In this document: positions 1 to 64,000 of the stretch, piece by piece
Layout of the letters: every line of letters begins with the position of its first letter
Numbering within the stretch: position 1 is the stretch's first letter
Notes under the pieces: model-generated
The model's database searches: none
What the model was told of the DNA's origin: nothing
The model's input: the letters and a program-made list of their open reading frames with translations, nothing else
Translations under genes and position numbers: made by a program
NCBI GenBank assembly: GCA_035259575.1
Contig: DATFWE010000042.1
Span: 4,882 to 68,881, forward strand
DNA length: 64,000 nt
Source: Haliangiales bacterium
GTDB taxonomy: Bacteria; Myxococcota_A; Polyangia; Haliangiales; SHYZ01
Direction of reading: 5' to 3'

Positions 1-459
1 GGCGTCGGTCACCGGCCCGCGCGCGAACCCGACGTCGACCCTCCCCGCGTGCAGGGCCTCGATCTGCCGCGCCGGCGGCATGTCCTCGAGCTGGACCTCG
101 ACCCCGGGCAGCCGGGCGCGAAACGACCGGACGATCTCCGGCAGGCCGCCCAGCGCGGCCGCCGGGACGTAGGCGATCCGCAGCCGTCCCAGCTCGCCGC
201 GGGCGGCGCGCCGCGCGGCCGTGACGGCGTCCTCGATCCGCGCGAGCAGCAGCCTCGACTCGTCGAGGAACGCGGCGCCGGCCGGCGTGAGCGACACCCG
301 GCGCCGGTTGCGATCGAAGAGCCGCAGGCCCAGCTCCGCTTCGAGATCCCGGATCTGCCGGCTGAGCGACGGTTGGGCGATGTGGACGCGCGCCGCCGCG
401 CGCCCGAAGTGGAGCTCCTCGGCGAGCGTGACGAAGTAGCGAATGTGCCGGAGCTCCAT
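1..459 (-). CDS. LysR-family transcriptional regulator (3' end runs off the window)
   Basis: Manual translation from ATG 459: MELRHIRYFVTLAEELHFGRAAARVHIAQPSLSRQIRDLEAELGLRLFDRNRRRVSLTPAG, a classic LysR HTH. Not in the ORF track because it lacks a stop in the window. Confidence 0.93.
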   Translation of the reverse strand, partial: MELRHIRYFVTLAEELHFGRAAARVHIAQPSLSRQIRDLEAELGLRLFDRNRRRVSLTPAGAAFLDESRLLLARIEDAVTAARRAARGELGRLRIAYVPAAALGGLPEIVRSFRARLPGVEVQLEDMPPARQIEALHAGRVDVGFARGPVTDA

Positions 460-460
460 G

Positions 461-475
461 ATGCCCATTAGGTAT
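461..475. promoter_or_regulatory. Putative LysR binding site (T-N11-A, ATGC-N7-GTAT)
   Basis: Imperfect inverted repeat TGATGCC-CATTA-GGTATCA between the divergent lysR and MFS starts. Confidence 0.5.
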
Positions 476-495
476 CACAGCTTCCGGAAAAGATC

Positions 496-1758
496 TTGGA
501 CATGCGTGCCCGGCGACCGCATCTACCCCATGTGGCCCAAGCGTCTCGATCGCAGCGAGGAGCCGTCGGCACGGTGGCCGTCGCGACCGCGCTCAACCCG
601 CTGAACACCTCCATGATCGCGGTGGCGCTCGCGGACGTGCGGTCCGATCTCCGCGTCGGGCCCGCCTCGGCGTCCTTGTTGCTGCTGTCGTTCGCCCTGG
701 CGTCGGCGGTGGCCCAGCCTCTCGCCGGCTGGCTCGCCGATCGGGTCGGTTCCCGCCGCGTGCTCGTGGCCGGGCTGGCGATCGCGGGCGCGACCGGCGT
801 CGCGGCGGCGGCCGTGCCGTCGTTCGCGCCCCTCGTCGCGGTTCGGGCGATCCAGGCGCTCGGTACGTCGGTCGGGTTTCCCGCCGGCGTCGCGGCGCTC
901 GGGGCGCTGGTCGCGGGCGGGGGGCGGGGCGGGCGGGTCCCCGCGGCATGGCTCGGCGCGCTCACGGTCTCGAGCAACGCGAGCGCCGCGCTGGGCCCCG
1001 TGCTCGGAAGCTTCCTCGGCGCGGTCGCCGGCTGGCGGGCCGTGTTCCTCGTCAATGTCCCGATCTCGCTCGTCGCGATCGGCCTGGCGCTTGCGTATCT
1101 TCCGCCGGACGCGGCCGGGTCTCCGCGCCCCGTCGCGACGGATCGCGGGGCCGCCGGCGGACGCGCGTTGTGGTCGGTGTACGCCCGCTTTGCGCTGGTC
1201 TGCGCCATCTTCTACTCGGTGTTTTTCGCCCTCCCCCAGTGGCTCGAATCCACCCGGCGGCTCACGGCCCCGCAGACGGGGCTGGTGATGCTGCCGTTCG
1301 TGGGCACCGCGGTGCTCGCCATGCCGTTCGCCGTCAGGCTACTTTCGCGCGTCGGGGTCGCGCGCATGCTGGTCGTGGGAGCGGGCGGCCTGGTCGTGGC
1401 GACCTGGCTGCTGACGCTCGTGGGAGCCGACACGTCCGTCGTCGCGCTCGTCGCGATCGCGGCTGCACTCGGGGTACCCAGCGCGTTCAACAATCTGGGG
1501 CTCCAGGCCGAGCTCGTCGAGCATGCCCCCCGCGAGCGGCAAGGAGCGGCGGCCGGTTGGTTCCAGAACGCGCGATTCGTCGGCGCGATGGCGGCCGCCG
1601 GTCTGCTGGCGATGGTCGGCGACCCCGCCGCCACCCGCGGGCTGCGCACGCTGGCCGTGGTCCTGGCGCTCTCGAGCGTCGCGCTGCTCGTGTGGTCGGG
1701 ACGACGGGCGGTCGCGCTCGCCGCCCGCAAACCTGTCACCATCACGGAAAGGACATGA
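496..1758 (+). CDS. MFS transporter
   Basis: Many hydrophobic helices; LNPLNTSMIAVAL start and GWLADRVGSRRV MFS motif A. Start may be ATG 502. Confidence 0.88.
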   Translation: MDMRARRPHLPHVAQASRSQRGAVGTVAVATALNPLNTSMIAVALADVRSDLRVGPASASLLLLSFALASAVAQPLAGWLADRVGSRRVLVAGLAIAGATGVAAAAVPSFAPLVAVRAIQALGTSVGFPAGVAALGALVAGGGRGGRVPAAWLGALTVSSNASAALGPVLGSFLGAVAGWRAVFLVNVPISLVAIGLALAYLPPDAAGSPRPVATDRGAAGGRALWSVYARFALVCAIFYSVFFALPQWLESTRRLTAPQTGLVMLPFVGTAVLAMPFAVRLLSRVGVARMLVVGAGGLVVATWLLTLVGADTSVVALVAIAAALGVPSAFNNLGLQAELVEHAPRERQGAAAGWFQNARFVGAMAAAGLLAMVGDPAATRGLRTLAVVLALSSVALLVWSGRRAVALAARKPVTITERT

Positions 1759-2840
1759 TCATGACGGCTTCACTCGATGAGGCGCTCGACCGCCTGCGCG
1801 GTGCCGGAGGCGAGATCGCCGGCGGCGGCATGCCGAATCACGGGCCCATGGCCGCCGAGGCGCTGGTCGCGCTCGGCCGCGGCGACGTCGTGGCGCGCTG
1901 GGCGGAACGGTACCGCACCGTGCTGGGCACCATGCCGGAGGCGAGCTCGGCGGTCACGATGGCGTCGTGGCGCGACGCACTCGGGGCGCCGCTCCGCTTC
2001 GGCGACTGGGCGGCGTTCTTCCGCGATCAGGTGGCGAAAAAAACCTGGCGGACCGTGCTCGCATCGTGGATCGGTCTCCTCGTGCCCGCGATGAATTCGG
2101 GCGGCACGCATGGGCTCATCCGAACCGCCCACGCGCTGCGCGCGCTCGAGGACGCGGAGACGCCGCTGCGGATCGAGGAGCTGGCGGTCGCGCTCGCGTT
2201 CTGGGCGGCTTACTACCGAGCATTCCCCACGCCGGCGCGGCTGTCCGGGACGCTCGGCTTCGCCGAAGCTCTCGCGCGGGTGCCCCGGCTCATGCGCGGT
2301 CGAGACCGTCGGGGCTTTCCGAGGGACCTCGCCCACGTGGCGGGGTCGGATCCGGACCTCGCGATCGCGGTGGATCGCGCCGCCCCACCCGAGTCCATCG
2401 AGCGCGCGCTCGGCGAGATCACCGAGGCCGGAGCCCGTCTGTACCTGGCCAACGCCGACCGCCAACCGCTCGTGCTGCTTCACATCGTCACCAGCGCGGC
2501 GGCCCTCCGGCTCCTTCTGCCGCATCTGTCGAGCGACCTCAGGCCCGTCGCGTTCGCCGGCCTGTGGCAGGCCGCGGCCGCGAACGCGGCCATGTTCAGC
2601 GACGAGCCGGCGCGCGACGGCGACGACCAGGGGTCGTTCTCCGAGCCGGAGATCATCGACCGATCGGTCGAGACGGAAGACCCGCACGCGATCAAGTTCG
2701 CCGAGGCATGCCTCCGCGAGCACCGGTTGCGCCCTCGACCCGTGTACCTCGCAGCCGCACGAGACTTCGCCGAACGGGCCCGCCGGGCGCGGGGCTGGAG
2801 CGAGGCGGAGCGCGTGGCCGCCGGGATGGAGTTTCCCTGA
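1755..2840 (+). CDS. Questin oxidase family (DUF4243-like) protein
   Basis: C-terminal part of track ORF 948..2840. ATGA overlap with the MFS stop; motifs NHGPMAAEAL, HGLIRTAH, LHIVTSAAALR, DPHAIKFAEAC. Confidence 0.7.
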   Translation: MIMTASLDEALDRLRGAGGEIAGGGMPNHGPMAAEALVALGRGDVVARWAERYRTVLGTMPEASSAVTMASWRDALGAPLRFGDWAAFFRDQVAKKTWRTVLASWIGLLVPAMNSGGTHGLIRTAHALRALEDAETPLRIEELAVALAFWAAYYRAFPTPARLSGTLGFAEALARVPRLMRGRDRRGFPRDLAHVAGSDPDLAIAVDRAAPPESIERALGEITEAGARLYLANADRQPLVLLHIVTSAAALRLLLPHLSSDLRPVAFAGLWQAAAANAAMFSDEPARDGDDQGSFSEPEIIDRSVETEDPHAIKFAEACLREHRLRPRPVYLAAARDFAERARRARGWSEAERVAAGMEFP

Positions 2841-2865
2841 CGCGAATCCGCGTTACGCTTTCCGC

Positions 2866-4050
2866 GTGCACCTCTCGGCCGCCGCGGCGCGGCGCTTCCT
2901 CGTCCGGCGCCACCTCCTCGCCCCGCCGCGATCGCTGCCCGCGCGGGCGCGCTCGGTGCTCGCCGTCGTCCGCGCGCTCGGATCGCTGCAGTTCGACCCG
3001 CTCGAGACCCCGGGCGCGCGCAACCACGAGCTGGTCCTCCACGCGCGCGTGGCCGGCTACCGCCGGGGCTGGTGCGAGCGCTGGCTCTACGGGCCCGATC
3101 GCCGCCTGTTCGAGGCCTACAACAAGTCGCTCAACATCCTTCCCGTCGAGGAGCTCCCCTACCACCGCATCAGCTTTTCGCGCGGCTGGCCGGGGTACGG
3201 CCAGCTCCTCGCCGGCCACACCGCCGAGACGGCGCGCATCCTCGCGACGATCGCCGAGCGCGGGCCGCTGCCGAGCTCGTACTTCTCCAGGGAGATCAAC
3301 CATACGCTGCCGGGCGGCTGGGGGCCGATGCGCGCCGGACGCCTGCTCGTCGAGGGACTGTTCGTGCACGGGCGCCTGGCGATCGCGCGCCGCGACGGGA
3401 ACACCCGCTTCTACGACCTGCCCGAGCGCGTCTATCCCGCCGAGCTCCTGGCGCGGCCGGTCGAGGACGGCGCGGCGCTGCGGCATCGCCTGCTCACGCG
3501 CTTCCGCGGCGTCGGGCTCCTCGGCGCGGGGGGCGCGGCCGAGGTGACGACCGGGACGGGGCCGGCCGCCGCGCGCCGGAAGGCCATCGAGGGGCTCGCC
3601 GCCGAGGGCGTCCTCGTGCCGGTCACCGTCGAGGGCGTGCGCGGCCCGCGCTGGATCCTCGCCGAGGAACGGCCGCTCCTCGATGCGGGCGCGGCAGGCG
3701 GCGCCGTCACGTTCCTCGGGCCGCTCGATCCGTTCCTGTGGGATCGCCGCCTCGTGCGCGAGCTCTTCGGCTTCGACTACACCTGGGAGGTCTACACGCC
3801 GGCGAAGAAGCGCAAGCACGGCTACTACGTCTTGCCGATCCTCTTCGGCGACCGGCTGGTGGGGCGGATCGAGCCGCGCCTCGACCGGGAGGCCGAGACG
3901 CTGGCGATCGCCGGCCTGTGGCACGAGGCCTCGTTCCGGCCGACGCGCCGCTACCGCGCGGCGTTCGACGACGCGCTGGAGGCCTACCGCGCGTTCGTCG
4001 GTGCCGACGAGGTCGTCCGCTCCAGGCTCAGTGATGGTGCGCGGCCATGA
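2866..4050 (+). CDS. YcaQ/AlkZ-like DNA glycosylase (winged-helix) family protein
   Basis: GTG 2866 start (MHLSAAAARRFLVRRHLL); motifs LQFDPL, NHELVLHARV and LGPLDPFLWDRR..LFGFDYTWEVYTPAKKRKHGYYVLPIL. Confidence 0.85.
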   Translation: MHLSAAAARRFLVRRHLLAPPRSLPARARSVLAVVRALGSLQFDPLETPGARNHELVLHARVAGYRRGWCERWLYGPDRRLFEAYNKSLNILPVEELPYHRISFSRGWPGYGQLLAGHTAETARILATIAERGPLPSSYFSREINHTLPGGWGPMRAGRLLVEGLFVHGRLAIARRDGNTRFYDLPERVYPAELLARPVEDGAALRHRLLTRFRGVGLLGAGGAAEVTTGTGPAAARRKAIEGLAAEGVLVPVTVEGVRGPRWILAEERPLLDAGAAGGAVTFLGPLDPFLWDRRLVRELFGFDYTWEVYTPAKKRKHGYYVLPILFGDRLVGRIEPRLDREAETLAIAGLWHEASFRPTRRYRAAFDDALEAYRAFVGADEVVRSRLSDGARP

Positions 4051-4651
4051 ACAGCGGCCGGAGGGCGAGCCACACCGCGAGGAGGCCCCACGCGACGGCC
4101 TGCACCGCCGGGGCGACGCGTACGCCGAGCCGCCGGAGGCCGGCGCCGGCGAGCGCGGGCACGAGCAGGCCGGGCAGCGTCCCGACCCAGAACGCGGCCA
4201 TGGTGAGCGCGCCCTCCCCCGTTCCGCCGCTCCCGGCGGCGAGGATCCACGCCGGGACGAGCATGCCGCAGGGCAGAAATCCCGTCGCGGCGCCCAGGCC
4301 CAGACCGCCGCGCGGCAGGCGGCGGACGAGCCGCGTCCAGACGCCCGGCCGGCGGAGCGGCACGAGCCGCGACGCACCGGCGGCCACGATCGGCGACACC
4401 GCGCGCGCGATCGCGAATGCGGCGACGAGGAGGAGCGTCACGGTCTGCACCGTGCCGACGGGGAGGGCGCACAGCGCGTGCTCGCCCAGCGCGCCCATGA
4501 TCGCGCCGGCCGCCCCGTAGGACGCGAGGCGGCCGACCTGGTAGCGCGCGCGTCCACTTGCCGCGGCGGCGAGCGGCCCGCACATCGCCGCGCAATGGAG
4601 CGATCCGGCCAGGCCGGCGGCGGCGGCGGTGGCGAGCGCGGCGATCATCAT
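4028..4651 (-). CDS. DsbD_2 / sulfite-exporter TauE-SafE-like membrane protein of cco clusters
   Basis: GLAGSLHCAAMCGPL and GFLPCGML motifs; ATGA-coupled to ccoG. Confidence 0.85.
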   Translation of the reverse strand: MMIAALATAAAAGLAGSLHCAAMCGPLAAAASGRARYQVGRLASYGAAGAIMGALGEHALCALPVGTVQTVTLLLVAAFAIARAVSPIVAAGASRLVPLRRPGVWTRLVRRLPRGGLGLGAATGFLPCGMLVPAWILAAGSGGTGEGALTMAAFWVGTLPGLLVPALAGAGLRRLGVRVAPAVQAVAWGLLAVWLALRPLFMAAHHH

Positions 4652-6006
4652 GGGCGCGGCCCCAGGAAGCGCGCCTCGAGCACGCGGGTCTCGCCGCCCG
4701 CGGACACGCGGATGGGCACGCGCCTCTCACCGCGGAATTGCGCGCGCGGCACGATCATGAACACCGGGGCGTGCGCGTCGGCCATCGGCTCGAGCGCGAT
4801 CTCCGCCATCGGCACGACGAAGCTCATCCCCGGCGAGGTCTCGGGCGCGATGGTGAACGTCGCCGGCTCGGCCTTCTTGTTGACGAGGTGGATCTCGAAC
4901 GAGTTCGTGACCTTCTCGGCGTCGACGACGAACGGCAGGCCGCGGGTGCGGAGGAGGTTCGCCTCGAAGCCGGCGCGGCCGGCGAGCGCCAGCGCCGCCG
5001 CCACGATCGCCGCGCCGAAGACGGCGAGATAGAGGTAAAGGCGCGGGCGCAGGACTCGTTTGCGCTTCCCGTCGAGCCCGTTGAGCGAGTCGTAGCGGAT
5101 CAGGCCCCGCTTGCGCCCGATCTTGACCATGATCTCGTCGCAGGCGTCGATGCAGGCGGTGCAGGCGATGCAGTCGAGCTGGAGGCCGTTGCGGATGTCG
5201 ATGCCGGTGGGGCACACGACGACGCAGCGTTTGCAGTCGACGCAGTCCCCGGCTCCGGCGGCGCCGAGCTTGCCCCGCGGCTCCCCCCGCGCGGCGTCGT
5301 AGCCGATGACGAGCGAGTCCTTGTCGAGGAGCACCGCCTGCAGCCGGCCGTACGGGCACACGCCGATGCATAGCTGCTCGCGGAAGAACGCGAAGTTGAG
5401 GTACAGCGCCGCGGTGGTCGCGGCGGCGACCGCGAACGCCTCGGGGTGGGCCGCCGGCGATCCTTGCACCATCTGGAACAATCCGGGGAGCGAGGCGAAG
5501 TAGGCGAGGAAGACGTGCGCCAGGACGAACGAGATGGCGACCCACGCGGCGTGGGTAGCGGCCTTGCGCCAGACGCGATCCCACGTCCACGCTCCTGCGT
5601 CGCGGCGCATGCGCCTCTCGCGCGGGCCCTGGAGCCAGCGTTCGACGCGGCGGTACACGCCGTCGAGGAACACCGTCTGCGGGCACGCCCATCCGCACCA
5701 CACCCGCCCCAGGAGCGCAGTCGCCACGAACAGGACGAACCCGACGCCGAGGAGGACCACCAGCATCATCCAGATGTCCTGGGCGTTGAACGTCGCGCCG
5801 AAGAGGTGGAAGTGGCGCCGCGGGATGTCGATGAACACGGCAGGATGGCCGCCGATGCGGATCCACGGCAGGGCCACGTAGACGCCGATCAGCGCCGCGA
5901 ACGTCCATCGCCGGGCCGTCGCGAACCGCCCCGTCACGTCCGCGGGGTAGACGAACTTCCGGTGCCCGTCGGGGAGGAGCGAGCTCGCGGCGCCGTCGGG
6001 GATCAT
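4648..6006 (-). CDS. ccoG: cbb3 oxidase accessory 4Fe-4S protein CcoG/FixG
   Basis: CGWACPQ, CIGVCPYG, CVDCKRCVVVCP and CIACTACIDAC motifs; start ATG 6006 overlaps the ccoP stop. Confidence 0.93.
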   Translation of the reverse strand: MIPDGAASSLLPDGHRKFVYPADVTGRFATARRWTFAALIGVYVALPWIRIGGHPAVFIDIPRRHFHLFGATFNAQDIWMMLVVLLGVGFVLFVATALLGRVWCGWACPQTVFLDGVYRRVERWLQGPRERRMRRDAGAWTWDRVWRKAATHAAWVAISFVLAHVFLAYFASLPGLFQMVQGSPAAHPEAFAVAAATTAALYLNFAFFREQLCIGVCPYGRLQAVLLDKDSLVIGYDAARGEPRGKLGAAGAGDCVDCKRCVVVCPTGIDIRNGLQLDCIACTACIDACDEIMVKIGRKRGLIRYDSLNGLDGKRKRVLRPRLYLYLAVFGAAIVAAALALAGRAGFEANLLRTRGLPFVVDAEKVTNSFEIHLVNKKAEPATFTIAPETSPGMSFVVPMAEIALEPMADAHAPVFMIVPRAQFRGERRVPIRVSAGGETRVLEARFLGPRP

Positions 6007-6557
6007 ATCTCCGGGGCGCCCTGCGGCGCCTTGCCCGCGGGCGCGTCGGTGTGGCGCAGGGTGAGGACGTAGGATACGACCTCGCGGACCTTCTGCTCCC
6101 CGAGCTGGGGGCCCCACGCCGGCATCCCCTTGTCGAGGACGCCGCCGCGGACGACCTTGATGATGTCCTCCGGCCTGCCGCCGTGGATCCAGTAGCGGTC
6201 GGTGAGGTTCGGTCCGATCTGCCCGCCGCCGTCGGCGCGGTGGCAGGCGGCGCACGTGGCCACGAACGTGGCCTTGCCCGCGCCGACTATGGCGACGTTC
6301 TTCGCCATCGCCTCGAGCTTCTCGCCGGTGAGCTCGCCCTCGGCGGCGAGCTTCTTGGCCTCTTCCTGCGCGAGGGCGTACTTTTCGGCCTTGTACTGGT
6401 CGACCGGGCTGGGCCCGGCCTTGAGCACCTGGAACCAGATCCAGTAGCACGTGGCGAAGACGACCGTGCCGAAGAGGATCCCGCGCCACCACAGCGGGAG
6501 CTCGTTGTCGAGCTCGCGCAGGTCATCGTCGTAGGTATGGAGCGGCTTGTCACTCAT
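6003..6557 (-). CDS. ccoP: cbb3 oxidase subunit III (short mono-heme CcoP)
   Basis: HTYDDDLRELDNELPLWW N-terminus, single CAACH, GPNLTD and MPAWG; GGAGAGG SD before ATG 6557. Confidence 0.9.
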   Translation of the reverse strand: MSDKPLHTYDDDLRELDNELPLWWRGILFGTVVFATCYWIWFQVLKAGPSPVDQYKAEKYALAQEEAKKLAAEGELTGEKLEAMAKNVAIVGAGKATFVATCAACHRADGGGQIGPNLTDRYWIHGGRPEDIIKVVRGGVLDKGMPAWGPQLGEQKVREVVSYVLTLRHTDAPAGKAPQGAPEI

Positions 6558-6723
6558 GGTCCTCTCCATCGAGGGGAAGGCGCGCGATGCGCTCGTAGCG
6601 GCCCTTGGCGCGCCAGGCGCGCACCGCCGCGGCCGCGAACACGACCGCGAACAGCAGGAACGCCGCCAGCGGCAGGGCGAGGAGCGGGCTCTTGGCGAGG
6701 AGCTCTCCGAAAAGGAACCTCAC
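6550..6723 (-). CDS. ccoQ: CcoQ/FixQ-like small membrane subunit (57 aa; not separately listed in the ORF track)
   Basis: MRFLFGELLAKSPLLALPLAAFLLFAVVFAAAAVRAWRAKGRYERIARLPLDGEDHE; GTGA overlap with the ccoNO stop; one TM helix plus ARLPLD tail, between ccoO and ccoP. Confidence 0.75.
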   Translation of the reverse strand: MRFLFGELLAKSPLLALPLAAFLLFAVVFAAAAVRAWRAKGRYERIARLPLDGEDHE

Positions 6724-9032
6724 GGCGCACCTCCGGCCTGGGCCACGCTCTTGGGCGCGACGGTGTCGTCGGGCGGCAGCGATTTCTTCCCCAGGCTCTG
6801 CAGATAGGCGACCAGCGCGACGAGCTCGCTGTCGGGGGCCACGGCGATCCCGCTCTGGGCGAGATCCGCGGCGATGCCGGCGCCCTGCGCCCGCGCGTCG
6901 TCGCCGGCGGACGCGACCTCGGCCGCGTCGTAGGGGACGCCGAGCATCCGCATCACGCCGAGCTTCGAGCGGGTGCGCCCGAGGTCGACGCGGCCGTCGG
7001 CGAGGAACGCGTAGGGCGGCATGTTGGAGCCCGGCGACGTCGACCGCGGGTCGAGGAGGTGCTGGTAGTGCCACAGGTTGGGGTACTTGCCGCCGACGCG
7101 CGCGAGATCGGGTCCGGTGCGCTTGGACCCCCACTGGAACGGGTGGTCGAAGGCGGAGTCGGCGAGCTGGGACCGATCGCCGTAGCGCTGCGTCTCGAAG
7201 CGCATCGGGCGGATCATCTGCGAGTGGCAGGTGTAGCAGCCCTCGCGCAGGTAGATGTCGCGCCCCTCGAGCTCGAGCGGCGTGTACGGGTGCGTCTGGC
7301 CGGGCGGACCGTCGGTCTTGGCGATGACCACCGACGGCACGATCTCCGCCACGCCGCCGACGAGGATGGCGATCAGCGTGAACACGGTGAACAGCAGCGG
7401 CCGCCCTTCGAGCAGCCGGTGCAGCCCGGCGCTGCCGCCGGACAGCTTGATCGCCCAGAACCCGACCAGGCCCACGAACCCCGCCAGCATGAGGAAGCCG
7501 AGCGCGCCGATCGTGTCGAGGAAGCCGACGGCGATCGCCAGGCTCCCCACGATGCCGACCAGGACGAGCGGCGGGGCGAAGACGATCTTCTTCCACGACG
7601 GCTCCGCCGCGCGAGCGAGCGGGACCACCTCGACCACGCCGTCGACCGCCTTGCCGGCGCGCGCCGTCTTCCACAGGTTCCACGCCATCACGCCCATGCC
7701 GGCGAGGTACATCGCCCCGCCGACGACGCGCACGATGTACATCGGGCGGATCGCGGCGAGCGTCTCGACGAAGTTGGGGTACATGAGGCCGCCGCCGTCG
7801 CCCTGCGCGCGCCACATCATGCCCTGCGTCACGCCCGACACCCACATCGCCACGACGTAGAGCAGGATGCCGATCGTCCCCAGGTAGAAGTGCGCCTCCG
7901 CCGCGGGCTTCGAGTAGAGCTTGGTGCCGAAGAGGCGCGGCACCATCCAGTAGAACATCCCGGCGGCCATGAAGCCGTTCCACCCCAGCGCCCCGGAGTG
8001 CACGTGCCCGATGATCCAGTCGGTGTAGTGCGCCAGCGACGATACGCTCTTGATCGACAGGAGTGGCCCCTCGAACGTCGCCATGCCGTAGAACGTCACC
8101 CCGGCGACGAAGAACTTGAGCACCGGGTCCTGGCGGACCTTGTCCCACGCGCCGCGGAGCGTCAGCAGCCCGTTCAGCATGCCGCCCCAGCTCGGCGCCC
8201 ACAGCATGACCGAGAACACCATGCCGAGCGTCTGCGCCCAGTCGGGGAGCGCAGTGTTCAGCAGGTGGTGCGGGCCCGCCCAGATGTACACGAAGATGAG
8301 CGCCCAGAAGTGGACGATCGACAGGCGGTAGGAGTAGACCGGCCGGTCGGCAGCCTTGGGCAGGTAGTAGTACATGATGCCGAGCACCGGCGTGGTGAGG
8401 AAGAACGCCACCGCGTTGTGCCCGTACCACCACTGCACCAGCGCGTCCTGCGCCCCGGCGAAGATGGAATAGCTCTTGAGCGCCGACAGCGGCAGCGACA
8501 GGCTGTTCACCACGTGCAGCACCGCCACCGTCACGATCGTCGAGATGTAGAACCAGAGCGCCACGTAGAGGTGCTTCTCGTTGCGCCGGGCGAGGGTCCA
8601 GAAGAAGTTGATCGCGAACGTCACCCACACCACCGCGATGGCGACGTCGATGGGCCACTCCAGCTCGGCGTACTCCTTGCCCTGCGTGAAGCCGAGGGGG
8701 AGCGTGATCGCCGCGGCGAGGATGATCGCCTGCCACCCCCAGAAATGGATCGCCGCCAGCTTGTCCGACGCGATGCGCGCCTTGAGCAGGCGCTGCGTCG
8801 AGTAGTAGATGCCGGCGAAGATCATGTTGCCGACGAACGCGAAGATGACCGCGTTGGTGTGGAGCGGGCGGAGGCGGCCGAAGCTCAGCCAGGGGGCCGC
8901 ATTCGCCTGGGGAAACGCCAGCTGCACGGCGACGACGATGCCCACGAGGAGGCCGACGAGCCCCCACCCCACCGAGGCGGCGATGAACTGTCGGCTGATC
9001 TTGTCGTTGTAGACGACCTTAACGGTGGCCAT
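6720..9032 (-). CDS. ccoN: Fused cbb3-type cytochrome c oxidase subunit I/II (CcoN-CcoO)
   Basis: LRPLHTNAVIFAF, HNAVAFFLT, WAGPHHL and HVHSGALGW in CcoN; EGCYTCHSQMIRP, WGSKRTGPDL and SNMP in CcoO. Confidence 0.97.
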   Translation of the reverse strand: MATVKVVYNDKISRQFIAASVGWGLVGLLVGIVVAVQLAFPQANAAPWLSFGRLRPLHTNAVIFAFVGNMIFAGIYYSTQRLLKARIASDKLAAIHFWGWQAIILAAAITLPLGFTQGKEYAELEWPIDVAIAVVWVTFAINFFWTLARRNEKHLYVALWFYISTIVTVAVLHVVNSLSLPLSALKSYSIFAGAQDALVQWWYGHNAVAFFLTTPVLGIMYYYLPKAADRPVYSYRLSIVHFWALIFVYIWAGPHHLLNTALPDWAQTLGMVFSVMLWAPSWGGMLNGLLTLRGAWDKVRQDPVLKFFVAGVTFYGMATFEGPLLSIKSVSSLAHYTDWIIGHVHSGALGWNGFMAAGMFYWMVPRLFGTKLYSKPAAEAHFYLGTIGILLYVVAMWVSGVTQGMMWRAQGDGGGLMYPNFVETLAAIRPMYIVRVVGGAMYLAGMGVMAWNLWKTARAGKAVDGVVEVVPLARAAEPSWKKIVFAPPLVLVGIVGSLAIAVGFLDTIGALGFLMLAGFVGLVGFWAIKLSGGSAGLHRLLEGRPLLFTVFTLIAILVGGVAEIVPSVVIAKTDGPPGQTHPYTPLELEGRDIYLREGCYTCHSQMIRPMRFETQRYGDRSQLADSAFDHPFQWGSKRTGPDLARVGGKYPNLWHYQHLLDPRSTSPGSNMPPYAFLADGRVDLGRTRSKLGVMRMLGVPYDAAEVASAGDDARAQGAGIAADLAQSGIAVAPDSELVALVAYLQSLGKKSLPPDDTVAPKSVAQAGGAP

Positions 9033-9183
9033 GGGTCTCCTCGGTTTTTTCGTCGCGTAGGGGAAACAGGGACAGGCGATCGGCGTGCTCGTGGTCGCGC
9101 TGCTTCATGCTGAAGCCGAAAAGGAGGATCGAGCCGGCGACGAGCATCAGGCTCACGAACACCTGGAGGATCACGACCGCCAT
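9019..9183 (-). CDS. ccoS: cbb3 oxidase maturation protein CcoS/FixS (54 aa; not separately listed in the ORF track)
   Basis: MAVVILQVFVSLMLVAGSILLFGFSMKQRDHEHADRLSLFPLRDE; one TM helix, between ccoI and ccoN, overlapping both. Confidence 0.8.
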   Translation of the reverse strand: MAVVILQVFVSLMLVAGSILLFGFSMKQRDHEHADRLSLFPLRDEKTEETHGHR

Positions 9184-11492
9184 AGACGACTCCGCCGCGA
9201 CAGCGATGCAACCGTCGCGCCGATCACGGTGAGCGAGCTCGCGGGCATGAGCACGGCGCACAAAAGGGGCGACATCAGGCCGGCGTAGGCCAGCGCGACG
9301 GCACCCACGTTGTAGGTGACGGCGATGGCAAGATTGGTGCGCACCACGCGGGCGAGGCGGCGCGCCGCATCCAGCGCGAGCCGCACCGGGCGCAGGCCGG
9401 GCGACGTGAACCAGAAATCGGAGCGCGCGGGCATGAACGGCCGGTCGATGGCGGGCGTGCCCGAACAGGTCGCCTGGTCGGCGGCGAGGCTGTCGTTGAT
9501 GCCGTCGCCGATGAACAGGACGTCGCCGCGGTCGTTCGCGCGGAGCCACGCCGCCTTGGCCGACGGGGTCTGTCCGCCGAGCGCGCGCGCCGCCGGAATG
9601 CCCAGCGCCCGCGCCTGGTCGGCCACGCGCGCGGGCGAGTCGCCCGACAGGATCCACACCTCGTAGCGGCCGGCGGCGAGCCGCCGCGCCTCGTCGGCGG
9701 CGTCGGGGCGGAGCTCCTCCACGGTCTCGAGCGGGATGGGCGGCGCGCCGGCCGCGGAGAACCCGGCGGCGTCGAGCCGGTAGACGCGGCCGCCGCGAGT
9801 CAGCTCGACGCCGCGCCCGGGCTCCTCGACGACCACGAGGCCGTCGACGAAGCGGTGCGCCCCGGCGTCCTCGAGCGCGCGTCGCACCGCCGCGGCCCTG
9901 GGGTGGGAGCTACGCGCGGCGAGGTTGTAGAGCGCCTCGCGCGCGTCGCCGTCGAGGGCGGCGAGGGCCGTCGGGTCGGCGAGGCGCAGGGACCCCGTCG
10001 TGAGCGTGCCCGTCTTGTCGAACACCACCCGCCGCACCGCGGCGGCGCGGTCGAGGAACCCGCCGGCGCGCACGTACAGGCCGTGGCGGCGCAGCCCCGC
10101 CTGGGCGAGCTCGTAGGCGAGGGGCGTGGCGATCCCCAGCGCGCACGGGCAGGTGACGATGAGCACCGCGGCGGTGACCGCGAGCGCGCGGCCGGCGTCC
10201 CCGGTCGCGAACGCCCATCCGCCGAACGCCCCCGCGGCGAGCGCGAGCACCGCGATGACGTACCAGCGGGCGAGGCGGCGCCAGAACGCCGTCGCCCGCG
10301 GCAGCTCGGTCTCGCGCCGCGTCGACTTCTCGAGGAGGGGCAGGAGCGTGGACGCGGCGAACGGGCCGGCGGCGCGGGCGGCCGCCGCGTGCGCGGACGC
10401 GTTGAACGCGCCCGCCGGGATGGTGTCTCCGCGGGCGAACGCGCGCGGGGCGCTCTCTCCGGTGATCCAGTCGAGCGAGAACGTGGCGGCCTCGGCGTCG
10501 AGCGCGGCGTCGACGGGGCAGAGGTCGCCCGGCGCGAGGAGTAGGCGATCGCCCTCGCGGAGCTCGGCGCAGCGCACGATCGCCACGCGGTCGCGGTCCA
10601 CGCGGCGGACGAGGAGCTCATCCGCGCCGTCGGCGGCGAGGAGCTGGCGGCGGTTCTTCTCGAGGACGCGCTCCTGCAGGAACCGGCCGAGGAGCATGAG
10701 GGCGATGAAGACGGTGAGCGTGTCGAAGTAGGTGGCGTCGCCGCGATGGGCGACGAACGACAGCGTGGACGAAGCGAACGCGAGGAGGATCCCCAAGGCG
10801 ATGGGGAGGTCGAGGTGGAAGAGCCCGCGGCGCAGCGCCTCCCACGCCGAGCGGAAGAAGACCGGGCCGCCCACCAGCACGGCCGCGGCGGCGAGCGCGA
10901 AGTTGAGGTCCCGGAACATGCGGTAGATCGGCCCGGCGCGGAGCCCGGCGTAGGTCGCGATGCCGAAAATCATCGCGTTCATGGCCAGGGCGACGCACAC
11001 GCCCAGGCGCCAGAGGAGGTCGCGCGAGCCGGTCGGCGCGTCGGGCTTGCGCGCCGGGCCGAGGCGATAGCCGAACCGCTCGATGTCCGTCACCAGCTCG
11101 CCGAGGGGAAACTCCGGCGCGACGGTGAGCGACAGCGTGCCGAGCGCCGGGTTCACGACGATGTCGAGCGCCCCGCGGTCTCGCCGGCGCGCGAACATCT
11201 GCTCGATCAGCCACACGCACGCGGCGCAGCGGATGCCCTGGACGTCGAGGCTGAGGCGCTGGACCGGCCCGCCGGCGGCGAGGCGCTCCGCCGCGAGCGC
11301 CACCCACTTGTGGTCGGCCGGCGCCTCGGCGGCGGTCGCCGGCACGCCCACCGCGCCGCCGAGCTCGTAGTAGCGGTCGAGACCCTCGCTGCGGATGAGG
11401 TGGTACACCGTCTCGCACCCGCGGCAGCAGAAGGATCCGGCGCTGGGCGTGCCGCAGTGCAGGCAGGCGACCGCGCAGGACGACGAAATCAT
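9171..11492 (-). CDS. ccoI: P1B-type Cu-ATPase CcoI/FixI
   Basis: N-terminal CLHCG..FCCRGC, CAAC metal domain, CPC, DKTGTLT and GDGINDS. Start placed at ATG 11492, downstream of a sigma54-like element. Confidence 0.93.
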   Translation of the reverse strand: MISSSCAVACLHCGTPSAGSFCCRGCETVYHLIRSEGLDRYYELGGAVGVPATAAEAPADHKWVALAAERLAAGGPVQRLSLDVQGIRCAACVWLIEQMFARRRDRGALDIVVNPALGTLSLTVAPEFPLGELVTDIERFGYRLGPARKPDAPTGSRDLLWRLGVCVALAMNAMIFGIATYAGLRAGPIYRMFRDLNFALAAAAVLVGGPVFFRSAWEALRRGLFHLDLPIALGILLAFASSTLSFVAHRGDATYFDTLTVFIALMLLGRFLQERVLEKNRRQLLAADGADELLVRRVDRDRVAIVRCAELREGDRLLLAPGDLCPVDAALDAEAATFSLDWITGESAPRAFARGDTIPAGAFNASAHAAAARAAGPFAASTLLPLLEKSTRRETELPRATAFWRRLARWYVIAVLALAAGAFGGWAFATGDAGRALAVTAAVLIVTCPCALGIATPLAYELAQAGLRRHGLYVRAGGFLDRAAAVRRVVFDKTGTLTTGSLRLADPTALAALDGDAREALYNLAARSSHPRAAAVRRALEDAGAHRFVDGLVVVEEPGRGVELTRGGRVYRLDAAGFSAAGAPPIPLETVEELRPDAADEARRLAAGRYEVWILSGDSPARVADQARALGIPAARALGGQTPSAKAAWLRANDRGDVLFIGDGINDSLAADQATCSGTPAIDRPFMPARSDFWFTSPGLRPVRLALDAARRLARVVRTNLAIAVTYNVGAVALAYAGLMSPLLCAVLMPASSLTVIGATVASLSRRSRLWRS

Positions 11493-11505
11493 CACGCGGG
11501 CATCT

Positions 11506-11522
11506 AGCAAGGAGGGTGCCGA
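11506..11522 (-). promoter_or_regulatory. Putative sigma54 -24/-12 promoter of the cco operon
   Basis: Minus strand TCGGCACCCTCCTTGCT (GG-N10-GC, close to TGGCAC-N5-TTGC). Confidence 0.7.
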
Positions 11523-11550
11523 CCGCCGCGCGCCCGGACCGGGGACGCGG

Positions 11551-11565
11551 GCGCAGTTTCTGCGC
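11551..11565. promoter_or_regulatory. Palindromic activator-type site
   Basis: GCGCAG-TTT-CTGCGC; a half site (GGAAG-AAT-CTGCG) lies 31 bp downstream at 11583-11595. Confidence 0.6.
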
Positions 11566-11614
11566 CCCCATCCCCGAGCCGGGGAAGAATCTGCGCGCTT
11601 TCCGACGACCTTCC

Positions 11615-11630
11615 GAGCACGCGACTTGCA
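11615..11630 (+). promoter_or_regulatory. Putative sigma54 promoter (non-canonical AG at -24)
   Basis: GAGCACGCGACTTGCA; ATG 11644 lies 15 nt after the -12 C. Confidence 0.5.
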
Positions 11631-11643
11631 GTCTGATCACGTC

Positions 11644-12498
11644 ATGCACACCGTGTCCGAGCTCATGACGCCGAGCCCGATCGTCATCGACGTCCATCAA
11701 CCGTTGGCGGAGGCCTCCGAGCGGATGGAGCAGTTCAGGCTCCGGCATCTGCCGGTCATCGACGCTCGGGGCCGGCTCGTCGGGATCCTGTCCGAGCTCG
11801 ACCTCTATCGCTTCAAGGACAAGCGGCCTCGGGCCGACCTCGAAAACATGGCCGTCGGCGCGGCCATGGACCCGAATCCCTACACCGTGGCGCCGGACGC
11901 TCCCATCACCTCGGTCGCGCGCACCATGGCCGCCCAGCGCATCGGCGCTGCGGTCGTCATGAACGAAGGCCGCGTCGCCGGCGTGTTCACCACCGTCGAC
12001 GCGCTCCGCGGGCTCGCGGCGGCGGACGTGCTCTCCGAGGTCGGTGGCGCGCCGGTGTCGCCGACGGCCGCGCGCAAGGTCCTCTGCCCCATCGACTTCT
12101 CCCCCGGTTCGCGCGAGGCCGTGTGCCACGCGCTCGACCTCGCGCGCGGCTCCGGCGGCTCGGTCACCCTGTTTCACGCCTTCGACGTGCCGGCGGTGTC
12201 GTTCACCCCGGCGATGATCGAGCAGGCCGACGAGCAGGTGCTGGCGTCGCTTCACGAGTGGCGGCTCGACTTCCAGCGTCCCGGCGAGGCCGATATCGCC
12301 GTCGCCAAGGGCATCGGCCCGGCGTGGCGGGCGATCGTGGACTACGCGAAGGCCCACGACTACGACGTCATCGTGATGGGGACGCACGGACGCACCGGGC
12401 TCCCGCGCATGCTGGTGGGCTCGGTGGCGGAGAACGTGACGCGCCACGCGCCCTGCCCGGTGATGATCGTGCGGCGCCGCGAGAGCGATCGCCCATGA
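11644..12498 (+). CDS. CBS-domain pair fused to a universal stress protein domain
   Basis: VSELMTPSP..RLRHLPVID..LVGILS and IGAAVV..VAGVFTTVD (CBS); VLCPIDFS..IVMGTHGRTGLPRMLVGSVAENV.RHAPCPV (USP). Confidence 0.9.
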   Translation: MHTVSELMTPSPIVIDVHQPLAEASERMEQFRLRHLPVIDARGRLVGILSELDLYRFKDKRPRADLENMAVGAAMDPNPYTVAPDAPITSVARTMAAQRIGAAVVMNEGRVAGVFTTVDALRGLAAADVLSEVGGAPVSPTAARKVLCPIDFSPGSREAVCHALDLARGSGGSVTLFHAFDVPAVSFTPAMIEQADEQVLASLHEWRLDFQRPGEADIAVAKGIGPAWRAIVDYAKAHDYDVIVMGTHGRTGLPRMLVGSVAENVTRHAPCPVMIVRRRESDRP

Positions 12499-12517
12499 AG
12501 ACGATCGTGAGGCGGCG

Positions 12518-14179
12518 ATGCATGACCCGTCGTCTGAGACCTCCCGGCTCGACGAGCTGACCGCCGTCGTGGCAAGGCTCGAGGAGCGCGTCGCGAGGCT
12601 CGAACGCGCGCCTGCGGAGTCGAGCGCGCCGCGCCAAGCGCCGCGACCTGCGCCGCGTGCCGAGCCCATGCCGCGGCCACGCTGGCTCGATGCCGCGCTC
12701 CTCGGGCGGAGCTTCATCGTGCTGGGAATCGGTTACCTCCTCCGGGCGATCACCGATCTCCCCGTCGTGCCGGACGCCGTGGGCGCCGGCGTCGGCCTCG
12801 CCTTCGCGGCCGCGCTCCTCGTCCTCGCCGATCGCGCCGGCGCGCGCGGACGTCCTGCGAGCAGCGCCTGCCACGGCGCGACCGCGCTGATCGTCGCGTA
12901 CCCCCTGGTGGCCGAGCTGGTGGCGCGCTACGCGCTCATCGGTGCGGCCGGGAGCGCGGCGCTGGTCGTGGCCTTCAGCATCGCGACGATGGTCGTGGCG
13001 GCGCGCCGTCGGGTCGTCGCCCTGGCCTGGATCGTCACGCCTGCATCTCTGCTCGCGATCGTCGCCCTGGCCACGCAGACGGGTTTGACGGCACCCCACG
13101 CCGCCGCCGTCGTGGCGCTCACCGCGGCATCCGCTTGGCTGGCGCGCCGCCTCCGGCAACGCTTCCTCGTCTGGCCGGTCGCCATCGCCTCCGACCTCGT
13201 CGTCCTCCTGTTCGCGTCGCTGGTCGTGTGGGGGAGGAGCGCCGCCTCGCCGTGGGGCGCGGCCGCCATCGCCCTCCTCTTCTTCGGGCTCTGCGCCGGC
13301 GGCACGATGGCGCGGGCGGTGCGCGACGGCACCGCCACGACGCCATGGGAGAACCTCCAGGCGTCCGCCGCTTTTGTCGTGGGGCTGGTGCCGGCGGCGC
13401 GAATCTCCGCCCAGCTGGCCGGCGGCGCGTTCCTCGGCCTGGCGATGCTCGCCCTCGGCGTCGCCGGCGAGGTCCTCGCCCTGCGTGCGTTCTCGCCGCA
13501 GACCGCCGGACGTACGCTCGCCTTCTGGACGTCGCTCTGGCTGGCCGTGGTCGTGGTCTCGCTCGCCGTCGTCTTCCATGGGCCCGCGCTCGCGCTCGTC
13601 GAGCTCGCGCCGGCGGCGGCCATGCTGATCGTCGTGCGCCGGCGCGAGCACCCGGCGGGTGAGCTCCAGGCGCTCGCGACGATCGTCGTCGCCGCGGCCG
13701 TCTCCGGTGCGCTCGATGATGTCGCGCGCGCGCTGACCGCCCCGCCGCCCGACGTCGCCGCGCCCGGCCCGATCGGGCTCGCGGTCCTCATGGCTCTCGT
13801 CGTCGCCGTTGTCCGCGGCATCCGCGAGCCCCCGCGCGACGCGAGCCTTCCGCGTCGCGCCGCCAAGATGCTCGCGGTGCTGCTGGGCGCGCTCTCTGTC
13901 GCCGGACTCGCCGCCGGGCTCGCCGCCGCGATCCTCCACCCCTCGTTCGCGGCCATGGCGACGATCCGCACGGGCATCCTCTCGCTCTCCGCCGTTGCGC
14001 TCGCGCTCGTCCCGCGGCGGTCGTGCGCGGACCTCGTCTACCCCCTGCTGGCGCTCATCGCCATCAAGATCGGCGTCGAGGACCTGCGGCACGGCGTGGC
14101 GGCGACCCTGTTCGTCAGCCTCGGCCTCTTCGGGCTAACGCTGATCCTGGCGCCGCGCTTCCGCCAGGCCGGCACATGA
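12518..14179 (+). CDS. Polytopic membrane protein, DUF2339-like
   Basis: N-terminal coil RLEERVARLE, Pro-rich linker, then many TM helices. Confidence 0.55.
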   Translation: MHDPSSETSRLDELTAVVARLEERVARLERAPAESSAPRQAPRPAPRAEPMPRPRWLDAALLGRSFIVLGIGYLLRAITDLPVVPDAVGAGVGLAFAAALLVLADRAGARGRPASSACHGATALIVAYPLVAELVARYALIGAAGSAALVVAFSIATMVVAARRRVVALAWIVTPASLLAIVALATQTGLTAPHAAAVVALTAASAWLARRLRQRFLVWPVAIASDLVVLLFASLVVWGRSAASPWGAAAIALLFFGLCAGGTMARAVRDGTATTPWENLQASAAFVVGLVPAARISAQLAGGAFLGLAMLALGVAGEVLALRAFSPQTAGRTLAFWTSLWLAVVVVSLAVVFHGPALALVELAPAAAMLIVVRRREHPAGELQALATIVVAAAVSGALDDVARALTAPPPDVAAPGPIGLAVLMALVVAVVRGIREPPRDASLPRRAAKMLAVLLGALSVAGLAAGLAAAILHPSFAAMATIRTGILSLSAVALALVPRRSCADLVYPLLALIAIKIGVEDLRHGVAATLFVSLGLFGLTLILAPRFRQAGT

Positions 14180-14185
14180 ACGGGG

Positions 14186-14237
14186 CGCAATGCTTGCGGG
14201 GGCGCAAACGCGCCAGGCGGGAAACGCAATCTTTGCG
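14186..14237. promoter_or_regulatory. Pair of perfect CGCAA-N3-TTGCG palindromes (putative enhancer sites)
   Basis: 14186-14198 CGCAA-TGC-TTGCG and 14225-14237 CGCAA-TCT-TTGCG, upstream of a sigma54 element. Confidence 0.72.
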
Positions 14238-14256
14238 CGGGAATCGCGCTCACTGC

Positions 14257-14273
14257 TTGGCACGGAGTTCGCT
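14257..14273 (+). promoter_or_regulatory. Putative sigma54 promoter of the cyt c-Rieske-cyt b operon
   Basis: TTGGCACGGAGTTCGCT, GG-N10-GC with TGGCACG. Confidence 0.75.
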
Positions 14274-14304
14274 GGTCTTCGATGGCCATAAGGAGGTCGC
14301 AACC

Positions 14305-14652
14305 ATGAAGCGGCTGAGCGCCATGTTCTTCCTCTCGATGTCTCTCCTCGGTCCCGCCATCGCCTCGGCGGACGACGCCGCGACGAATCGCGTGTTCCGC
14401 GCCAAGTGCGCGTCCTGCCACGGCGAGGACGGCAAGGGACACACCAAGGAAGGCGAGAAGATGAAGGTAGGCGACATGACGTCGGCCGCGTTCCAGAAGG
14501 AGCTCACCGACGAGAAGATCAAGCAGACGATCGAAAACGGCCTGTCCCGCGAGAAGAACGGCGTCAAGCAGGAGATGAAGCCGCTCAAGGACAAGCTCAC
14601 GCCCGAGCAGATCGACGCGCTGGTCAAATACGTCCGCGGGCTGGCCAAGTAG
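14305..14652 (+). CDS. Secreted mono-heme class I cytochrome c
   Basis: AGGAGG SD, signal peptide, CASCH and distal Met (QEMKP). Confidence 0.92.
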   Translation: MKRLSAMFFLSMSLLGPAIASADDAATNRVFRAKCASCHGEDGKGHTKEGEKMKVGDMTSAAFQKELTDEKIKQTIENGLSREKNGVKQEMKPLKDKLTPEQIDALVKYVRGLAK

Positions 14653-14665
14653 CCGAGGCGCGCCC

Positions 14666-15124
14666 ATGAGCGATCACGCACCCGCGCCGGTGACGCGAAG
14701 GCGATTCCTCGACGCCCTTCTCGGCGCGGGGCTCGTCGGCTGGCTGGCCACGGTCCTTTACCCGGTGCTGCGTTATCTCAAGCCGCTCAGCTCGACCGGT
14801 CCGGGCGGACCGATCAAACTGTCGGCCGACGAGGCGACCAAGCTCGAGCGGGAACGCTACGTGATCGTGCGCGCCGGCACCAGCCGCGTCCTCGTCTTCG
14901 AAGATGCGGCTCAAGGCCTGCGCGCGCTGTCGGCGAAGTGCACCCACGAGGGGTGCACCGTGCAGTACGTCGCGGGCGAGTCGATCGTCCTGTGCGCGTG
15001 CCACAACGGCCGCTACGACCTCGACGGCCGCGTGCTCGCTGGGCCGCCGCCGCGCCCGCTCGCGCAGTACGAGGCGCAGCGCGACGCCGACGGCTCGATC
15101 CTCGTCAAGCTGGGGACGTCGTGA
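14666..15124 (+). CDS. Rieske 2Fe-2S subunit of a Rieske/cytochrome b complex
   Basis: Tat-like RRRFL plus TM helix; CTHEGC and CACHNG motifs. Confidence 0.93.
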   Translation: MSDHAPAPVTRRRFLDALLGAGLVGWLATVLYPVLRYLKPLSSTGPGGPIKLSADEATKLERERYVIVRAGTSRVLVFEDAAQGLRALSAKCTHEGCTVQYVAGESIVLCACHNGRYDLDGRVLAGPPPRPLAQYEAQRDADGSILVKLGTS

Positions 15125-18015
15125 GCGCACCGGAGCGCCGGCGCGGACGCCTCTTCCGCTGGCTGGACTCGCGCTACCAGCTCCAGCCCGTCGTGGACTT
15201 CCTCGAGCACAAGGAGGTGCCGGTCGGCGTCCACTCACTGATCTGGTACTACCTCGGCGGCACGACGCTGTTCTTCTTCGTCGTGCAGATCGCGTCGGGC
15301 GTGCTGCTCCTCATGTATTACCAGCCCGGCGAGGCCACGGCGTACGAGAGCATCCGCTACATCACCACGAAGGTGCCGTTCGGCTGGCTCATCCGCTCCG
15401 TCCACTGCTGGAGCGCGCACCTGATGATCGTCTCGCTGGTGGCGCACATGTTCTCGACGCTCATGCTCAAGGCCTACCGGCCGCCGCGCGAGCTGACCTG
15501 GGTCACCGGCTTTCTCCTGTTCGCCGTCGCGCTCGGCTTCGGCTTTTCCGGCTATCTCCTGCCGTGGAACGAGCTGTCGTTCTTCGCCACGTCGGTCGGC
15601 ACCGACTCGGTGAAGGAGATCCCGGTCATCGGCGACTGGTTGCTGCAGGTCCTGCGCGGGGGCACCGAGGTGAGCATCAACACGCTCTACCGCTTCTTCG
15701 GGCTGCACGTCGTCATCCTGCCGCTGGCGGCGTTCGCCATCATCGCCGTCCACCTCCTGTTCATCCAGCGCCAGGGCATGGCGCCGCCGGTCCATCCGCC
15801 GGCGACGCCGCGCGCGATGAAGTTCTTCCCCAACTTCGCGGTGCGCGATCTGCTGATCTGGCTCTTGTGCCTGGCGGCGCTGACCAGCCTCGCGGTGTTC
15901 CTGCCGTATGGCCCCGGCGTCCCCGGCGTGGAGTGGGAGCTCGGCAAGAAGGCCAACCCGCTCGCCCCGGCCTACCCGGGGATCAAGCCGGAGTGGTACT
16001 TCCTGTGGGTCTACCAGCTCCTCAAGGAGTTCCCGCCGCACCTGGTCGGCGGCCTGGAAGGCCCGCAGGCGGCGCTGCTGCTCGTCGGCGGGCTGCTCGT
16101 CGTGTGGGCGCTCATCCCGTGGCTCGACCGATCGGCGCGCCGCAACGAGCCCTCCCCGGCCTTCACCGACTTCGGCATGGCGGCGCTCCTGTTCATCGCG
16201 TTCCTGACGCTCAAGGCGTGGGACATCGGCGGGGGCGCAGGCAAGGTGCCGGACGCGCGGGCGGTCGCGTGGACGACGGCCTGGTACGCGCTCGGCGTGG
16301 CGCTCGTCTCGGTAGTCGTGCGCGCGGTCGTGTACCGGCATCGCTGGTTCCTGTTCACCGGGGCGTTCGCCGTCCACGTGGTGCTGCACGGTCTCGTCGG
16401 CCTGCCCTACCTCCTCGCCGGCGCCATCGGCATCGGCGTGCTCCTGGCGGCGCTGGGCGGCCTCAAGCTGCGCGGTCGCGGCGCCGTCGCGCTGCTCGTG
16501 GTCCTCGGCGCCGTCTCGGCGGCGCGCGCCGACGAGCCGCTGCCGCCTGCGCTGCAGAAGATGTTCGACGCCCGCCGGCCCGACGGCGCGCCCGTCATCC
16601 CGCCGGCGCAGCGAGAGTACTTCGCCAAGCTTCCCGATCGCGTGCGCGCCCTCGTCGCCGAAGCGGCCGACGCGACCATCCTCGGCTCGGCCGAGCACGC
16701 CCGCCGTCTGTTCGCGCTGAACCTTCCGCCGACGGCCTTCGAGCTCCTCATCAAGGACAACTGCATCGTCTGCCACACCGATCCAGGCAACGTCGAGGCG
16801 CGCACGCTCTTCTCCGCCGACCCCAAGGCCGACAAGTCGTCGCCGCGCCTCAACCTCAAGGAGTTCGCCAGCGACGTGCACTTCCGCCGCGGCGTGTCCT
16901 GCTCCGGCTGCCACGGCGGCTCGCCCACCGACCTCAACATGACCGACGCCATCGCCGAGCGGTGGCCGAGCGAGGAGGACCGCGCGAAGTCGCACGCCTG
17001 GATCCCGGCGTTCTGCGCGCGCTGCCACAGCGACGCCGCCTACATGCGCTCCTTCAACCAAGCCTTGCCCACCGACCAGCTCGCCAAGTACAAGACCAGC
17101 CGACACGGCCAGCGGCTCCTGGTCGAGGGCGACGACAAGGCGGCCCAGTGCGCGAGCTGCCACGGCGGGCACGGGATCCGCAGCGCGAAGAGCCCCAAGT
17201 CGATGGTCCACCCGCAGCGCGTTCCCGAGACGTGCGGCGCGTGCCACGCCGACGCCCGGTACATGGCCGGCGAGAAGACCGACCGCGGCGAGCCCCTGCC
17301 GACCAATCAGCTCGAACAGTACAGGAAGAGCGCGCACGGCAAGGCCCTCCTCGAGAAGGGCGATCTCGGCGCGCCGGCGTGCAACTCCTGCCACGGCAAT
17401 CACGCCGCGCAGCCGCCCGCCGTCGCCTCCGTGTCGGAAGTCTGCCGCGTTTGCCACGTCACGAACGGCCGGCTGTTCGACGGCTCGAAGCACAAGATCG
17501 CATTCGAGAAGCACGGCTGGCCGGAATGCGCCCAGTGTCATGGCAAGCACGACATCGCCAAGGCGAACGACGAGCTTCTCGCCGACGGGGCCGAGCGGCT
17601 GTGCCACGCTTGCCACGCCAAGGACGCGCCGGACAACAAGGAATGCGACGCCACGGCGAGCCATTTCCACGCGACCCTCGGCGAGCTGGCCGGGTCGATG
17701 ACGGCGTACACCGTCGAGGGCGAGGAGCTGGCGAAGAAGGGCCTCGACGTCGAGCCGCTCACGAACGTGCTCGGCGAGCTCGAGGAGTCGCTCGTCAAGG
17801 CGCGCGAAGGCATCCACAGCTTCGACAAGGACACGTTCGATCGCCTGGCGGATCCGGCGCGCGCGGCCGCGAAAAAGAGCCAGGAGCTCATCGACGCCTC
17901 GCGGAAGGAGTACCGCTTCCGGCAGGGCGGGCTCCTGGCGGCGATCGGTGCGATGTCGCTGCTCGCGCTCGGGATCTACCTCACGCTGCGGCGGATCGAG
18001 TCGCGGAAGCCCTGA
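15121..18015 (+). CDS. Cytochrome b (b6 + subunit IV-like) fused to a C-terminal 9-heme cytochrome c domain
   Basis: GTGA overlap with the Rieske gene; RSVHCWSAH, RPPRELTW, SGYLLPWN, FFGLHV, AVHL and KPEWYFL, then 9 CxxCH and a C-terminal TM helix. Confidence 0.9.
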   Translation: MSAPERRRGRLFRWLDSRYQLQPVVDFLEHKEVPVGVHSLIWYYLGGTTLFFFVVQIASGVLLLMYYQPGEATAYESIRYITTKVPFGWLIRSVHCWSAHLMIVSLVAHMFSTLMLKAYRPPRELTWVTGFLLFAVALGFGFSGYLLPWNELSFFATSVGTDSVKEIPVIGDWLLQVLRGGTEVSINTLYRFFGLHVVILPLAAFAIIAVHLLFIQRQGMAPPVHPPATPRAMKFFPNFAVRDLLIWLLCLAALTSLAVFLPYGPGVPGVEWELGKKANPLAPAYPGIKPEWYFLWVYQLLKEFPPHLVGGLEGPQAALLLVGGLLVVWALIPWLDRSARRNEPSPAFTDFGMAALLFIAFLTLKAWDIGGGAGKVPDARAVAWTTAWYALGVALVSVVVRAVVYRHRWFLFTGAFAVHVVLHGLVGLPYLLAGAIGIGVLLAALGGLKLRGRGAVALLVVLGAVSAARADEPLPPALQKMFDARRPDGAPVIPPAQREYFAKLPDRVRALVAEAADATILGSAEHARRLFALNLPPTAFELLIKDNCIVCHTDPGNVEARTLFSADPKADKSSPRLNLKEFASDVHFRRGVSCSGCHGGSPTDLNMTDAIAERWPSEEDRAKSHAWIPAFCARCHSDAAYMRSFNQALPTDQLAKYKTSRHGQRLLVEGDDKAAQCASCHGGHGIRSAKSPKSMVHPQRVPETCGACHADARYMAGEKTDRGEPLPTNQLEQYRKSAHGKALLEKGDLGAPACNSCHGNHAAQPPAVASVSEVCRVCHVTNGRLFDGSKHKIAFEKHGWPECAQCHGKHDIAKANDELLADGAERLCHACHAKDAPDNKECDATASHFHATLGELAGSMTAYTVEGEELAKKGLDVEPLTNVLGELEESLVKAREGIHSFDKDTFDRLADPARAAAKKSQELIDASRKEYRFRQGGLLAAIGAMSLLALGIYLTLRRIESRKP

Positions 18016-18034
18016 CGCGGGCGCGCCGGCGACA

Positions 18035-18077
18035 CGAATTTCTTGCGCGCATCGGCTCGGGGGACGCAATCGGTGCG
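18035..18077. promoter_or_regulatory. Pair of degenerate CGCAA-N3-TTGCG sites
   Basis: CGAAT-TTC-TTGCG (18035) and CGCAA-TCG-GTGCG (18065), 30 bp apart. Confidence 0.55.
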
Positions 18078-18197
18078 TCGCCGGGGCACGCGGGCCGCGC
18101 CCCATTGTCGTGCAGATATCTTTCCAGGCCCGCCAAGGCGGCGTCATTTGTTTCGAATGGGCGCTCGCGCGAACGGGCGTCATGCAAGTTTCTTTCA

Positions 18198-18213
18198 CGG
18201 CACGCTGGCTGCA
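18198..18213 (+). promoter_or_regulatory. Putative sigma54 promoter
   Basis: CGGCACGCTGGCTGCA; ATG 18227 lies 15 nt after the -12 C. Confidence 0.65.
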
Positions 18214-18226
18214 ACACCGACGAGCC

Positions 18227-19120
18227 ATGTCGACGCACGATCGGATCGCAACGAGTATCGCGCTCGCGTTCGGGTCCGCGGTGGCGTGGGTGGCGTGCGG
18301 GGGCGGTTCTTCGACGACCTCGCCGCCGGACGCCGCTCCGCCCGACGCGCGCCCGCCGGCGCCGGACGCCGCCCCACCCGACGCCAGCCCTCCGGATGCC
18401 CCGCCGCCCCCGACGCTGACGCTGTCGCTCGATCCCGCGCTCGACACCGACCCCGACACCGTGAAGGCGACGGCGATCACGGCGGCCGACTTGCTCGACA
18501 CGTCCGGCACGGCGGTCGCGCACGCGACTGTTGCGAACGACCAGGCGGTGTTCGCGATCGGCGCTCTCGCGCCAGGTGAGTTCTTCATCAAGGTGAACGG
18601 GGACGCCGACGATCTCGTGCCGACGCGCATCGACAACCCTGCGGCGAGCGTCGTCCAGCGAGTGGGACAGAAGCTGAGGGCAAGCTTGATCGGGCCGGAG
18701 AACAGCCCGGTGTACCGCGTGAACACCTATTCTGCCGGCCAGGGAGAGAGCCCGATCGTGAGATTCTCCGACGGCACGACGATCGCCGGCGAGCAGCCGT
18801 ACATCTTCATCACGCTCGCCCTGCCAAAGGTTGACATCAAGGTCCTGGGGACGGGGGCTCGCGTGAGCACCCTTTTGCCGGGCTCGCAGCTTCACCCGAG
18901 CACGCTCGTGCCCTTCGACGCCTGGATCCTGAACACCAGCGGCCAGCCGCACCACGGGGATGCCTACAACGCGGCGCCCTCATCGTGCAGCGGGTGCCAC
19001 ACGAAGCTCGACATGAAGCCGGCGAGCTATGCCGACATCACCGTCGCGAACGGCTGGTGCTTCCATTGCCACAATGGAACGGCGGGAGACGGCAGCGGCT
19101 TCGTCGATCCTACCCAGTAG
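18227..19120 (+). CDS. Di-heme c-type cytochrome lipoprotein of unknown function
   Basis: Lipobox-like WVAC, Pro/Asp-rich PDAAPP repeats, C-terminal CSGCH and CFHCH. Confidence 0.78.
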   Translation: MSTHDRIATSIALAFGSAVAWVACGGGSSTTSPPDAAPPDARPPAPDAAPPDASPPDAPPPPTLTLSLDPALDTDPDTVKATAITAADLLDTSGTAVAHATVANDQAVFAIGALAPGEFFIKVNGDADDLVPTRIDNPAASVVQRVGQKLRASLIGPENSPVYRVNTYSAGQGESPIVRFSDGTTIAGEQPYIFITLALPKVDIKVLGTGARVSTLLPGSQLHPSTLVPFDAWILNTSGQPHHGDAYNAAPSSCSGCHTKLDMKPASYADITVANGWCFHCHNGTAGDGSGFVDPTQ

Positions 19121-19172
19121 GAACGACGAAGAAGGGTGGAAAGCTGTGGGGGGAAGGGACGGCTCGCGCGGC

Positions 19173-22100
19173 TTACCTGTGCACCTCGGCGATGGCCGCC
19201 AGGCGGCCGGGGCCGTGGCAGAGCAGACACTGCTCCTTCGTGGCGCCCGGGGCGAGCACGACGCTGCGCGGCGCGTAGAAGTAGCCGCCCATCGCCTGCA
19301 TGTGGTCGATCGCCACGGGCGTGTCGTGGCACGCGGAGCAGGCCGCGACAATCGGCGACTTCACGAGCGTCGTGGGATCGGCCTCGCACGGCGCCGAGGT
19401 GGAGCACGTCTTGGCGGCCACACCGGTGCACGGAGCAGCGCTGGTGCACGTGCACGGAGCGGCCGCGGTGCAGTTGGTGCCGCCCTGCTTGCCCGAGGTG
19501 ACCCCGGTCACCGTGCACGGGTTGGCAAGGCTGCACGTGCACGGCGTCGCCGGCGTGCAGCTCTGGGTCCCCTGCGTGCCCGTTCGCCCGTCGGGAAGCG
19601 TCGTCGTGAGGTTGGTCGTGGCGAACCCGAGCCCGTAGTCGGTGAAGCCGTCCGCGATGACGTACGGCGAGATGGTGAACCAGCTCGCCGGATTCGTCGT
19701 CGCGTTGTTGTTGTATCGCCCCTTCGCGACTGTGCTCGGCAGCATGCTGGGCAGCGCGGCCATGCTCGTGGCGGAGCTGAAGTCGTAGTCGCCCGCGACG
19801 TGGCACGCCGTGCAGTTGTTGAGCGGCCCGGGGAACTCCACGTGGGAGAAGTTCTCGGTCGCCGACTCCGCGTGCCACGTGAACGCCACGGTGCGCTTGC
19901 GCGCGCCGTGGATCGCGTGGATGAAGTCCTTGGCGTTCCCGCCCCAGCCGCTGGTCGACTGGTTGGGGTTGTGACAGAACGAGCAGGTCGGCCCGTTGTT
20001 GCGCTGCCCGGCGTGGAACGTCGGCGCGGCGCCGAGCGTGACGTGACACTTGAGGCAATTTGCGTTGTCGATGATGACGTGGCGAGCCGTGTATCCCGTC
20101 GCCACCTTGTAGACGTCGGGCGCGGGGACGATCAGGCCGCCTTGCTTCTTGACGGTGTCGTACGGGAACGCGGGGAGATCGATCTCGGTCAGCGGGAACG
20201 CCGACACCAGGTTGTAGGTGTAGCCCACGCCGCCGGTGAGCTGCGCGGCGTTGTTCGGGATCACGACGTTGGGGAGGACGATGGTATAGAAGCCGGACGC
20301 GTCGGGTCCCGTCAGCGTGCCGGCGCCCGTTCCCGTCGCGGTGCCGTTCCAGATGTTCTTGATGTAGCCGCTGGCGGTCGCGTTGTAGTCCGCCGGTGCC
20401 GCGATGCCGTCCTGCGGCACGCTGAACGCGAAGTAGACGCTCGGCGAGCCGACGAAGCCGTCCATGAGCTCGGTGGCGCCGCCGCCGAACGTGGGGAAAG
20501 CGACGTTGCTGCCGTTCTTGAGCAGCTTGAACTTGATCGACGGGCGCTTGACCCCGCCGGCATCGGCGACGGCGTCGACGCTGCTGACGGCGTACGTGAT
20601 GACCGCCGCGCCTTCGGGGACCGCCCCCGCGGCCGCCAGGAATCCCGCGTTCGTGTTGGCGTTCGTGCCGCCATTCAAGATGTTGTTCGGGTCCGGGGGA
20701 GCGATCGGCACGTGGTATCTGCCGATGAGCGCCGGCGTGTGGCACGTGGCGCAGGCGCCGTCGGCGACTGCGCCGCCGGTGTGCTTGCACGGCACGTTCA
20801 AGCCCGTGCCGTCGACCGCGGGCGGATGGACGCACGTCGCGGCGGACGAGGCCGCGGCGAAGTCGACCTGGTCGTGGCACGACGTGCACGCGGCGAGGGT
20901 CGGACGACCCTTCGCCTGCGCGCCTTGCGCCGCGCCGTCGTGGCAGGCGCCGCAGTTGCGGATGTCCTGCGGATAGGTCGCAGCGACGCCGTGGAACACG
21001 TTCTGCGGCTGGAGCGACTCGCCGTTGTGGATGCGGTGCACGAACACCATGGCCTGCGCCGCGGGGTTCGAGACCCGGGCCGGGTTGTGGCACACGACGC
21101 AGTACCGCGCGTCGATGCGGCCGCTGTTGTGGAAGCTGCTCGAGGTCAAGCCCTCGGCGCTGAAGCCGCGGTGGCAGTTGTTGCAGCCCGCGGTCGACGC
21201 GATCTCCCGGTTGAGCGGCGTCCCGGTGGGGTTGTTCGGGATGTAATTGAAATACGTGTTCACCGCGTCGAAGCCCGCCGGGTCGAGCGTGTTGTCGAGG
21301 TTGGTCTGGCGGGAGGCCTCGATCCACACGACGTGCGTGTTCCCCAGCTTGCTCGCGTCGTACGCGACCGCCGTGAAGACGACGCCGTTCGGGGCGCCGG
21401 ACGTGTCGGTCTGCTGCACGTCGGCCGTGGGGAACGTGTAGGTGTACTCGCCGGACAAGGGAACGTCCTCGACGAGCAGTCCGACCGCGGGCGTCCTCGT
21501 CGTCGCGGTGGTCGTGGCGCTGGGGTTGTAGGCGGTCGGCTGGAACCTGGTCTGCGCCGACGCCGAGCTCGCCTGCGTGAGCACGGTGTTCGGCAGGACG
21601 TTCCCGTCGGGGTCCTTGGTGAGGTACGACAGCGAGAACCGCATCGCGATCGGCGTGTTCAGCGTGTAGATCCCGTTCTTGTCCACGGGGAAACCGCGCG
21701 AGTCCTTCATCGAGAACCGGACGGAGATTGCGCCGGACGCGTCGTCGCTGACGCCCTTGATGGCGATCGCCAGCCCGGTGCTCGTGGCCGAAGGGCCCGG
21801 GGTGCCGCCGCATACATACGTCGTCTGCGCGGGGTTCACCTCCGAGGGATCGAGGAGGCCGTTGCCGTTGGCATCGACGCCCATCTCGATCTTGACGCCG
21901 CCGGACGGGCAGTTCGGCCCGGGCGGCTCGGGGCTGGTTTTCACGAGCGTCGGCCGGCCGCTCGAGCCGTTGCAGATGTACGTCGTCTCCGACGCGTTGA
22001 CCTCGCCCGGATCGAGGACGCCGTTCATGTTCGCGTCCACGCCGGTCTCGAGCCTGGTGCCGCCGTTGGCGCAGTGCGCCCCCGGGGGCTCGGGCGTGGT

Positions 22101-22205
22101 CGCGACGAGCGCCGTGCCGCCGGTGTCGCCCGTGCAGCCGGCGAACAAGACCGCCGCGACCGCGCCGGCGAGCCGGATTCGTCCGATTCTGCTTGCGTTG
22201 TGCAT
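19173..22205 (-). CDS. OmcA/MtrC-family decaheme cytochrome lipoprotein with N-terminal tandem repeats
   Basis: GGAGG SD before ATG 22205; lipobox LFAGC; 10 CxxCH in a 5+5 arrangement separated by a beta-rich domain; FVHRIH and FIHAIH distal-His motifs. Confidence 0.88.
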   Translation of the reverse strand: MHNASRIGRIRLAGAVAAVLFAGCTGDTGGTALVATTPEPPGAHCANGGTRLETGVDANMNGVLDPGEVNASETTYICNGSSGRPTLVKTSPEPPGPNCPSGGVKIEMGVDANGNGLLDPSEVNPAQTTYVCGGTPGPSATSTGLAIAIKGVSDDASGAISVRFSMKDSRGFPVDKNGIYTLNTPIAMRFSLSYLTKDPDGNVLPNTVLTQASSASAQTRFQPTAYNPSATTTATTRTPAVGLLVEDVPLSGEYTYTFPTADVQQTDTSGAPNGVVFTAVAYDASKLGNTHVVWIEASRQTNLDNTLDPAGFDAVNTYFNYIPNNPTGTPLNREIASTAGCNNCHRGFSAEGLTSSSFHNSGRIDARYCVVCHNPARVSNPAAQAMVFVHRIHNGESLQPQNVFHGVAATYPQDIRNCGACHDGAAQGAQAKGRPTLAACTSCHDQVDFAAASSAATCVHPPAVDGTGLNVPCKHTGGAVADGACATCHTPALIGRYHVPIAPPDPNNILNGGTNANTNAGFLAAAGAVPEGAAVITYAVSSVDAVADAGGVKRPSIKFKLLKNGSNVAFPTFGGGATELMDGFVGSPSVYFAFSVPQDGIAAPADYNATASGYIKNIWNGTATGTGAGTLTGPDASGFYTIVLPNVVIPNNAAQLTGGVGYTYNLVSAFPLTEIDLPAFPYDTVKKQGGLIVPAPDVYKVATGYTARHVIIDNANCLKCHVTLGAAPTFHAGQRNNGPTCSFCHNPNQSTSGWGGNAKDFIHAIHGARKRTVAFTWHAESATENFSHVEFPGPLNNCTACHVAGDYDFSSATSMAALPSMLPSTVAKGRYNNNATTNPASWFTISPYVIADGFTDYGLGFATTNLTTTLPDGRTGTQGTQSCTPATPCTCSLANPCTVTGVTSGKQGGTNCTAAAPCTCTSAAPCTGVAAKTCSTSAPCEADPTTLVKSPIVAACSACHDTPVAIDHMQAMGGYFYAPRSVVLAPGATKEQCLLCHGPGRLAAIAEVHR

Positions 22206-22242
22206 CACGTCCTCCATCAAGCCGTTCGTACCGACCCGGCCG

Positions 22243-23322
22243 TCAGAAATGACAGGTCGTGCACATCCCGTTGCTGCGGATCTCCGAGTGGTCGTGGTGC
22301 GAAAGCCACGACGCGGGATGTGGGTTGCCGCCGATCCCGCCGACGCGGTGGCAGCTCACGCAGTTGGATCGCGGGCCCTGGTCGTGGCACGACGCGCAGC
22401 TCGCGATGTCGCGCCGCGCCGCCTCGCCATGGAAATCCCCCGATCCCGGGATGGTCCACCCGAGCGGATGCGGATCACGCGGATTTTGCGCGGTCGGCGT
22501 CAAATTCTGGGCCTGATGACAGCTCGTGCAGAAATCGTTCCCATGGCACTTGCGGCAGGAGGCCTCGTTGCCGGCGGCCTCGATCGAGTGCCGTCCGAGG
22601 AAGTCATTGCGGTGGATGAAGGACGCGTCGACCGACTCGGGGAACTTGACCTCGACCCGGGTCGCCACGGTCCGGGCGTGGCAGTCCGCGCAGTACGTCT
22701 GGTCGTGGCACTGCGCGCAGTTCCCGGCGGAGCTGCGCGCGTCGGCGCCGTGGCGCGCGATGTAATTGCCCTGGTGCGAGAAATCGGACAGGGGCTTGAG
22801 CGCGATGCGGTTCAGCGTCGGATGGCACCCCGTGCACTGGGTCTGCGCGTACTCCTGCGCGTGCTCGTGGCAGCCCAGGCAGTCGCTCATCTTGGGCACG
22901 GTGTCCACCGCTGCGAACGGCTCCGGGAGCCGCTGGTGACAAGTCGAGCAGTCCTCCTTGACGCGCTCGATGTGCTTCTGGTGGCTCATCTTCACCAGGC
23001 CCTCGGCGAGCGTGCGCTTCGCGGCGTGCTGGACGTCCGTGTGGCAGAAGCTGCAGTTGTTCTTTTCCTTCTGCTCCTTGTGGCACTGGAGGCACGTGTC
23101 TTCCGGGGGCAGCGCCTCGGGCGCGGTGCCGAGCGCGGTCTCGTCGAACACGCCCTCGTGGCAGGCGATGCACTTGACGTCGTTCTTGGCGTGGATCTCG
23201 TGCGGAGCGCGGATCCGATCGCTGGGCGGGTCGGCCGGCGTCGTCCGCGGCGACGCGGGCCAGCACGAGACGAGGGCGCCGCCGGCGGCGGCGAGCGCGA
23301 CGAGGGCAAGCGCCTTCCTCAC
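22243..23322 (-). CDS. 13-heme cytochrome c3-like lipoprotein
   Basis: GTG 23322 overlaps the upstream stop; lipobox LVSC; 13 CxxCH with PHEIH and SHQKH c3-type distal His pairs. Confidence 0.9.
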   Translation of the reverse strand: MRKALALVALAAAGGALVSCWPASPRTTPADPPSDRIRAPHEIHAKNDVKCIACHEGVFDETALGTAPEALPPEDTCLQCHKEQKEKNNCSFCHTDVQHAAKRTLAEGLVKMSHQKHIERVKEDCSTCHQRLPEPFAAVDTVPKMSDCLGCHEHAQEYAQTQCTGCHPTLNRIALKPLSDFSHQGNYIARHGADARSSAGNCAQCHDQTYCADCHARTVATRVEVKFPESVDASFIHRNDFLGRHSIEAAGNEASCRKCHGNDFCTSCHQAQNLTPTAQNPRDPHPLGWTIPGSGDFHGEAARRDIASCASCHDQGPRSNCVSCHRVGGIGGNPHPASWLSHHDHSEIRSNGMCTTCHF

Positions 23323-24584
23323 GGCGTCACCTTCTTCGCGCGGTAGTCGAAGTTGTAGACCAGCTTCGCCATCGCCTCGGTGCGCCACTCGAGCAGCGGC
23401 GTCCGCCCGGTCAAGCCGCTCACGAGGCCCCTCCACCCGGGCGCGAAGTCCCAGCCGACCGTCGCGGCGAACGTCAGCGACAGGTTCTCGCCGTTGATCC
23501 GCGGGTCGAGCCACACCGCGTCGCAATCGAGGGTCGCCGTGACGTCGCGGCCGAACCGGTGCAACCCGTAGATGCGGCCCTGGACGTAGCGGCTGGCCGG
23601 CAGCGCGAGGACGCGCCCCTGGACGCCGATCTGAGTCATGTCCGCCCCGTCGACGGCGAGCGATGCGCGCAGCCCGGCGCGCCCGCCGGTGCCGGAGTCG
23701 TCGTGGAGCACGAAGCCGTCCCCCCACAGGCGAAGGCGCGCCCACGGCCGGAAGTACACCGTCGCCCCGCCCTCCTCGCGCGCCTCCTCGGCGAACACGG
23801 AGAAGATCGACGCCCGCGATACGAACAGATCCGGCGCGGTGCGCGCCGCCTCGGCCGTGACCTCGAGGTTGCGCAGCGGCTGCCACAGCGCGCGCAGCGA
23901 CGCCTCGCTGATCCTCTGCTCGAGGATGCTGAACGCCGCGAGCGCGGTCAACGTGACCTCTTCCGTCACGACCGCGCGCGCGTCGACGCCGGCCTCCTGG
24001 CGATCGACCAAGCCGTCGTCGAGGATGTCCACGAACGAGAGGCCGCCCTCGAAGATCGGCGACGGCCGCCACGACAGGCGCCCGCCGATCACGCCCTGAC
24101 CGTGGGCGTAGCCGAAACGCGGCGGCACGGGAACGCCGCCGTAGATCTGGACACGGATGCCCGCGGGGGCGAGCGCGACGACGTCGGCACCGTCGAGCTG
24201 AAGGTTGCGCGCGACGCCCGAGGCGACGAGCTGGCGCCCGAGACGCACGCCCAGGTGACGATCGAACAGCTTGCCCTCGATGAACGCGACGTCGACGTCG
24301 CCGGTGACGTTGCGGTCGTCCAACGTGGTGCCGCCGGCGACCATGCCCCACCCGGACACGACGATGCGCGTCCCGTGGACTCCCGGGATGTCGACGTCGC
24401 GCGCCGAGAGCCAGATTTCCTCGTACGCGGGTACGACCGTGTGCACCGTGCCGTCGCGTGGGTCCTGGCGCCCGGCGAGGAGCGTCAGAGCGGTCGCGTC
24501 GACGGTCTGCCCGTGCACGAGCACCGGCAGGCCCACGCCGACGGCCGCCACGATCGCGCTAGTTCTGAACGTCGACCATTCCAT
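23319..24584 (-). CDS. Putative outer-membrane beta-barrel (porin of a porin-cytochrome conduit)
   Basis: Signal peptide, no hemes, many alternating amphipathic strands (GVDARAVV, LEVTAEAAR, LTFAATVGWDF, AMAKLVYNF); coupled between two multiheme genes. Confidence 0.68.
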   Translation of the reverse strand: MEWSTFRTSAIVAAVGVGLPVLVHGQTVDATALTLLAGRQDPRDGTVHTVVPAYEEIWLSARDVDIPGVHGTRIVVSGWGMVAGGTTLDDRNVTGDVDVAFIEGKLFDRHLGVRLGRQLVASGVARNLQLDGADVVALAPAGIRVQIYGGVPVPPRFGYAHGQGVIGGRLSWRPSPIFEGGLSFVDILDDGLVDRQEAGVDARAVVTEEVTLTALAAFSILEQRISEASLRALWQPLRNLEVTAEAARTAPDLFVSRASIFSVFAEEAREEGGATVYFRPWARLRLWGDGFVLHDDSGTGGRAGLRASLAVDGADMTQIGVQGRVLALPASRYVQGRIYGLHRFGRDVTATLDCDAVWLDPRINGENLSLTFAATVGWDFAPGWRGLVSGLTGRTPLLEWRTEAMAKLVYNFDYRAKKVTP

Positions 24585-25980
24585 TGATGTGGGCTCCGCC
24601 AACCTTGATGGCGCCGCCGGGCAAGACCGTCCCGGAGTGACACTGCACACAGTCCGACAGCTTCAGGCTCGGGTCATGGGCGTCCGTCGGCGGTGGGATG
24701 CCGTGGCACGAGCCGCAGGCGATCGTGCCCACCCCGCCGCCCCACACCGGCCGCACCGCCCCGTGGCACCATACGTTGTTGCAGGTCTGCGCCTGCGCAT
24801 CCCACGCCGGCTGGGTTTTGCCGCCGCCCGTGGCGCGCACGCCGGTCATGGCGACGGTCGCCTCCTGCGTGAGGTGCCCGGGCGCATCGACGCTCGCGGG
24901 GACCGTGTGGCAGTCGCCGCACGCCACGGGCGCGGACAAAAGGTGCAGCGCGTCCGTGTGCGCGAGGTGGCTGCCCGTCGCGGGCGGCTGGCCGTGACAG
25001 CTCGTGCACACATCGGCGCCGACGCCGAAGTCGATGCTGCCGTTGACGTGCTTGCTCGCGTCGCGGACGTGGCGCTCGGCGTCGACGACCGCCGAATGGC
25101 AATCGACGCAGCGACCGCCGGTGTTGTGATGGCCGCTCGGCGGCAGCCCGTGGCACGTGCCGCACGCCGCCTGGTCGGGGCCGCCGGTCCACTTCGGCGC
25201 GGTCCGCGTCGCCGCCGCGTCCGTGAACGCGCCCCCGTGACAGTAGACGCCCGAACAGGTCCGGGCGGGCTGATCGTAGGTCGGCGTCGCCGACATCGCG
25301 AATGCCAGGGCGCCGAAGTGTATCGTCGCCGGTCCGGTGTGGAGGTGGCCGGCCTCGGTCACGACCGCCGGCTTCAGGTGGCACGCGGTGCAGTCGAGCG
25401 CCGCGCCGATGCCTCCCGAGACGTGGGCCAGGTGCGACCCGGTGGATGGCGGCTGCCCGTGACAGCCCGTGCACGATGTCAGCCCGCCGGAGTGGCAGGT
25501 CGCGCACCCGACGCCCGAGGTGCCGCCGGCGAAGTCGCTGCCGTGGCATTTCGCGCACAGGGTGAGGTCCCAGTTGAACACCTGGCCGACGACCGTGCCG
25601 TGGAACGTCGGATCGCTCGGATTCATCAGGCCCGGGCCATGGACGGGCGACGTCTCGTAGCCCAGGTCATCGTCGACGACCCAGGTCCGCAGCAGCGCGA
25701 ACGTGGTCGCGAACGGCGCGTGCGTCGCGTCGCTCCCGATGGCGATGAGGACGGACGTCGCGTCGCCGGCGCGGGCGCGCGCGATGACCTGAAAATAGTC
25801 GTCCGTCCGGAAGCCGGCCGCCGGCTCGCTCCCGGTGTGGCAGGAGCCGCACTTGTCGGCGAGCGCGGGCGCGACGTCCTTCTTCCACGTCAATCCCTGT
25901 CGCCGCACACCCGGCTCGAGGGTTTGCGGCGTGGCGCAACCCACGGCGAGGCCGACGGCCATGGCGGCGACTGCGCGCAT
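24559..25980 (-). CDS. 13-heme CxxxxCH/CxxCH-domain cytochrome lipoprotein
   Basis: Lipobox LAVGC; 11 CxxCH plus CSGVYCH and CNNVWCH; two internally repeated modules. Confidence 0.9.
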   Translation of the reverse strand: MRAVAAMAVGLAVGCATPQTLEPGVRRQGLTWKKDVAPALADKCGSCHTGSEPAAGFRTDDYFQVIARARAGDATSVLIAIGSDATHAPFATTFALLRTWVVDDDLGYETSPVHGPGLMNPSDPTFHGTVVGQVFNWDLTLCAKCHGSDFAGGTSGVGCATCHSGGLTSCTGCHGQPPSTGSHLAHVSGGIGAALDCTACHLKPAVVTEAGHLHTGPATIHFGALAFAMSATPTYDQPARTCSGVYCHGGAFTDAAATRTAPKWTGGPDQAACGTCHGLPPSGHHNTGGRCVDCHSAVVDAERHVRDASKHVNGSIDFGVGADVCTSCHGQPPATGSHLAHTDALHLLSAPVACGDCHTVPASVDAPGHLTQEATVAMTGVRATGGGKTQPAWDAQAQTCNNVWCHGAVRPVWGGGVGTIACGSCHGIPPPTDAHDPSLKLSDCVQCHSGTVLPGGAIKVGGAHINGMVDVQN

Positions 25981-25983
25981 GGC

Positions 25984-26322
25984 TCACTTGCCGGCGAACG
26001 ACCGCATGTACTTCACCAGGTCCTCAATCTGGTCGGGCTTGAGCTTCGCCTTGTAGGCGTCCATCTGCTGCTTCTTGCCGTCCTTGGTCCGGTCGAGCCC
26101 GTCCTCGATCGCCTTCTGGATGGCCTCGTCGGTGAACTCCTTCTGCCACGCGGGGGCGGTCGCGTCGCGGACGCCCATCTCCTTGCCCTTGGTGGTTTGC
26201 CCCTTGCCGTCGTCGCCGTGGCACGACGCGCACTTCGCCTTCCAGGTGCGCTCGGTCTTGTCCGCCCGAGCGGCGGTCGCGAGAGCCATGATGCAGAACA
26301 ACGCGGTGCAAACCGTACGCAT
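25984..26322 (-). CDS. Secreted mono-heme cytochrome c (paralog of 14305..14652)
   Basis: AAAGGAG SD, signal peptide, KAKCASCHGDDGKG and QQM distal Met. Confidence 0.92.
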   Translation of the reverse strand: MRTVCTALFCIMALATAARADKTERTWKAKCASCHGDDGKGQTTKGKEMGVRDATAPAWQKEFTDEAIQKAIEDGLDRTKDGKKQQMDAYKAKLKPDQIEDLVKYMRSFAGK

Positions 26323-26324
26323 GA

Positions 26325-26543
26325 TCACTCCTTTGCCCGGGGAGGGGCCGCCGCCTCGTCCGGCCGACCCCAAACGAGCCAATAGAGGTAGAGGAGAAGG
26401 CCGATGCCGAGCGCTGCTCCGCCGACCGTCGCGAACGCGATGAACGACAGCGGGTGCGACCAGAACAGGGTGACGAGCTCGACGACGAGCGCCACCATCA
26501 CGAGCGCACACGCGAGGCGCAGCAGCAGCGACGACCGGCTCAT
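26325..26543 (-). CDS. Small two-TM membrane protein (72 aa)
   Basis: ATGA overlap with the NapC-like stop; MSRSSLLLRLACALVMVALVVELVTLFWSHPLSFIAFATVGG... Confidence 0.72.
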   Translation of the reverse strand: MSRSSLLLRLACALVMVALVVELVTLFWSHPLSFIAFATVGGAALGIGLLLYLYWLVWGRPDEAAAPPRAKE

Positions 26544-27160
26544 TCCTTGTCCTCCGTCGGTCCGGACCACAGCTTGAGCTTGGCGAGCTCATCGACGGCA
26601 TGGACGTTGGGGTGGCAGCTCTGCGACAGACACGACAGCTCGTTGCTCTGGATGCGCGCGCGTTCCTTCTTGTGTTCCGACGTATCCTCGAAACCGCGCG
26701 TGCCGTCGTGGCAGTGCAGGCACTCGCGATTGTTGTACGGCGTGTAGAGCTTGATTTGCTCGGGCACGGTGCCGAGGTAGGCCACCCACACGTGCTGCAG
26801 GCCCTTGAGCTTGGCGTGGAGGTCGCCGTAGAGCGTGTACGTCGTGTGGCAGGCGAAACATGCCGTTTGGCGCGGCACGCGGGAATTCTGAACATGGGCC
26901 GCAGGGAGGTATCGGGGATCGTCGATGGTTAGGCTCTTCCCGTACTTCTCCATCGCGTGGCAGGACGTGCAGTAGGCGACCGTCTTCGAGTGCTCGATGT
27001 GCGTGCTCGTCCCCATGAACACGATGAACAACGGAAACACCATGATCGAGACGAAGCCGAACAGCTTGCCGATGCCGTGGGTCAAGACCTGCGGTCGCGC
27101 GACGCCCACGAAGAGGAGGGCGATTGCGACGAGGATGCTCGCAACAGGTAGGATCCCCAT
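26540..27160 (-). CDS. NapC/NirT (CymA-like) membrane-anchored tetraheme quinol dehydrogenase
   Basis: N-terminal TM helices; YCTSCHAM, CFACH, AKLKGLQHV, CLHCH and a last heme as CLSQSCH. Confidence 0.85.
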   Translation of the reverse strand: MGILPVASILVAIALLFVGVARPQVLTHGIGKLFGFVSIMVFPLFIVFMGTSTHIEHSKTVAYCTSCHAMEKYGKSLTIDDPRYLPAAHVQNSRVPRQTACFACHTTYTLYGDLHAKLKGLQHVWVAYLGTVPEQIKLYTPYNNRECLHCHDGTRGFEDTSEHKKERARIQSNELSCLSQSCHPNVHAVDELAKLKLWSGPTEDKE

Positions 27161-27179
27161 ATGGACACCCGCCCAGCCC

Positions 27180-27196
27180 AGCAACCTGCTTGCCAA
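27180..27196 (-). promoter_or_regulatory. Putative sigma54 promoter of the multiheme operon
   Basis: Minus strand TTGGCAAGCAGGTTGCT. Confidence 0.72.
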
Positions 27197-27235
27197 CCTG
27201 GGCCCGGTTTTTGGCGGGTCTCTGGCAGTCTTTCC

Positions 27236-27278
27236 CGCAAATCCTGCGTTTCAGGGCGGCCGAGGCGCGAAAACTGCG
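27236..27278. promoter_or_regulatory. Pair of CGCAA-N3-CTGCG-type sites
   Basis: CGCAA-ATC-CTGCG (27236) and CGCGA-AAA-CTGCG (27266), 30 bp apart. Confidence 0.62.
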
Positions 27279-27282
27279 TGGG

Positions 27283-27774
27283 TCAGACGGACGATGAGGC
27301 CAGCTCCGCGTTGATGCGGGCGGCCACGTCCTCGACGAAGCGCAGGACGGCGGCCTCGGCCACCCGATGCAAGAGGAGGGCGTCGAGGGCGGTCCCGACC
27401 GGCCCAAGCGGGGGACGGTATGCCCCGTAAAGCTCGATCTGGGTCTCGTGGCGCGACAGCGGATAGAGGCGCAGCGAGGCCTCCATCGACGGGAAGAAGC
27501 CGCCGGCGCGCGCGGCCGTCCACGCGATGTCGATCCGAGCCGTCCGGTCCCCGAGGACGCCGACCTCCTCGGACCGGGAGACGACCCGGATGCTCACCGG
27601 CACGCCGACCTCGAGAGGGCCGAGCTTCACGCGCAGCGTCGCTCCGACCTCGTCGGCCCGCACCGAGGCCGCGCGGGTGGCGCGCTGGAACAACCCGGCG
27701 GCGTCGCCGTCGAGGAGCGCGCACACGCGCTCGTAGGAGGCGGTCACGTACTCGTAGCAGCGCAGCTCGATCAT
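27283..27774 (-). CDS. Hypothetical protein, possible START/SRPBCC-like fold
   Basis: C-terminal part of track ORF 27283..29229, coupled to the hemN stop (MIELRCYEYV..FFPSMEASLRLYPL..YRPPLGPVG..ALLLHRVAEA). Confidence 0.6.
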   Translation of the reverse strand: MIELRCYEYVTASYERVCALLDGDAAGLFQRATRAASVRADEVGATLRVKLGPLEVGVPVSIRVVSRSEEVGVLGDRTARIDIAWTAARAGGFFPSMEASLRLYPLSRHETQIELYGAYRPPLGPVGTALDALLLHRVAEAAVLRFVEDVAARINAELASSSV

Positions 27775-29135
27775 CACACCGTCCTCGAGAAAACGGGTCG
27801 GCGGGCGTCCCCGTGCCCGCGATACGCGTCGAACGCCATCGACACGTTGCGGACGAAGACCCGACCGAGCGGAGTGAGCCGGATGTCGCCGCCGTCGATG
27901 ACGCACAGACCGTCGTCCGCGAGCGCGCGCAGGCGCTCGAGCTCGGGGGCAAATGCGTCGAGCTCGTCGGCCGCGAGCGTCGCGCGGAGGTTGCACATGA
28001 GGTTGCCGATGATCGCCCGCCGCCGCTCGTCGTCGGGGCTGCGCACCCAGCCCCGCTCCACCGGCAGGAGGCCGGCGTCCAGCATGGCCGCGTAGCGCGG
28101 CAGCGTCTTGACGTTCTGCAGGTAGGCGCCGCCGACGTCGCCGATGCCGCTGACGCCGAGCGCGATCGTGCCGGCGCCCCCGCGTCCGGCGGAATAGCCC
28201 TGGAAGTCGCGCCACAACCGCCCCTCCGCGCGGGCGCGCGCGAGCTCGTCGTCGGGCAGCGCGAAGTGATCCATGCCGATGGCGACGTAGCCGGCGTCGA
28301 TGAGGGCGTCGTGGGCCAGGCGAAACAGCGCGAGCTTGGCCGCGCCGGTCGGGAGCTCCGCCACCGGCAGGCGGCGCTGGTGCGGTTTCACCGTCGGGAC
28401 GTACGCGAACGAAAAGAGCGAGATGCGGTCGGGGCGGATCGCCGCGATGCGCTCGATCGTCCGCCGCCATGACGGGGGCGTCTGGCGCGGCAGGCCGTAG
28501 ATGAGGTCGAGGTTGACGCTGCGCAACCCGAGCGAGCGCGCCCCGTCGACCGCCGCGCGCGTCTCCTCCTCCGTCTGGATGCGCGCGATCGCCCGTTGCA
28601 CGTCCTCGTCGAGGTCCTGGACGCCCATGGAGATGCGCCGGAAACCCAGGCGCGCGAGGAGCTCGAGCTGCGTCGTCCGGGTGACCGCGGGGTCGACCTC
28701 GACGGCTAGCTCGGCGTCGGGAAGGATGTCGAACGCGCCGGCGAGGATCGCGTGGAGCTCGGCGAGCTGCCGCTCGTCGAGGAACGTCGGCGTCCCCCCG
28801 CCGAGGTGGACGCGCGAAATCGCCTTCCGCCCGCCGAGGGCGGCCCGCACCAGCGCCGCCTCCTTTCGCACCAGGGCGAGATAGTCGTCGCCCTTCGCTT
28901 GGTTCTTGGTGACGATGACGTGGCACCCGCAGTACGAGCACATCTCGCGGCAGAACGGGATGTGCACGTAGAGCGACAGGGGCTCGGCGCCAGCGCGGGC
29001 GAGCGCCGCCTCGGCCTCGTGCGGGCCGAGGGCGCGCCAGTCCACCGCGGTGGGGTAGCTCGTATAGCGCGGCCCCGGGACGTCGAGTCGACGCGTCATC
29101 TCGTCGGAGAGCGCCGGGAAGTGCGCGTCGGTCAT
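27774..29135 (-). CDS. hemN: Oxygen-independent coproporphyrinogen III oxidase
   Basis: GPRYTSYPT, LSLYVHIPFCREMCSYCGC, HLGGGTP, MDHFAL and RDFQGY motifs. Confidence 0.95.
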   Translation of the reverse strand: MTDAHFPALSDEMTRRLDVPGPRYTSYPTAVDWRALGPHEAEAALARAGAEPLSLYVHIPFCREMCSYCGCHVIVTKNQAKGDDYLALVRKEAALVRAALGGRKAISRVHLGGGTPTFLDERQLAELHAILAGAFDILPDAELAVEVDPAVTRTTQLELLARLGFRRISMGVQDLDEDVQRAIARIQTEEETRAAVDGARSLGLRSVNLDLIYGLPRQTPPSWRRTIERIAAIRPDRISLFSFAYVPTVKPHQRRLPVAELPTGAAKLALFRLAHDALIDAGYVAIGMDHFALPDDELARARAEGRLWRDFQGYSAGRGGAGTIALGVSGIGDVGGAYLQNVKTLPRYAAMLDAGLLPVERGWVRSPDDERRRAIIGNLMCNLRATLAADELDAFAPELERLRALADDGLCVIDGGDIRLTPLGRVFVRNVSMAFDAYRGHGDARRPVFSRTV

Positions 29136-29147
29136 GCGACCGGTTCG

Positions 29148-29163
29148 TGCAAGCCCGAGGCCA
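29148..29163 (-). promoter_or_regulatory. Putative sigma54 promoter of hemN
   Basis: Minus strand TGGCCTCGGGCTTGCA; ATG 29135 lies 14 nt after the -12 C. Confidence 0.7.
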
Positions 29164-29193
29164 CGCCTTTCCTCGACTCGGGGCGCCGGCGGG

Positions 29194-29237
29194 CGCACAG
29201 CTTGCGCGACGGCCGCGCAAAACCCGCAAAAGCTGCG
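29194..29237. promoter_or_regulatory. Pair of CGCA-N5-TGCG palindromic sites
   Basis: CGCAC-AGC-TTGCG (29194) and CGCAA-AAG-CTGCG (29225), 31 bp apart. Confidence 0.62.
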
Positions 29238-29245
29238 CGGTCCCG

Positions 29246-31072
29246 TCAGCCGGGCGGAAACCTGCCCTCGAGCTGCACCACGCCGTCCTCGAGCTTGCTC
29301 GTGAACGGGATGCCGCTCTTGTGGAACACGGCGAGCATGGGGCCGTTGCCGGCCAGGACCTCGGCGCGAAACCCCGCCAGGCCGCGGCCGCGCGCGATCT
29401 CCATCATCCGGCGGAGCAGCAGCTTGCCCACCCCGCGACCCTGCCAGTCGTCGCGGACCACGAACGCGATCTCCGCCAGCCGCGTCGCCGGATCCACGTC
29501 GTAGCGACACAGGCCCACGATGTCCTCGGTGGTCGGCTCGCACACGACGAGGCCCATCGCGCGGTCGTAGTCGACGTCGACCATCGCCTGCATCTCTTCG
29601 TGGGGATGGCTGCGGCGATAGCCGAAGAAGCGGCGGTACGTGCTCTCGTCGGAGAGCGAGTAGAGCAAGCGCTGGAGCGGCGCCTCGTCGCTCATGCGCA
29701 GCGGGCGGACCTCCACCTCCTCGCCGCCCTTCAGGGTCTCGCGGCGCGTCTCCTCGAACGGATAGGTCGCGCGCGGCGCGATCTGATCCGGGAACACGAA
29801 CCGCCGGCGCTTGGCGGCGACGAGGAGCTCCGCGCGGAAGTCGGGATGGGCGATCTCGACCAGCGCCTTGGCGCGCTCGCGCACGCTCTTGCCCCACAGG
29901 TCGGCGATGCCGTGCTCGGTGACGACGTAATGGACGTCGCCGCGGCTGGTCACGACCCCTGCCCCCTCCTCGAACGCCGCGTTGATGCGGCTGATCGTGC
30001 CCTTCTTGGCGGTGGAGCGGAGGGCGATGATCGCCTTGCCGCCGCGGCTGCGCGACGCGCCGCGCACGAAATCGACCTGGCCGCCGATGCCGGAATAGAA
30101 CCGGCCGCCCACGGTGTCCGACGCGACCTGGCCGGTGAGATCGATCGCCAGCGCGGAGTTGATCGCGATCATCCTGTCGTTGCGCGCGATCGTCCCCGGG
30201 TCGTTGGTGAACTCCGACGGGCGCATCTCCAGCGCCGGGTGCTCGTGCGCCCACTCGTAGAGCGCGCGCGTGCCCATGACGAAGGACGTCACCATCTTGC
30301 CCGCGAGCAGCGTCTTCTTGCGGCCGGTGACGACGCCGGCCTCGGCGAGGCGCATGACTCCGTCGGAGAGCATCTCCGTGTGGATGCCGAGATCGTGGCG
30401 ATGCCCGAGCGCCGCCAGGACGGCGTCGGGGAGCTCGCCGATGCCGGTCTGGAGCGTCGCGCCGTCGGGGACGAGCGACGCCACGTGCCGCCCGATGGCC
30501 AGCGCCGCCTCGTCGGGCGGCTCGGCGGCGCGCTCGAGAATGGGCGCGTCGACCTCGACGAACCGGTGGATGCGCCCGATGGGGATCGCCGAGTCGCCGT
30601 GCGTCCACGGCATGCGGGGGTTCACCTGGGCGATGACGAGGTCGGCGGAATCGACGGCGGCGCGCACGATGTCCACCGACACCCCCAGGCTCACGTAGCC
30701 GTGCCGGTTGGGCGGGGTGACCTGGATGAGCGCCACGTCGATGCGCACGCGCCGGCTGCGGATGAGCTCGGGGATGTCGGACAGGAACACCGGGATCCAG
30801 TCGGCGCGGCCGTCGTGGACGGCCTCGCGCACGTTGGGCCCGATGAAGAACGCGCTGTGGTGGAACCGGGCCCGGTGCTCCGGGCGCACGTAGGGGGCGG
30901 GCCCGAGCGTGAGCAGGTGCACGATCTCGTTGTCGGCGAGATGCGCGCCGTGGTCGACGAGCGCGTCGACCAGCGCGACCGGCTCGGCCGCGCCCGAGCC
31001 GATGAGGATGCGCCGTCCGGGGCGGATGAGGCGAATCGCGGCGGCGGGCGAGCAGAGCTTGTCCTTGAGCAC
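29246..31072 (-). CDS. Acetyl-CoA hydrolase/CoA-transferase fused to a C-terminal GNAT domain
   Basis: LQTGIG, LGIHTEM, AINSALAIDLTGQV, GIGGQVDFVRGA and VVTEHG, then EIAFVVRDDWQGRGVG. Confidence 0.9.
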   Translation of the reverse strand: MLKDKLCSPAAAIRLIRPGRRILIGSGAAEPVALVDALVDHGAHLADNEIVHLLTLGPAPYVRPEHRARFHHSAFFIGPNVREAVHDGRADWIPVFLSDIPELIRSRRVRIDVALIQVTPPNRHGYVSLGVSVDIVRAAVDSADLVIAQVNPRMPWTHGDSAIPIGRIHRFVEVDAPILERAAEPPDEAALAIGRHVASLVPDGATLQTGIGELPDAVLAALGHRHDLGIHTEMLSDGVMRLAEAGVVTGRKKTLLAGKMVTSFVMGTRALYEWAHEHPALEMRPSEFTNDPGTIARNDRMIAINSALAIDLTGQVASDTVGGRFYSGIGGQVDFVRGASRSRGGKAIIALRSTAKKGTISRINAAFEEGAGVVTSRGDVHYVVTEHGIADLWGKSVRERAKALVEIAHPDFRAELLVAAKRRRFVFPDQIAPRATYPFEETRRETLKGGEEVEVRPLRMSDEAPLQRLLYSLSDESTYRRFFGYRRSHPHEEMQAMVDVDYDRAMGLVVCEPTTEDIVGLCRYDVDPATRLAEIAFVVRDDWQGRGVGKLLLRRMMEIARGRGLAGFRAEVLAGNGPMLAVFHKSGIPFTSKLEDGVVQLEGRFPPG

Positions 31073-31108
31073 GGGCCGAATATGGGGTTCGCGGCCGGCG
31101 TTCGCAAG

Positions 31109-33571
31109 TCAGGTCGTCGCGTGCGCCCGCTCCTCGGCCGCCTCGCGATGGGCGAGCGGACGGTACACGATGCGGCACGCGACGCGGCCCTTGTCCCCGT
31201 CGGTGACGTTTGCCGGGATGTACAGGAACGCCGACTCGGTCTCGCACTCGAGGACGCGCGGGCCCCGCTCGACCATGCCGTCGAGCAGCACCCGGCCGGA
31301 GATGTCCTCGGTGTGGTGGGACTCGTGGTCCTGGTACAGGGCGGAGGTGGCGACGAGCTCCACGCTCTCGATCTGCACCCAGGTGTAGCGCCGGCCGAAC
31401 AGCACCGCGACGTTCATGCCGGCCTCGCCGATGGGAACGACGAGGGCGAAGAAGCCGTCGTGCGTCGCGTGCGCGTCGCGGGCGGCGACGGTGGACTCGG
31501 CGCCGCGCGCCAGCACGAACGGCACGTTCTCGCGCCGCACGGTGAAGTCGGCGTGGGCGAAGCTCAACCCATAGCGCTGCTGGGCGAAGTAGGTCACCGC
31601 CATCTCGAGCCCGGCGTAGCGCAGCTCGATGGGGTAGTTCATGCGGCGCCCGGAGTGGCCGTGCTCCATGAAGAACAGTCCGCGCCGGCGCAGGCCGGTC
31701 AGGCCCTCCTCGCGGTCGAACAGGCGGAAGGAGTCGGTGGTGGCCAGGTTCATGTCGAGACGGAAGCCCTCGAGGTAGGCCATCTCATGGCGCGTGGGGA
31801 AGTACGACAGGCGGCCCAGCTGCCCCAGCGCGGCGCGGCGCAGCGACGCGAGATCGGGGCGCTTGCCCGTCGCGGCGAAGAAGCTCTCGGCATCGGCGGC
31901 GAACGCGCGGCACGCCTCCTGCACCGGCTTCACCCGCTCGATCTGGTCGCGCGCGATCACCTGGGGCGCGCCGATCGGCCTCCCCTCCTCGTCGTAGTCG
32001 ACGACGCTGTCCATGTCGGCGGTGCAGATGTCCTCGAGCAGCGCCACCTGATCCACCAGCGACAGCACCCCGCGCTCGTCGCAGCACGACGGGTCGAGGA
32101 GGCCTTTGCGCGAGCGCTCCCACCCGGGCGTGCCCACGACCATGAGGTAGAGCCCGGCGACGTCGACCCCCCACTCCTCGCGAAGCACCGGCTCGAGCAG
32201 GCGCTGCGCCGTGCACTCGTAGCCGAGATCGACGAAGACGAGCGTATCGCCGGGCGCGACGCCGGCGGTGCGCTCGACGTAGCGGCGCAGGCGCGCGCGG
32301 TAGGCGCGCGAGCGCTCGAAGATCGCCGCCATCGTGTCGGGACGGCGGATGCGCCGCATGAACTCGTCGAACGGGCGCGACTTCCTCTTGGCGGCGGCGA
32401 CGATGTCCCTGCCCTGGTCGCCGGCGAGGCCGAGCTGCCGGGCGAGGTCGTCGAGGCGCTGCGTCCCGATGAAGCGCGCCAGGTAGCGCTCGACGTCCTC
32501 GGGCCCGCGGAACGACGCGGCGTAGGCGGCGAAGCGGCTGATGCCCACCTCGTGGCCGACGGGCTCGCCGGCGATCGCGCTGGCCACCTGGCGCGGCAGG
32601 TAGGCGTCGCGCATGAGGAACAGCGGCTTCACGCGCTTGCCGGCGGCGCGCAGGGCGGCGAGCTCGTCGACGATGAACCGCCCGAACGCATACATGATCG
32701 GCCCGGCCGCGGCGTAGCCGAGGAGCTGGTCTCCGTCGGCGGGGGCGCGCCGCTGGGCGAGGACGCCGTGGAACGGGCTGGGCACGCCGGCGGTGTGGCG
32801 CACGCTCGGGTCGAGGAGCGCCATGGCGGTCCCCTGCAGGCGCAGGAGCTCGCACACGTCGGCATCGTTCTGCACGAAGCGAAGCGCGCGCATGCCGGCG
32901 GCGAGCGGCGCCGTCAGGTCGGCGGTCGGGTTGTCGCCGATGTGGAGAACCGCGTCGGGGCGGACGTTGAGCTCGGCGAGGACGTGGCGGAACAGGCCGT
33001 CCGCCTTGCCCTCGCGGAAGCGGCTGGAGCAGAACACGCGCGCGATCGCGGCGTAGGCGTCCTCCGGCAGCACGGCGGCGAGGAGCGCGCGCAGCTCGGT
33101 CTCGTCGAGGTAGGTGTCGCTGACGATCGCGACGCGCAGGCCCTTGCGCCGGGCGGCCCGGATGAGCTCCACCGTCGGGGGAAACGCGAAGCAGGCGTCC
33201 ATCTCGGCGGCGAGCTCGGCGCGGGCGAGCTCGGCGATCTCGGCCTCGCCGAGGTCGGGGAACGCGGCGCGGTAGATCTCGGGGAGCCGCACCTCTGACC
33301 GGCCCTTCTGCAGCCGCCGGAGCGAGCGCGCCAGCGACTCCGCCTGCGCGCGCAGCCGGGCGGTGAGCCCGCGGGCGCGAAACGGCGGCGCGTGCTGGAG
33401 GTCGTAGAAGACGTCGGCGGGGGTGGCCGTCCTGCGGAACAGCAGCGTGTCGAAGCAATCGAGGGACAGAACCTTGATGCGCCCGGCGTGCGCGGCCAGG
33501 GCATCGATGAGCTCGAACGCGCGGACCTCAGGGCGGGCGGCGTCCATGTGCGCGGGGGCGGTCGAGGGCAT
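31109..33571 (-). CDS. HAD phosphatase domain plus PRTase-like domain; probable dual-domain ribofuranosyltransferase-like protein
   Basis: SLDCFDTLLFR, VSDTYL and HIGDNPTAD (HAD); GYAAAGP, LFLMRDA, ISR and FVDLGYECTAQ (glycan phosphoribosyltransferase-like). Confidence 0.6.
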   Translation of the reverse strand: MPSTAPAHMDAARPEVRAFELIDALAAHAGRIKVLSLDCFDTLLFRRTATPADVFYDLQHAPPFRARGLTARLRAQAESLARSLRRLQKGRSEVRLPEIYRAAFPDLGEAEIAELARAELAAEMDACFAFPPTVELIRAARRKGLRVAIVSDTYLDETELRALLAAVLPEDAYAAIARVFCSSRFREGKADGLFRHVLAELNVRPDAVLHIGDNPTADLTAPLAAGMRALRFVQNDADVCELLRLQGTAMALLDPSVRHTAGVPSPFHGVLAQRRAPADGDQLLGYAAAGPIMYAFGRFIVDELAALRAAGKRVKPLFLMRDAYLPRQVASAIAGEPVGHEVGISRFAAYAASFRGPEDVERYLARFIGTQRLDDLARQLGLAGDQGRDIVAAAKRKSRPFDEFMRRIRRPDTMAAIFERSRAYRARLRRYVERTAGVAPGDTLVFVDLGYECTAQRLLEPVLREEWGVDVAGLYLMVVGTPGWERSRKGLLDPSCCDERGVLSLVDQVALLEDICTADMDSVVDYDEEGRPIGAPQVIARDQIERVKPVQEACRAFAADAESFFAATGKRPDLASLRRAALGQLGRLSYFPTRHEMAYLEGFRLDMNLATTDSFRLFDREEGLTGLRRRGLFFMEHGHSGRRMNYPIELRYAGLEMAVTYFAQQRYGLSFAHADFTVRRENVPFVLARGAESTVAARDAHATHDGFFALVVPIGEAGMNVAVLFGRRYTWVQIESVELVATSALYQDHESHHTEDISGRVLLDGMVERGPRVLECETESAFLYIPANVTDGDKGRVACRIVYRPLAHREAAEERAHATT

Positions 33572-33585
33572 TCGTCGCCTTGTTG

Positions 33586-33601
33586 AGCAAGCCCCATGCC
33601 G
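33586..33601 (-). promoter_or_regulatory. Putative sigma54 promoter
   Basis: Minus strand CGGCATGGGGCTTGCT; ATG 33571 lies 16 nt after the -12 C. Confidence 0.62.
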
Positions 33602-33679
33602 CGCTGTTCGGCAACGGTTTCAGATAGTTACATATGTGCCCGCGTCAACGTCCCCCGCGCCGACGGGAGGATTGACGGC

Positions 33680-36442
33680 TCACTCCTCGCGCAGGGCCAC
33701 CATCGGGTCCACGCGGGACGCGCGGCGCGCCGGGATGACGCTGGCGGCGATCGCGACCCCGGCCAGGAGCGCGATCGCGCAGAGCGCCGTGGTGGGGTCG
33801 TGGGGGGCGAGGCCGTACAGCATCGCCTTGGCAGCCTGCGCGCCGGCGAGCGCCAGGACGAGGCCGGCGACGAGACCGTAGAGGAGCAGGCGGGCGGCCT
33901 CCGTGACGATCATGCGCGTGACCCTGCCGGCGTCGGCGCCGAGCGCCATGCGGATCCCGATCTCGTGCACCCGCCGCGCGACGCTGTAGGACACCACGCC
34001 GTACAGCCCGATGGTGGCGAGGAGCGCGGCGAGCAGGCCGAAGAACCCGGCCAGCGTCGCCATGAGGCGCTCCTGCCGCACGGACTCGCCGACCATCCGC
34101 TCGAGGAGGTCGAAGTCCATGACGAGCCTGGGCTCGAAGTCGCCCACCGTCTGCTTCAGCGCCGTCACCACCGCCCCCGGCGGCAGCCCGGTGCGGACGA
34201 CCAGGTTGACGTAGGCCTGCGGCGTCTTGTCCTGCGTGCGCGCCCGGAACACCGTCGGCGGCGAATCCTCGCGGAGCGAGTAATACTTGCTCTCGCGCAC
34301 GACGCCGACGATCTCGTACACCCGCTCCGGCTCGCCGCTCGGTTCTGCCTCGACGCGGAGCTGCCGTCCGATCGGGTTCTTCCCGTCGAACAGCGTGCGC
34401 ACGACCTCGGCGTTGACGATGGCCACCTGCGGCGACTCCGGCGTGTCGCGCGCATCGAAGTCGCGTCCGCCGACGAACGGCGTCTCCATCGTCTTGAAGT
34501 AGTCGGCGCTGACGAGATTGAACCTGCCGGTCACCGCCTTCTTCGGGTCGCCTCCGTCGGGCCAGATGTTGTCGTGCCAGCCGCTGCCCGAGATAGGCAC
34601 GATGCTGGCCGTGGCGGCGGACGCCACGCCCGGCGTGCTCCGCACCCGCTCCAGGAGGTCGCGCACGAACGCCAGCCGGCGCTCCTGCGGCAGGTCGAGC
34701 GGACGGGCGTCGACGGTGAGCACGACGACCCCTTCGTCGCGGAAGCCGGCATCGACGGTGACGAGGTTGCGCAGGCTGCGCACGAACAGGAGCGCGCCGA
34801 ACAGGAGCACGAACGACAGCGCGACCTGCACCGCGACGAGCACGCGCCGCAGGCCGAAGCGCTCGCGGCCGGCGGTGGTCGAGCGGCCGGCCTTGAGCAC
34901 GAGGCCCACGTCGGTGCGGGTGGCGCGCAGGGCCGGCGCGAGCCCGAACAGCACGCACGTCAGGGCGGCGAGCCCGGCGGTGAAGCCGAGGACGCGCCAG
35001 TCGAGCGCCAGGTTGACGAACAGCTCCTCCCCGCGCGTGCTGAGGAACGCGACGAGCACGTCGCTGAGGAGGCTGGCGAGGAACAGGCCGAGCGCGGCGC
35101 CGAGGACGGCCAGGAGCAGGCTCTCGGCCATGAGCTGGCGGATGAGCCGGCCGCGCGAGGCGCCGAGGGCGAGGCGGATCGAGATCTCGCGCTCGCGCGC
35201 GCTGGCGCGGGCGAGCAGCAGGTTGGCCAGGTTCGCGCACGCGATGAGGAGCACGAGCCCGGCGATGGCGAGGAGGAAATACAGCGCCCCGGAGTATTCC
35301 TCGCGCAGGGAGGAGATGCCGTGGGCGGCGGAAAATGCGCCCAGCTTGTACTCCTTGTACTTCACGACGTTCTGGGGCGGATAGCCGGGCGGGACCGTCT
35401 CGTCGAGGAGCCGCTTGCCCAGCGTCTCGATGTAGGCGTCCGCCCGCTCGATCGTCCACCCCGCCTTGAGGCGGCCGACCGCCGACAGCCACCACCCGTG
35501 CGGCACGTCGAGGAGGTTGCGTTCGCCGTAGAGCGTGACCTCCATGCACAGCGGGACCGCCACGTCGAACGAGCGGCCGACCTCGAGGCCGAAGAACCCA
35601 GGCGGGGCGACGCCGATGATCGTGACGGAGTGGCCGTCGAGGGTGAGCCGGCGTCCGATCGCCGACGGATCGCCGCCGAACTGGCGCCGCCAGAACCCAT
35701 CGCCGAGGACCGCGCCCGGATCGGTGCAGCCGCGCCGATCATCGGCGGCGGCGAACGTGCGGCCGAGGGCGGGCTTGACGCGGAGCACGTCGAAGTAGTC
35801 GCCGCTCACCAGCATCGCGCGCGCCCAGCGGGCCTCGCCGGCCGGGTTGAGGTTCACCGTGCGGTCGCCGAACGCGAGCATGCCCGCGAACGCCTCCTGC
35901 TCGTCGCGCAGGTGCGTCCACAGGTTGTAGGTGAGATCGGGGTGCGACCCGTTGAACCTGCCGCTGCCCCAGTGGCGGTCGCGGATGCGGACGATGGTCA
36001 GCTCGTCGGCGCGGTCGACTGGAAGCTTGCGCAGGTGGAGTGTGTCGAGGAGCTGGAAGATGGCGGTGTTGGCGCCGATGCCGAGGGCCAGCGACAGGAG
36101 GGTCACCGCGGTGAACCCCGGGTTCTTGGCCAGCGCCCGCACGGCGTAGCGCAGGTCGTGGAAAAGGTCCCCCGCGACGCCGCGGGGCGCGCCGCCGGGG
36201 ACGATCGGGTCGCGCGCCGCGGGGCGCAAGACCCCGCGCAGGCGCTGCGACAGGACCTCGTTGTCGTCGAGCTCGGCGAGGACCGCGGCGTCGGCCTCGG
36301 CGGGGCTCCGGCCCCGGGCCACGAGCTCGGCGTGCCGGTCCTCGAGGTGCTGGACGATCTCCTCGACGATCTCGTTCTCGCGCGTCGGCTCGAGCTGCGC
36401 GCCCGCCAGCCGCCGCAGGACCTCGGCTCGCCACTCAGGCAT
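33680..36442 (-). CDS. Duplicated ABC permease (MacB/FtsX-like, ADOP-type)
   Basis: EIVQHLEDR prefix, DLRYAVRALAKNPGF, LALGIGANTAIF, LIACANLANLL, EISIRLALGA and EIGIRMALGA. Confidence 0.92.
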   Translation of the reverse strand: MPEWRAEVLRRLAGAQLEPTRENEIVEEIVQHLEDRHAELVARGRSPAEADAAVLAELDDNEVLSQRLRGVLRPAARDPIVPGGAPRGVAGDLFHDLRYAVRALAKNPGFTAVTLLSLALGIGANTAIFQLLDTLHLRKLPVDRADELTIVRIRDRHWGSGRFNGSHPDLTYNLWTHLRDEQEAFAGMLAFGDRTVNLNPAGEARWARAMLVSGDYFDVLRVKPALGRTFAAADDRRGCTDPGAVLGDGFWRRQFGGDPSAIGRRLTLDGHSVTIIGVAPPGFFGLEVGRSFDVAVPLCMEVTLYGERNLLDVPHGWWLSAVGRLKAGWTIERADAYIETLGKRLLDETVPPGYPPQNVVKYKEYKLGAFSAAHGISSLREEYSGALYFLLAIAGLVLLIACANLANLLLARASAREREISIRLALGASRGRLIRQLMAESLLLAVLGAALGLFLASLLSDVLVAFLSTRGEELFVNLALDWRVLGFTAGLAALTCVLFGLAPALRATRTDVGLVLKAGRSTTAGRERFGLRRVLVAVQVALSFVLLFGALLFVRSLRNLVTVDAGFRDEGVVVLTVDARPLDLPQERRLAFVRDLLERVRSTPGVASAATASIVPISGSGWHDNIWPDGGDPKKAVTGRFNLVSADYFKTMETPFVGGRDFDARDTPESPQVAIVNAEVVRTLFDGKNPIGRQLRVEAEPSGEPERVYEIVGVVRESKYYSLREDSPPTVFRARTQDKTPQAYVNLVVRTGLPPGAVVTALKQTVGDFEPRLVMDFDLLERMVGESVRQERLMATLAGFFGLLAALLATIGLYGVVSYSVARRVHEIGIRMALGADAGRVTRMIVTEAARLLLYGLVAGLVLALAGAQAAKAMLYGLAPHDPTTALCAIALLAGVAIAASVIPARRASRVDPMVALREE

Positions 36443-36767
36443 GTTCGCCTCCCGTGATGCGGTTGATGGCGGCGACGAACGCCTCCCACGAGCTGCGCTG
36501 CTGCGCGAGCACCTTCCGGCCGCTCGGCGTGATGCGGTAGTACCGCCGCCGTCGCTGGCCGGCCTTCTCCACCCAGCGGCCCTGGAGCCAGCCGCGCTTC
36601 TCCAGGCGGTAGAGGAGAGGATACAGCGACGCCACGTTGAAGCGCACCACACCGTCGGAGCGGGAGTCGATCAGCTTGCTGATCTCGTAGCCGTGACGGG
36701 GGCGTACTTCGAGGAGCGAGAGGATCAGCAGCTCGGCGCTGCCCTTCTTGAGCTCTTTGTCAGCCAC
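36435..36767 (-). CDS. PadR-family transcriptional regulator
   Basis: KKGSAELLILSLL..RHGYEI..SLYPLLYRLE..RRRYYRIT. Confidence 0.93.
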   Translation of the reverse strand: MADKELKKGSAELLILSLLEVRPRHGYEISKLIDSRSDGVVRFNVASLYPLLYRLEKRGWLQGRWVEKAGQRRRRYYRITPSGRKVLAQQRSSWEAFVAAINRITGGEHA

Positions 36768-36769
36768 AG

Positions 36770-36810
36770 GTCGTTATACGATATATGATCGTACGACGTA
36801 TGGCTGTCAA
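36770..36810 (-). promoter_or_regulatory. PadR promoter/operator region
   Basis: TTGACA at 36810-36805 (minus); AT-rich inverted repeat TACGAT-N5-ATCGTA at 36777-36793. Confidence 0.5.
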
Positions 36811-36818
36811 GAGGGGCG

Positions 36819-37289
36819 TCAGGAAGCCTTGCGCTCCTGGCGCGCGGCCGCGGCCGGTCCGACGGCGAGGACCGGGCACGGCGCCCGGCGCAGCACCTGC
36901 TCGGCGACCGAGCCGAGGATCGCGCGCTTGATGAAGCCGCGCCCGTGCGTCCCCAGCACGATCACGCCGCACCCCGAGTGGTGCGCGCGGTCGAGGATCC
37001 CTTCGGCCGACATGCCCAGCGCCTGCACCACCTCGACGTGGGGGGCGCCCATCGCCTCGGCGTCCGTCTTCCACTCGTCCAGGCGCTTCCGCGACGCGGC
37101 GACGAGAGCGTCGATCACCTGCCGGCCCGGGAACGGCGCCTCGGGCAGGCTCGCCATCGGCGGCGCGACCGCGTGGTAAAGCTCGAGCGACGCCCCCAGC
37201 TTGACCGCGAGATCCACCGCCACGTCCATCGCGGCGCGCGAGGTATCGGAGAAGTCGACCGGACACAGGATTCGATCCCAGCTCGTCAT
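36819..37289 (-). CDS. Universal stress protein
   Basis: ILCPVDFS..IVLGTHGRG..ILGSVAEQVLRRAPCPVL; GGAGG SD before ATG 37289. Confidence 0.93.
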   Translation of the reverse strand: MTSWDRILCPVDFSDTSRAAMDVAVDLAVKLGASLELYHAVAPPMASLPEAPFPGRQVIDALVAASRKRLDEWKTDAEAMGAPHVEVVQALGMSAEGILDRAHHSGCGVIVLGTHGRGFIKRAILGSVAEQVLRRAPCPVLAVGPAAAARQERKAS

Positions 37290-37314
37290 TCGCATCACCT
37301 CCCAAGGCCGTCAC

Positions 37315-37353
37315 TGCAACGCGCGTACCGCGCCGACTGGCCCGAACCTTGCG
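37315..37353. promoter_or_regulatory. Back-to-back sigma54-like promoters
   Basis: Minus CGGTACGCGCGTTGCA (37330-37315) and plus TGGCCCGAACCTTGCG (37338-37353). Confidence 0.62.
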
Positions 37354-37366
37354 TACGTCGGGATCC

Positions 37367-37783
37367 ATGAACCCCAGCGAAGCGCGTGCGCACATCCTGC
37401 GAGAGCACGACCGGCTGCGCGAGCTGCTCGCGGCCGCCGAGACCGCCGCGGCGCGTCTCCTCGCGGGAGTGGACGATGCGGACCGCTTCCGCGGGATCGT
37501 CGCCGAGCTGCGCACCGCCCTGGCGGAGCACAATGCGCACGAGGAGGCGCTGATCGAGCCGATGCTGGCGGGCGTCGACGCCGTGGCGCCCCTCCGCATC
37601 CGGCGGATGGTCGAGGAGCACGCCGCGGAGCACGCCGCGCTGCGGGCGCACCTCGCCGGCCCGGAGGCGGAGATCGCGCACCGGATGTCGGACCTCGCCG
37701 AGGACCTCCTCGCCCACATGGAAGCGGAAGAGCGCACGTTCCTCCACCCCCGCGTCCTCGGCGACGACACGCCCCGGGGCTGA
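37367..37783 (+). CDS. Hemerythrin-domain protein
   Basis: REHDRL, AEHNAHEE, EEHAAEH and LAHMEAEE iron-ligand pattern. Confidence 0.87.
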   Translation: MNPSEARAHILREHDRLRELLAAAETAAARLLAGVDDADRFRGIVAELRTALAEHNAHEEALIEPMLAGVDAVAPLRIRRMVEEHAAEHAALRAHLAGPEAEIAHRMSDLAEDLLAHMEAEERTFLHPRVLGDDTPRG

Positions 37784-37786
37784 GCG

Positions 37787-37868
37787 CGCAGCGTTTGCGC
37801 CCCGGCGGCCCCACATCGCCGAATATCGCAAGGTCTGCGCCATCCCCGATCTGGGCAGGGGGTCTGCC
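37787..37868 (+). promoter_or_regulatory. Palindrome pair plus weak sigma54-like element
   Basis: CGCAG-CGT-TTGCG (37787), CGCAA-GGT-CTGCG (37827) and GGGCAGGGGGTCTGCC (37853-37868). Confidence 0.55.
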
Positions 37869-37886
37869 TTGGGCGACACTGGGACG

Positions 37887-40139
37887 GTGATCGCCGCCGC
37901 CACGCTCGACGAGCTGGTGCGCCTCCGTGGGGCCGAGACCCCCGCCGCCGATGTGCTGCGCTTCGAGGGCCAAGCCCTCCGCGCCGCGGAGCTCGACGAG
38001 CGCTGCCGGCGCACCGCCCGCGCCCTCGCCGATGCCGGCATCGGGCCGGGCGATCGGGTACTCCTCTACCTGCCCAATGGAATCGACGTCATGGTGGCCT
38101 GGTTGGGGATCGTGCGGCGCGGCGCGATCGTGGTCCCGGCGCATGCGACGCTGCGCGAGCGCGATCTGGGGCACCTGCTCGCCGTCTCCGGGGCGAAGCT
38201 CGCGCTCACCGACGCGGCCGGCGCGCCGGCGATCGCCCGGGCCGGCGCGCCCGGCGACGTGTGGATCGACCTCGGCCCGGCGCGGACGGCCCCCGCCCAC
38301 GGCGGCGAGACGCCCGCCGCGCCCGACGACGTGGTCGCGCTCCAGTACACGTCGGGCACGACCGGCCTGCCCAAGGGCTGCATGCTCACGCACGCCTACT
38401 GGCTCGCGCTCGTCGGGGCGATGGCGGCCTATGCGCCGTTCGGACCGGACGACGTGGCGCTGTCCGCGCAGCCGGCCAGCTACATGGACCCGATGTGGAA
38501 TCTGTTCCTCGGTCTCGCGACGGGCATGCCTCTGGCGCTGCTGCCGCGCTTCTCCGCGACGACGTTCTGGCGCAGCGCCGTCGCCACGCGCGCCACGTTC
38601 TTCTACTGCCTCGGCACGATGCCCCTCGTCCTGGCCAGGCAGCCGATCGACCCCGCGATCGAGCGCGGGCACCGACTGCGGTTCGTCCTGTGCTCGGGGA
38701 TCCCGGCGGCGCGGCACGCGGAGCTGGAGGCGCGCTACGGCTGTCCCTGGCGCGAGGCCTACGGGACGACCGAGCTGGGGGCGGTGCTGCTCTCGCCCCT
38801 CGCCGCCGTCGACGACGTGGGGACCGGGGCCCTCGGCGAGCCGTGCGCGGGCAAGGAGATCCGCGTCGTGCGCGACGACGGCGCCGCGGCCGGGCCCGGC
38901 GACTCCGGCGAGCTGCAGGTGCGCGGCCCGGCCCTCATGCGCGGGTACTTCGACGACGCGGAGGCCACCGCCGCGTGGTGCCCCGACGGCTGGGCGCGCA
39001 CCGGCGATGAGGTTGCCCTCGACGCGCGCGGGCGGCCGCGCCACGTCGGGCGGCGGCGCGACCTCATCCGGCGCGGCGGCCAGAACATCGCCGCGGCCGA
39101 GGTCGAAGCGGTCCTGGCCGAGCATCCGGCGGTGCGGCAGGTCGCCTGCGTCCCCGTCCCCGACGAGATCCGCGGGGAGGAGGTCAAGGCCTACGTGGTG
39201 CCGGCGGCGCCCGGCGCGGTGTCGCCCGAGGCGCTGGTGGAGCACGTGCGCGAGCGGCTGGCGCCGTTCAAGGCGCCGCGGTACGTCGAGATCGTCGCGA
39301 CGCTGCCGATGACGCCGTCGGAGCGCGTGGCCAAGCGCCTCCTCGCGCGCGCGGTCGGCCCGCGGACCTACGACGCGGACGAGCCCGTCGCCATGCGCGA
39401 GCTCACCCGCCTGGTCGCGCGCGCCGATTGGGTCGGCCTCGACGAGATGCTCGAGCTCGAGACCGACGCGGTGCTGGCGTGCCTCGCCGACCCCCAGCTC
39501 GAGCGGCGCGTGCGGGCGCGCGTGGGCGATCGCGCCCCCGACCCCTCGCCCGGCCCCGACGTGCGCGTCGCGCGCGCCGGCCGGCTCGCGACCATCACGC
39601 TGGACCGCCCCCACGTGGCCAACGCCCTGCGCCACGCGAGCCTGCGCGAGCTCCTCGCGATCCTCGACGCGCTGGCCGCCGACGACTCGGTGGACGCGGC
39701 GGTCGTCACCGGCGCCGGCCGCGCCTTCTCCGCCGGGGAGGACCTGCGCGAGCTCGTCGCCGGCCTGCCCGGCTCGGCCGCCGCGGCGCTGCCGCTGGCG
39801 CAGGACCTCACCCGCCGCATCGTGGCGCACCCGAAGCGCATCGTCGCCGCGGTGAATGGGCCCGCGGTGGGGCTGGGCGCCGAGCTCGCCCTCGCCTGCC
39901 ACGCGCTGGTCGCGGCGCGCGGCGCGTTCCTCAGCTTCCCCGAGGCGGAGATCGGGCTCCTGCCCACGAACGGGGCTTTCCACTTCGTGCCGCGACGGGC
40001 CGGCCCGGCGCTGGCGCTCGCGTGGTTCCGCGGCGGTGCCCCCATCCCCGTCGAGGAAGCGGCGGCCGCCGGCCTGGTGGCGCGGGTCGTTCCGCCCCAC
40101 GAGCTCGCCGCGGTCGCGGCCGCCGTGGCGCTCGGCTGA
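37887..40139 (+). CDS. CaiC-like acyl-CoA ligase fused to an enoyl-CoA hydratase/isomerase domain
   Basis: YTSGTTGLPKG, YGTTE, RTGD and RGGQNI (ligase); ITLDRP..NAL, FSAGEDL, AVNGPAVGLGAEL and FPEAEIGL (crotonase). Track start is TTG 37869. Confidence 0.88.
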   Translation: MIAAATLDELVRLRGAETPAADVLRFEGQALRAAELDERCRRTARALADAGIGPGDRVLLYLPNGIDVMVAWLGIVRRGAIVVPAHATLRERDLGHLLAVSGAKLALTDAAGAPAIARAGAPGDVWIDLGPARTAPAHGGETPAAPDDVVALQYTSGTTGLPKGCMLTHAYWLALVGAMAAYAPFGPDDVALSAQPASYMDPMWNLFLGLATGMPLALLPRFSATTFWRSAVATRATFFYCLGTMPLVLARQPIDPAIERGHRLRFVLCSGIPAARHAELEARYGCPWREAYGTTELGAVLLSPLAAVDDVGTGALGEPCAGKEIRVVRDDGAAAGPGDSGELQVRGPALMRGYFDDAEATAAWCPDGWARTGDEVALDARGRPRHVGRRRDLIRRGGQNIAAAEVEAVLAEHPAVRQVACVPVPDEIRGEEVKAYVVPAAPGAVSPEALVEHVRERLAPFKAPRYVEIVATLPMTPSERVAKRLLARAVGPRTYDADEPVAMRELTRLVARADWVGLDEMLELETDAVLACLADPQLERRVRARVGDRAPDPSPGPDVRVARAGRLATITLDRPHVANALRHASLRELLAILDALAADDSVDAAVVTGAGRAFSAGEDLRELVAGLPGSAAAALPLAQDLTRRIVAHPKRIVAAVNGPAVGLGAELALACHALVAARGAFLSFPEAEIGLLPTNGAFHFVPRRAGPALALAWFRGGAPIPVEEAAAAGLVARVVPPHELAAVAAAVALG

Positions 40140-40147
40140 AGATACAG

Positions 40148-40176
40148 TTGTACTTCCAGTATAACGATCGTATCCT
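40148..40176 (+). promoter_or_regulatory. sigma70-type promoter with an overlapping imperfect inverted repeat
   Basis: TTGTAC-N17-TATCCT; inverted repeat GTTGTAC-TTCCA-GTATAAC flanked by GATAC and GTATC. Confidence 0.55.
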
Positions 40177-40183
40177 CACGAGC

Positions 40184-40639
40184 ATGCAATGGGTGACGCG
40201 TCGGCACATCCGGGTGAACCGGACCGCCACAGCCTGGCTCGTCAGGCGCTTCATCGACCCCGGGGCGAGCTTCGTCTTCTGCGGCGCCGAGGAAGTGGCG
40301 GCCGTCGAGGCGCAAGGCGCGATCGGTTTCGACGCGCCCGGCGCGCGCTATCCGCACCGCGACGACCGGGGCCGCTGCTCGTTCGAGGCGCTCGTCGACG
40401 AGCATTGCGCGGGCGACGACGCGCTGCGCCGCATGGCGCGGATCGTCCACGGCGCCGACTTTCGCGACGCCGCCGCCGCGCCGCCGGAGTCGGCCGGACT
40501 GCGCGCGATCTCGCACGGCTTCCCCCTCGTCGCCGCCGGCGACGACGAGACGGTCGAGCGCGCCGGCTTTCTCTACGACGCCCTGTACGCCGCGCTGGCC
40601 GAGGCGTCGCGCCCTACCCCGACCAGAACGAGCACTTGA
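40184..40639 (+). CDS. ChrB C-terminal-domain (chromate resistance family) protein
   Basis: MQWVTRRHIRVNRTATAWLVRRFIDP..FDAPGARYPH..CSFEAL..IVHGAD; frame of track ORF 39428..40639. Confidence 0.85.
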   Translation: MQWVTRRHIRVNRTATAWLVRRFIDPGASFVFCGAEEVAAVEAQGAIGFDAPGARYPHRDDRGRCSFEALVDEHCAGDDALRRMARIVHGADFRDAAAAPPESAGLRAISHGFPLVAAGDDETVERAGFLYDALYAALAEASRPTPTRTST

Positions 40640-43094
40640 CGAGGAACACGTCGGCCGCCGCGCCGCGGAAAGCGGCGCCGACGTCGAGCCGCGCGTTCTC
40701 GCCCGGTGCGAGGTCGACCGCCTGCGACTGGGAACGCGCGTACACGAGGTACAGCGTCGAGCCGAGGCGCCACTCCCAGCGGAGGACGACGTTGGCGTTC
40801 AGGACGGCCTCCTCGCGGTCCGGGTTCGCGGCGGGCGGCGCGGCGGGCGTGAGGTCATCGAGATGGACCACGCGCGAGGTGGACGTGGTGAACGCATCGT
40901 AGTGCACCGAGGCCAGAAACATCTGCGCGTAGGCCTGGAGCGTGAGGCGCGGCGCGAACGTGTACGTCGCCCGGAGCGTCGCGCCGACGCTGGCGGCCTG
41001 CTGGTGGCCGAAGAGCGGGCGGCCGTCCGCCGTGGTCTGCCCGACGTAGCGCGGCTCGCCGGTGGTGTAGGTGGCGGCCGGAAGGACGTCGATGTCGAGC
41101 TGCGGGAGCGCGCGCACGCCGATCGACCCCTCGACCGAGAAGTTCCACCCGTCGAAGAGACGCTGGCTCTGGGTGCTGAGCGAGCCGACCACGCGGGCCC
41201 GCGGGTCGGTGCTGAGGCTGGCCTCGAGCCCGAGCAGGCCCGCGCGCTCGAGGGCCGTCCCGTCGCCGACCTCGCGGTCGTCGAAGTGCGCGGCGCGATA
41301 GTGGAGCTCGACGAAGTACTCCCAGAACCCGCGCAGCTTGCCCGACGTGTTGATCTGGTAGAGCTCGGCGAGCTTGAGCCCGTCGACGTTGCGCCGGTGG
41401 AACGTCTCCAGGCGGTACGAGCTCTCCAGCAGGACGTCGCCGGGCGTGCGGTCCTTGTACTCCCCGACCGCGGCGATGCTGTGCAGGTTCGCGCGCGTGA
41501 GATAGCCCAGGTCGTCGATGTCGAACCGGCGCCCATACCCCTCGTATTGCAGGTCGAACAGCCAGCTGCCGCCCTCCTTGGCGGCGTGGGCCAGCACGCC
41601 GGGCGCGACGTCGCCCGACTCGATGATCGTGCCGTCGACCTGTCGGCGCGGCGGACCGTTGGCGCTGAGCGAGGCGAGCGCCATGCCGTTGACGACGTAG
41701 TCGCCCGACGGCGAGCGCCAGCGCGCGTCCACGGCGGCCACGTAGGCGTCGTGAAAGCAGCGGCTGCCGTGGACGACGACGGTGCCGCTCGCGCACAGCG
41801 TGTTGAGCTGGAGGTCCGCCGGATAGCTGTCGGGGCGCTCGAAGCGCGTGACCGAGGTGGCCATCGCGCCGACGTGCGCGTTGTCGCCGATGTCGCGCTT
41901 CACGCGCACTGCCGCGAACGCCGTGACCGGTTCGAGGGCGCGCGCCGCGCGGCTCCCGTCCGCCGCCTGCACGGTCGCGTCGTTCGCGCCGACGACCGCC
42001 GCCAGCGCGCCGACCGTGACGCGCCCGCCGAGCTGGCCCGAGAGCTTGGCGGCGCCGTAGATCGACGACGGCTCCGGCGCGTCGACCAGCTGCTCCCCGG
42101 CCGCCAGCTCTGGGGCCGCCGGCTGGCGCCCGATGCGGCGCGTATAGAGGATCCGGACCGGCGTCGCGAACGCGTCCAGCCCCTCGAGGAAGAACGGCCG
42201 CTTCTCCGGGAAGAACGTCTCGTAGGTGGTGAGGTTGAGCACCACCTGATCGGCCTCGACCTGCGCGAAGTCGGGCAGGACCGTCGCGTCGAGCGTGAGG
42301 TCGCGCGCGATGTGCCACTTGGCGTCGAGGCCCGCGGCCGCGGAGACATCGGTCCCGGAGGTCAGCGTGTCGGGGGTCGGTTCGCGCCGCCGCAGCTTGG
42401 CCAGCGCGAACGGCCGGATCTCGAACGGGCTGCCGGCGCGCAGGCCCTCGAGCGGCCCGAGCGTCCCGTAGTGCGACACCTCGCCGGCCACGTTCCGCGG
42501 GATGAACGCCCACTCGTCGATCTCCTGGCGCGCGGAGACGTACCGGCGGACCTGGAGGCCCCATGTCTGGCTCGGCGCCTCCGGGAAGCGGAGGATGCGC
42601 AGGGGGATGCGCAACTCCGCGGTCCAGCCCGCGTCCGTGCGCGCCGTCGCCGCCTCCCAGTTTTCGTCCCACTCGAGGCTGAGCTCGGTGTCGTCGTAGC
42701 GGATGCCGTCGACGAGCACGCCCGCGGCGTTGACGCTGAAGTGGAACGCCGACTTGCCGTCGCCGCGCGTGCCGAGGTCGATCTCGACGCGGTCGGCGTC
42801 GACGACCCGATCGCGACGCGTCAGCCGCGCCACGAGCGGCGAGTGTTCTTGCGGGCAGTCGACGGCGACGTAGATGGCGTCGTCGTCGTAGAGCACGCGG
42901 ACGGTCGTGGCCTCGCTGGGCGGCTGCCCCTCGTCGGGGAACTTCTGCACGAACGCGGTCGCCGGGGCGGCGTCCGCCCACGCCGCATCGTCGATGCGGC
43001 CGTCGATCGCCGGCGCGCGCTCCGCCCGCGTCGGGCGCAGCGCGGGCGGGGACCCCTCCACCAGCAGCGCCGCCGTAACGAACAACTGAATCAT
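40614..43094 (-). CDS. CBM9-like domain plus DUF5916 outer-membrane protein
   Basis: PAIDGRIDDAAW..LYDDDAIYVA..GWTAELRIPL; PDFAQVEADQVVLNL..FFPEKRPFFLEG; strand-rich C-terminus. Confidence 0.85.
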   Translation of the reverse strand: MIQLFVTAALLVEGSPPALRPTRAERAPAIDGRIDDAAWADAAPATAFVQKFPDEGQPPSEATTVRVLYDDDAIYVAVDCPQEHSPLVARLTRRDRVVDADRVEIDLGTRGDGKSAFHFSVNAAGVLVDGIRYDDTELSLEWDENWEAATARTDAGWTAELRIPLRILRFPEAPSQTWGLQVRRYVSARQEIDEWAFIPRNVAGEVSHYGTLGPLEGLRAGSPFEIRPFALAKLRRREPTPDTLTSGTDVSAAAGLDAKWHIARDLTLDATVLPDFAQVEADQVVLNLTTYETFFPEKRPFFLEGLDAFATPVRILYTRRIGRQPAAPELAAGEQLVDAPEPSSIYGAAKLSGQLGGRVTVGALAAVVGANDATVQAADGSRAARALEPVTAFAAVRVKRDIGDNAHVGAMATSVTRFERPDSYPADLQLNTLCASGTVVVHGSRCFHDAYVAAVDARWRSPSGDYVVNGMALASLSANGPPRRQVDGTIIESGDVAPGVLAHAAKEGGSWLFDLQYEGYGRRFDIDDLGYLTRANLHSIAAVGEYKDRTPGDVLLESSYRLETFHRRNVDGLKLAELYQINTSGKLRGFWEYFVELHYRAAHFDDREVGDGTALERAGLLGLEASLSTDPRARVVGSLSTQSQRLFDGWNFSVEGSIGVRALPQLDIDVLPAATYTTGEPRYVGQTTADGRPLFGHQQAASVGATLRATYTFAPRLTLQAYAQMFLASVHYDAFTTSTSRVVHLDDLTPAAPPAANPDREEAVLNANVVLRWEWRLGSTLYLVYARSQSQAVDLAPGENARLDVGAAFRGAAADVFLVKCSFWSG

Positions 43095-43123
43095 CCGAGG
43101 GGCCCCAGGATACAAGGTCGGCC

Positions 43124-43152
43124 TTGACAGCGAAACGGGCGAACCCCACGCT
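43124..43152 (+). promoter_or_regulatory. sigma70-type promoter of chrB
   Basis: TTGACA-N17-CACGCT; GTG start lies 7 nt downstream. Confidence 0.5.
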
Positions 43153-43159
43153 CACGTCA

Positions 43160-44140
43160 GTGACCGCGCCGGCGTCGGGTGAAGGACGGTGGCTCCTCCT
43201 CATCCATCAGATCCCGCCCAAGCCCGACTACCTGCGCGTGAAGATCTGGCGGCGCCTCCAGCGCGTCGGCGCCGTCCCCATCAAGAACTCAGTCTACGTC
43301 CTGCCGCAGGGCGACCGCGCGCAGGAGGACTTCCAGTGGATCGTGCGCGAGATCGCCGCGCAGGGCGGCGACGCGTCCGTGTGCGAGGCCCGCTTCGTCG
43401 ACGGTCTGTCCGACGAGCACGTCGAGGCGATGTTCCACGCCGCGCGCGACGCCGAGTACGGCGAGATCGCCGAGGGCGCGCGCCGCCTCGTCGACGGGCT
43501 GCGCAAGGCCGACGCCGCGCGCAAGTCGGAGATCGCCGCCGAGCTCGAGCGCCTCCGGCGGCGCCTCGCCGAGGTGGTGGACATCGACTTCCTCGGCGCC
43601 CCCGGCCGGGAGGCCGCCGAGTCGGCCCTGACTGCCCTGCACGATCGCCTCCGCCCCGCCGAAGCCAAGGGCGAGGACGAGCCCGAGCGGCGATTCCGCC
43701 GCGAGGACTACCGGGGCCGGACGTGGGTGACGCGCAAGGGCATCCACGTCGATCGCATGGCGAGCGCGTGGTTGATCCGCCGGTTCATCGACGAGCGCGC
43801 CGCGTTCAAGTACGTCCCCGCCAAGGGGTACCGGCCCGAGCGCGGCGAGGTACGCTTCGACATGTTCGAGGCGGAGTTCACGCACGAGGGGGACGCCTGC
43901 ACCTTCGAGGTGCTGATCGACCGCTTCGCCCTCCGCAAGGATCCCGGGCTCGCGCACATCGCCGAGATCGTGCACGAGCTCGACGTGCGGGACGGCAGGT
44001 TCGAGCGCGAGGACGCCGCCGGCATCGGGGAGATGGTCACCGGCATCTGTCTCGCCCAGCGCGAGGACGGCGAGCGGCTGGCGCTGGCGTCCCGCCTGCT
44101 CGACGCGCTCTACGAGAGCCTGCGGCGGCGCAAGCGCTGA
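43160..44140 (+). CDS. chrB: Full-length ChrB-family protein (N- and C-domains)
   Basis: WLLLIHQIPPKPDYLRVKIWRRLQRVGAV..NSVYVLP and WVTRKGIHVDRMASAWLIRRFID..FTHEGDACTFEVL. Confidence 0.85.
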   Translation: MTAPASGEGRWLLLIHQIPPKPDYLRVKIWRRLQRVGAVPIKNSVYVLPQGDRAQEDFQWIVREIAAQGGDASVCEARFVDGLSDEHVEAMFHAARDAEYGEIAEGARRLVDGLRKADAARKSEIAAELERLRRRLAEVVDIDFLGAPGREAAESALTALHDRLRPAEAKGEDEPERRFRREDYRGRTWVTRKGIHVDRMASAWLIRRFIDERAAFKYVPAKGYRPERGEVRFDMFEAEFTHEGDACTFEVLIDRFALRKDPGLAHIAEIVHELDVRDGRFEREDAAGIGEMVTGICLAQREDGERLALASRLLDALYESLRRRKR

Positions 44141-44188
44141 CCGGTGCACCGCCGGTCCAGCGCGCGGCCTATCGAGCGGGGCGAGGGA

Positions 44189-46804
44189 TCACTCGGCGTA
44201 GAGCGCGATGACCGGGCTCAGCCCGGCCGCCCGCCGGGCCGGGATCACCGACGCGGCCGCGGCCACGACGACGAGGACGACGGGGACGGCGGCGAAGGTG
44301 GCGAGATCGGTGGGGCTGACCTGGTAGAGAAGGTTGGCCAGGACGTGGGTGAGGGCCAGGGCGCCGGCGATGCCGAGGACGACGCCGAGCGAGGCCAGCT
44401 TGAGCGCGTCGCCGAGGACCAGGCGCAGGACGTCCATCCGGCGCGCCCCGAGGGCCACGCGGACGCCGATCTCGCGCGTGCGCTGGGTGACGAGGAAGGC
44501 GAGGACGCCGTAGACGCCGACGGCGGCGAGGAGGAGGGCGATGAGGGCGAAGCCTCCGATCAGCGCGGCGAAGAAGCGCGGGGCGGCGACCGAGCGCGAA
44601 AGGACGGTTTCCATGGTCGCGACGTCGAAGATCGGCTGATCCGGATCGAGCGACCGGACGGCGCCGCGCACCGCGGCGACCAGCGCGCTCGGCTCGACTT
44701 CCGTCCGCACCGCGAGGGTCATCCAGCGGAGGAACTCCGGCTTCTGGGCGTGCGGCTGGTACACCGCCGGCCCCTCGTCGGCGTCGAGCCCCATGTGCTT
44801 GACGTCGCCGACGACGCCGACGATGGTGCGGAGCGCGCCGTCATCGGCGCCGAGCCGCAGCCGGCGGCCCAGCGGCGAGCCGTCGGGGAAGTAGCGAGCG
44901 ACCAGGCTGTCGTTGACCACGACCACGCCGGCGGCGCCGCTCCGGTCGGTGGCGTCGAACCGCCGCCCCGCGCGCAGGGGGATGCCCATGGTGGCGAAGT
45001 AGTCGGGCGAGACCACGCGGTAGGCGGCGTAGGGGGGCCGGCCTCCCGCGGGGACCGGGCGCCCTTCGATGGCGAGCTCGTTCATCATCTGGTTCTTGCG
45101 CAGCGGCAGGTCCTGGACGCCGCCGACGCTGCGGACGCCGGGGAGGGCGCCGATCCGCCGCTCCAGCTCCTGGAAGAAGGCGATCTGCCGGTCGTTGTCG
45201 CGGTATTTCTGCGCCGGCAGCCACACCCGCAGCGTGAGGAGGTTGCGCGTGTCGAACCCGGGCGCGACCGCCGACAGCCGCGCGAAGCTCTTCATCAGCA
45301 GGCCGGCGCCGACGAGGAGGATCAGCGCCAGGGCGATCTCGCTCACCACCAGCGCGCCGCGGAGTCGGGCCCGCTGGCCCCCGCCCTCTCGTTTGAGCGC
45401 GTCGAGCGGGGCGTCGCGGGACACGAGGAAGCCGGGCAGCAGGCCGCAGGCCAGCGCCGACCCGACGGTGATCGCCAGCGTCACCGCGAGCACCCGCCCG
45501 TCGATGGTGGCCTGGGCCAGGCGCGGGATGCCACCGGGGCCCCAGGCCAGGACGCCGTCGACCGCCAGGGCGGCGAGGCCGGTGCCGGCGGCGGCGCCGA
45601 GGAGGGCGAGGAGCAAGCTCTCGGTCAGCGACTGTGCGACCAGCCGGGCGCGCCCGGCGCCCACGGCCACGCGGATGGCCATCTCCCGTCGCCGCGCGGC
45701 AGCGCGGGCCAGGAGCAGATTGGCGGCGTTGACGTTGGACACGAGCAGCACGCAGGCCACCGCGCCGAGAAGGATGAGCAGCGGCGGGCGCGCGTCGCCG
45801 TAAAGGAGCGGCACGAGCCGAGACACGCGCACGGTCCAGCCGAGGTCGTCGGGGTACTCCTGCGCCAGCCGCGCGCCGACGGCCTCCATGTTTGCCCGGG
45901 CGCCGGCCACCGTCTCCCCCGGCGCGAGCCGCGCGATGACGCGGATGAACCGGGTGCTGCGGCCGTTGCGGTTGGCGTCGCCCGGTCCGGCGGGGGCCCA
46001 GAGATCGATGTCGTCGCCGGGGTAGGCGAAGTCGGGCGCCATCACGCCGACGACGGTGACGCTCTGGCCGGCGAGCGCGATGCTCCGGCCGATCACCCCG
46101 GGGTCGCCGCCGAACCGCCGCTGCCACAGGCCGTGGCCGATCACCGCCACCGGCGGGCTGTCTGCCCGATCGTCGGCGACGCCGAGCGTCCGGCCCAGCG
46201 CCGGCCTCGCTCCCAGGACGTCGAAGAAGCCGCCGGTGACGATCGCGGTGGTGAGCCGCTCCGGCGGATCGACGCCGGTGAGGTTGGCGGTCCAGGTGAA
46301 CGACGCCGCCATGCCGGAGAACGACCGGTTCTGCGCCTGCCAGTCGGAGAAGTTCGCGAACGACGCCGACCGGACGTCGTCGGCCGCGCCGGAGGTCTCC
46401 CACACGGCCACCAGCCGATCCGGTTCGGCGAACGGCGGCGGCCGGAGCACCACCGCGTCGACGACGCTGAACACCGTCGTGGTGGCGCCGATTCCAAGGG
46501 CCAGCGTGGCGACCGCGGCCAGGGCGAACGTCGGCCGCCGGGCCAGCGACCGCGCGGCGATGCGGAGGTCGCGGCGGAACACGTCGACGAGGCCGGCGCC
46601 GCGGAGTTCGCGCGCTTCCTCGCCGATGCCGGTCACGTTGCCGAACCGGCGGCGGGCGTCGCGCTCGGCATCCTCCGGCGTCATCCCGGCGGCGCGGTTT
46701 TCCGCGATCCGCATTTCGATGTGGAAGCGGATCTCCTCGTCGACCTCGCGGGCGACCCGCCCGGGGGCGAACACGGCCCGCAGCCGCTGCCAGAGGCGGC
46801 TCAT
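44189..46804 (-). CDS. Second duplicated ABC permease (ADOP-type)
   Basis: EIRFHIEM..ARRRFGN prefix, LALGIGATT, EMAIRVAVGA and EIGVRVALGA; ATGA-coupled to PadR. Confidence 0.92.
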   Translation of the reverse strand: MSRLWQRLRAVFAPGRVAREVDEEIRFHIEMRIAENRAAGMTPEDAERDARRRFGNVTGIGEEARELRGAGLVDVFRRDLRIAARSLARRPTFALAAVATLALGIGATTTVFSVVDAVVLRPPPFAEPDRLVAVWETSGAADDVRSASFANFSDWQAQNRSFSGMAASFTWTANLTGVDPPERLTTAIVTGGFFDVLGARPALGRTLGVADDRADSPPVAVIGHGLWQRRFGGDPGVIGRSIALAGQSVTVVGVMAPDFAYPGDDIDLWAPAGPGDANRNGRSTRFIRVIARLAPGETVAGARANMEAVGARLAQEYPDDLGWTVRVSRLVPLLYGDARPPLLILLGAVACVLLVSNVNAANLLLARAAARRREMAIRVAVGAGRARLVAQSLTESLLLALLGAAAGTGLAALAVDGVLAWGPGGIPRLAQATIDGRVLAVTLAITVGSALACGLLPGFLVSRDAPLDALKREGGGQRARLRGALVVSEIALALILLVGAGLLMKSFARLSAVAPGFDTRNLLTLRVWLPAQKYRDNDRQIAFFQELERRIGALPGVRSVGGVQDLPLRKNQMMNELAIEGRPVPAGGRPPYAAYRVVSPDYFATMGIPLRAGRRFDATDRSGAAGVVVVNDSLVARYFPDGSPLGRRLRLGADDGALRTIVGVVGDVKHMGLDADEGPAVYQPHAQKPEFLRWMTLAVRTEVEPSALVAAVRGAVRSLDPDQPIFDVATMETVLSRSVAAPRFFAALIGGFALIALLLAAVGVYGVLAFLVTQRTREIGVRVALGARRMDVLRLVLGDALKLASLGVVLGIAGALALTHVLANLLYQVSPTDLATFAAVPVVLVVVAAAASVIPARRAAGLSPVIALYAE

Positions 46805-47136
46805 GTCGTCTCCATGATCTTGGCGATGGCGATCGACAGGCGCTGCCAGCTCTCGGCCTCGGCCTCGAGCTGCCGCCGCCCCTTGGGGGTGAGCTGATAG
46901 TAGCGGGCGCGCCGGTTGTTCTCGGTCGTGCCCCACTCGGAGCGGATCCATCCCCGTTCTTCCATCCGATACAGCGCCGGGTAGAGGGAGCCCTCTTCGA
47001 CCTGGAGCGCGTCGTCGCTGGTGCGCTGGATCCAGCGGGCGATGTCGTAGCCGTGGCTGGCGCCGCGCCGCAGCGTCTTGAGCACGAGCATGTCGAGGGT
47101 GCCCTGGAGAAGGTCGGATCGAGGAGCGCGTTCCAT
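46801..47136 (-). CDS. PadR-family regulator (acidobacterial-type)
   Basis: DLLQGTLDMLVLKTL..HGYDIARWI..EEGSLYPALYRME..NNRRARYYQLT. Confidence 0.94.
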   Translation of the reverse strand: MERAPRSDLLQGTLDMLVLKTLRRGASHGYDIARWIQRTSDDALQVEEGSLYPALYRMEERGWIRSEWGTTENNRRARYYQLTPKGRRQLEAEAESWQRLSIAIAKIMETT

Positions 47137-47184
47137 TAGACGTCCTAGGGGAGCGTAGGGGCGCTCCCTTAGAATGTCAAGGGG
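47137..47184 (-). promoter_or_regulatory. sigma70 promoter and putative PadR operators
   Basis: Minus TTGACA-N17-TACGCT; GGGAGCG-N6-CGCTCCC palindrome over the -10; related 18-mers CCCTTGACATTCTAAGGG and CCCTAGGACGTCTAATGG. Confidence 0.6.
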
Positions 47185-47240
47185 AAGCGGGCAGCGCTCG
47201 CGCCAGGGCATCGAGGTCTTCGACCAGCCCGCCTCGGTAC

Positions 47241-47338
47241 GCTCTTCCCGTCTTTCTCCATCGCGTGGCACGATGTGCAGTAGGCGACGCTCTTGGAGTG
47301 CTCGACGTGCGCGTTGGTCCCCATGAACGCAATGAACA
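47241..47338 (-). pseudogene. 98-bp relic of a NapC/NirT-like cytochrome gene
   Basis: Ungapped match to 26933-27030, 85/98 identical by manual count; encodes FIAFMGTNAHVEHSKSVAYCTSCHAMEKDGKS. Confidence 0.85.
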
Positions 47339-47339
47339 C

Positions 47340-48614
47340 TTGCGCGGCCGCGTCGCTTTCGTCGCGGTCGCGGTGGCCGTCGTGGCGTCGGCCTGCGACG
47401 GCCCGCGCGGGCCGGAGGCGCGGGGCGTGACGGCGTCCCCCCAGGCCCCGGGCCGCGACGATCGCGAGCGCCGCGACCAGGCGGCGGCGCTGATGCTGCG
47501 CTTCGCGGAGCGCACGGGGCTCACGTCAGCGCGAGCGGAGCGGCGCTACCTGTGGACGGATGCGTTCGCCGTGTGCAACTTCCTCGGCCTCGCGCGCGCG
47601 ACCGGGGAAGCGCGCTACACCGAGCTCGCGCTGCGGCTGATCGATCGCGTGCATCACACCCTCGGGAAGCATCGCGCCGACGATGCGCGCACGGGCTGGC
47701 TGAGCGGCCTGTCCGCGCAGGACGGCGAGGCGCACCCCACCCGCGGCGGCCTGCGCATCGGCAAGGAGCTGCCCGAGCGCCGCCCGGACCAGCCGTTCGA
47801 CGAGCGGCTGGAATGGGAGCGCGACGGCCAGTACTTCCATTACCTCACCCAGTGGATGCACGCGCTCGATCGCGCGGCACGAGCGACCGCCACGCCGCGA
47901 TTCAATCGGTGGGGGCGCGAGCTGGCGGAGACGGCGCGCGCCGCGTTCGCCCACGGCGCGCGGGGCACCTCGCTCCGACGCATGTACTGGAAGATGAGCA
48001 TCGACCTCGGGCGGCCGCTCGTGCCGTCGATGGGCCAGCACGACGCGCTCGATGGGTACGTCGCGTGCGCCGAGCTGCGGGCGACCGCGGCGGCGTCGGG
48101 GGAGCCGGCTGCGGGTCCGACGCCGCCCACGCTAGAAGACGAAGCCCGGGACTTCGCCCGGATGATCGACGTCGACAACCTGGCGACGGCCGACCCGCTG
48201 GGGATCGGGGGCCTCCTGGTCGACGCCCATCGCCTGGATCGGCTCGTCCGCCGCGGAGCCGGTGCGGACGGCGGCCTGCGCGATCGGCTGCTCGGCGCGG
48301 CGATCGCGGGGCTGGAGCAGTACGCGCGGGCCGGCGACCTCGGGCGCCCCGCCGAGCGACGCCTCGCGTTTCGCGAGCTCGGGCTCGCGATCGGGCTTCA
48401 CGCGGTCGCGGCGATGCGGCGCGGGGCGACGGACGAACCGGAGCGCAGGCTCCTCGAGGCGCTGCGCCCCTACGATAGGCTGGCCGACGACGTCATCGCC
48501 TTCTGGCTCGAGCCCGAGCACCAGAGATCGTCGACGTTCGTGGAGCACGAAGACATCAACGAGGTCATGCTGGCGACCGCGCTCGCGCCCGAGGGATTCC
48601 TCGGCGAGCTCTGA
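47340..48614 (+). CDS. Conserved-looking hypothetical protein, possible lipoprotein
   Basis: RYLWTDAFAV, GGLRIGK, RDGQYFHYL.QWMHAL and HEDINEVMLATAL blocks; TTG 47340 gives MRGRVAFVAVAVAVVASAC. Start uncertain. Confidence 0.7.
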   Translation: MRGRVAFVAVAVAVVASACDGPRGPEARGVTASPQAPGRDDRERRDQAAALMLRFAERTGLTSARAERRYLWTDAFAVCNFLGLARATGEARYTELALRLIDRVHHTLGKHRADDARTGWLSGLSAQDGEAHPTRGGLRIGKELPERRPDQPFDERLEWERDGQYFHYLTQWMHALDRAARATATPRFNRWGRELAETARAAFAHGARGTSLRRMYWKMSIDLGRPLVPSMGQHDALDGYVACAELRATAAASGEPAAGPTPPTLEDEARDFARMIDVDNLATADPLGIGGLLVDAHRLDRLVRRGAGADGGLRDRLLGAAIAGLEQYARAGDLGRPAERRLAFRELGLAIGLHAVAAMRRGATDEPERRLLEALRPYDRLADDVIAFWLEPEHQRSSTFVEHEDINEVMLATALAPEGFLGEL

Positions 48615-48716
48615 AGAGCGCTCCGTCACATAGAGTGCTCGGCAGGCAAAAGGTTACGGCGTCCGCGTGTAACCGATCGCCGTCGGCAGACTCCGTTCAT
48701 GCGAAGGAGGAATCGC

Positions 48717-50072
48717 ATGTCCATCCGTCCTTTGGCCAAATTCGGGGGGTGCGTGACGCTGTGCATGGCCATGGCGTGCACCGGCGCGTCCGCGCCGATC
48801 GGCGATCAGGGCGCCGCCGAGGGGTCCGACAAGACCGGCGAGCCCGATTCGGTTCGCCAGGCCGCCCTGGCGATGATCCGCGAGGGCCGGCACACGTTCC
48901 GCTTCGACACCTTCGGCGACGAGGCGTTCTGGGGCGACACGCTCCGGTTGCATCAGGCGATCGCCGGCGCCGCGAACGGCGGCGTCGGTCCCGGCGTCAG
49001 CCCCGCCGCGGCGCTCGGTCTCGGCCTGAAGGTCGACGTAGAGGCGCTGCCGCGCGAGCTGCGGGTTGCAATTCGCAATGGGCAAGTGGATCTGAACGAC
49101 CCGGCCACGACCGTCGCGCTGCTCCGCCTGAATGCCGTCGTGGGGGTCACCGGCTTCTTCGCCGGCGACGGAACGCTGCGCTCCATGGGCATCCAGTGTG
49201 CGCTTTGCCACTCCACCGTCGACGACTCGTTCGCGCCGGGCATCGGGCGCCGCCTCGACGGCTGGGCCAACCGCGACCTCAATGTGGGCGCGATCGTCGC
49301 GGCCGCGCCCGACCTGTCGGTCGTCGCGAGCCTTCTCGGCACCGATCAGGCGACCGTGCGCACGGTGCTGCACTCGTGGGGGCCCGGCAAGTTCGACGCC
49401 GAGCTCTTCATGGACGGCAAGGCCTTCCGCCCCGACGGCGGCTCGGCGGCCACGCTCATCCCGCCGGCGTTCGGCCTCGCCGGCGTGAACCTGCACACGT
49501 GGACCGGTTGGGGCTCGGTCACGCACTGGAACGCGTTCGTCGCCAACCTCGAGATGCACGGCAAGGGGACCTTCTTCGACCCGCGCCTCGACGACACGAG
49601 CCGGTTCCCCATCGCGGCCGCGAACGGCTTCGGTCACGTGACGATCGCCGAGAACGAGGACCGCATCACCCCGCGGCTGCCGGCGCTGCATTTCTTCCAG
49701 CTCGCGTTGCGCGCGCCGCGGCCGCCGGAAGGCAGCTTCGACGAGGATGCCGCCGAGCGCGGCGGTGCGGTGTTCTCGGGCAAGGCGCGCTGCGCGAGCT
49801 GCCACGTCCGGCCGCTCACCACCGAGCCCGGCTGGAACATGCACACCGCGCAGGAGGTCGGCATCGACGAATTCCAGGCCGACCGCGCGCCCGACCGGCG
49901 CTATCGCACTACGCCCCTGCGCGGCCTGTGGACCCACCAGAAGGGCGGCTTCTACCACGACGGCCGCTTCGCGACGCTGCTCGACGTCGTGAACCACTAC
50001 AACTCGTTCATGGCCCTGGGCCTCACCGACACCGAGAAGCAGGAGCTCGTCGAGTTCATGAAGTCGCTATGA
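48717..50072 (+). CDS. Di-heme c-type cytochrome lipoprotein with a CCP/MauG-like C-terminus
   Basis: AAGGAGG SD; MAMAC lipobox; CALCH and CASCH; YRTTPLRGL..FYHDGRFATLLDVVNHY. Confidence 0.8.
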   Translation: MSIRPLAKFGGCVTLCMAMACTGASAPIGDQGAAEGSDKTGEPDSVRQAALAMIREGRHTFRFDTFGDEAFWGDTLRLHQAIAGAANGGVGPGVSPAAALGLGLKVDVEALPRELRVAIRNGQVDLNDPATTVALLRLNAVVGVTGFFAGDGTLRSMGIQCALCHSTVDDSFAPGIGRRLDGWANRDLNVGAIVAAAPDLSVVASLLGTDQATVRTVLHSWGPGKFDAELFMDGKAFRPDGGSAATLIPPAFGLAGVNLHTWTGWGSVTHWNAFVANLEMHGKGTFFDPRLDDTSRFPIAAANGFGHVTIAENEDRITPRLPALHFFQLALRAPRPPEGSFDEDAAERGGAVFSGKARCASCHVRPLTTEPGWNMHTAQEVGIDEFQADRAPDRRYRTTPLRGLWTHQKGGFYHDGRFATLLDVVNHYNSFMALGLTDTEKQELVEFMKSL

Positions 50073-50166
50073 CCCCCCGCTGACCGCGGCCCCTTGCGCT
50101 CGGCGCGGCTCCGAGCCTACGCTTCGATCCGCCGGGACAACGCCCCGTCCCGGCAAGGAGGTCACC

Positions 50167-50904
<738 letters not shown>

Positions 50905-50949
50905 CCACACGACTTGGCCGCGCCACGCGCGCCGTGTACACAGGACGAC

Positions 50950-51369
50950 ATGCTCGCCCTTCGTCTGGCCTCCCTCACCCCCATCGCCCACGCCCTCCTG
51001 CGCATCGTCGCCGGCGCGATGTTCGCGCAGCACGGCGCCCAGAAGCTGTTCGGCGCGCTCGGTGGCACCGTCATGCCCGTCGGCTCGCAGCTGTGGATCG
51101 GCGCGGTCATCGAGCTCGTCGGCGGCGCGCTGATCGCGCTCGGCCTGTTCACGCGCCCGTCCGCGTTCGTCGCCAGCGGTACGATGGCGGTCGCGTACTT
51201 CCAGTTCCACTGGAAGCTCCACCTCGGCACGGCCGTGTTCCCGGCCGTCAACAAGGGAGAGCTGGCGGTGCTGTACTGTTTCGTGTTCCTCGTCTTCGCG
51301 TGCACCGGCGCCGGAAAATGGGGGCTCGACGGCGTCCTGATCGCCCGCGATCGGGGGTTCCGGGGTTGA
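50950..51369 (+). CDS. DoxX-family membrane protein
   Basis: LLRIVAG..HGAQKLFG..ELVGG..GLFTR..GTMAVAYF..NKGELAVLY. Confidence 0.9.
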   Translation: MLALRLASLTPIAHALLRIVAGAMFAQHGAQKLFGALGGTVMPVGSQLWIGAVIELVGGALIALGLFTRPSAFVASGTMAVAYFQFHWKLHLGTAVFPAVNKGELAVLYCFVFLVFACTGAGKWGLDGVLIARDRGFRG

Positions 51370-51381
51370 CACGATTCGCCG

Positions 51382-52152
51382 ATGCGCAACATGGATCATA
51401 TGAAGGACAAGGTCGCGCTGGTCACGGGCAGCTCGCGCGGCATCGGCGCGGCGATCGCGAAGGTGTTCGCGGCCGAGGGGGCGAAGGTCGCGGTGCACGG
51501 CAGGGACGCGGAAGCAATCTCCGCCACCCGGGAAGCGATCGAGAATGCCGGCGGCCGCGCGATCGGCGTCGCCGCCGACGTCACCAATCTCGCCGAGATC
51601 GAAGCCATGCGCGCGCGCATCGAGGAGGAGCTCGGCCCCATCGATGTGCTCGTCGCGAATGCCGGGGGCAGCTTCAGCCCGCCCGGACCGATCGAAGAGA
51701 CCAGCGAGGAAGGCTGGCGCGCGTCCGTCGAGGGAAACCTCACCGCGACGTTTCTCACCATCAAGAGCATCCTCCCCGGCATGAAGCAGCGACGGGCGGG
51801 CACCATCATCACGATGTCGTCGTCCGCCGGCCGTCGCGCGCACCCGCGGTCCCCCCTACCCTACGCCGCGGCGAAGGCGGGCATCGAGCTCCTCACGCAG
51901 GATGTCGCCGCCCAGGCGGGCCCGTTCGGCGTTCGCGTGAACTGCATTGCGCCGGAGACGATCCTCACCGAGCGCAATCTGCAGCGCATCCCGGAAGCCC
52001 AAAGGTCCCAGCTCGTCGACGCCCATCCGCTCAAACGCCTGGGGACGCCCGAGGACGTCGCGCGCGCGGCGCTGTTTCTGGCCTCGGATGATGCCGCCTG
52101 GATCACCGGCATCATCCTGGACGTCGCGGGCGGCGCGGTGATGGTGCGGTGA
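51382..52152 (+). CDS. SDR-family oxidoreductase
   Basis: TGSSRGIG, ANAG, YAAAK and VNCIAPE. Start could be 51382, 51391 or 51400. Confidence 0.92.
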   Translation: MRNMDHMKDKVALVTGSSRGIGAAIAKVFAAEGAKVAVHGRDAEAISATREAIENAGGRAIGVAADVTNLAEIEAMRARIEEELGPIDVLVANAGGSFSPPGPIEETSEEGWRASVEGNLTATFLTIKSILPGMKQRRAGTIITMSSSAGRRAHPRSPLPYAAAKAGIELLTQDVAAQAGPFGVRVNCIAPETILTERNLQRIPEAQRSQLVDAHPLKRLGTPEDVARAALFLASDDAAWITGIILDVAGGAVMVR

Positions 52153-52167
52153 CGGACGTATGGCCGC

Positions 52168-54042
52168 TCAGGGCGCGCCCGACGCGCCCGCCCGTTCCGC
52201 GCGCACGCGCTCGCGGAAGTCGGCCTCGTCCTCCGCGATCATCTTCGTCCAGCCGTCGGGATCGTAGAGCGGGTGCGGGCGGACCGCGGCGCGGATCTTG
52301 TCGACGCGCCCCTCGAACAGCTCCTGGGGGTGCATCGTCAGGTAGATGTCGGGCTTGAGCTTCTTCAGGCGGGCGAAGCTCTGCAACGTGTCCTCGACGA
52401 GGCGCGGAAACTTCGGATTGCCCACGAGCTTGACGCCGACGTTCGGCCCCGCGCACGCGTAGAACGCAACCGCATACGACTCCTTGCCGTCCTGCACGCG
52501 AGTCGTCCACACCGTGCAGCCGGGCGTGTGTCCCGGCGCCCACACCGCGCGCAGCGTGGTTCCGCCCAGCGTCACCGTGTCGCCGTCGGCCAGCACCCGG
52601 TCGACGTGGACCGGGTCCCACCCCTCGTCGCCCAGCGGCGAGCGGTCCGTGCCCGACGCCAGCGCCGCCGCGTCGTCGCGGAGCGCCATCACGCGCGCGC
52701 CCGTCGCCCGTTGCATCGCCGCGTGCCCCTGCACGTGGTCGAAGTGCGCGTGACCCGACAGCATGATCTTGATGTCGCGCAGCTTGAACCCCAGCTTCTC
52801 GATGCTGCCGCGGACGACCGGCTCCATCTCCCGCGTGCCGGTGTCGAGGAGGATGTGGCCCTCGGGCGTGACGATGAGGTAGGAGGCGATGTTCCGCGCG
52901 CCGACGTAGTAGATGTTGCCGACGATGCGGAACGGCTCGACCGCGGCGCTGGCCGGGCCGTGGAGCTCCGCGCTGACGCCCGGTTTGAGGACTCCGTGGG
53001 GATGGTCGCGGTAGTGCTGCTCGAGCCAGTGGGCGCCGAAATCGCCCCCCGCCTCGTCGAGCGCGTGCCACACCGAGTGTACGTGCGTCGCATCCTGCTG
53101 CGTATTGTCGTACTCGTAGACGAACGTCGGCCCCTTCACGCGGTAGTAATGGGGCTGCCCCGGCGCGGCGCCGCCGGCCCAGGTGAAGACGACGCGGTCG
53201 AGTCCCTTTTCGGCGATGCGCGCGCGCTCGCGCTCGGCGAGCTCGCGCGGCAGGTTGGCGACCGCCTCGTCGATGAGCGCGGCGAGGATCGCGCGCTGCG
53301 GCTCGGTCATCCGCGCCGCGGGAAGCCCCGGCAGGTCGCCGCCGCTCGCGCCCGGCCCGGTGAGGATGTCGCGCGGAGCGGCGACCTGATAGATCGCCTG
53401 GGCGCGCGACGCCCCGTCCAGGCTGGCCAGCAGGCGGAAGCCGAGGTCCTCCTCGTCGGCGAGCACGCGCATCCCGCCGAGGAACTCGCCGGTCACGCGC
53501 GTCGGCGACGCGCCGAAGAACGCCGGCGCCTCGACCGGGCGAACCCCGTCGACGAGAGTGAGGTTGAGCGACAGGTGGTGCCCCTCCAGCCGCCAGCCCC
53601 ATGTCGCCGTCGTCGACGGCTCGCCGAACACCGCCAGGTAGTACGCGCCCGGGTCGCGGCCGGGATCGTTGTGCTCGCGCCGCCGCAGCACCTCCTCGAG
53701 CGCCATGATCCCCGTGGCCTTGAGAAATCCCTGCCGGCTGAGCGCGGTGGACAGGAACGCGTAGGCCAGGTGCCGCTGCGCCGTGTCGAGCGTGCCGAGC
53801 GCGATCCCGCGCCGCGGCTTGGGGACGTAGTGCCAGCGCTGCCGCTCGGCGTCGTCGACCGCGAACGCGGCCCGCGCCCGCTGCGCGGGCTTGAGCGACG
53901 ACAGGAAGCGCCGGGCCGCCTCGACCATGTCCGCGGACAGCACCTTCTCGTCGCGATCGCGGTCGTGTACGGGCTCGTGCGCCGCCGATTGCGCGGCCGC
54001 GAGGCACAGGGTCACCAGGAATCCACGTCGCATGGCGTTCAT
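52168..54042 (-). CDS. Secreted DUF3500-domain protein fused to a subclass B3 metallo-beta-lactamase domain
   Basis: Signal peptide; WHYVP, WGWRLEGHHLSLN and EYDNTQ..HVHSVW (DUF3500); EPFRIVGNIYYVG, LLDTG, HAHFDH, GHTPGC and MHP (B3 MBL). Confidence 0.85.
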   Translation of the reverse strand: MNAMRRGFLVTLCLAAAQSAAHEPVHDRDRDEKVLSADMVEAARRFLSSLKPAQRARAAFAVDDAERQRWHYVPKPRRGIALGTLDTAQRHLAYAFLSTALSRQGFLKATGIMALEEVLRRREHNDPGRDPGAYYLAVFGEPSTTATWGWRLEGHHLSLNLTLVDGVRPVEAPAFFGASPTRVTGEFLGGMRVLADEEDLGFRLLASLDGASRAQAIYQVAAPRDILTGPGASGGDLPGLPAARMTEPQRAILAALIDEAVANLPRELAERERARIAEKGLDRVVFTWAGGAAPGQPHYYRVKGPTFVYEYDNTQQDATHVHSVWHALDEAGGDFGAHWLEQHYRDHPHGVLKPGVSAELHGPASAAVEPFRIVGNIYYVGARNIASYLIVTPEGHILLDTGTREMEPVVRGSIEKLGFKLRDIKIMLSGHAHFDHVQGHAAMQRATGARVMALRDDAAALASGTDRSPLGDEGWDPVHVDRVLADGDTVTLGGTTLRAVWAPGHTPGCTVWTTRVQDGKESYAVAFYACAGPNVGVKLVGNPKFPRLVEDTLQSFARLKKLKPDIYLTMHPQELFEGRVDKIRAAVRPHPLYDPDGWTKMIAEDEADFRERVRAERAGASGAP

Positions 54043-54070
54043 GGTGGCGTCGCGGCGGGGCGCGGTCCAA

Positions 54071-54098
54071 TTGATAGATTCGATGCCATCGATAGAAT
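54071..54098 (+). promoter_or_regulatory. LysR promoter and T-N11-A operator
   Basis: TTGATA-N16-TAGAAT; perfect palindrome TCGATG-C-CATCGA at 54080-54092. Confidence 0.62.
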
Positions 54099-54104
54099 GG
54101 CTTT

Positions 54105-55004
54105 ATGGACCCGGATCCGCGCTATCTCCACACGTTCCTCGTCGTCGGTCGCGAGCGCAGCTTCAGCCGCGCGGCGGCGATCCTGCACCGGACCCAGCCG
54201 GCGGTGAGCTACCAGATCCGGCGGCTGGAGCAGCAACTCGGCACGAGCCTCCTCGACCGCACCAGCCGGCACGCCAGCCTCACCCGCGCGGGACAGCAGC
54301 TCCACGATTTCTGCCAGCGGTTCTTCGACGAGCTCGAGCGGCTGCAGACGGCGCTGCGCTCCGGCTCGGCGATGGCGCTCGAGACGCTGCGCATCGCGTC
54401 GGTCAGCGGGTTCGGCCGATACGTCCTGTTCCCGCTGCTCGCGCGCCTGCCCGACCTGCCCTACTCGCTGCGCTTCCCCACCGCCGACCAGGTGTTCGCC
54501 GCGCTCGAGGACGGGGAATGCGACGTCGGTTTCGTGTACCTGCCGCGCGTGTCGAGCCGCCTCCTCACCGCGCCGGTGTGGCGTGAGGAGCTGGTGCTCG
54601 TGGCGCCGGGCGGCGGCCGCGGCCGGCGCATGCCGCAGCAGCTGCCCGGGTTCGAGGCCCTGTCCTTCGTCACCTACGACGAGAGCGAGTACGTCTTCGG
54701 CAAGTGGTTCGAAGCGCTGTTCGGACGCCAGCCGCGCGTGCTGCGCAGCCGGTACCATTTCGAGGAGCTCGAGGAGGTGGTGAGCACCGTCGCCGCGGGG
54801 CGGGGCTGGTCGATCGTCCCCGACCATGCGGTCGCCCAGGCCGCGCGCCGCGGCGACGTCGCGATCCTCCGCCACCCGCGCCGCCGCGTGCGCAACCTCA
54901 TCTACGCGGTGACGCGCGCCAACGCCCCCGCCCACCCGGCGGCGACGCACGTCATCGACGCGCTGCGCGCCGCCCGGCCGCGTTCTGTCTCGGGTTTTCG
55001 CTGA
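54105..55004 (+). CDS. LysR-family regulator
   Basis: RSFSRAAAILHRTQPAVSYQIRRLEQQLG..LLDR; divergent from the MBL fusion gene. Confidence 0.93.
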   Translation: MDPDPRYLHTFLVVGRERSFSRAAAILHRTQPAVSYQIRRLEQQLGTSLLDRTSRHASLTRAGQQLHDFCQRFFDELERLQTALRSGSAMALETLRIASVSGFGRYVLFPLLARLPDLPYSLRFPTADQVFAALEDGECDVGFVYLPRVSSRLLTAPVWREELVLVAPGGGRGRRMPQQLPGFEALSFVTYDESEYVFGKWFEALFGRQPRVLRSRYHFEELEEVVSTVAAGRGWSIVPDHAVAQAARRGDVAILRHPRRRVRNLIYAVTRANAPAHPAATHVIDALRAARPRSVSGFR

Positions 55005-55013
55005 CCGGCACGT

Positions 55014-56714
55014 CTAATCGTCGTCGCCGTTGCGGCGGAGGATCTCCCACGTCGCGTTGTCGCCGTGCTGCTGGGTGAAGAAGACGCGCCAGCCGTCGCG
55101 GAACGGCCGCGGGATGCTCGCGCCGAGGAGGCCGTCCCGGCCGGGATCCCCGTTGGACACGTGGATGCCGGTGATCTCGTTGTCGCCGTCGTTCTGGAAG
55201 CCGGGTGAGCCCGACAGCGCCGAGTCGATCGTCGCCGACGGATCGCGGCCCTCGGCGATGATCCGGATCGGCGCGTGGCTCGGGTCGGAGTAGTCGACGC
55301 GGACGTCGAACAGGAACGCCGAATCGAGGGCGTTGTGCTGGGTATGGAGCGTGTCGCCGCGGTCCTCGACGAAGACGATGCGATTCGCGTCCCAGAACGC
55401 GACGTTGTCGAAGCCGGCGTGGTCGAGATCGCCGCGGTAGAATAGGGCGAGGGTGCCGTGGTCGGCGGACGGCTCGGACTGGGTCAGCACGAACACGCCG
55501 CCGAAGCCGCCGAAGCCCGACCCGGCCTCGGTGAGCGCGTTGGTGTCGCCGGTTTCGTCGAAGAAGAAGCGGCGGAAGCCCGAGCCGGGCTGGAATTGGC
55601 CGTTCTCGGGCCGCTTGAACGGCGTCGCCAGCTTGGCCTTGGCGAGCGCATTGGCGCTGTACGGCGCGGTGCCGTCGACGGCGGTGTCGTGGAGGGTGAC
55701 CCAGTGGGTCTCGAACACCTTGCCGTAGGTGTGCAGGTCCCCGACGTCGGGCGACAGGATGTCGGCGTCCGCCTGGCCGGCGTGGAACGCGATCGGCTGG
55801 CCGGTCCGGAGGGAGATCACCTGGAGCGCCTGAAGCTTGCCTTCCTTCAGGTTCCCCGGATCGCCGGGGACGTACCGGTAGATGAAGCTGTTGGGCTGGC
55901 GCGCGCGGCGGTTCACGGTGCCGGTCGGTCCGCCGACGTCCTCGACGATCCACACGTTTCCGTCCGAATCGTTCTGGATGCCCTCGTAGCCGCCGCGGCC
56001 GACCGCGCCGGAGATGTCCTCGACCTGCGACGGGAAATCGAGCGTCGCCTGCCACACGCCCCCGTTGGCGCCGGCCTCGAACGTGAACAGCAGTCGCCGG
56101 GCGAACGGATCCCAGGTCGATCCGTCGAAGGTGGGAATGCGGTTGCCCGCGACGTCGTGGGAGGCGAGCAGCGTCACCCGGTGCAAGTCGTCGGCGTCGA
56201 GGTTGATGCGCGAGATGAAGCCCACGCCGCGGGCGCCATTCTCGTGTCCCTGGAACAGGAAGTGACGCCCGTAGTCGTAGCCGGGGTCGGCGCCGTGCTG
56301 GCCGCGCAGGACGAGATAGGTGTTCTTGTCGGGCTCCGTCTTGGTCGCCTCGACGTTGTGCGTCGCGGACTGCACGTCGCCCGGCGCCGGCAGCATCGGG
56401 CCGTTGCCGTTGTAGCCGTAGTGGGTGAGGTCGACCGTCGTGCCGTCGGCGAGCGTGACCCTGGCCGGGTTCTCCAGGGGGGTCGAACCCTGCGCCACCG
56501 CGGTGGCGAAGAGCTCGGGGGAATACACGTTCGGGGACGTGACGCCGGGGCTCTTGGTGTTCGCGGCGGCCACAGGCGTCAAGCCCACCCCGTCCTCGTC
56601 GCGGCCGCGGTCCTCGGCGGAGATCGCGCCGACGCCCTCCGTCGGGCGGGGGGGCTCGGACGAGCAGGCGGTCGCGAGCAGCAGGGACAAGGACACCAGT
56701 CGATGGATTCGCAT
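55014..56714 (-). CDS. PhoX-like (DUF839) alkaline phosphatase family lipoprotein
   Basis: AAGGAGG SD; LATAC lipobox; GHEN, YEG, IVED, FKRPEN, FDNV, VED, EITG and QH beta-propeller motifs. Confidence 0.7.
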   Translation of the reverse strand: MRIHRLVSLSLLLATACSSEPPRPTEGVGAISAEDRGRDEDGVGLTPVAAANTKSPGVTSPNVYSPELFATAVAQGSTPLENPARVTLADGTTVDLTHYGYNGNGPMLPAPGDVQSATHNVEATKTEPDKNTYLVLRGQHGADPGYDYGRHFLFQGHENGARGVGFISRINLDADDLHRVTLLASHDVAGNRIPTFDGSTWDPFARRLLFTFEAGANGGVWQATLDFPSQVEDISGAVGRGGYEGIQNDSDGNVWIVEDVGGPTGTVNRRARQPNSFIYRYVPGDPGNLKEGKLQALQVISLRTGQPIAFHAGQADADILSPDVGDLHTYGKVFETHWVTLHDTAVDGTAPYSANALAKAKLATPFKRPENGQFQPGSGFRRFFFDETGDTNALTEAGSGFGGFGGVFVLTQSEPSADHGTLALFYRGDLDHAGFDNVAFWDANRIVFVEDRGDTLHTQHNALDSAFLFDVRVDYSDPSHAPIRIIAEGRDPSATIDSALSGSPGFQNDGDNEITGIHVSNGDPGRDGLLGASIPRPFRDGWRVFFTQQHGDNATWEILRRNGDDD

Positions 56715-56834
56715 CGGACACCTCCTTGGAAGCCCTTCCGTCAGGCGGGGCACGTGTACGCCCCACGCGGACCGGCGGCAAACCACATTCCGGAAACGAA
56801 TCGTCGACGGACGGGGTGCAGACCACCCCTTGAT

Positions 56835-58094
56835 CTAGGGGAACAGACCGCGGATGCGGGTCGCGTCGGCGACGCGGCTCACGGCCCGGATGTACGCGGC
56901 CGTGCGCATGTCGGTCTTGTGGGCGACGGACGTCTCGTGCACCTCGGCGAACGCCTTCTTCATGATCGTCTCCAGGTGCCGGTTGATGGTGGCCTCGTCC
57001 CAGAAGAACGAGCTCAGCCCCTGCACCCACTCGAAATAGGACACCGTCACGCCGCCCGCGTTGGCGAGGATGTCGGGCACGACGAACGTGCCCTTGTCGC
57101 GCAGGATGTCGTCCGCCATCGGCGTCGTCGGGCCGTTGGCCGCCTCGACGATGATGCGCGCCCTGACCCGCGCCGCGTTGCCGCGGTGGATCTGGTTTTC
57201 CAGCGCCGCTGGGATGAGGACGTCGCACGGCAGCTCGAGCAGCTGCTCGTTGCTGATGGGTTCGGCTTCCGGGTAGCCGACCAACGTATGGTGCGCGTCC
57301 TTCCACGCCTGCACCCCCGCCGGATCGAGACCGCGCGGATTGTGGATGCCGCCCCGCGAATCCGACACCGCTACGATGCGCGCGCCGTCGAGGTGGAGCA
57401 GCCGGGCCACGGTGGCGCCGGCATTGCCGAACCCCTGCACCGCCACCGTCGCGCGGTCCGGGGGGACGTTGCGGACGCGGCACGCCTCGCGCACGATGTA
57501 CTGGCAGCCGCGGCCCGTGGCTTCGCGCCGTCCTTCGGAGCCCCCGACCTCGAGGGGCTTGCCGGTAACGACGCCGAGCGCGGAATGGCCCGCCACCATG
57601 CTGTACGTGTCGAGCATCCACGCCATGGTCTGGGCGTTGGTGTTGACGTCGGGCGCCGGGATGTCGGTCTCCGGCCCGATGAACGACGAGATCTCGAACG
57701 TGAACCGCCGCGTGATGCGCTCGAGCTCGCCCAGCGACAGCTGCTTGGGGTTGCAGCGCACGCCACCCTTGCCGCCCCCGTAGGGGATGTTGACCACCGC
57801 GCATTTCCACGTCATCCACGAGGCCAGCGCGCGCACCTCGTCGAGCGTGACGTCGGGGTGGAAGCGGACCCCGCCCTTGCACGGCCCGCGCGCGATGTTG
57901 TGCTGGACGCGGTAGCCCTCGAAGATGCCGACCGCGCCCGAGTCCATCTTGATCGGGACGCTGACCACCAGCGAGCGCTTGGGCGACGCCAACCACAGCC
58001 GCATGTCCGCATCCAGATGGATCGCGTCGGCCGCGCGCTCGAGCTGCTCGCGCGCGATGTGGAACGGATTCAGGTTCTCTTCGATCGCTGCCAT
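56835..58094 (-). CDS. gdhA: Glutamate dehydrogenase (Glu/Leu/Phe/Val family)
   Basis: KGGVRFHP, KCAVVNIPYGGGKGG, DIPAPD, QGFGNAG and NAGGVTVSYFEW; GGAGG SD. Confidence 0.93.
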   Translation of the reverse strand: MAAIEENLNPFHIAREQLERAADAIHLDADMRLWLASPKRSLVVSVPIKMDSGAVGIFEGYRVQHNIARGPCKGGVRFHPDVTLDEVRALASWMTWKCAVVNIPYGGGKGGVRCNPKQLSLGELERITRRFTFEISSFIGPETDIPAPDVNTNAQTMAWMLDTYSMVAGHSALGVVTGKPLEVGGSEGRREATGRGCQYIVREACRVRNVPPDRATVAVQGFGNAGATVARLLHLDGARIVAVSDSRGGIHNPRGLDPAGVQAWKDAHHTLVGYPEAEPISNEQLLELPCDVLIPAALENQIHRGNAARVRARIIVEAANGPTTPMADDILRDKGTFVVPDILANAGGVTVSYFEWVQGLSSFFWDEATINRHLETIMKKAFAEVHETSVAHKTDMRTAAYIRAVSRVADATRIRGLFP

Positions 58095-58170
58095 GGGCTG
58101 GTCCTCCGGCTTTTCGGGAGAATCTAGCCGACTCCGACAGGAGCGGTCGAGCGACGGCCGCACACCACGG

Positions 58171-58320
58171 TCAGTGGAGGAGATCGAAATCGAAGCTCGT
58201 TTCCGGGGCATTCGACAGCAGGAACTCCAACTTGGTCGTCTTGGCGGAAGCGGTACGCCCCCCGAACGCCGCAGCGGCCAGCACGATCGCAGCGATAGCT
58301 ATCCTCTGGGATGAGCTCAT
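58171..58320 (-). CDS. 49-aa small ORF with a signal peptide (absent from the track)
   Basis: AAAGGAGAGG SD; MSSSQRIAIAAIVLAAAAFGGRTASA-KTTKLEFLLSNAPETSFDFDLLH. Confidence 0.5.
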   Translation of the reverse strand: MSSSQRIAIAAIVLAAAAFGGRTASAKTTKLEFLLSNAPETSFDFDLLH

Positions 58321-58404
58321 GTGCCTCTCCTTTCGAGGAAAACTCAGGATGGGCGTTTCTGGACGATGGCTAGCACACTTCCCTCGAAGAGGGGGAGGCG
58401 CGAG

Positions 58405-61398
58405 TCATTGGGTCCACGCGCCGAGATCGATGACGTATCGATCGCACCAATCGGCGACGGTGCAGACGTGCTGCGCGTCCGGCGGCCGAGAGGGGTCGAA
58501 ATACCGCCAGCCCGAAGGTCCCAAGATGCGTGCGGCGCACTTGGGCCCCCGGCACTCGTGTCGGAGGGTCATGGGGACGCCGGGGAACGTGGGGGGCTGC
58601 AGCCCCGGCTGGTAGACGTGCATGTAGGGGACGCCGTCGAATCCCCAGTGATCGTCTCCGTAGCAACAGTCGCCGGCGGTGTGCGTCGACGCGTCGGGGA
58701 ACATATCCGAGCAGGCGGTCGTCGTTTGCGGCGGCGGCTGCATCGTTGCGCCGCTCTGCTCTCCGGACTGCGTGGCCGTGTGGGTGAACATGCACCCCGG
58801 CTGGTTGGTGAAGACGTAGTACTCCGTCTCGTGCTGGTGCTGGTGCACGTGGGTCGCCGGTTGTGAATTCACCATGTCGCGCTCGGCGTGGAACACCACC
58901 CCGCCGGGCTTGAACGGCGGTTCGAAGTAGGCCACGACTGCCGTGTAGTGGGTGTCGCCGCCGGAGTCGAGGTACTGGGTGTCGAAGTCGTAATCGTAGC
59001 GCGTGCAGCCGTCCGGCGGCGGGCCCGCGCAGCTCGCGACGCAGTCGTTGGTGTAGAGCCGAACGTTGGCGTCCGCGTTGCGATCGAGGTTGCCGATCGT
59101 CACCTTCACCTCGAGCGCCGGTTGCGGCGTAGGACAGCTCGGGGCCCAACGCACGACGATGTTGTTGCGGAGCGGCGTCGTCAGGACGACGTCGTCGCTT
59201 CCGTCGAGTCTCAGGTTGGTGAGGGGTGCGAGCGTCGTCGGCTGCGGATCCCCGGCCACGGCGTCGCCCTCGATGGCCACGATGGTCACGCTCGGAACGG
59301 CGTACGCGGCCTTGACGCGCTCGATGTCCGACTTCGACACGTGCAGGTCGGCGCTGGCGAGCAGGCCCGGGAGATCGCTCGCCGACCACGGCTGCGGCGG
59401 GCGGGACACGAACTGTCCGGCGAGAAGGTCGAGGCTGTCGGCTTGACGATCCAGAAAGGTCACCTTGTGCGCGTTGTCCGCGAACAAGCGCAACCGCGAC
59501 GTGAAGGCGCCGCGCGCGTACACCTCGTGGACGATATCGACGCCGAAATTGCCGGCGACGTCGAGCTCGACTTCGGAGCGGCCGTCTTGATTGAGATCGA
59601 GGCGCGGATCGTGAAGGTCGTCGCCGAGGACGGTCATTGTCCCCTGCATCGTCATCATGTCGCGCAGCCGGCGAAAGTCGCGCATGTCGACCACGCCGTC
59701 GCCCTCGGCGTCGGACGGCGGCGAGCCGTCGCGCGTGAACCCGTCGGCGGTGCCGTCGTCAAAATCGGTCATCCATTCGAGAATGGCGGGCGTGCGGGGG
59801 CGAACGACGTCGAGGCCCGCGACGGCGAACAGGAGGTTGAGCCGGGCGCTCGTGGTCGAGCCGCCGCCGTCCTGCGCTGCGGCGTAGGGCCGGGCGGTGA
59901 GCAGCGTGCGGAGCTCGGCGTTGGTGAGGGTCGGCTCGATGGCGAGCAGGAACGCGGCGGCGCCGGCGACGAACGGCGCCGCGAACGACGTGCCGTGCGC
60001 CAGGGACATACCGTCGCTCGAGTCGGGATCGAGGACCGTGATTTGGTCCCCCGGCGCGAAGACGCCGCCGCCGTCGACGTTGCTGGACGCCGCGCGCACC
60101 GCCGGATCGGTGAGTCTCGCGGCTCCCGGGGTGAGGGCCTCCACGACGATGATGTCGTCGGCGACCCCCAAGGTGGGATCCTGCGCGGCCCACGCGAGGT
60201 CGGAGTGCAACGCCGACGGGAAATTCCCGAGGCCTTTCGGCGGGCAACTCGGCTGTCCGGCTCCGCCGCACTTGCCGCGCGATCGACAGAAACTTTCGCC
60301 TTCGAGCAACATCGGCCCGGAATCGTTCCCCGCCGAGTGCACGAAGAGGATCGGACCGTCGAGCTGGGCGGCCGCGACGATCCGCGCGATCAAAACCGCG
60401 CCGTCCGCCATCAGGGCTTGCATGGTCATCGGGTCGCACCGCCGGCCGTCCGGGACGCGCTGGCTCGGGTCGATGCGCGGATCACAGCGCTCCCACACGA
60501 CGCCGCCCATGCCATCGGGGTAGCTGGAGCAGGACGAGGAGATGGTGAAGCCCAGCGACAGGTTGACGACGCGCGGCCGCCGGACGCCGTTCAGAAGCGC
60601 CTGCAGCGCGCCGAGCTCGTTCGATTGGTACAGGTTTGGGAAACGCAGGTCGACGCCCTCGGCCACCAAGGTTACGAAGGGCGCGACGCCCTCGAGGAGC
60701 TTCTTGTTGAAAAAGTTGGCGCCGATGATGCCCGCGACGGCGGTGCCATGGGGGTCGGTCCCCCCGGGCGCCGTTTCGAGGATGCCCTCGAGGTCGGGGC
60801 TCATGAGCATCGGGGCATCCACGATACCGACCACGGGCGGCGGCCGACCCACGAGAGCGTCGGCGATCCGCCGGTTGAGATTCCACGCGGCGGGAGCGTC
60901 GATGTTGTTGAAGGCCCACTGCGTGCCGTCGAACCAGCGGTCGGGCGGTGCATCGCTCGGCGGCAGGCGCGTCTGGGCGATGGAAAGGTCCGGAGCGATG
61001 ACCGCCACGGCGGCGGCGCTGCGCAAAGTCATGTAGGCCGCGTCGACGACCTCCACGGTGGAGGCCTCGCCGCAATCGAGCAGCGCGACGCCCGCGCGGG
61101 CGAACATCCCGGCGACGTGACAACCCGACGACCCGAGGGCGGCGAGAAACGCGTCGGCGCTCGCCCCCGACGCTTTTGCCGTAAGTAGGAACCGCGGCGA
61201 AGTGTCTATTCCGAACAGCGGGTTGAAAGCCGGCGCGACGTCGGCGACGGCGAAGGGCTGCTCGACGAGGCCGGGCGGGGCGTCCGGGACCGTCGTGGAC
61301 GCATCCGCCGCCGGACGCGCATCCGCACTGTCCGGAGTGCTCTGCCCGTCGCCCGCGCAGCCCGCCGCGAGCAGGAGGACGAGGATGCGCCGCCGCAC
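58405..61398 (-). CDS. S8 (subtilase) serine peptidase lipoprotein with C-terminal Ca-binding-like loops and an unknown domain
   Basis: VVGIVD, HGTAVAGII, SAGND and GTSFAAPFVAG; GTG 61398 gives MRRRILVLLLAAG-C; DAEGDGVVDMRD and DLNQDG loops. Confidence 0.85.
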   Translation of the reverse strand: MRRRILVLLLAAGCAGDGQSTPDSADARPAADASTTVPDAPPGLVEQPFAVADVAPAFNPLFGIDTSPRFLLTAKASGASADAFLAALGSSGCHVAGMFARAGVALLDCGEASTVEVVDAAYMTLRSAAAVAVIAPDLSIAQTRLPPSDAPPDRWFDGTQWAFNNIDAPAAWNLNRRIADALVGRPPPVVGIVDAPMLMSPDLEGILETAPGGTDPHGTAVAGIIGANFFNKKLLEGVAPFVTLVAEGVDLRFPNLYQSNELGALQALLNGVRRPRVVNLSLGFTISSSCSSYPDGMGGVVWERCDPRIDPSQRVPDGRRCDPMTMQALMADGAVLIARIVAAAQLDGPILFVHSAGNDSGPMLLEGESFCRSRGKCGGAGQPSCPPKGLGNFPSALHSDLAWAAQDPTLGVADDIIVVEALTPGAARLTDPAVRAASSNVDGGGVFAPGDQITVLDPDSSDGMSLAHGTSFAAPFVAGAAAFLLAIEPTLTNAELRTLLTARPYAAAQDGGGSTTSARLNLLFAVAGLDVVRPRTPAILEWMTDFDDGTADGFTRDGSPPSDAEGDGVVDMRDFRRLRDMMTMQGTMTVLGDDLHDPRLDLNQDGRSEVELDVAGNFGVDIVHEVYARGAFTSRLRLFADNAHKVTFLDRQADSLDLLAGQFVSRPPQPWSASDLPGLLASADLHVSKSDIERVKAAYAVPSVTIVAIEGDAVAGDPQPTTLAPLTNLRLDGSDDVVLTTPLRNNIVVRWAPSCPTPQPALEVKVTIGNLDRNADANVRLYTNDCVASCAGPPPDGCTRYDYDFDTQYLDSGGDTHYTAVVAYFEPPFKPGGVVFHAERDMVNSQPATHVHQHQHETEYYVFTNQPGCMFTHTATQSGEQSGATMQPPPQTTTACSDMFPDASTHTAGDCCYGDDHWGFDGVPYMHVYQPGLQPPTFPGVPMTLRHECRGPKCAARILGPSGWRYFDPSRPPDAQHVCTVADWCDRYVIDLGAWTQ

Positions 61399-61410
61399 AT
61401 GGGCTTGGCG

Positions 61411-61426
61411 TGCATCGCGCATGCCC
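61411..61426 (-). promoter_or_regulatory. Possible sigma54 promoter
   Basis: Minus GGGCATGCGCGATGCA; GTG 61398 lies 14 nt after the -12 C. Confidence 0.4.
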
Positions 61427-61604
61427 GAGGTGCGCCCGCGTGGATTCGTGGACTTGCGCGCGCGCCCGCCGGTCGTTCGCGCGCACGCACCCTGGGGCGA
61501 CACAGGTACGGCTCATGGGGCACACGTCCGTGGTCATTTCGCTCGACCGGCGTATCGTCGACTCGCCCGGACGACGCGCGAGCCGCGCCGCGCGGCACGA
61601 AAAG

Positions 61605-61633
61605 TGTCCAGCGCGCGGCCGGCCGGGCGTTGT
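61605..61633 (+). promoter_or_regulatory. Putative ECF sigma promoter
   Basis: TGTCCA-N17-CGTTGT, repeated at 63247. Confidence 0.62.
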
Positions 61634-61653
61634 CAGGGTGACGGAGGTAGAAC

Positions 61654-61992
61654 ATGGCTGAATTCGCGTACCTGTACCGAGAGGTCGACAAGGGACCAGC
61701 GTCGCCGCAAGAGATGCAGGAGCGGCTGAAAAATTGGACGGCGTGGTTCCAGGATCTGCAGGCGAAGGGGCACATCAAGCAGCGCGGCGTGCCACTCACC
61801 GTCGGCGGCGCGACGGTCAAGGGCCGCGAGCGGCAGGTGCACGACGGCCCCTACGCGGAGTCGAAGGACATCGTCATGGGCGTGACGGTCGTCGAGGCGC
61901 GCGACCTGGCGCAGGCGATCGAGCTCGCCCGTGGCTGCCCCGTCCTGGACAGCGGCGGCCTCGTCGAGGTGCGGCCGGTCCGGCAGCTGTAG
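61654..61992 (+). CDS. YciI/DGPF-family protein
   Basis: VHDGPYAESKDIVMG..EARDLAQAIELARGCP..VEVRP. Confidence 0.92.
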   Translation: MAEFAYLYREVDKGPASPQEMQERLKNWTAWFQDLQAKGHIKQRGVPLTVGGATVKGRERQVHDGPYAESKDIVMGVTVVEARDLAQAIELARGCPVLDSGGLVEVRPVRQL

Positions 61993-61993
61993 C

Positions 61994-63229
61994 TTGGCGG
62001 CGCCCGACGACCTGCTGTTCCGTCGCGAAGCCGGCCGGCTGCTCGCGATGCTCACCCGCATGCTCGGGGTGGACAAGCTCGCCCTCGCCGAGGACGTGGT
62101 GCAGGACGCGCTGCTCACCGCGTTCCAGACCTGGCGGCTCACCGGCGTGCCCGAGCACTTCGCCGCCTGGCTGACCACGGCGGCGAGGAACCGCGCCATC
62201 AGCCTGCTGCGCCGCCAGCGGACCGCTCAGCGACTCGCGCCCGAGGTCGGCCGCTTCCTGGACGAGGAGCGCACGCCCCCGGCCGCCTCCCTCGAGGGCG
62301 ACGAGCTGAGGATGATGTTCTCCTGCTGCCAACCACGGCTGCGCGAGGAGGCGCAGGTCGCGCTGATCCTTCATCTCCTGTGCGGATTCTCCGTCGGCGA
62401 GGTGGCCGCCGCGTTCCTGGTCACCGAGGCCGCCATGCACAAGCGGCTGTCGCGCGGCAAGAAGGTCCTCGCCGAGTCGAAGCGGCTGTTCGAGCTCACC
62501 ACCGCCGATTTCGCGCCCCGCCTGTCGGCCGTGCAGCGCGCGCTGTACCTGCTGTTCAACGAGGGCTACCACGGCGCCGGCCCCGAGGTCGTCCGCGCCG
62601 AGCTGTGCCGCGAGGCCATGCGCTTGGCGCGCCTGCTCCTCGCCCACCCGCCCTCGGCCACGCCCGCCAGTCGCGCCCTCGCCGCGCTCATGTGCCTCGA
62701 CGCCGCGCGGCTGCCCGGGCGCGTCGACGACGCGGGCAACCTGACCGCGCTGTCCGAGCAGGATCGCTCGCGCTGGGACGCGTCGCTCATCGCCGAGGGT
62801 ATGGAGCTGCTCGAGGCCTCCGCCGCCGGCGAGGAGGTGACGCCGTACCACCTCGAGGCCGCGATCGCCGCGATCCACGCCGCCGCGGGCCGTGCCGAGG
62901 ACACGCGCTGGGGCGACATCGTGGACCTGTACGACGCGCTCCTGCGCATCCGCCCGTCGCCGGTGGTGGCGCTGAATCGCGCCATCTCCGTGGCCGAGCA
63001 CGCCGGACCGGAGCGCGGCCTGGAGGCGCTGGCGGCGATCGATGACCGGGATCGCCTGGCCGCCTACCCGTTTTTCACCGCCGCGATCGGCGAGCTCGAG
63101 CTGCGCAGCGGCCGGTTCGACCGGGCGCGCGAGCACTTCCGCGCGGCCTACGGGCTCGCGCGCAACGAGGGCGAGCGTCGCTTCCTGGAGCGCCGGATCG
63201 CCGAGTGCGACCGCCTCGCGCGGTCGTGA
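61994..63229 (+). CDS. ECF sigma factor with a long C-terminal TPR-like extension (ECF42-like)
   Basis: LAEDVVQDA..AWLTTAARNRAI, DELRMMFSCC.P, LYLLFNEGY, QDRSRWD, YHLEAAIAAIH and SPVVALNRA. Start is approximate (TTG). Confidence 0.9.
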   Translation: MAAPDDLLFRREAGRLLAMLTRMLGVDKLALAEDVVQDALLTAFQTWRLTGVPEHFAAWLTTAARNRAISLLRRQRTAQRLAPEVGRFLDEERTPPAASLEGDELRMMFSCCQPRLREEAQVALILHLLCGFSVGEVAAAFLVTEAAMHKRLSRGKKVLAESKRLFELTTADFAPRLSAVQRALYLLFNEGYHGAGPEVVRAELCREAMRLARLLLAHPPSATPASRALAALMCLDAARLPGRVDDAGNLTALSEQDRSRWDASLIAEGMELLEASAAGEEVTPYHLEAAIAAIHAAAGRAEDTRWGDIVDLYDALLRIRPSPVVALNRAISVAEHAGPERGLEALAAIDDRDRLAAYPFFTAAIGELELRSGRFDRAREHFRAAYGLARNEGERRFLERRIAECDRLARS

Positions 63230-63246
63230 CGTTCCTCCGAAAAATG

Positions 63247-63275
63247 TGTCCACGACGACCGGGCTGAAACGCTGT
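63247..63275 (+). promoter_or_regulatory. Putative ECF sigma promoter (second copy)
   Basis: TGTCCA-N17-CGCTGT upstream of the SDR gene. Confidence 0.62.
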
Positions 63276-63294
63276 TGCGGTTGGAGGAACAGCG

Positions 63295-64000
63295 ATGAAC
63301 AGCTCAGGGACACTACGAGGAAAGTGTGCCGCGATCTTTGGCGCCGGAGGCTCGGTCGGTGCGGCCGTCGCCAAGGAGCTCGCGATGGAAGGCGCAGAAG
63401 TCTTTCTGTCCGGCCGGACGTTGTCGGGCGTGGAGGACGTGGCGCGGGCCATCGTATCGGCGGGCGGGCGGGCTCATGCGGAAGCGATAGACGCCCTCGA
63501 TGAGGCTGCCGTGAACGCGTACGTCGACCGCATCGTGAAGCAGACCGGGCGCCTCGACGTCGCATTCAATGCCGTCGGGCCGCGGGCGAGCGAGTACGGC
63601 AACGGCAAGCACGCCGTCGATCTGGCAACCGAGGAGTTCATGGTGCCGCTCACGACCATCGTCAGGTCGCAGTTCATCACCGCGCGGGCGGCCGCGCGCC
63701 AGATGGTGAAGCAACGTTCGGGCGTGGTCATCTTCCTGACCGGCAGCCCGGCGCGTGGTCACGTGGAAGGCGCGACGGCCATCGGCACTGCCTTCGGCGC
63801 GATCGAGACGTTCATGGAGAACCTGGCCGTCGAGATCTGCCCTCTCGGCGTCAGATCCGTGTGCCTTCGTACGACCGCGAACGCGGACAGCCGGACCATT
63901 CAGCAAACGGTCGACATCTTGGCGGCCAAGATGAACGTGCCCAGGGATCACATGATTGCCAGCCTCGCGAACATGAACCTCCTGAAGGTTCTCGCGAGCG
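63295..64000 (+). CDS. SDR-family oxidoreductase (3' end runs off the window)
   Basis: GGAGG SD; MNSSGTLRGKCAAIFGAGGSVGAAVAKELA..LDVAFNAVG; no stop before 64000. Confidence 0.88.
   Translation, partial: MNSSGTLRGKCAAIFGAGGSVGAAVAKELAMEGAEVFLSGRTLSGVEDVARAIVSAGGRAHAEAIDALDEAAVNAYVDRIVKQTGRLDVAFNAVGPRASEYGNGKHAVDLATEEFMVPLTTIVRSQFITARAAARQMVKQRSGVVIFLTGSPARGHVEGATAIGTAFGAIETFMENLAVEICPLGVRSVCLRTTANADSRTIQQTVDILAAKMNVPRDHMIASLANMNLLKVLAS

Follow-up and report, generated by a model that had tools for sequence, protein, structure and literature searches.

The 64-kb window analysed here, i.e. the whole stretch of DNA under study, carries a respiratory gene island of an uncultured, Polyangia-like myxobacterium from soil. 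We consider this island, with a probability of roughly 0.55, to be the core of an O2-limitation regulon that combines alternative electron sinks. In this organism a high-affinity O2 reductase, a quinol-oxidising complex of a special type and an outer-membrane pore filled with cytochromes adjoin, apparently under one control signal. Such shared control of oxidase and conduit suggests a switch for respiratory electrons between O2 and solids outside the cell, and the conduit most likely exports electrons.

Gene content of the island

Gene models were built from GC3 phase together with Pfam and NCBIfam searches. All components listed in the original prediction were present, i.e. a cco operon, a cytochrome c-Rieske-cytochrome b operon with nine hemes, a diheme lipoprotein gene, a seven-gene multiheme operon and hemN. 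Recounting the heme c motifs gave the same 53 (50 CxxCH and 3 Cx4CH, between 14.3 and 27.2 kb); only 57 CxxCH motifs occur in all six frames of the window. The island is thus real, and the proposed myxobacterial lineage agrees with the close homologues, all of which are from Myxococcota/Polyangia-like MAGs. The host genome is 6.8 Mb in size.

The cco operon is on the minus strand. Its first gene encodes a CcoI-like P1B-type (copper) ATPase (9171-11495; E1-E2_ATPase, Hydrolase and ATPase-cat_bd domains; TIGR01511 260 bits, below cut-off), followed by a CcoS-like 54-aa membrane protein (9019-9183), recognised from its translation and from lying between ccoI and ccoNO. A fused CcoN-CcoO forms the catalytic core of the oxidase (6720-9032; NF011053, 1194 bits with a cut-off of 1080; TIGR00780, 672 bits; TIGR00781, 238 bits). 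A small one-TM ORF whose translation and position are CcoQ-like (about 6550-6723) precedes a CcoP-like subunit that has a single heme c rather than two (6003-6569; FixP_N and one Cytochrome_CBB3 domain; TIGR00782 90.7 bits, below the cut-off of 180), the cbb3 assembly ferredoxin CcoG/FixG (4648-6006; TIGR02745, 441 bits, cut-off 317) and, as the last gene, a DsbD_2-family membrane protein (4028-4651; PF13386, 97.8 bits). Divergent from ccoI, on the plus strand, is a gene for a CBS-CBS-Usp protein (11644-12498; Pfam CBS and Usp), paralogues of which adjoin other motif sites, both in this genome and in those of relatives. The polytopic 553-aa membrane protein encoded next to it (12518-14179, plus strand) matched no Pfam or NCBIfam family.

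The quinol-oxidising operon, on the plus strand, encodes a secreted monoheme cytochrome c (14305-14652; Pfam Cytochrom_C), a Rieske 2Fe-2S subunit with a twin-arginine/TM anchor (14666-15124; PF00355), for which the nearest NCBIfam likeness is the b6f type, and a cytochrome b6-like protein fused to nine CxxCH motifs (15121-18015; Pfam Cytochrome_B, Cytochrom_B_C and Cytochrome_C7). The b6-like core has the PEWY motif, histidine spacings of 14 and 15 and extra TM helices, and the nonaheme domain is predicted to be periplasmic with a C-terminal TM anchor. Matches to NF002990 (222 bits) and NF040969 (ExtP, 203 bits) were both below the cut-offs. As the genome has two A-type oxidases, each adjoining its own Rieske/b pair, the Rieske/b complex of the window is a third, dedicated one. 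Downstream, also on the plus strand, is a diheme lipoprotein with a Pro/Asp-rich linker (18227-19120; lipobox and two CxxCH), which had no family match in Pfam or NCBIfam.

The conduit operon consists of seven overlapping or abutting minus-strand genes. It starts with a NapC/NirT-family tetraheme quinol dehydrogenase with predicted TM helices (26540-27160; three CxxCH and one Cx4CH; PF03264, 35.4 bits with a cut-off of 24.1), followed by a 72-aa two-TM protein (26325-26543), which is kept adjoining napC in relatives, and a second secreted monoheme cytochrome c identified by Pfam (25984-26322), a paralogue of the one at 14305-14652 (49 % identity). Next is a lipoprotein with 11 CxxCH and two Cx4CH (24559-25980; CxxxxCH/CxxCH domain, TIGR01904, 80 bits), a neighbour of the barrel gene also in relatives and proposed here as the outer-face cytochrome. 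The heme-free secreted protein that follows (23319-24584) had no sequence match in Pfam, NCBIfam or PDB. It is modelled as a 22-strand barrel (AlphaFold2 pLDDT 87.6), with 24-strand usher pores and porins as the nearest Foldseek matches, and is thus confidently predicted to be an outer-membrane beta-barrel of an unnamed family, with multiheme lipoproteins encoded on both sides. Directly 3' of it is the gene for a 358-aa lipoprotein with 13 CxxCH (22243-23319), in which 12 motifs are invariant and the lipobox cysteine is kept among 31 homologues. We propose this protein as the wire within the barrel; its AlphaFold model is poor, and its predicted lipidation, in which it differs from MtrA and OmaB, runs counter to an in-barrel placement. 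The last gene encodes an OmcA/MtrC-family decaheme lipoprotein (19173-22205; TIGR03507, 305 bits with a cut-off of 209; PF22113, PF23657) carrying two N-terminal DUF7151 repeats and a Cys-rich insert. Upstream of napC, on the minus strand, HemN, the oxygen-independent coproporphyrinogen III oxidase (27774-29135; TIGR00538, 454 bits, cut-off 325), is predicted to be co-transcribed with a 163-aa protein of no named family (27283-27774).

Shared promoter motif and its proposed control

Each of the five units has one or more CGCAA-N3-TTGCG palindromes 5' of a sigma-54-like -24/-12 element, so that the upstream motifs originally said to precede each unit are real. The looser form CGCA-N5-TGCG occurs 11 times in the window (4.9 expected), and 7 of the 11 are in the five promoter regions, each followed within 30-135 bp by GG-N10-GC in the correct orientation. 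In the divergent cco promoter region (11507-11564, minus strand) the element GGCAC-N5-TTGC (11507-11520) is accompanied by the palindrome CGCAGAAACTGCG (11552-11564), which is single and weaker. The cytochrome c-Rieske operon is preceded (14186-14272, plus strand) by two perfect palindromes (14186 and 14225), TGGCAC-N5-TCGC (14257-14272) and then a Shine-Dalgarno sequence, and the diheme lipoprotein gene (18065-18212, plus strand) by a palindrome (18065-18077) and GGCAC-N5-CTGC (18199-18212). Upstream of napC (27181-27248, minus strand) there are GGCAA-N5-TTGC (27181-27194) and a palindrome (27236-27248), and upstream of hemN (29149-29237, minus strand) GGCC-N6-TTGC (29149-29162) and two palindromes (29194 and 29225).

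Genome-wide, 123 matches with at most one mismatch were found, 45 of them non-coding, and 8 of these 45 fall within 26 kb of the window. The genome has four perfect sites, of which two precede the cytochrome c gene at 14305. Only five tandem pairs with a spacing of 30-40 bp were found in 6.8 Mb, three in the window and one before a gene for an NtrC-type activator; a cytochrome c-nosZ operon elsewhere in the genome has a looser pair in front. The motif is also dense at the loci of relatives, e.g. as a homologous tandem pair directly upstream of napC in L001. The -24/-12 pattern by itself showed no enrichment in the window, with 21 cases compared to 15.7 expected, and in three units the -12 element is only 11-14 nt 5' of the start codon, so that leaderless mRNAs or other start codons would be needed.

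The activator gene, which has the same motif upstream, is adjacent to that of a Protoglobin-HisKA-HATPase kinase, i.e. a globin-coupled sensor kinase, and rpoN was found in the genome. Among the orthologues of the activator (75-79 % identity, compared to about 50 % for paralogues), the one in the L001 genome is 4.5 kb away from the conduit operon, another shares a contig with L002 and a third is part of the locus in L004; the motif is upstream of each. Because the motif departs from chance, clusters in this region, is kept in relatives and is associated with a sigma-54 activator, the predicted co-regulation of the units is well founded as an inference. The globin-coupled kinase would signal to the activator, which would bind the palindromes and open the sigma-54 promoters of the five units, namely cbb3 with its assembly genes, the cytochrome c-Rieske-cytochrome b6::nonaheme quinol oxidase, the diheme lipoprotein, the conduit operon and hemN. 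Further members elsewhere in the genome would be the cytochrome c-nosZ operon and the gene of the activator.

Conservation and probable direction of electron flow

The core of 13-heme cytochrome, barrel and 13-heme cytochrome, traced by the barrel family, was found in 94 of the 401 Myxococcota genomes, representing 56 of 255 genera. At every locus examined the barrel is followed by a 12-13-heme cytochrome of about 350 aa, and a CxxxxCH-type cytochrome adjoins. The core is strongly linked to OmcA/MtrC-family genes, which were found in 46 of 72 barrel carriers compared to 39 of 329 non-carriers (odds ratio 13, p = 5e-19) and lie 1.5-11 kb from the barrel gene in at least 13 other genomes. It is often linked to the Rieske/cytochrome b::nonaheme operon as well, which adjoins the module in L003, L004, L008, L010 and L011. 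The barrel is beside cco in none of the other genomes examined, and FixO was not detected in the four closest conduit-bearing relatives; cbb3 as such is common in the phylum (242 of 401 genomes). Of the predicted supercluster joining cbb3 and conduit, the island itself stands, whereas the coupling is not conserved and the cco adjacency is particular to this genome.

This uniqueness would also fit independent modules under a general hypoxia regulon, with the conduit fed by NapC only, the Rieske/b::nonaheme complex serving only cbb3 and NosZ, and the supercluster reflecting nothing but co-regulation. The absence of the diheme lipoprotein (apparently lineage-specific), the 553-aa membrane protein and the 163-aa protein from the loci of relatives points the same way, as do L001 and L002, where the module is accompanied by napC-tm-cytochrome c and not by Rieske/b. 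We regard this explanation as unlikely. The five relatives that keep Rieske/b::nonaheme abutting the module have barrels of only 37-47 % identity, which makes chance retention improbable, and a nonaheme domain by far exceeds the need of monoheme cytochrome c reduction.

In the preferred reading, an O2-limitation regulon with an exporting conduit, quinol would be oxidised by the NapC/NirT tetraheme protein or by the Rieske/b complex, and electrons would then be carried by the monoheme cytochromes c and by the nonaheme domain with its membrane anchor. From there they may flow to cbb3 or NosZ, or to the Pcc-like outer-membrane module, where the 13-heme lipoprotein threaded into the 22-strand barrel would deliver them to the CxxxxCH-type lipoprotein and further to the surface decaheme. 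Fe(III)/Mn(IV) minerals or humic matter would serve as final acceptors.

The original prediction had allowed for either uptake, which it put first, or export. Export is favoured by the other regulon members, since cbb3, NosZ and HemN are electron sinks and anaerobic housekeeping; NosZ and HemN are typical of acceptor switching, and OmcA/MtrC-family proteins are known terminal reductases. Uptake is not favoured, as RuBisCO was not found in the 92 % complete genome. We nevertheless give a minor chance to an inward conduit, in which Fe(II), reduced humics or a cathode would supply electrons that travel through the surface decaheme and barrel to the monoheme cytochromes c and, under micro-oxic conditions, reduce O2 at cbb3; the dedicated Rieske/b complex may even reverse and reduce quinone. 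The set of components found under one motif (cbb3, a dedicated Rieske/b complex, monoheme cytochromes c, a NapC/CymA-like protein and a porin-cytochrome module) corresponds to what has been proposed for neutrophilic Fe(II) oxidisers that work with MtoAB, and cbb3 is slightly commoner in barrel carriers than in non-carriers (75 and 57 %, respectively, p = 0.005). A Rieske centre is usually too oxidising as a donor to low-potential bis-His hemes, so that the link between a bc-type complex and the conduit could run the opposite way; a high-potential Rieske protein suits a chain with a high-potential donor better than low-potential export. The lack of conserved cbb3 adjacency and of FixO in the closest conduit-bearing relatives, both described above, speaks against uptake.

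Reduction of soluble or colloidal non-metal substrates across the outer membrane (selenite/tellurite, organic peroxides or quinone-like exudates) instead of mineral respiration is very improbable. The genome has only about 11 multiheme ORFs, unlike dedicated metal reducers, and after cytochrome b6 the cytochrome b is closest to ExtP of the selenite/tellurite reduction operon. However, the ExtP score does not reach its cut-off, the surface protein is above that of the OmcA/MtrC family, and no rhodanese or molybdo-enzyme gene was found in the locus.

Comparison with known systems

The likeness of the proposed regulon to the proteobacterial FNR/ANR low-oxygen regulons (ccoNOQP-hemN-nos) is in its members, i.e. 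cbb3 oxidase, HemN and N2O reductase. It differs in that control appears to be exerted by sigma-54, an NtrC-type activator and a globin-coupled kinase, in having the CGCAA-N3-TTGCG site in place of the FNR box, and in the addition of an extracellular electron conduit.

With the complexes of anammox bacteria, Geobacter Ext (ExtP) and the b6c complexes of Firmicutes, the quinol-oxidising complex shares a PEWY-containing b6-like cytochrome b, a Rieske protein and the replacement of cytochrome c1 by multiheme c-type hemes. In the window, however, cytochrome b and nine hemes share one polypeptide of 964 aa, which has an additional anchor at its C-terminus, and the operon is syntenic with an outer-membrane conduit.

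The Shewanella MtrCAB/OmcA system resembles the conduit in its surface decaheme, here above the family cut-off, and in its logic of a NapC/CymA-type quinol dehydrogenase, periplasmic carrier, in-barrel cytochrome and surface cytochrome. Its barrel has 26 strands rather than 22, the window decaheme has the DUF7151 repeats and Cys-rich insert, and neither an MtrB_PioB barrel nor an MtrA/DmsE-family decaheme was found in the locus by Pfam and NCBIfam searches. In a survey of mtrCAB clusters none were reported in Myxococcota (PMC8805035).

The Geobacter-type Pcc, especially its two-gene Anaeromyxobacter/Kuenenia form, also has a small porin beside a compact multiheme cytochrome. Anaeromyxobacter belongs to the same phylum as the window organism. 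For Pcc porins, 18-22 strands are reported (Shi et al. 2014, PMC4245776), and the Anaeromyxobacter porin is accompanied by a cytochrome of 338-344 aa and 12-14 hemes (PMC4245776), similar in size and heme number to the 358-aa, 13-heme protein of the window. The lipoprotein with the CxxxxCH motif likewise resembles proteins of the OmcB type. Unlike in Pcc, the inner cytochrome is a predicted lipoprotein, the operon includes an OmcA/MtrC-family decaheme, a NapC/NirT protein and a monoheme cytochrome c, and a Rieske/b::nonaheme operon is linked to it. The conduit is a variant on known systems, in which a Pcc-like pore is combined with a surface cytochrome of the MtrC type.

Composition of the conduit operon

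Genes in the window (G+C 72 %) were chosen by third-position G+C phase and identified with Pfam and NCBIfam. All five units of the original prediction, i.e. the cco operon, the Rieske/cytochrome b operon, the diheme lipoprotein gene, the seven-gene multiheme operon and hemN, were present, and its count of 53 heme motifs was reproduced exactly (50 CxxCH and 3 Cx4CH). The multiheme (conduit) operon runs on the minus strand from 27160 to 19173 as seven abutting or overlapping genes and converges on the plus-strand Rieske/cytochrome b and diheme genes. It encodes, in this order, a NapC/NirT protein, a two-helix protein of 72 aa, a monoheme cytochrome c, an 11+2-heme lipoprotein, a heme-free protein, a lipoprotein with 13 CxxCH motifs and a decaheme cytochrome. 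Upstream of the operon are hemN (454 bits) and a 163-aa gene of no matched family.

The heme-free protein (23319-24584) had no match in Pfam or NCBIfam, nor among the sequences of proteins with solved structures. Its AlphaFold2 model, built on a 41-sequence alignment, is all-beta, with a signal peptide followed by 22 strands (pLDDT 87.6), and in Foldseek it matched outer-membrane barrels, the top TM-scores of ~0.53 being to the usher pores FimD and PapC, which have 24 strands. Judged by this model the protein forms an outer-membrane barrel, its family being unnamed, and at such a size the lumen is predicted to be large enough for a polypeptide. The family has 1149 members at E ≤ 1e-3 in a library of 1.8 billion representatives, none of them annotated; the homologues are 'hypothetical' proteins, all from metagenome-assembled genomes.

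The 13-heme protein (22243-23319) belongs to a family conserving twelve CxxCH motifs, many distal histidines and the lipobox cysteine, and there were no cultured organisms among its best 120 homologues. Its AlphaFold2 model (pLDDT 63, pTM 0.28) was left out of the fold comparison. The 11+2-heme lipoprotein (24559-25980) contains 11 CxxCH and 2 Cx4CH motifs and is of the CxxxxCH/CxxCH domain type, while the decaheme is a 1010-aa lipoprotein of the OmcA/MtrC family with 10 CxxCH motifs and two DUF7151 repeats (TIGR03507, 305 bits vs 209; PF22113, 140 bits). When these three cytochromes were compared with sequences of solved structures, the 11+2-heme protein had no match, the 13-heme protein matched only ActA-like and c7 fragments, and the decaheme matched a single weak MtrC fragment. 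In translation, the stretch of the decaheme gene that separates hemes 8 and 9 (19386-19559) also shows a repeat rich in Cys, C(T/S)xxxPC.

The NapC/NirT protein (26540-27160) matched PF03264 with 35.4 bits (cut-off 24.1) and scored under the cut-offs of the NCBIfam equivalogs NrfH, NapC and TorC; it has three CxxCH motifs, one Cx4CH motif and two N-terminal hydrophobic helices. A fragment at 47238-47340 on the minus strand is 76 % identical to its residues 44-77, the first CxxCH included, and looks like a pseudogene remnant because the reading runs into stops after that motif. Next to the fragment, 48699-50072 on the plus strand encodes a secreted protein of 457 aa with 2 CxxCH motifs and no family match. 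Only about eleven open reading frames in the genome have three or more CxxCH motifs, most of them at this locus.

Partners of the conduit in Myxococcota

The locus was compared in 18 loci of species-representative genomes, all Myxococcota or 'Deltaproteobacteria' metagenome-assembled genomes from soil, palsa or groundwater. The search was seeded with a 13-sequence barrel alignment, the 41-sequence alignment being too diverse as a seed, and the set was extended by two distant metagenome contigs and eleven loci from a scan of the phylum. In all ~35 loci examined, a cytochrome of ~350 aa homologous to the 13-heme protein was encoded directly 3' of the barrel gene, and a CxxxxCH/CxxCH-domain homologue of the 11+2-heme protein adjoined this core on one of its two sides. 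Other companions varied: napC, two-helix and cytochrome c genes were found in two relatives' loci (L001 and L002), and an MtrC-family gene (46 % identity) together with hemN in another (L004).

The barrel was present in 94 of 401 Myxococcota genomes (56 of 255 genera) and an OmcA/MtrC-family protein over the cut-off in 78 of 401. The two are strongly associated, the MtrC-family gene occurring in 46 of 72 strong barrel carriers vs 39 of 329 other genomes (odds ratio 13, p = 5e-19), and in at least 13 genomes they lie 1.5-11 kb apart (phylum-scan genomes G165, G245, G190, G230, G150, G395, G300, G260, G110, G399, G285, G394 and G229). In one genus (g10; e.g. G085, G130 and G170) with small genomes of 4.1-4.9 Mb the barrel profile matched only at positions ~107-414, within open frames of 630-730 aa, suggesting that the barrel is larger there or part of a fusion. 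In sequencing runs the locus was present in soil-metagenome DNA runs only and in no RNA run.

The original prediction joined the conduit with a cbb3 oxidase and a Rieske/cytochrome b complex in one supercluster. The oxidase is encoded in the window, as a single tightly packed cco operon on the minus strand (11495 to 4028) with, in transcription order, genes for a CcoI-like P1B ATPase, a CcoS-like protein, a fused CcoN-CcoO, a CcoQ-like open reading frame, a monoheme CcoP, CcoG (441 bits) and DsbD_2. Scores were over the cut-offs for CcoN (TIGR00780, 672 bits vs 583), the CcoN-CcoO fusion (NF011053, 1194 bits vs 1080) and the monoheme subunit CcoO (TIGR00781, 238 bits, cut-off 201; PF02433, 277 bits). 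CcoP has a FixP_N anchor and a single CxxCH, scoring 90.7 bits with TIGR00782, under the cut-off of 180; it is a monoheme variant and not the diheme CcoP. A CBS-Usp gene and a gene for a polytopic membrane protein of no named family are divergent from the operon.

Across the phylum, cbb3 (FixO over the cut-off) was found in 242 of 401 genomes, mostly in the fused NO form, and its link to the barrel was weak (75 % of carriers vs 57 %, p = 0.005). In none of the 13 genomes with barrel and MtrC-family genes close together was cco adjacent to the barrel. The conserved unit is therefore the barrel, the two 13-heme cytochromes and the MtrC-family decaheme. This unit comes with or without the Rieske/cytochrome b::nonaheme operon or NapC, and the cbb3 operon adjoins it in the source genome only. 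As FixO was also undetected in the four closest conduit-bearing relatives, we rejected cbb3 as an integral partner of the conduit. The conduit is linked strongly to the MtrC-family gene and often to Rieske/cytochrome b. The finding as such is real and goes beyond genes placed side by side by chance, although all of its parts are of known kinds.

The plus-strand genes encode a monoheme cytochrome c, a Rieske protein, a cytochrome b6-like protein fused to a domain with 9 CxxCH motifs, and the diheme lipoprotein, whose gene has a promoter region of its own. PF00355, PF00033 and PF00032 matched the Rieske and cytochrome b subunits. The sequence of cytochrome b contains the heme ligands His95/His109 and His196/His211 (spacing 14 and 15) and the PEWY Qo motif; the 964-aa protein continues with extra helices, the periplasmic nine-CxxCH domain and a C-terminal membrane anchor. 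There is no gene for cytochrome c1 or f in the operon. This Rieske/cytochrome b::nonaheme operon abuts the barrel core in five relatives' loci (L003, L004, L008, L010 and L011). The source genome has three heme-copper oxidases, two of them A-type, and because each A-type oxidase adjoins its own Rieske/cytochrome b pair (contigs C32:43546-50784 and C208:6011-10714), the complex of the window is an extra, dedicated one. A further pair on contig C158 brings the Rieske/cytochrome b complexes in the genome to four.

Upstream elements and a candidate sigma-54 activator

As predicted, the same motif stands upstream of each of the five units: one or two CGCAA-N3-TTGCG palindromes, 30-135 bp before a GG-N10-GC element directed towards the operon, which was found downstream of the palindromes in 5/5 units. 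In three of them (11495-11520, 18199-18229 and 29135-29162) the -12 part of this sigma-54-like element ends as little as 11-14 nt ahead of the start codon, which would imply leaderless mRNAs if promoter and start calls are both right. With at most one mismatch the palindrome has 123 matches in the genome (6.78 Mb, 92 % complete); 45 of these lie in non-coding sequence or close to start codons, which together make up ~15 % of the sequence, and 8 of the 45 are in the window. There are four perfect sites in the genome, two of which precede the cytochrome c gene at 14305, and tandem pairs 30-40 bp apart occur in only five places, three of them within the window. A loose genome-wide scan for the palindrome with -24/-12 elements was too noisy to define a regulon, which was defined instead by the stricter motif and tandem-pair criterion.

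Outside the window, a looser motif pair and GGCATCGCGCTTGC precede the genes of a lipoprotein cytochrome c and a clade II (Sec-dependent) nosZ (TIGR04246, 857 bits) at C232:37447-39920. Another pair, a tandem one, precedes the gene of an NtrC-family sigma-54 activator with receiver, AAA+ (GSFTGA) and HTH domains, the divergent neighbour of which is a Protoglobin-HisKA-HATPase kinase gene. Besides these two proteins, their signalling cluster (C301:51559-57888) encodes a PAS histidine kinase, a multi-receiver protein and one more receiver-kinase. The genome also has rpoN.

The relatives' loci contained 6-11 motif matches per 15-21 kb vs ~0.4 expected from the genome-wide density. Orthologues of the activator share 75-79 % identity, compared to ~50 % for paralogues; the motif was upstream of the activator gene in the source genome and four relatives, and the gene was syntenic with the conduit in three. 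In the L001 genome a tandem pair is directly upstream of napC, and the activator orthologue, with a perfect site 60 bp before its start codon, lies 4.5 kb upstream of the conduit operon with a protoglobin gene between. The L002 orthologue is on the conduit contig with a tandem pair upstream, and in L004 a 58 % homologue inside the locus is divergent from the conduit genes, with motif sites in the spacer between them. Comparison among relatives thus gives good evidence for control of the locus by the activator, which would also control its own gene, probably by binding to the motif. The predicted co-regulation of the chain gains from the dense motif in relatives and the syntenic activator. The GG-N10-GC pattern alone was not enriched in the window.

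At 36819-40139 of the window, a Usp gene (minus strand), a hemerythrin gene and a gene for an acyl-CoA ligase::enoyl-CoA hydratase fusion (both plus strand) have palindromes as well, at 37389, 37787 and 37827, of which the latter two are a tandem pair. The regulon seems to reach beyond respiration.

Electron flow and comparison with known systems

The cbb3, NosZ, HemN and Usp proteins are switched on in bacteria when oxygen runs short. Since the nameable regulon members are such oxygen-shortage genes, the conduit is by association most simply another electron sink, which would export electrons to Fe(III) or Mn(IV) minerals or humic matter, with NapC/NirT and the Rieske/cytochrome b complex as two entries from the quinol pool. 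The original prediction stressed electron uptake through the conduit to cbb3. A Rieske centre is normally high-potential, which suits a donor chain and export equally. With cco adjacency unconserved and RuBisCO absent from the source genome (92 % complete), that prediction is at its weakest where it stresses cbb3 and uptake, and we regard uptake as unlikely. Lithoautotrophic Fe(II) oxidation via the Calvin cycle was rejected on the same lack of RuBisCO.

On a more speculative view, a proton-motive Rieske/cytochrome b complex would feed the conduit via the fused nonaheme, coupling extracellular electron transfer to a Q-cycle, and a heme-based oxygen sensor, the globin-coupled kinase, may act through the NtrC-type activator and sigma-54 to switch the whole chain. 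Taken jointly, a widespread hybrid conduit, a Rieske/cytochrome b feed via a nonaheme wire in this lineage and a globin-kinase/NtrC/sigma-54 switch form a tentative reading, with a probability of roughly 0.3. New features are the conduit itself, a Pcc-like/MtrC-type hybrid that is widespread among Myxococcota, and the way it recurs together with a Rieske complex of the cytochrome b::nonaheme type; the proposed circuit from globin-coupled kinase to NtrC-type activator and sigma-54 is a third novelty.

Myxobacteria, which are abundant in soil as heterotrophs and predators, are to our knowledge not usually counted as electroactive bacteria. By the present counts, the barrel-cytochrome module would be encoded in about one quarter of Myxococcota genomes and OmcA/MtrC-family decahemes in about one fifth. 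Regulation in Myxococcota is dominated by sigma-54 activators. Testable ideas from this study are that electrons enter an outer-membrane conduit through a bc-type complex that conserves energy, that low-oxygen respiration in Myxococcota has a defined cis-element and activator, and that globin-coupled sensor kinases have a candidate function here, which if true would give those of myxobacteria a physiological role.

Our literature search found no description of this barrel-cytochrome module in Myxococcota, and its architecture was not among the described conduits. Analogous but different divergent conduit clusters of peat Acidobacteriota and Verrucomicrobiota were reported in 2026 (bioRxiv 10.64898/2026.05.27.727921), and the general theme is therefore current. 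Compared to bc1 and b6f complexes, Rieske and cytochrome b are shared, whereas the fused 9-CxxCH domain replaces cytochrome c1/f. With MtrCAB of Shewanella the conduit has the OmcA/MtrC-family surface decaheme in common, whereas the 26-strand MtrB/PioB barrel and the MtrA/DmsE decaheme have no counterpart: the barrel did not match PF11854, nor the 13-heme proteins the DmsE/MtrA families. No Myxococcota were among the genomes found by a survey that required all three of mtrC, mtrA and mtrB (PMC8805035); as the MtrA and MtrB partners are replaced, mtrCAB searches would miss such capacity for extracellular electron transfer.

The porin-cytochrome (Pcc) systems of the Geobacter/Anaeromyxobacter type have porins of 18-22 strands, a range that includes the 22-strand barrel model, and an adjacent, co-evolving 5-14-heme cytochrome, usually with an outer-membrane lipoprotein cytochrome as well, to which the 13-heme and CxxxxCH-type lipoprotein genes correspond. 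The likeness, in barrel size and a compact 12-14-heme partner, is drawn from descriptions (Shi et al., PMC4245776). By description, the closest match is the two-gene form of Anaeromyxobacter, a porin with a cytochrome of 338-344 aa; this cytochrome, Adeh_3392, increased when conditions were Mn(IV)-reducing (PMC4245776).

Follow-up and report, generated by a model that had tools for sequence, protein, structure and literature searches.

The window analysed here is a 64-kb stretch of contig DATFWE010000042.1 from the MAG of an uncultured Haliangiales bacterium, whose source DNA runs are soil metagenomes, and the gene names assigned in it were borne out by Pfam. Ten of its genes lie behind elements resembling sigma-54 promoters. 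For each of them d is given as the number of nucleotides from the -12 C to the first base of the start codon, and the motif is scored out of 12 consensus positions. The ccoI gene (Pfam E1-E2 ATPase) has its -24/-12 element cGGCACCCTCCTTGCt at 11506..11521 on the minus strand, with the C at 11507 and the ATG at 11492 (d=15, 10/12). The divergent CBS-USP gene (Pfam CBS and Usp) follows a -24/-12-like element GAGCACGCGACTTGCA at 11615..11630 on the plus strand, with the C at 11629 and the ATG at 11644 (d=15). A perfect NmpR-type palindrome GCGCAGTTTCTGCGC, a candidate enhancer that follows the consensus of PMC11841059, is present between the two genes at 11551..11565 (no strand assigned). The gene starting at ATG 18227, whose product has a lipoprotein-like signal at its N-terminus, is preceded by cGGCACGCTGGCTGCa at 18198..18213 on the plus strand (d=15, 10/12). 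The hemN-like radical SAM gene has TGGCCTCGGGCTTGCA at 29148..29163 on the minus strand (C 29149, ATG 29135, d=14, 9/12), and the gene of an 820-aa HAD-domain protein has cGGCATGGGGCTTGCT at 33586..33601 on the same strand (C 33587, ATG 33571, d=16, 10/12). The hemerythrin element TGGCCCGAACCTTGCg occupies 37338..37353 on the plus strand (C 37352, ATG 37367, d=15, 10/12). In case of the S8 peptidase gene a sigma-54-like element gGGCATGCGCGATGCA is found at 61411..61426 on the minus strand, with the C at 61412 and a GTG start at 61398 (d=14, 9/12), and the predicted product begins with VRRRILVLLLL.

In the remaining three genes the gap is longer. The cytochrome c gene starting at ATG 14305 has its element TGGCACGGAGTTCGCT at 14258..14273 on the plus strand (11/12, d=33) and a Shine-Dalgarno (SD) sequence AAGGAGG at 14290-14296. 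The NapC/NirT gene has TGGCAAGCAGGTTGCT at 27180..27195 on the minus strand (11/12, ATG 27160, d=21). The USP gene, with cGGTACGCGCGTTGCA at 37315..37330 on the minus strand, has three candidate starts behind GGGAG, namely GTG 37298 (d=18), ATG 37295 (d=21) and ATG 37289 (d=27); its promoter stands back to back with that of hemerythrin at a gap of 7 bp. Besides the palindrome at ccoI/CBS-USP, NmpR-type palindromes occur upstream of the 14305 gene (14185-14199 and 14224-14238) and of hemN (29193-29207 and 29224-29238), and none with at most one mismatch was found upstream of the 18227, HAD and S8 genes. In the window the abutting layout would serve a low-oxygen regulon, comprising ccoI, CBS-USP, hemN, hemerythrin and a di-haem lipoprotein, which probably answers to an NmpR-like activator.

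A preliminary description had placed seven of the start codons 14-16 nt after the -12 C, and on re-measurement the gaps of all ten genes, including the longer ones at 14305, USP (d=27 among its candidates) and NapC, came out as it had given them. Its further claim that all seven short-gap genes carry GG-N10-GC stood for six and failed for CBS-USP, which has AG and not GG at -24 (GAGCAC-N5-TTGCA). The same six genes match TGGCACG-N4-TTGCW at 9/12 or better, CBS-USP being the exception. The absence of the invariant GG is a point against the sigma-54 reading at CBS-USP. The lack of an SD sequence at the short-gap starts was also upheld, GGAGG not being enriched in the 13-16 nt that separate the start from the -12 C.

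The warning of the same description that bare GG-N10-GC is common and that the constant spacing is the signal proved sound. The bare motif occurs 1,701 times on both strands of the window, one per 75 nt, and gives no downstream ATG peak genome-wide; as a defining motif it was set aside as noise and the full sigma-54 consensus TGGCACG-N4-TTGCW was used in its place, at a genome-wide threshold of at least 10/12 matches. In the motif-to-start histogram that had been proposed, the predicted peak was then present. Among 392 such sites, 102 have an ATG at d=14-17 against 18.1 expected (p=3e-42), with 33 at d=14, 42 at d=15, 15 at d=16 and 12 at d=17, and about 4.5 per offset elsewhere. The peak disappears when the -24/-12 spacing is shifted by one base, as the N3 and N5 controls were flat, and the enrichment rises with motif quality, reaching 38 of 68 sites at 11/12. 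The genome-wide matrix recovered all 12 sigma-54 consensus positions. In the window itself, where matches of at least 9/12 occur by chance at 2.2e-4 per position, 0.03 sites at d=14-16 are predicted before about 45 genes and six were seen (P ~1e-12). Hence the original observation is confirmed, at a far larger scale than was first seen.

When only the 210 sites with non-coding sequence upstream are considered, the first coding start falls at d=14-17 in 86 (41%), and a second mode is located at d=26-35 with GGAGG in a minimal leader. By this analysis the abutting layout would serve about 100 genes, roughly 40-50% of the intergenic sigma-54 promoters, and most of the others appear to have a minimal leader of about 12-20 nt holding only GGAGG. 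Another 117 matches at 10/12 or better (~30%) are intragenic and probably not promoters, so some of the abutting sites may also be chance. Phased A/T tracts upstream of -24 were found in both the leaderless and the leadered intergenic sites and are absent from the intragenic matches.

The genome has the machinery that such promoters need. An rpoN open frame on C15 gives a Sigma54_DBD match of 219 bits, and its 511-aa ORF is 54-81% identical to Myxococcota RpoN regions. Enhancer-binding proteins number about 47-64 (64 tblastn loci, 47 GAF[TS]GA motifs). The families behind the abutting sites include pilin, FlgB, FliQ, FliM/N, FliL, an EIIA-Ntr-like (PtsN-like) protein, six activators and an ECF sigma factor. 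The full consensus, rpoN with its activators and these classical targets thus support the sigma-54 reading of the preliminary description. Leaderless initiation, moreover, is not confined to these sites. In this genome an ATG stands at +7 of TANNNT 421 times (background ~115) and a GTG 365 times (background ~140), and among 1,767 ORFs with a constrained start 271 have TANNNT beginning at -12. Sigma-70-type leaderless genes, in which the -10 box precedes the start codon by 6 nt, are estimated at roughly 1,200, about a fifth of all genes, and the leaderless route therefore appears to be routine in the organism.

In other genomes the layout follows a taxonomic gradient. Its share falls from 46% here to 28% across the order, 14% across the class and about 5% among the remaining members of the phylum, with none in Myxococcus, whose genomes show no enrichment of it. 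Among 40 genomes of the same order, d=14-15 was recorded in 70 of the 132 sites listed, and a -24/-12-like element at d=14-17 was retained in 17 of 30 hemN orthologues with divergent spacer sequence. No orthologue of the HAD gene was found in the 40 relatives. Myxococcus RNA-seq at one conserved candidate site gave uniform coverage on both strands alike and no 5' ends, and was thus uninformative about the layout.

The layout is thus supported directly by motif quality, spacing statistics, coding boundary, rpoN with activators and conservation in relatives, and we consider it highly probable that these are genuine RpoN promoters placed so that transcription starts on or near the start codon and translation is leaderless, with the low-oxygen regulon as their instance in the window. 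That the motif arises by chance in GC-rich sequence, or is the site of a factor other than RpoN, seems barely credible: the ubiquity of the bare motif and the intragenic matches may be cited for it, but the spacing peak and its loss on a 1-bp change, the recovery of every consensus position, the presence of rpoN with dozens of activators and the canonical targets all speak against it. It is also very improbable that the start codons are mis-assigned and that translation begins downstream, with normal leaders lying inside the apparent ORFs. The starts are predicted ones, and further in-frame ATG/GTG candidates lie upstream in 71 of 113 ORFs; against this, GC3/GC2 codon periodicity begins at the proposed ATG or GTG and is flat upstream of it. 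Where products have signal peptides, prepilin motifs or receiver domains, these follow the proposed start by no more than a few residues (57 of the 96 products behind abutting sites have signal-like N-termini), eight ADOP-like paralogues share an N-terminal motif 5-8 residues in, and the N-termini of hemN orthologues align to within a few residues. From periodicity onset, N-terminal features and orthologue alignment, the codon adjoining the promoter would be the true translation start, and since coding periodicity runs from this codon, the leader of a transcript from these promoters can be at most a few nucleotides, with no room for an SD. Chance and a non-RpoN factor were accordingly rejected on the spacing statistics, rpoN and the canonical targets, and mis-called starts on periodicity and N-termini.

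Somewhat less remote, though still improbable, is the case in which the sigma-54 elements work but contribute little, most expression coming from sigma-70 promoters further upstream whose transcripts have ordinary leaders, and the abutment having no translational meaning. The ahpC gene of M. xanthus has both sigma-A and sigma-54 promoters (PMC12754779), and intergenic space is available upstream of most sites. However, the start codons lack an SD although SD sequences are in use elsewhere in the genome, the leadered sigma-54 promoters at d=26-35 included, and the constant 14-17 nt spacing, kept in orthologues with divergent spacers, would be expected to drift if position were irrelevant. Additional upstream sigma-70 promoters giving longer mRNAs may be present at these genes.

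The nucleotide at which transcription starts is the point on which the closest alternative turns. A sigma-54 start site cannot fall upstream of the -12 element, and with the start codon 14-17 nt downstream the geometry would suggest a leader of 0-5 nt. The textbook start at about C+12 would mean leaders of 2-5 nt here, and mRNAs with such leaders are poorly translated by E. coli. It is possible, although we consider it rather unlikely, that these are real sigma-54 promoters with a canonical start about 11-12 nt after the -12 C and that the resulting 2-5 nt leaders are tolerated in translation. The GC is conventionally numbered -13/-12, 25 of 36 sites of the d=14 class have at C+12 a G, a possible purine start, and a fixed start followed by short leaders of varying length would account for the d range of 14-17. 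On the other side, the d=15 class has no conservation at C+12 and has C at -1 in 36 of 45 sites, and the pyrimidine-purine peak of the leadered sigma-54 sites lies at C+13/14 and not at C+12. The sharp peak of the sigma-70-type leaderless genes, with +1 on the start codon, suggests that the ribosomes prefer a 5'-terminal AUG. By dRNA-seq, sigma-54 starts in C. jejuni lie 8-13 nt after the motif, up to about C+16 (PMC3847290). At d=14/15, 67 of 81 sites have a C directly ahead of the start codon, whereas among SD-led genes and genes with no signal the share is 44-53%. This context favours a start at or beside the start codon, and transcription probably begins at C+14/15 with a leader of 0-1 nt, rather than at C+12 with 2-4 nt as the preliminary description had proposed. 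Since d is spread over 14-17, more widely than at the sigma-70 leaderless peak, some of these transcripts must start at a base other than the A.

In the reading preferred here, promoter activity, exact start nucleotide and translation route are what we infer. Enhancer-binding proteins would switch on the RpoN promoters, and the holoenzyme would begin transcription on the initial base of the start codon or a few bases from it; the resulting mRNA would then have no SD, and the ribosome would have to take the leaderless route. A broader proposal can be put forward tentatively, with slightly less than even confidence. In Haliangiales and much of Polyangia, sigma-54 transcription may take the A or G of the start codon itself as its first nucleotide (C+14/15). 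In a regulon with more than 200 promoters, about half would then give 5'-AUG mRNAs and the others minimal SD leaders, a network without control at the 5'-UTR level. The on/off gating of sigma-54 would thereby be coupled to 70S-type initiation, the A/T tracts would take the architectural role of IHF, and the evolution of the layout would have gone along with a turn of the whole lineage to leaderless translation.

Sigma-54 promoters work by a mechanism of their own: the complex is closed, the activator depends on ATP and basal activity is very low. Catalogues of leaderless genes rest almost wholly on a sigma-70 -10 box adjoining the ORF, and the sigma-54 class falls outside them. Programs that find genes or predict sigma-54 regulons will, where they expect a leader, mis-call such starts or discard true promoters. 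The genome offers a natural system for asking where the sigma-54 holoenzyme picks its start and whether leaders of 0-4 nt allow efficient translation of mRNAs outside Actinobacteria and Deinococcus, and the taxonomic gradient makes the evolution of the layout tractable. Further, the arrangement of enhancer, 16-bp promoter, 13 nt and ATG could provide compact, tightly gated cassettes for GC-rich hosts.

The statement of the preliminary description that leaderless mRNAs are usually tied to sigma-70-type promoters agrees with published surveys (PMC3160421, PMC6028130), which used Pribnow-type signals only and explicitly left other promoter types unsearched (PMC3160421). A limited search of the literature found no report joining leaderless mRNA with sigma-54 or RpoN. 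In C. jejuni, the start range of the sigma-54 flagellar promoters takes in C+14/15, but their transcripts have leaders, and the study draws no leaderless link (PMC3847290). In Myxococcus xanthus, the oxygen-utilisation regulon of the NtrC-like NmpR has paired GCGCA-N5-TGCGC sites upstream of sigma-54 promoters (PMC11841059). The window resembles it in candidate sites of this kind, in sigma-54 promoters and in respiration and low-oxygen genes, whereas Myxococcus differs in not being enriched for the abutting layout. Canonical sigma-54 promoters (glnAp2, nifH, pilA, flagellar class II/III) share with the present ones the -24 TGGCAC and -12 TTGC at invariant spacing, rpoN, many AAA+ activators, upstream dyad enhancers (candidates here) and the target classes of pilin, flagella, stress and respiration. 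Their leaders, however, are tens of nucleotides long with an SD, whereas here the start codon lies 14-17 nt after the -12 C in ~40-50% of intergenic sites. In Actinobacteria and Deinococcus-Thermus, leaderless genes of the sigma-70 type (PMC3160421, PMC6028130, PMC12340547) likewise have a promoter element at a fixed short distance, no SD and both ATG and GTG starts, and this genome also has such a class, with TANNNT 6 nt before an estimated ~1,200 starts. The sigma-54 class differs in mechanism, since its closed complex has to be remodelled at the expense of ATP and a -10 box is lacking.

Every GG-N10-GC in the genome was scored against the full sigma-54 consensus TGGCACG-N4-TTGCW, with a maximum of 12 matches, and ATG offsets were counted from the -12 C, the distance to the first base of the start codon being denoted d. 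The genome-wide histogram proposed in the preliminary description has shown a peak at d=14-17 once this full consensus is applied. At scores up to 8 the ATG distribution stays flat; the peak then grows as the score climbs, with ATG at d=14/15/16/17 in 16/31/10/6 sites of score 10 (n=319) and in 16/11/5/6 sites of score 11 (n=68), the latter amounting to 56% of the sites. For scores of at least 10 (n=392), 102 sites have an ATG at d=14-17, where the rate at offsets 21-60 predicts 18.1 (Poisson p=3e-42). Controls in which the -24/-12 spacing was one base shorter (11 ATG vs 9.1 expected) or one base longer (15 vs 14.8) remained flat, and the signal is therefore due to sigma-54 geometry and not to base composition. 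The caution that the bare GG-N10-GC is common was well founded, as it occurs 1,701 times in the window (both strands) and 188,501 times genome-wide, where the downstream ATG frequency displays codon periodicity only.

In the window, the elements of ccoI (cGGCACCCTCCTTGCt), the 18227 gene (cGGCACGCTGGCTGCa), hemerythrin (TGGCCCGAACCTTGCg), the HAD gene (cGGCATGGGGCTTGCt), hemN (TGGCCTCGGGCTTGCa) and the S8 peptidase (gGGCATGCGCGATGCa) are far better than bare GG/GC. GG-N10-GC had been claimed for these six and for CBS-USP; the latter carries AG and not GG at -24 (GAGCACGCGACTTGCA), while the motif-to-start distances reported earlier were all correct on re-measurement. Matches of at least 9/12 occur at 2.2e-4 per position, and 6 such sites were found at d=14-16 in front of ~45 genes against 0.03 expected (P ~1e-12). 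The 14305 gene (d=33, AAGGAGG) and USP, described as having longer gaps, do follow a short SD-leader design. The gene identities are borne out by Pfam, which returned P-type ATPase, CBS+Usp, cytochrome c and NapC/NirT domains and likewise supports radical SAM (hemN-like), HAD, Usp, hemerythrin and S8 peptidase. The HAD-domain protein (820 aa, 31109-33571) has no homologue at E<=1e-20 among 40 related genomes and is thus an orphan in the lineage.

Genome-wide, 117 of the sites scoring at least 10/12 are intragenic, with same-phase coding on both sides, and 210 have non-coding sequence upstream. In the latter set the first coding start lies at d=14 in 28 sites, at 15 in 35, at 16 in 14 and at 17 in 9, this abutting class making up 41%, and at d=25-34 in a further 26, with GGAGG placed 7-10 nt upstream of the ATG in most of them. 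Longer gaps are rare and long 5' UTRs are scarce among sigma-54 sites. This clustering of starts at two distances points to two designs, one with no leader and the other with a minimal leader that fits an SD, the start codon of most leadered promoters being 26-35 nt past the -12 C. Since ~30% of strong matches are intragenic, a minority of the abutting sites may be fortuitous.

The abutting start codons were examined at 113 sites where a high-GC3 ORF of at least 50 codons begins with an ATG or GTG at d=14-17, genes being modelled by a GC3-based heuristic in place of a trained gene finder. Upstream of the start, GC at codon positions 1/2/3 stays flat (0.62-0.75); it becomes 0.56/0.42/0.80 over the first 15 nt of the ORF and 0.7/0.5/0.9 deeper in. 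A signal-peptide-like N-terminus was found in 57/96 products of sites with non-coding upstream sequence, and the remaining N-termini include a prepilin methylation motif, a receiver domain (MAHVLLIDDD...) and the FlgB rod motif. In eight MacB_PCD/FtsX paralogues (~810 aa), a common N-terminal motif follows the proposed Met by 5-8 residues. Abutting sites precede the genes of FlgB (d=14), FliQ, FliM/N, FliL, type IV pilin (d=15), PtsN-like EIIA, an ECF sigma factor and six NtrC-like activators; such gene classes are textbook sigma-54 targets. The flagellar genes FlgB, FliM/N, FliL and FliQ lie on contigs C290 (~8-36 kb) and C5 (~80.9 kb), each behind an abutting promoter, and C290 also holds an activator gene of the same layout. 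The eight duplicated permeases (~800-820 aa), each with its own abutting sigma-54 promoter, are located on contigs C3, C84, C103, C137, C241, C313, C329 and C359; the 990-aa MacB/FtsX gene of the window (33680-36652) is instead placed behind a PadR gene.

The preliminary description had placed transcription starts so as to leave leaders of 2-4 nt. Immediately 5' of the start codon, C stands in 31/36 sites at d=14 and 36/45 at d=15; the corresponding share is 63% for TANNNT-type leaderless genes and 44-53% for the SD-led and no-signal classes. Such a bias agrees with the preference of RNA polymerase for a pyrimidine at -1 and a purine at +1. At 96 sigma-54 sites that are intergenic and lack an abutting start, a pyrimidine-purine peak occurs at C+13/14 (0.38 vs ~0.24) and the C frequency at C+13 is 0.47. 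Moreover, dRNA-seq in C. jejuni located the TSS 8-13 nt past GGaa-N6-tTGCTt, a range which takes in C+14/15 (PMC3847290). On account of the C at -1, the peak at C+13/14 and the C. jejuni range, we lean towards a predicted start on or adjoining the start codon over the 2-4 nt leaders. Both readings count as leaderless, because the usual limit is a leader of <=5 nt (cited in PMC12754779).

Base frequencies tabulated over the 113 sites give back T, GG, C, A, C, G and TTGC(T/A). Upstream of -24 they also reveal three A/T-rich positions, which, counted from the -12 C, are at -20/-21, -30 to -33 and -41/-42. These are spaced by ~10.5 bp or about one helical turn, as upstream of the HAD gene promoter (33602-33650, minus strand). 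The phased signal is present, though weaker, in leadered intergenic sites and absent at intragenic matches, where only codon periodicity is seen. Phased A/T tracts are thus a promoter signature common to abutting and leadered sites, and may act by intrinsic bending or as an UP-like element aiding enhancer looping. Palindromes of the form GCGCA-N5-TGCGC, single or paired, lie upstream of low-oxygen genes of the window. Perfect or with one mismatch, they occur upstream of ccoI/CBS-USP (11551-11565), the cytochrome c gene (14185 and 14224, to 14238) and hemN (29193 and 29224, to 29238), and a pair at 37786/37826 (to 37840) precedes the AMP-binding/enoyl-CoA hydratase gene (37869-40139). The elements of USP (minus strand) and hemerythrin (plus strand) stand back to back with 7 bp between them (37315-37353), therefore the enhancer of each gene must sit within the other; candidate half-palindromes lie at 37377-37402, inside the hemerythrin ORF.

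The assembly containing the window, which is C42:4882-68881 (6.78 Mb, 363 contigs and 71.7% G+C for the assembly), encodes RpoN (Sigma54_DBD match, 219 bits). Its closest counterparts, at 70-81% identity, are encoded by MAGs under the labels Haliangiales, Kofleriaceae and Myxococcales. The AAA+ activator core gave 64 tblastn loci and the GAF[TS]GA motif 47 occurrences genome-wide. The DNA runs in which the window occurs are soil metagenomes, and the source is taken to be an uncultured Haliangiales bacterium from soil (Myxococcota, Polyangia).

An exact-pattern search of 40 same-order genomes for TGGCAC-N5-TTGC followed by ATG within 7-37 nt gave at least 132 distinct sites; among the matches listed, 70 have the ATG at d=14 (39) or d=15 (31), with C as the preceding base in 55 of these 70, and GGAGG is present at leadered sites. 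The share of all TGGCAC-N5-TTGC sites with ATG at d=14-15 is 6/13 (46%) in the source genome and, among the matches listed, drops with taxonomic distance to 11/40 (28%) in the same order (3 genomes), 46/339 (14%) in the same class (25 genomes) and 116/2,382 (4.9%) in the rest of the phylum (122 genomes), one other family of the phylum reaching 33%. The peak is present in Sandaracinaceae and Polyangiales MAGs, partly so in Nannocystis and absent in Pyxidicoccus and Corallococcus; six genomes taken as Myxococcus have the layout at control level. Among orthologous promoters of other families, the spacing persists as the spacer sequence drifts (e.g. four species of one genus). For hemN, 17/30 same-order orthologues have a -24/-12-like element with unrelated spacers, at d=14 (11), 15 (2), 16 (1), 17 (2) and 12 (1), and many carry TGA for TGC at -12. 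Many of these promoters (loci L093-L108) preserve the -24 GGCACG together with d=14 and have (T/G/C)TGA(A/T) in place of TTGC(A/T), a putative recurrent non-consensus -12 variant.

Leaderless geometry extends to TANNNT promoters. For 1,767 ORFs, in which no more than 36 nt separate the first ATG/GTG from an in-frame stop, TANNNT has its first base at -12 in 271 cases, and in another 185 it falls at -13 to -15; SD words form a weak peak at -10/-11, and SD signals are comparatively weak genome-wide. A motif-first count, free of ORF-selection bias, gave 421 ATG at +7 vs ~115 background, with counts raised out to +11, and 365 GTG at +7 vs ~140. These counts correspond to roughly 1,200 genes with the classical sigma-70 leaderless geometry, a very common class in this genome. 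GeneMarkS-2 assigned 5.6% of Proteobacteria, as then defined, to leaderless group C (PMC6028130), and Zheng et al. searched only Pribnow-type leaderless genes, as stated there (PMC3160421).

Hence, at the sequence level, the near-leaderless sigma-54 layout is confirmed and extended genome-wide, and its interpretation as sigma-54 promoters with near-leaderless transcripts is supported. A full-text literature search for leaderless together with sigma-54/RpoN gave no description of a sigma-54 leaderless class, an absence which is not proof. The two subjects are handled apart in the TSS maps of S. meliloti, B. japonicum, Leptospira and Epsilonproteobacteria, in the Deinococcus-Thermus -10-box-by-ORF study and in the PexR paper, and a 2025 comparative sigma-54 regulon analysis is silent on leaderless transcripts and promoter-to-start distances. 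In M. xanthus, sigma-54 promoters of an oxygen-utilisation regulon are switched on by the NtrC-like activator NmpR, whose experimentally defined site the candidate palindromes of the window match (PMC11841059).

Follow-up and report, generated by a model that had tools for sequence, protein, structure and literature searches.

The paired palindromes that recur between genes in this 64,000-nucleotide stretch of DNA (the window), from an uncultured Polyangia myxobacterium, are, with a probability that we put at about 0.88, the S1/S2 enhancer sites of an NmpR orthologue encoded on another contig (C301) of the same genome. The consensus, architecture and core targets of NmpR come from EMSA and reporter assays in Myxococcus xanthus (McAllister et al. 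2025, PMC11841059; Bretl et al. 2018, PMC6211767), and since NmpR and its GCGCA-N5-TGCGC box were proven there (2025), what we describe is a switch already known, met here in an uncultured soil myxobacterium, with additional genes under its predicted control. The sites, their pairing, the sigma-54 elements, the regulator locus and the conservation in relatives were established by computation.

Paired palindromes in the window

The original prediction placed twelve palindromes in six pairs, and all 12 positions do hold them, paired as given and at the centre-to-centre spacings given (31, 39, 30, 30, 31 and 40 bp). Its consensus, CGCA(A/G)-N3-(T/C)TGCG, is exact at 7 of the 12 sites (11552, 14186, 14225, 27236, 29225, 37787 and 37827), while the remaining five are off by one or two bases:

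11583, GGAAG..TGCG
18035, CGAAT..TGCG
18065, G at the inner Y position
27266, CGCGA..TGCG
29194, C at the inner R position

As 15-mers, none of the 12 has more than two deviations from GCGCA-N5-TGCGC, and this holds for all 18 sites of the nine genome-wide pairs too. The strict pattern CGCAR-N3-YTGCG has 8 matches in the window against 0.99 expected, a count attained in none of 100 dinucleotide shuffles; the eighth match, at 36237, is unpaired, lies within a coding region and looks like a chance occurrence. A scan with a position weight matrix (12 bits or more for each site, spaced by 28-42 bp) returned the six pairs, against a mean of 0.003 in 300 first-order Markov simulations; as this matrix was trained on the very sites that it then finds, the strict-pattern count serves as the independent test. 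Taken alone, the core CGCA-N5-TGCG shows no enrichment, its 353 genome-wide matches (31 intergenic) being comparable to those of other spacers, and good pairs are few, only nine in 6.78 Mb, six of them within this window, so that the signal lies in pairing and clustering. These six of the nine paired promoters are packed into 27 kb.

After correction of gene starts, all six pairs are intergenic, and each has a correctly oriented -24/-12 element downstream, as expected for the bacterial enhancer-binding protein (bEBP) enhancers that had been proposed. The whole window holds six sigma-54-like sites scoring at least 20/22, and four of these stand directly downstream of a pair. Relative to the sigma-54 promoters, proximal-site centres fall at -53, -63 or -73, a 10-bp phase, and the edge-to-edge S1-S2 gaps in this genome are 15-16 or 24-25 nt. 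The core GCA-N5-TGC is broken in one half-site of four weaker partners (11583, 18035, 27266 and C232:39881). Lone copies in other parts of the genome lack a sigma-54 element as well as a partner.

Promoters and predicted targets

The intergenic region between the cco genes and a CBS-USP gene contains the following:

11506-11521, minus strand, sigma-54 promoter CGGCACCCTCCTTGCT of ccoI (20.5/22)
11552-11564, NmpR-type site proximal to ccoI, strict match, centre at -63 from the predicted ccoI start site
11583-11595, degenerate partner GGGAAGAATCTGCGC, 2 deviations, 12.0 bits, 31 bp from 11552
11615-11630, plus strand, possible sigma-54-like element GAGCACGCGACTTGCA of the CBS-USP gene, by sequence reading, AG for GG at -24

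The gene ccoI (P-type ATPase), whose start codon (GTG/ATG at 11495/11492) lies roughly at the predicted transcription start, is the gene directly ahead of ccoNO, which encodes a cbb3 oxidase (Pfam). Site 11583 is the farther of the two sites from ccoI and the nearer one to the divergent CBS-USP gene (11644-12498; CBS and Usp, Pfam); because AG replaces GG at -24, the element of the latter is weak and the gene is only tentatively an NmpR target.

Three further promoters precede genes for haem proteins:

14186-14198, distal site of the cytochrome c-Rieske-cytochrome b operon, 15.6 bits, centre at -92
14225-14237, proximal site of the same operon, 20.5 bits, centre at -53
14258-14273, plus strand, its sigma-54 promoter TGGCACGGAGTTCGCT (20.5/22)
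18035-18077, pair 18035/18065 of the di-haem lipoprotein gene, 2 deviations each, 30 bp apart
18198-18213, plus strand, sigma-54 promoter CGGCACGCTGGCTGCA of that gene (20/22)
27180-27195, minus strand, sigma-54 promoter TGGCAAGCAGGTTGCT of the NapC/NirT-MtrC-like multihaem operon (21/22, the window's best)
27236-27278, pair 27236/27266 of that operon, 30 bp apart, centres at -73/-103

The TGGCACGGAGTTCGCT operon comprises cytochrome c (14305-14652), Rieske (14666-15124) and cytochrome b-multihaem fusion (15121-18015) genes, and the NapC/NirT to MtrC-like operon occupies 27163 to 19173 of the minus strand (both Pfam). The product of 18227-19120 has the lipoprotein signal peptide MSTHDRIATSIALAFGSAVAWVAC; the promoter CGGCACGCTGGCTGCA ends 14 nt ahead of its ATG (18227), and the site centres (-183/-153) are more distant than at the other promoters.

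The remaining elements are:

29148-29163, minus strand, sigma-54 promoter TGGCCTCGGGCTTGCA of hemN (18.5/22)
29194-29237, pair 29194/29225 of hemN, 31 bp apart, 0 and 1 deviations, centres at -63/-94
37315-37353, back-to-back sigma-54-like promoters of USP and hemerythrin, CGGTACGCGCGTTGCA on the minus and TGGCCCGAACCTTGCG on the plus strand (19/22 each)
37389-37401, unpaired NmpR-like site GCGCACATCCTGCGA, 1 deviation, 12.6 bits
37787-37839, pair 37787/37827 of the CoA-ligase gene, 40 bp apart, 0 and 1 deviations, centres at -86/-46
37853-37868, plus strand, weak sigma-54-like element GGGCAGGGGGTCTGCC of the CoA-ligase gene (18/22)

The gene hemN (27774-29135, ATG at 29135; Radical_SAM and HemN_C, Pfam) is followed by a gene at 27283-27777. 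The pair at 37787/37827 had been assigned to USP, hemerythrin and CoA-ligase genes alike; the last assignment holds, for an AMP-ligase/enoyl-CoA-hydratase fusion (37869/37887-40139, Pfam), but the other two are imprecise, as the pair lies beyond the hemerythrin stop and points towards the CoA-ligase gene. USP (36819-37289) and hemerythrin (37367-37783; Pfam Usp and Hemerythrin) are served by their own promoters, CGGTACGCGCGTTGCA and TGGCCCGAACCTTGCG respectively, for which we found no clear site pair in the window; the lone site at 37389 is nearby, within the 5' end of the hemerythrin frame and some 90 bp ahead of the USP promoter, and no convincing partner was found for it.

On other contigs of this genome, a HAD hydrolase gene is a predicted paired-site target with a weak promoter, and a clade II nosZ cluster carries sites. 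The predicted regulon would comprise ccoI-ccoNO, tentatively the CBS-USP gene, hemN and nmpR itself, together with predicted targets that are new relative to M. xanthus: the cytochrome c-Rieske-cytochrome b/multihaem operon, the NapC/NirT-MtrC-like multihaem operon, the di-haem lipoprotein, the CoA-ligase fusion, the HAD hydrolase and the clade II nosZ cluster.

Regulator locus and proposed mechanism

The activator had been predicted to lie outside the window, and the nmpR orthologue is indeed at C301:52981-54357, an NtrC-family gene with REC, Sigma54_activat and HTH_8 domains. The nmp locus on C301 is complete, with nmpR, a CBS gene and a divergent nmpU-nmpT-nmpS, which encode a Protoglobin-HisKA-HATPase kinase, a two-REC protein and a REC-HisKA-CA kinase. 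NmpU contains the peptide RIGRMHVRIA, identical to the haem-histidine peptide of M. xanthus as deduced from the published H96A primers, the histidine being residue 95 counted from METLF here and H96 from MAETLF in M. xanthus. Among the roughly 62 Sigma54_activat proteins of the genome, the C301 protein agrees best with the NmpR peptides read off the D54 and V87 primers; rpoN is encoded as well. A perfect or near-perfect palindrome pair lies upstream of nmpR, whose promoter in this genome has TTGAA, not TTGC, at -12. No NmpR sites were found ahead of nmpU in this genome.

The low-oxygen character proposed for the targets agrees with the NmpR regulon of M. xanthus, which the core targets match. 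The regulon had also been called undescribed and its bEBP unknown; neither is upheld, as consensus, two-site architecture, spacing and core targets are already published for NmpR, itself established in M. xanthus, and the nmp locus is complete on C301. That the activator replaces FNR/FixK is unproven, and the genome keeps two Crp/Fnr-family proteins above the Pfam cut-off.

We infer that the sites are bound, in which direction the regulon responds to oxygen, and how far the operons extend. NmpR dimers would occupy two GCGCA-N5-TGCGC boxes separated by three or four helical turns, and the active oligomer would assemble 45-105 bp ahead of the transcription start (for one gene, 150-185 bp); ATP hydrolysis would then open the sigma-54 RNA polymerase bound to the -24/-12 element. 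As in M. xanthus, the haem-protoglobin kinase NmpU may be active while oxygen is present and hold off the hybrid kinase NmpS; upon a drop in oxygen, NmpS would phosphorylate NmpR and the regulon would be turned on.

Conservation in relatives

The pair upstream of nmpR, together with the sigma-54 promoter CTGGCACG-N4-TCGCT, is kept in 27 of 29 aligned orthologues from about 13 genera. At further loci a pair is present in 28 of 75 cases, mostly 29-31 bp apart, and the sites upstream of nosZ recur in 12 of 13 relatives. Exact pairs average about 3 per relative genome with an orthologue and about 0.7 without, against about 0.9 for a reversed-pattern control. A sample of 400 genomes from the phylum did not include M. 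xanthus, whose NmpR is MXAN_4240. Genome G028 has neither an NmpR orthologue nor the nosZ sites.

Alternative explanations

With some 62 candidate activators in the genome, and with two NmpR-like copies (71-78% identity) in some relatives, a different bEBP might be envisaged to bind these sites, the likeness to the NmpR box having arisen by convergence or through a paralogue whose HTH recognises the same sequence. We consider this improbable, given that this genome has a single NmpR orthologue, its next paralogue being only 51% identical, that the pair stands directly upstream of nmpR here and in nearly all aligned orthologues, and that the linked nmpUTS and CBS genes fit the published system. 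Furthermore, pair counts follow the presence of the orthologue, and G028 lacks the nosZ sites along with it.

Still less probable is that the palindromes are operators of a factor other than a bEBP, be it a Crp/Fnr-family protein or a repressor, lying near sigma-54-like sequences by accident. A dyad of 13-15 bp would suit dimeric regulators in general as an operator, several of the sites are close to promoters and two Crp/Fnr-family proteins are encoded; however, the dyad is GCA-N5-TGC rather than TTGAT-N4-ATCAA, and no FNR or CRP boxes were found in the window, as had been predicted for FNR. The three- and four-turn pairs with proximal sites at -53, -63 and -73 have enhancer geometry, matching neither sigma-70 class I/II geometry nor operator overlap, and experiments have shown this same box to be bound by NmpR (PMC11841059). 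In a genome of 71% G+C, chance matches or structural repeats at gene ends (hairpins resembling terminators or REP elements) would be in keeping with the unenriched bare core and with the several copies just past the stop codons of upstream genes, but this reading is essentially refuted by the strict-pattern count, the pair simulations (six observed against 0.003 expected) and the conservation in relatives. A 4-5 bp stem with a 5-nt loop makes no terminator, and what is conserved across genera is sequence and position relative to sigma-54 promoters, not structure.

Comparison with known systems

In Proteobacteria, FNR/FixK and FixLJ control cbb3 oxidase, hemN and nos genes. The predicted output is the same here (high-affinity oxidase, oxygen-independent coproporphyrinogen oxidase and N2O reductase at low oxygen), whereas oxygen would be sensed by a haem-globin kinase relay and not by a [4Fe-4S] Crp-family protein, the promoters are of the sigma-54 and enhancer type rather than sigma-70 class II, and the box is unlike that of FNR/FixK, TTGAT-N4-ATCAA being absent from the window. 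E. coli NtrC (GlnG) at glnAp2 responds to nitrogen status through half-sites TGCACC...GGTGCA with a longer spacer. It resembles the present system in its paired dyads upstream of a sigma-54 promoter and its oligomerising REC-AAA+-Fis-HTH activator, but the sites here (-45 to -105) are nearer the promoter.

Closer is AfGcHK, the globin-coupled histidine kinase system that Anaeromyxobacter sp. Fw109-5 carries (Kitanishi et al. 2011, cited in PMC6211767 and PMC11841059). There too a protoglobin-HisKA-HATPase kinase is followed by a two-receiver protein, with an nmpR homologue and a CBS gene nearby, in a facultatively anaerobic lineage; its downstream regulon is stated to be unknown, whereas here a regulon is readable from the DNA.

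Closest is the NmpR system of M. xanthus, in which the gaps are 14-15 nt at most bound promoters and 24 nt at nmpU, and a broken GCA-N5-TGC core set unbound apart from bound probes (PMC11841059). The two systems are alike in consensus, paired sites, gaps (14-16 or 24-25 nt) and downstream sigma-54 promoter, in an NtrC-like response regulator with REC, AAA+ and HTH_8 domains, in the adjacent protoglobin kinase NmpU, two-REC NmpT, REC-HisKA-CA NmpS and CBS gene, and in nmpR autoregulation, which is predicted here. They differ in that nmpR here has its own promoter directly upstream, while in M. xanthus it lies inside a CBS-led operon; in that USP and hemerythrin, NmpR targets in M. xanthus, have sigma-54-like promoters here but no paired sites; and in the host, an uncultured soil MAG of the Polyangia rather than the Myxococcia. 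The P-type ATPase-cbb3 genes, hemN and the CBS/USP gene are common to the M. xanthus regulon and the paired sites here.

Paired sites and sigma-54 promoters

The six palindrome pairs of the window, taken in the original prediction for an undescribed low-oxygen regulon of an unknown enhancer-binding protein (bEBP), correspond, as judged from the published consensus, the gaps between sites and the regulator locus, to the NmpRSTU/NmpR regulon already described, here in a new host and with further targets. NmpR of Myxococcus xanthus is an NtrC-like response regulator that binds the palindrome GCGCA-N5-TGCGC, two sites (S1 and S2) lying upstream of a sigma-54 promoter with a gap of 14-15 nt at most bound promoters and of 24 nt at nmpU (McAllister et al. 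2025, J Bacteriol, PMC11841059).

Genes of the window (C42:4882-68881; G+C 71%) and of the genome (6.78 Mb in 363 contigs) were called by GC3, and the relevant ones were annotated with Pfam. All twelve palindrome positions originally listed were found, and each of the six pairs proved to be intergenic once start codons had been corrected; the consensus given for them, CGCAR-N3-YTGCG, held exactly at 7 of the 12, with 11583, 18035, 18065, 27266 and 29194 departing from it by 1-2 bases. The window holds 8 matches to this consensus where 0.99 would be expected, and 8 was reached in none of 100 dinucleotide shuffles. Genome-wide, the bare core CGCA-N5-TGCG has 353 matches, 31 of them intergenic, with similar numbers for other spacers and no enrichment over them in the whole genome or in intergenic DNA. 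As such, single sites carry little information and the pairs alone are informative; the unusual feature is the pairing of the sites, not the bare core. A position weight matrix scan of the genome, in which both sites had to reach at least 12 bits at a spacing of 30, 31, 39 or 40 bp, returned only nine pairs, six of them in the window, where first-order Markov simulations give 0.003 on average. Strong lone intergenic sites elsewhere in the genome lack both a partner and a sigma-54-like element.

Paired sites, with the sigma-54 element and predicted target of those in the window (site centres relative to the predicted start site)
11552/11583: CGGCACCCTCCTTGCT at 11506, minus; ccoI-ccoNO; centres -63 and -94
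14186/14225: TGGCACGGAGTTCGCT at 14258, plus; cytochrome c-Rieske-cytochrome b/multihaem operon; centres -53 and -92
18035/18065: CGGCACGCTGGCTGCA at 18198, plus; di-haem lipoprotein; centres -153 and -183
27236/27266: TGGCAAGCAGGTTGCT at 27180, minus; NapC/NirT to MtrC-like multihaem operon; centres -73 and -103
29194/29225: TGGCCTCGGGCTTGCA at 29148, minus; hemN; centres -63 and -94
37787/37827: GGGCAGGGGGTCTGCC (weak) at 37853, plus; AMP-ligase/crotonase fusion; centres -46 and -86
C135:10170/10200, C232:39881/39920 and C301:54427/54457: on other contigs of the same genome

In a 15-mer comparison, each of the 18 sites that make up the nine pairs (12 in the window and 6 on C135, C232 and C301) shows 0-2 deviations from GCGCA-N5-TGCGC, the published search rule allowing no more than two per site (PMC11841059). 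The GCA-N5-TGC core, whose integrity mattered for NmpR binding in M. xanthus (PMC11841059), is intact in 14 of the 18; the sites with one altered half-site (11583, 18035, 27266 and C232:39881) are each the weaker partner of their pair. The S1-S2 gaps are 15, 15, 16, 16, 24 and 25 nt in the window and 15, 24 and 15 nt at the other three pairs.

NmpR sites of M. xanthus sit upstream of sigma-54 promoters (PMC11841059); here a -24/-12 element, oriented as the next gene, lies downstream of every pair, and the genome encodes rpoN and about 62 Sigma54_activat proteins. Six sigma-54-like matches reach 20/22 or more across the whole window, and four of them are promoters of these pairs. The elements of the CoA-ligase, HAD and nmpR promoters of this genome are weak. 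The proximal sites at -53, -63 and -73 share a 10-bp phase. We also considered a terminator or REP reading of the palindromes and rejected it, as the stems are too short and what is conserved is the sequence together with its position relative to the -24/-12 element. Lone matches at coding positions (36237, 22478, 8108 and similar) were taken as chance; the strong one at 22478-22490, CGCGGATTTTGCG (15.3 bits), within the multihaem gene 22243-23322, could be an internal enhancer or chance.

By EMSA and lacZ reporters, the M. xanthus NmpR regulon comprises the CBS gene heading the nmpR operon, the nmpU operon, a USP gene, the P-type ATPase and cbb3 oxidase genes, hemN with hemerythrin, and pilR (PMC11841059). 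Genes of this type with paired sites upstream in the present genome are ccoI-ccoNO, hemN and CBS-USP. The last (11644-12498) is divergent from ccoI and may also be served by the 11552/11583 pair; its sigma-54-like element at 11615-11630 is imperfect, with AG, not GG, at -24. USP (minus) and hemerythrin (plus) have sigma-54-like promoters placed back-to-back and almost overlapping (37315-37353) in a 78-bp divergent region, which holds no paired enhancer; their one lone NmpR-like site, at 37389, falls within the hemerythrin ORF.

Start codons lie approximately 13-25 nt past the -12 element at five genes:
11490-11521: ccoI
18198-18229: di-haem lipoprotein
27160-27195: NapC-like
29133-29163: hemN
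37338-37369: hemerythrin
Given this proximity, the predicted transcripts of these genes would be leaderless or have a leader of a few nucleotides. Among the genes of these promoters, a clear Shine-Dalgarno sequence is seen only at USP and at the cytochrome c gene that starts at 14305.

Several other features of the region were recorded. A good sigma-54-like element, CGGCATGGGGCTTGCT (20/22; 33586-33601, minus), is intergenic and upstream of an 820-aa HAD-domain gene (31109-33571); as no NmpR-type sites lie near it, a different bEBP may act there. A single fused protein of 770 aa combines ccoN and ccoO (COX1 and FixO domains; 6720-9032). The respiratory island is flanked by two pairs of a PadR regulator and a MacB/FtsX-type permease (36435-36767 with 33680-36442; 46801-47136 with 44189-46804) and also by two ChrB-domain genes (40148-40639 and 43124-44140). 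A search of sequencing runs, RNA included, matched this stretch only in soil metagenome DNA runs.

The candidate regulator locus

The original prediction that a bEBP acts at these pairs was correct, and the candidate is encoded on C301, directly downstream of the pair on that contig:
C301:52981-54357, minus: 458-aa REC, Sigma54_activat, HTH_8 protein (nmpR-type; Pfam E-values 1e-28, 5e-72 and 5e-14, respectively)
C301:54441-54869, minus: CBS-domain protein
C301:54953-56119, divergent: Protoglobin-HisKA-HATPase kinase (nmpU-type)
C301, ending at 56813: two-receiver-domain protein (nmpT-type)
C301, ending at 57888: REC-HisKA-CA hybrid kinase (nmpS-type)

The NmpR domain architecture, linked nmpU, nmpT and nmpS, and the CBS landmark are all present, and the sites precede the nmpR transcription unit, a feature of autoregulation. 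Other myxobacteria have nmpRSTU as one contiguous block, for which the CBS gene serves as landmark (Bretl et al. 2018, PMC6211767). In M. xanthus the protoglobin kinase NmpU, active with O2, inhibits the REC-HisKA-CA kinase NmpS, which phosphorylates NmpR; NmpT, with its two receivers, serves as a phospho-sink, and hypoxia raises CBS gene expression in a manner that depends on NmpR (PMC11841059). The direction of the oxygen response in the present organism we infer by analogy with M. xanthus.

Comparison with the M. xanthus proteins was made through short peptides deduced from the primer table of PMC11841059. The NmpU H96A primers yield ...RIGRMHVRIA, ten residues that are identical in the C301 kinase, with 11 of 12 aligned residues matching; the histidine is residue 95 counted from METLF in the C301 kinase and H96 in M. 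xanthus NmpU, which starts MAETLF. The D54 and V87 primers yield the NmpR peptides EFSPAVVLTDVRMP and ATFVMMTAFASVETA, for which the C301 protein is the best match among the bEBPs of the genome (32.7 bits, the runner-up scoring 26.2; 16 of 29 specified residues identical). A 46-nt stretch rebuilt from the NmpR mutagenesis primers has no match among 400 genomes of the phylum, and M. xanthus is therefore absent from that sample.

Orthologues of the C301 protein (64-78% identity) occur in 29 of 40 relatives, in which most paralogues do not exceed 52% and a few are intermediate (56-59%). Alignment of upstream regions reveals two GCA-N5-TGC dyads followed by CTGGCACG-N4-TCGCT upstream of 27 of the 29. 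A further 80 loci in named assemblies all belong to Polyangia or other Myxococcota MAGs; among the 75 whose upstream DNA is long enough, a pair precedes the gene in 28, its sites mostly 29-31 bp apart, and at many of the further loci NmpU/T/S-like, CBS, USP, CcoI/CcoNO or HemN genes lie within 8 kb. Genomes with an orthologue hold approximately 3 exact pairs each and those without approximately 0.7, a reversed-pattern control giving approximately 0.9. Homologues of ccoI reached the threshold in just four relatives, one of which (G001) has a clear pair 30 bp apart, the others having lone or distant sites.

Two variants of the nmpR locus were seen among these genomes. Three relatives (loci L027, L028 and L029, of genomes G027, G021 and G032; alignment A1) have three dyads upstream of nmpR, the third of which, GCGCAAGATGTGCGC, adjoins the start codon with no recognisable -24/-12 element; this layout may reflect autorepression or another arrangement of the promoter. 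In some Polyangia genomes there are two NmpR-like genes, 71-78% identical to the query and in some cases on a single contig (L061 and L063, 14 kb apart on one contig; two copies each in G009:C135 and G006), which looks like a lineage-specific duplication of the regulator.

nosZ and the multihaem operons

The C232 pair lies upstream of a cytochrome c gene followed by clade II nosZ and nosD/F-like genes, and its sigma-54 element CGGCATCGCGCTTGCT places the site centres at -53 and -92 relative to the predicted start site. NmpR-like sites, several of them pairs 29-31 bp apart, occur approximately 500-650 bp upstream of nosZ in 12 of 13 nosZ-bearing relatives. The only one without them, G028 (L150), is also without an intact NmpR orthologue, its best full-length match being 51% identical, alongside a 62% fragment that contains a stop codon. 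Our literature search found no paper tying clade II nosZ to sigma-54 or bEBP control in myxobacteria.

Among the 40 relatives, which belong to the same order, neither the Rieske/cytochrome b-multihaem fusion operon (14666-18015) nor the NapC/NirT-MtrC-like multihaem operon (19173-27163) has a close homologue; both appear specific to this lineage, with NmpR-type promoters in front of them. In one Polyangia MAG (L062) an NmpR-like gene has a NapC-like neighbour (54% identity), and a patchy or horizontal distribution of the two operons is suggested.

FNR-type boxes

The FNR/FixK box, TTGAT-N4-ATCAA or TTGA-N6-TCAA, is centred near -41.5 of sigma-70 promoters. A box search bore out the original observation that the window is without FNR boxes, and FixK and CRP boxes are likewise missing from it; in the whole genome the two forms occur only 3 and 12 times, respectively. 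That the bEBP replaces FNR is nonetheless not established, as two Crp/Fnr-family proteins are encoded, even though FNR-type boxes are nearly absent from the genome.

Implications

In this work a published, experimentally defined switch is assigned to an uncultured soil Polyangia bacterium, and the NmpR regulon is shown to be readable from DNA alone. The regulatory principle itself is already known, so that in this respect the finding is not a discovery. McAllister et al. 2025 (PMC11841059) described as unknown the genes that Nmp controls in myxobacteria that are facultative anaerobes. We put at roughly one half the probability that in this Polyangia order NmpRSTU, from an "oxygen-utilisation" regulon, became the main anaerobic-respiration switch, directly activating the clade II nosZ operon and, in this lineage, a recently acquired quinol-to-surface multihaem conduit (NapC/NirT to MtrC-like) and the Rieske/cytochrome b-multihaem complex. 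Were this so, a haem-globin O2 sensor acting via sigma-54, and not FNR/NnrR/NosR-type control, would gate the consumption of N2O by soil myxobacteria. If confirmed, this would mean that in soil N2O consumers of an abundant group a globin-coupled kinase relay sets the oxygen threshold for reducing N2O, a prediction that could be tested in Anaeromyxobacter and other cultured relatives.

Several of the targets seen here are missing from M. xanthus, an obligate aerobe. The predicted targets in the present genome exceed the M. xanthus set, with multihaem electron-transfer operons and clade II nosZ added to it.
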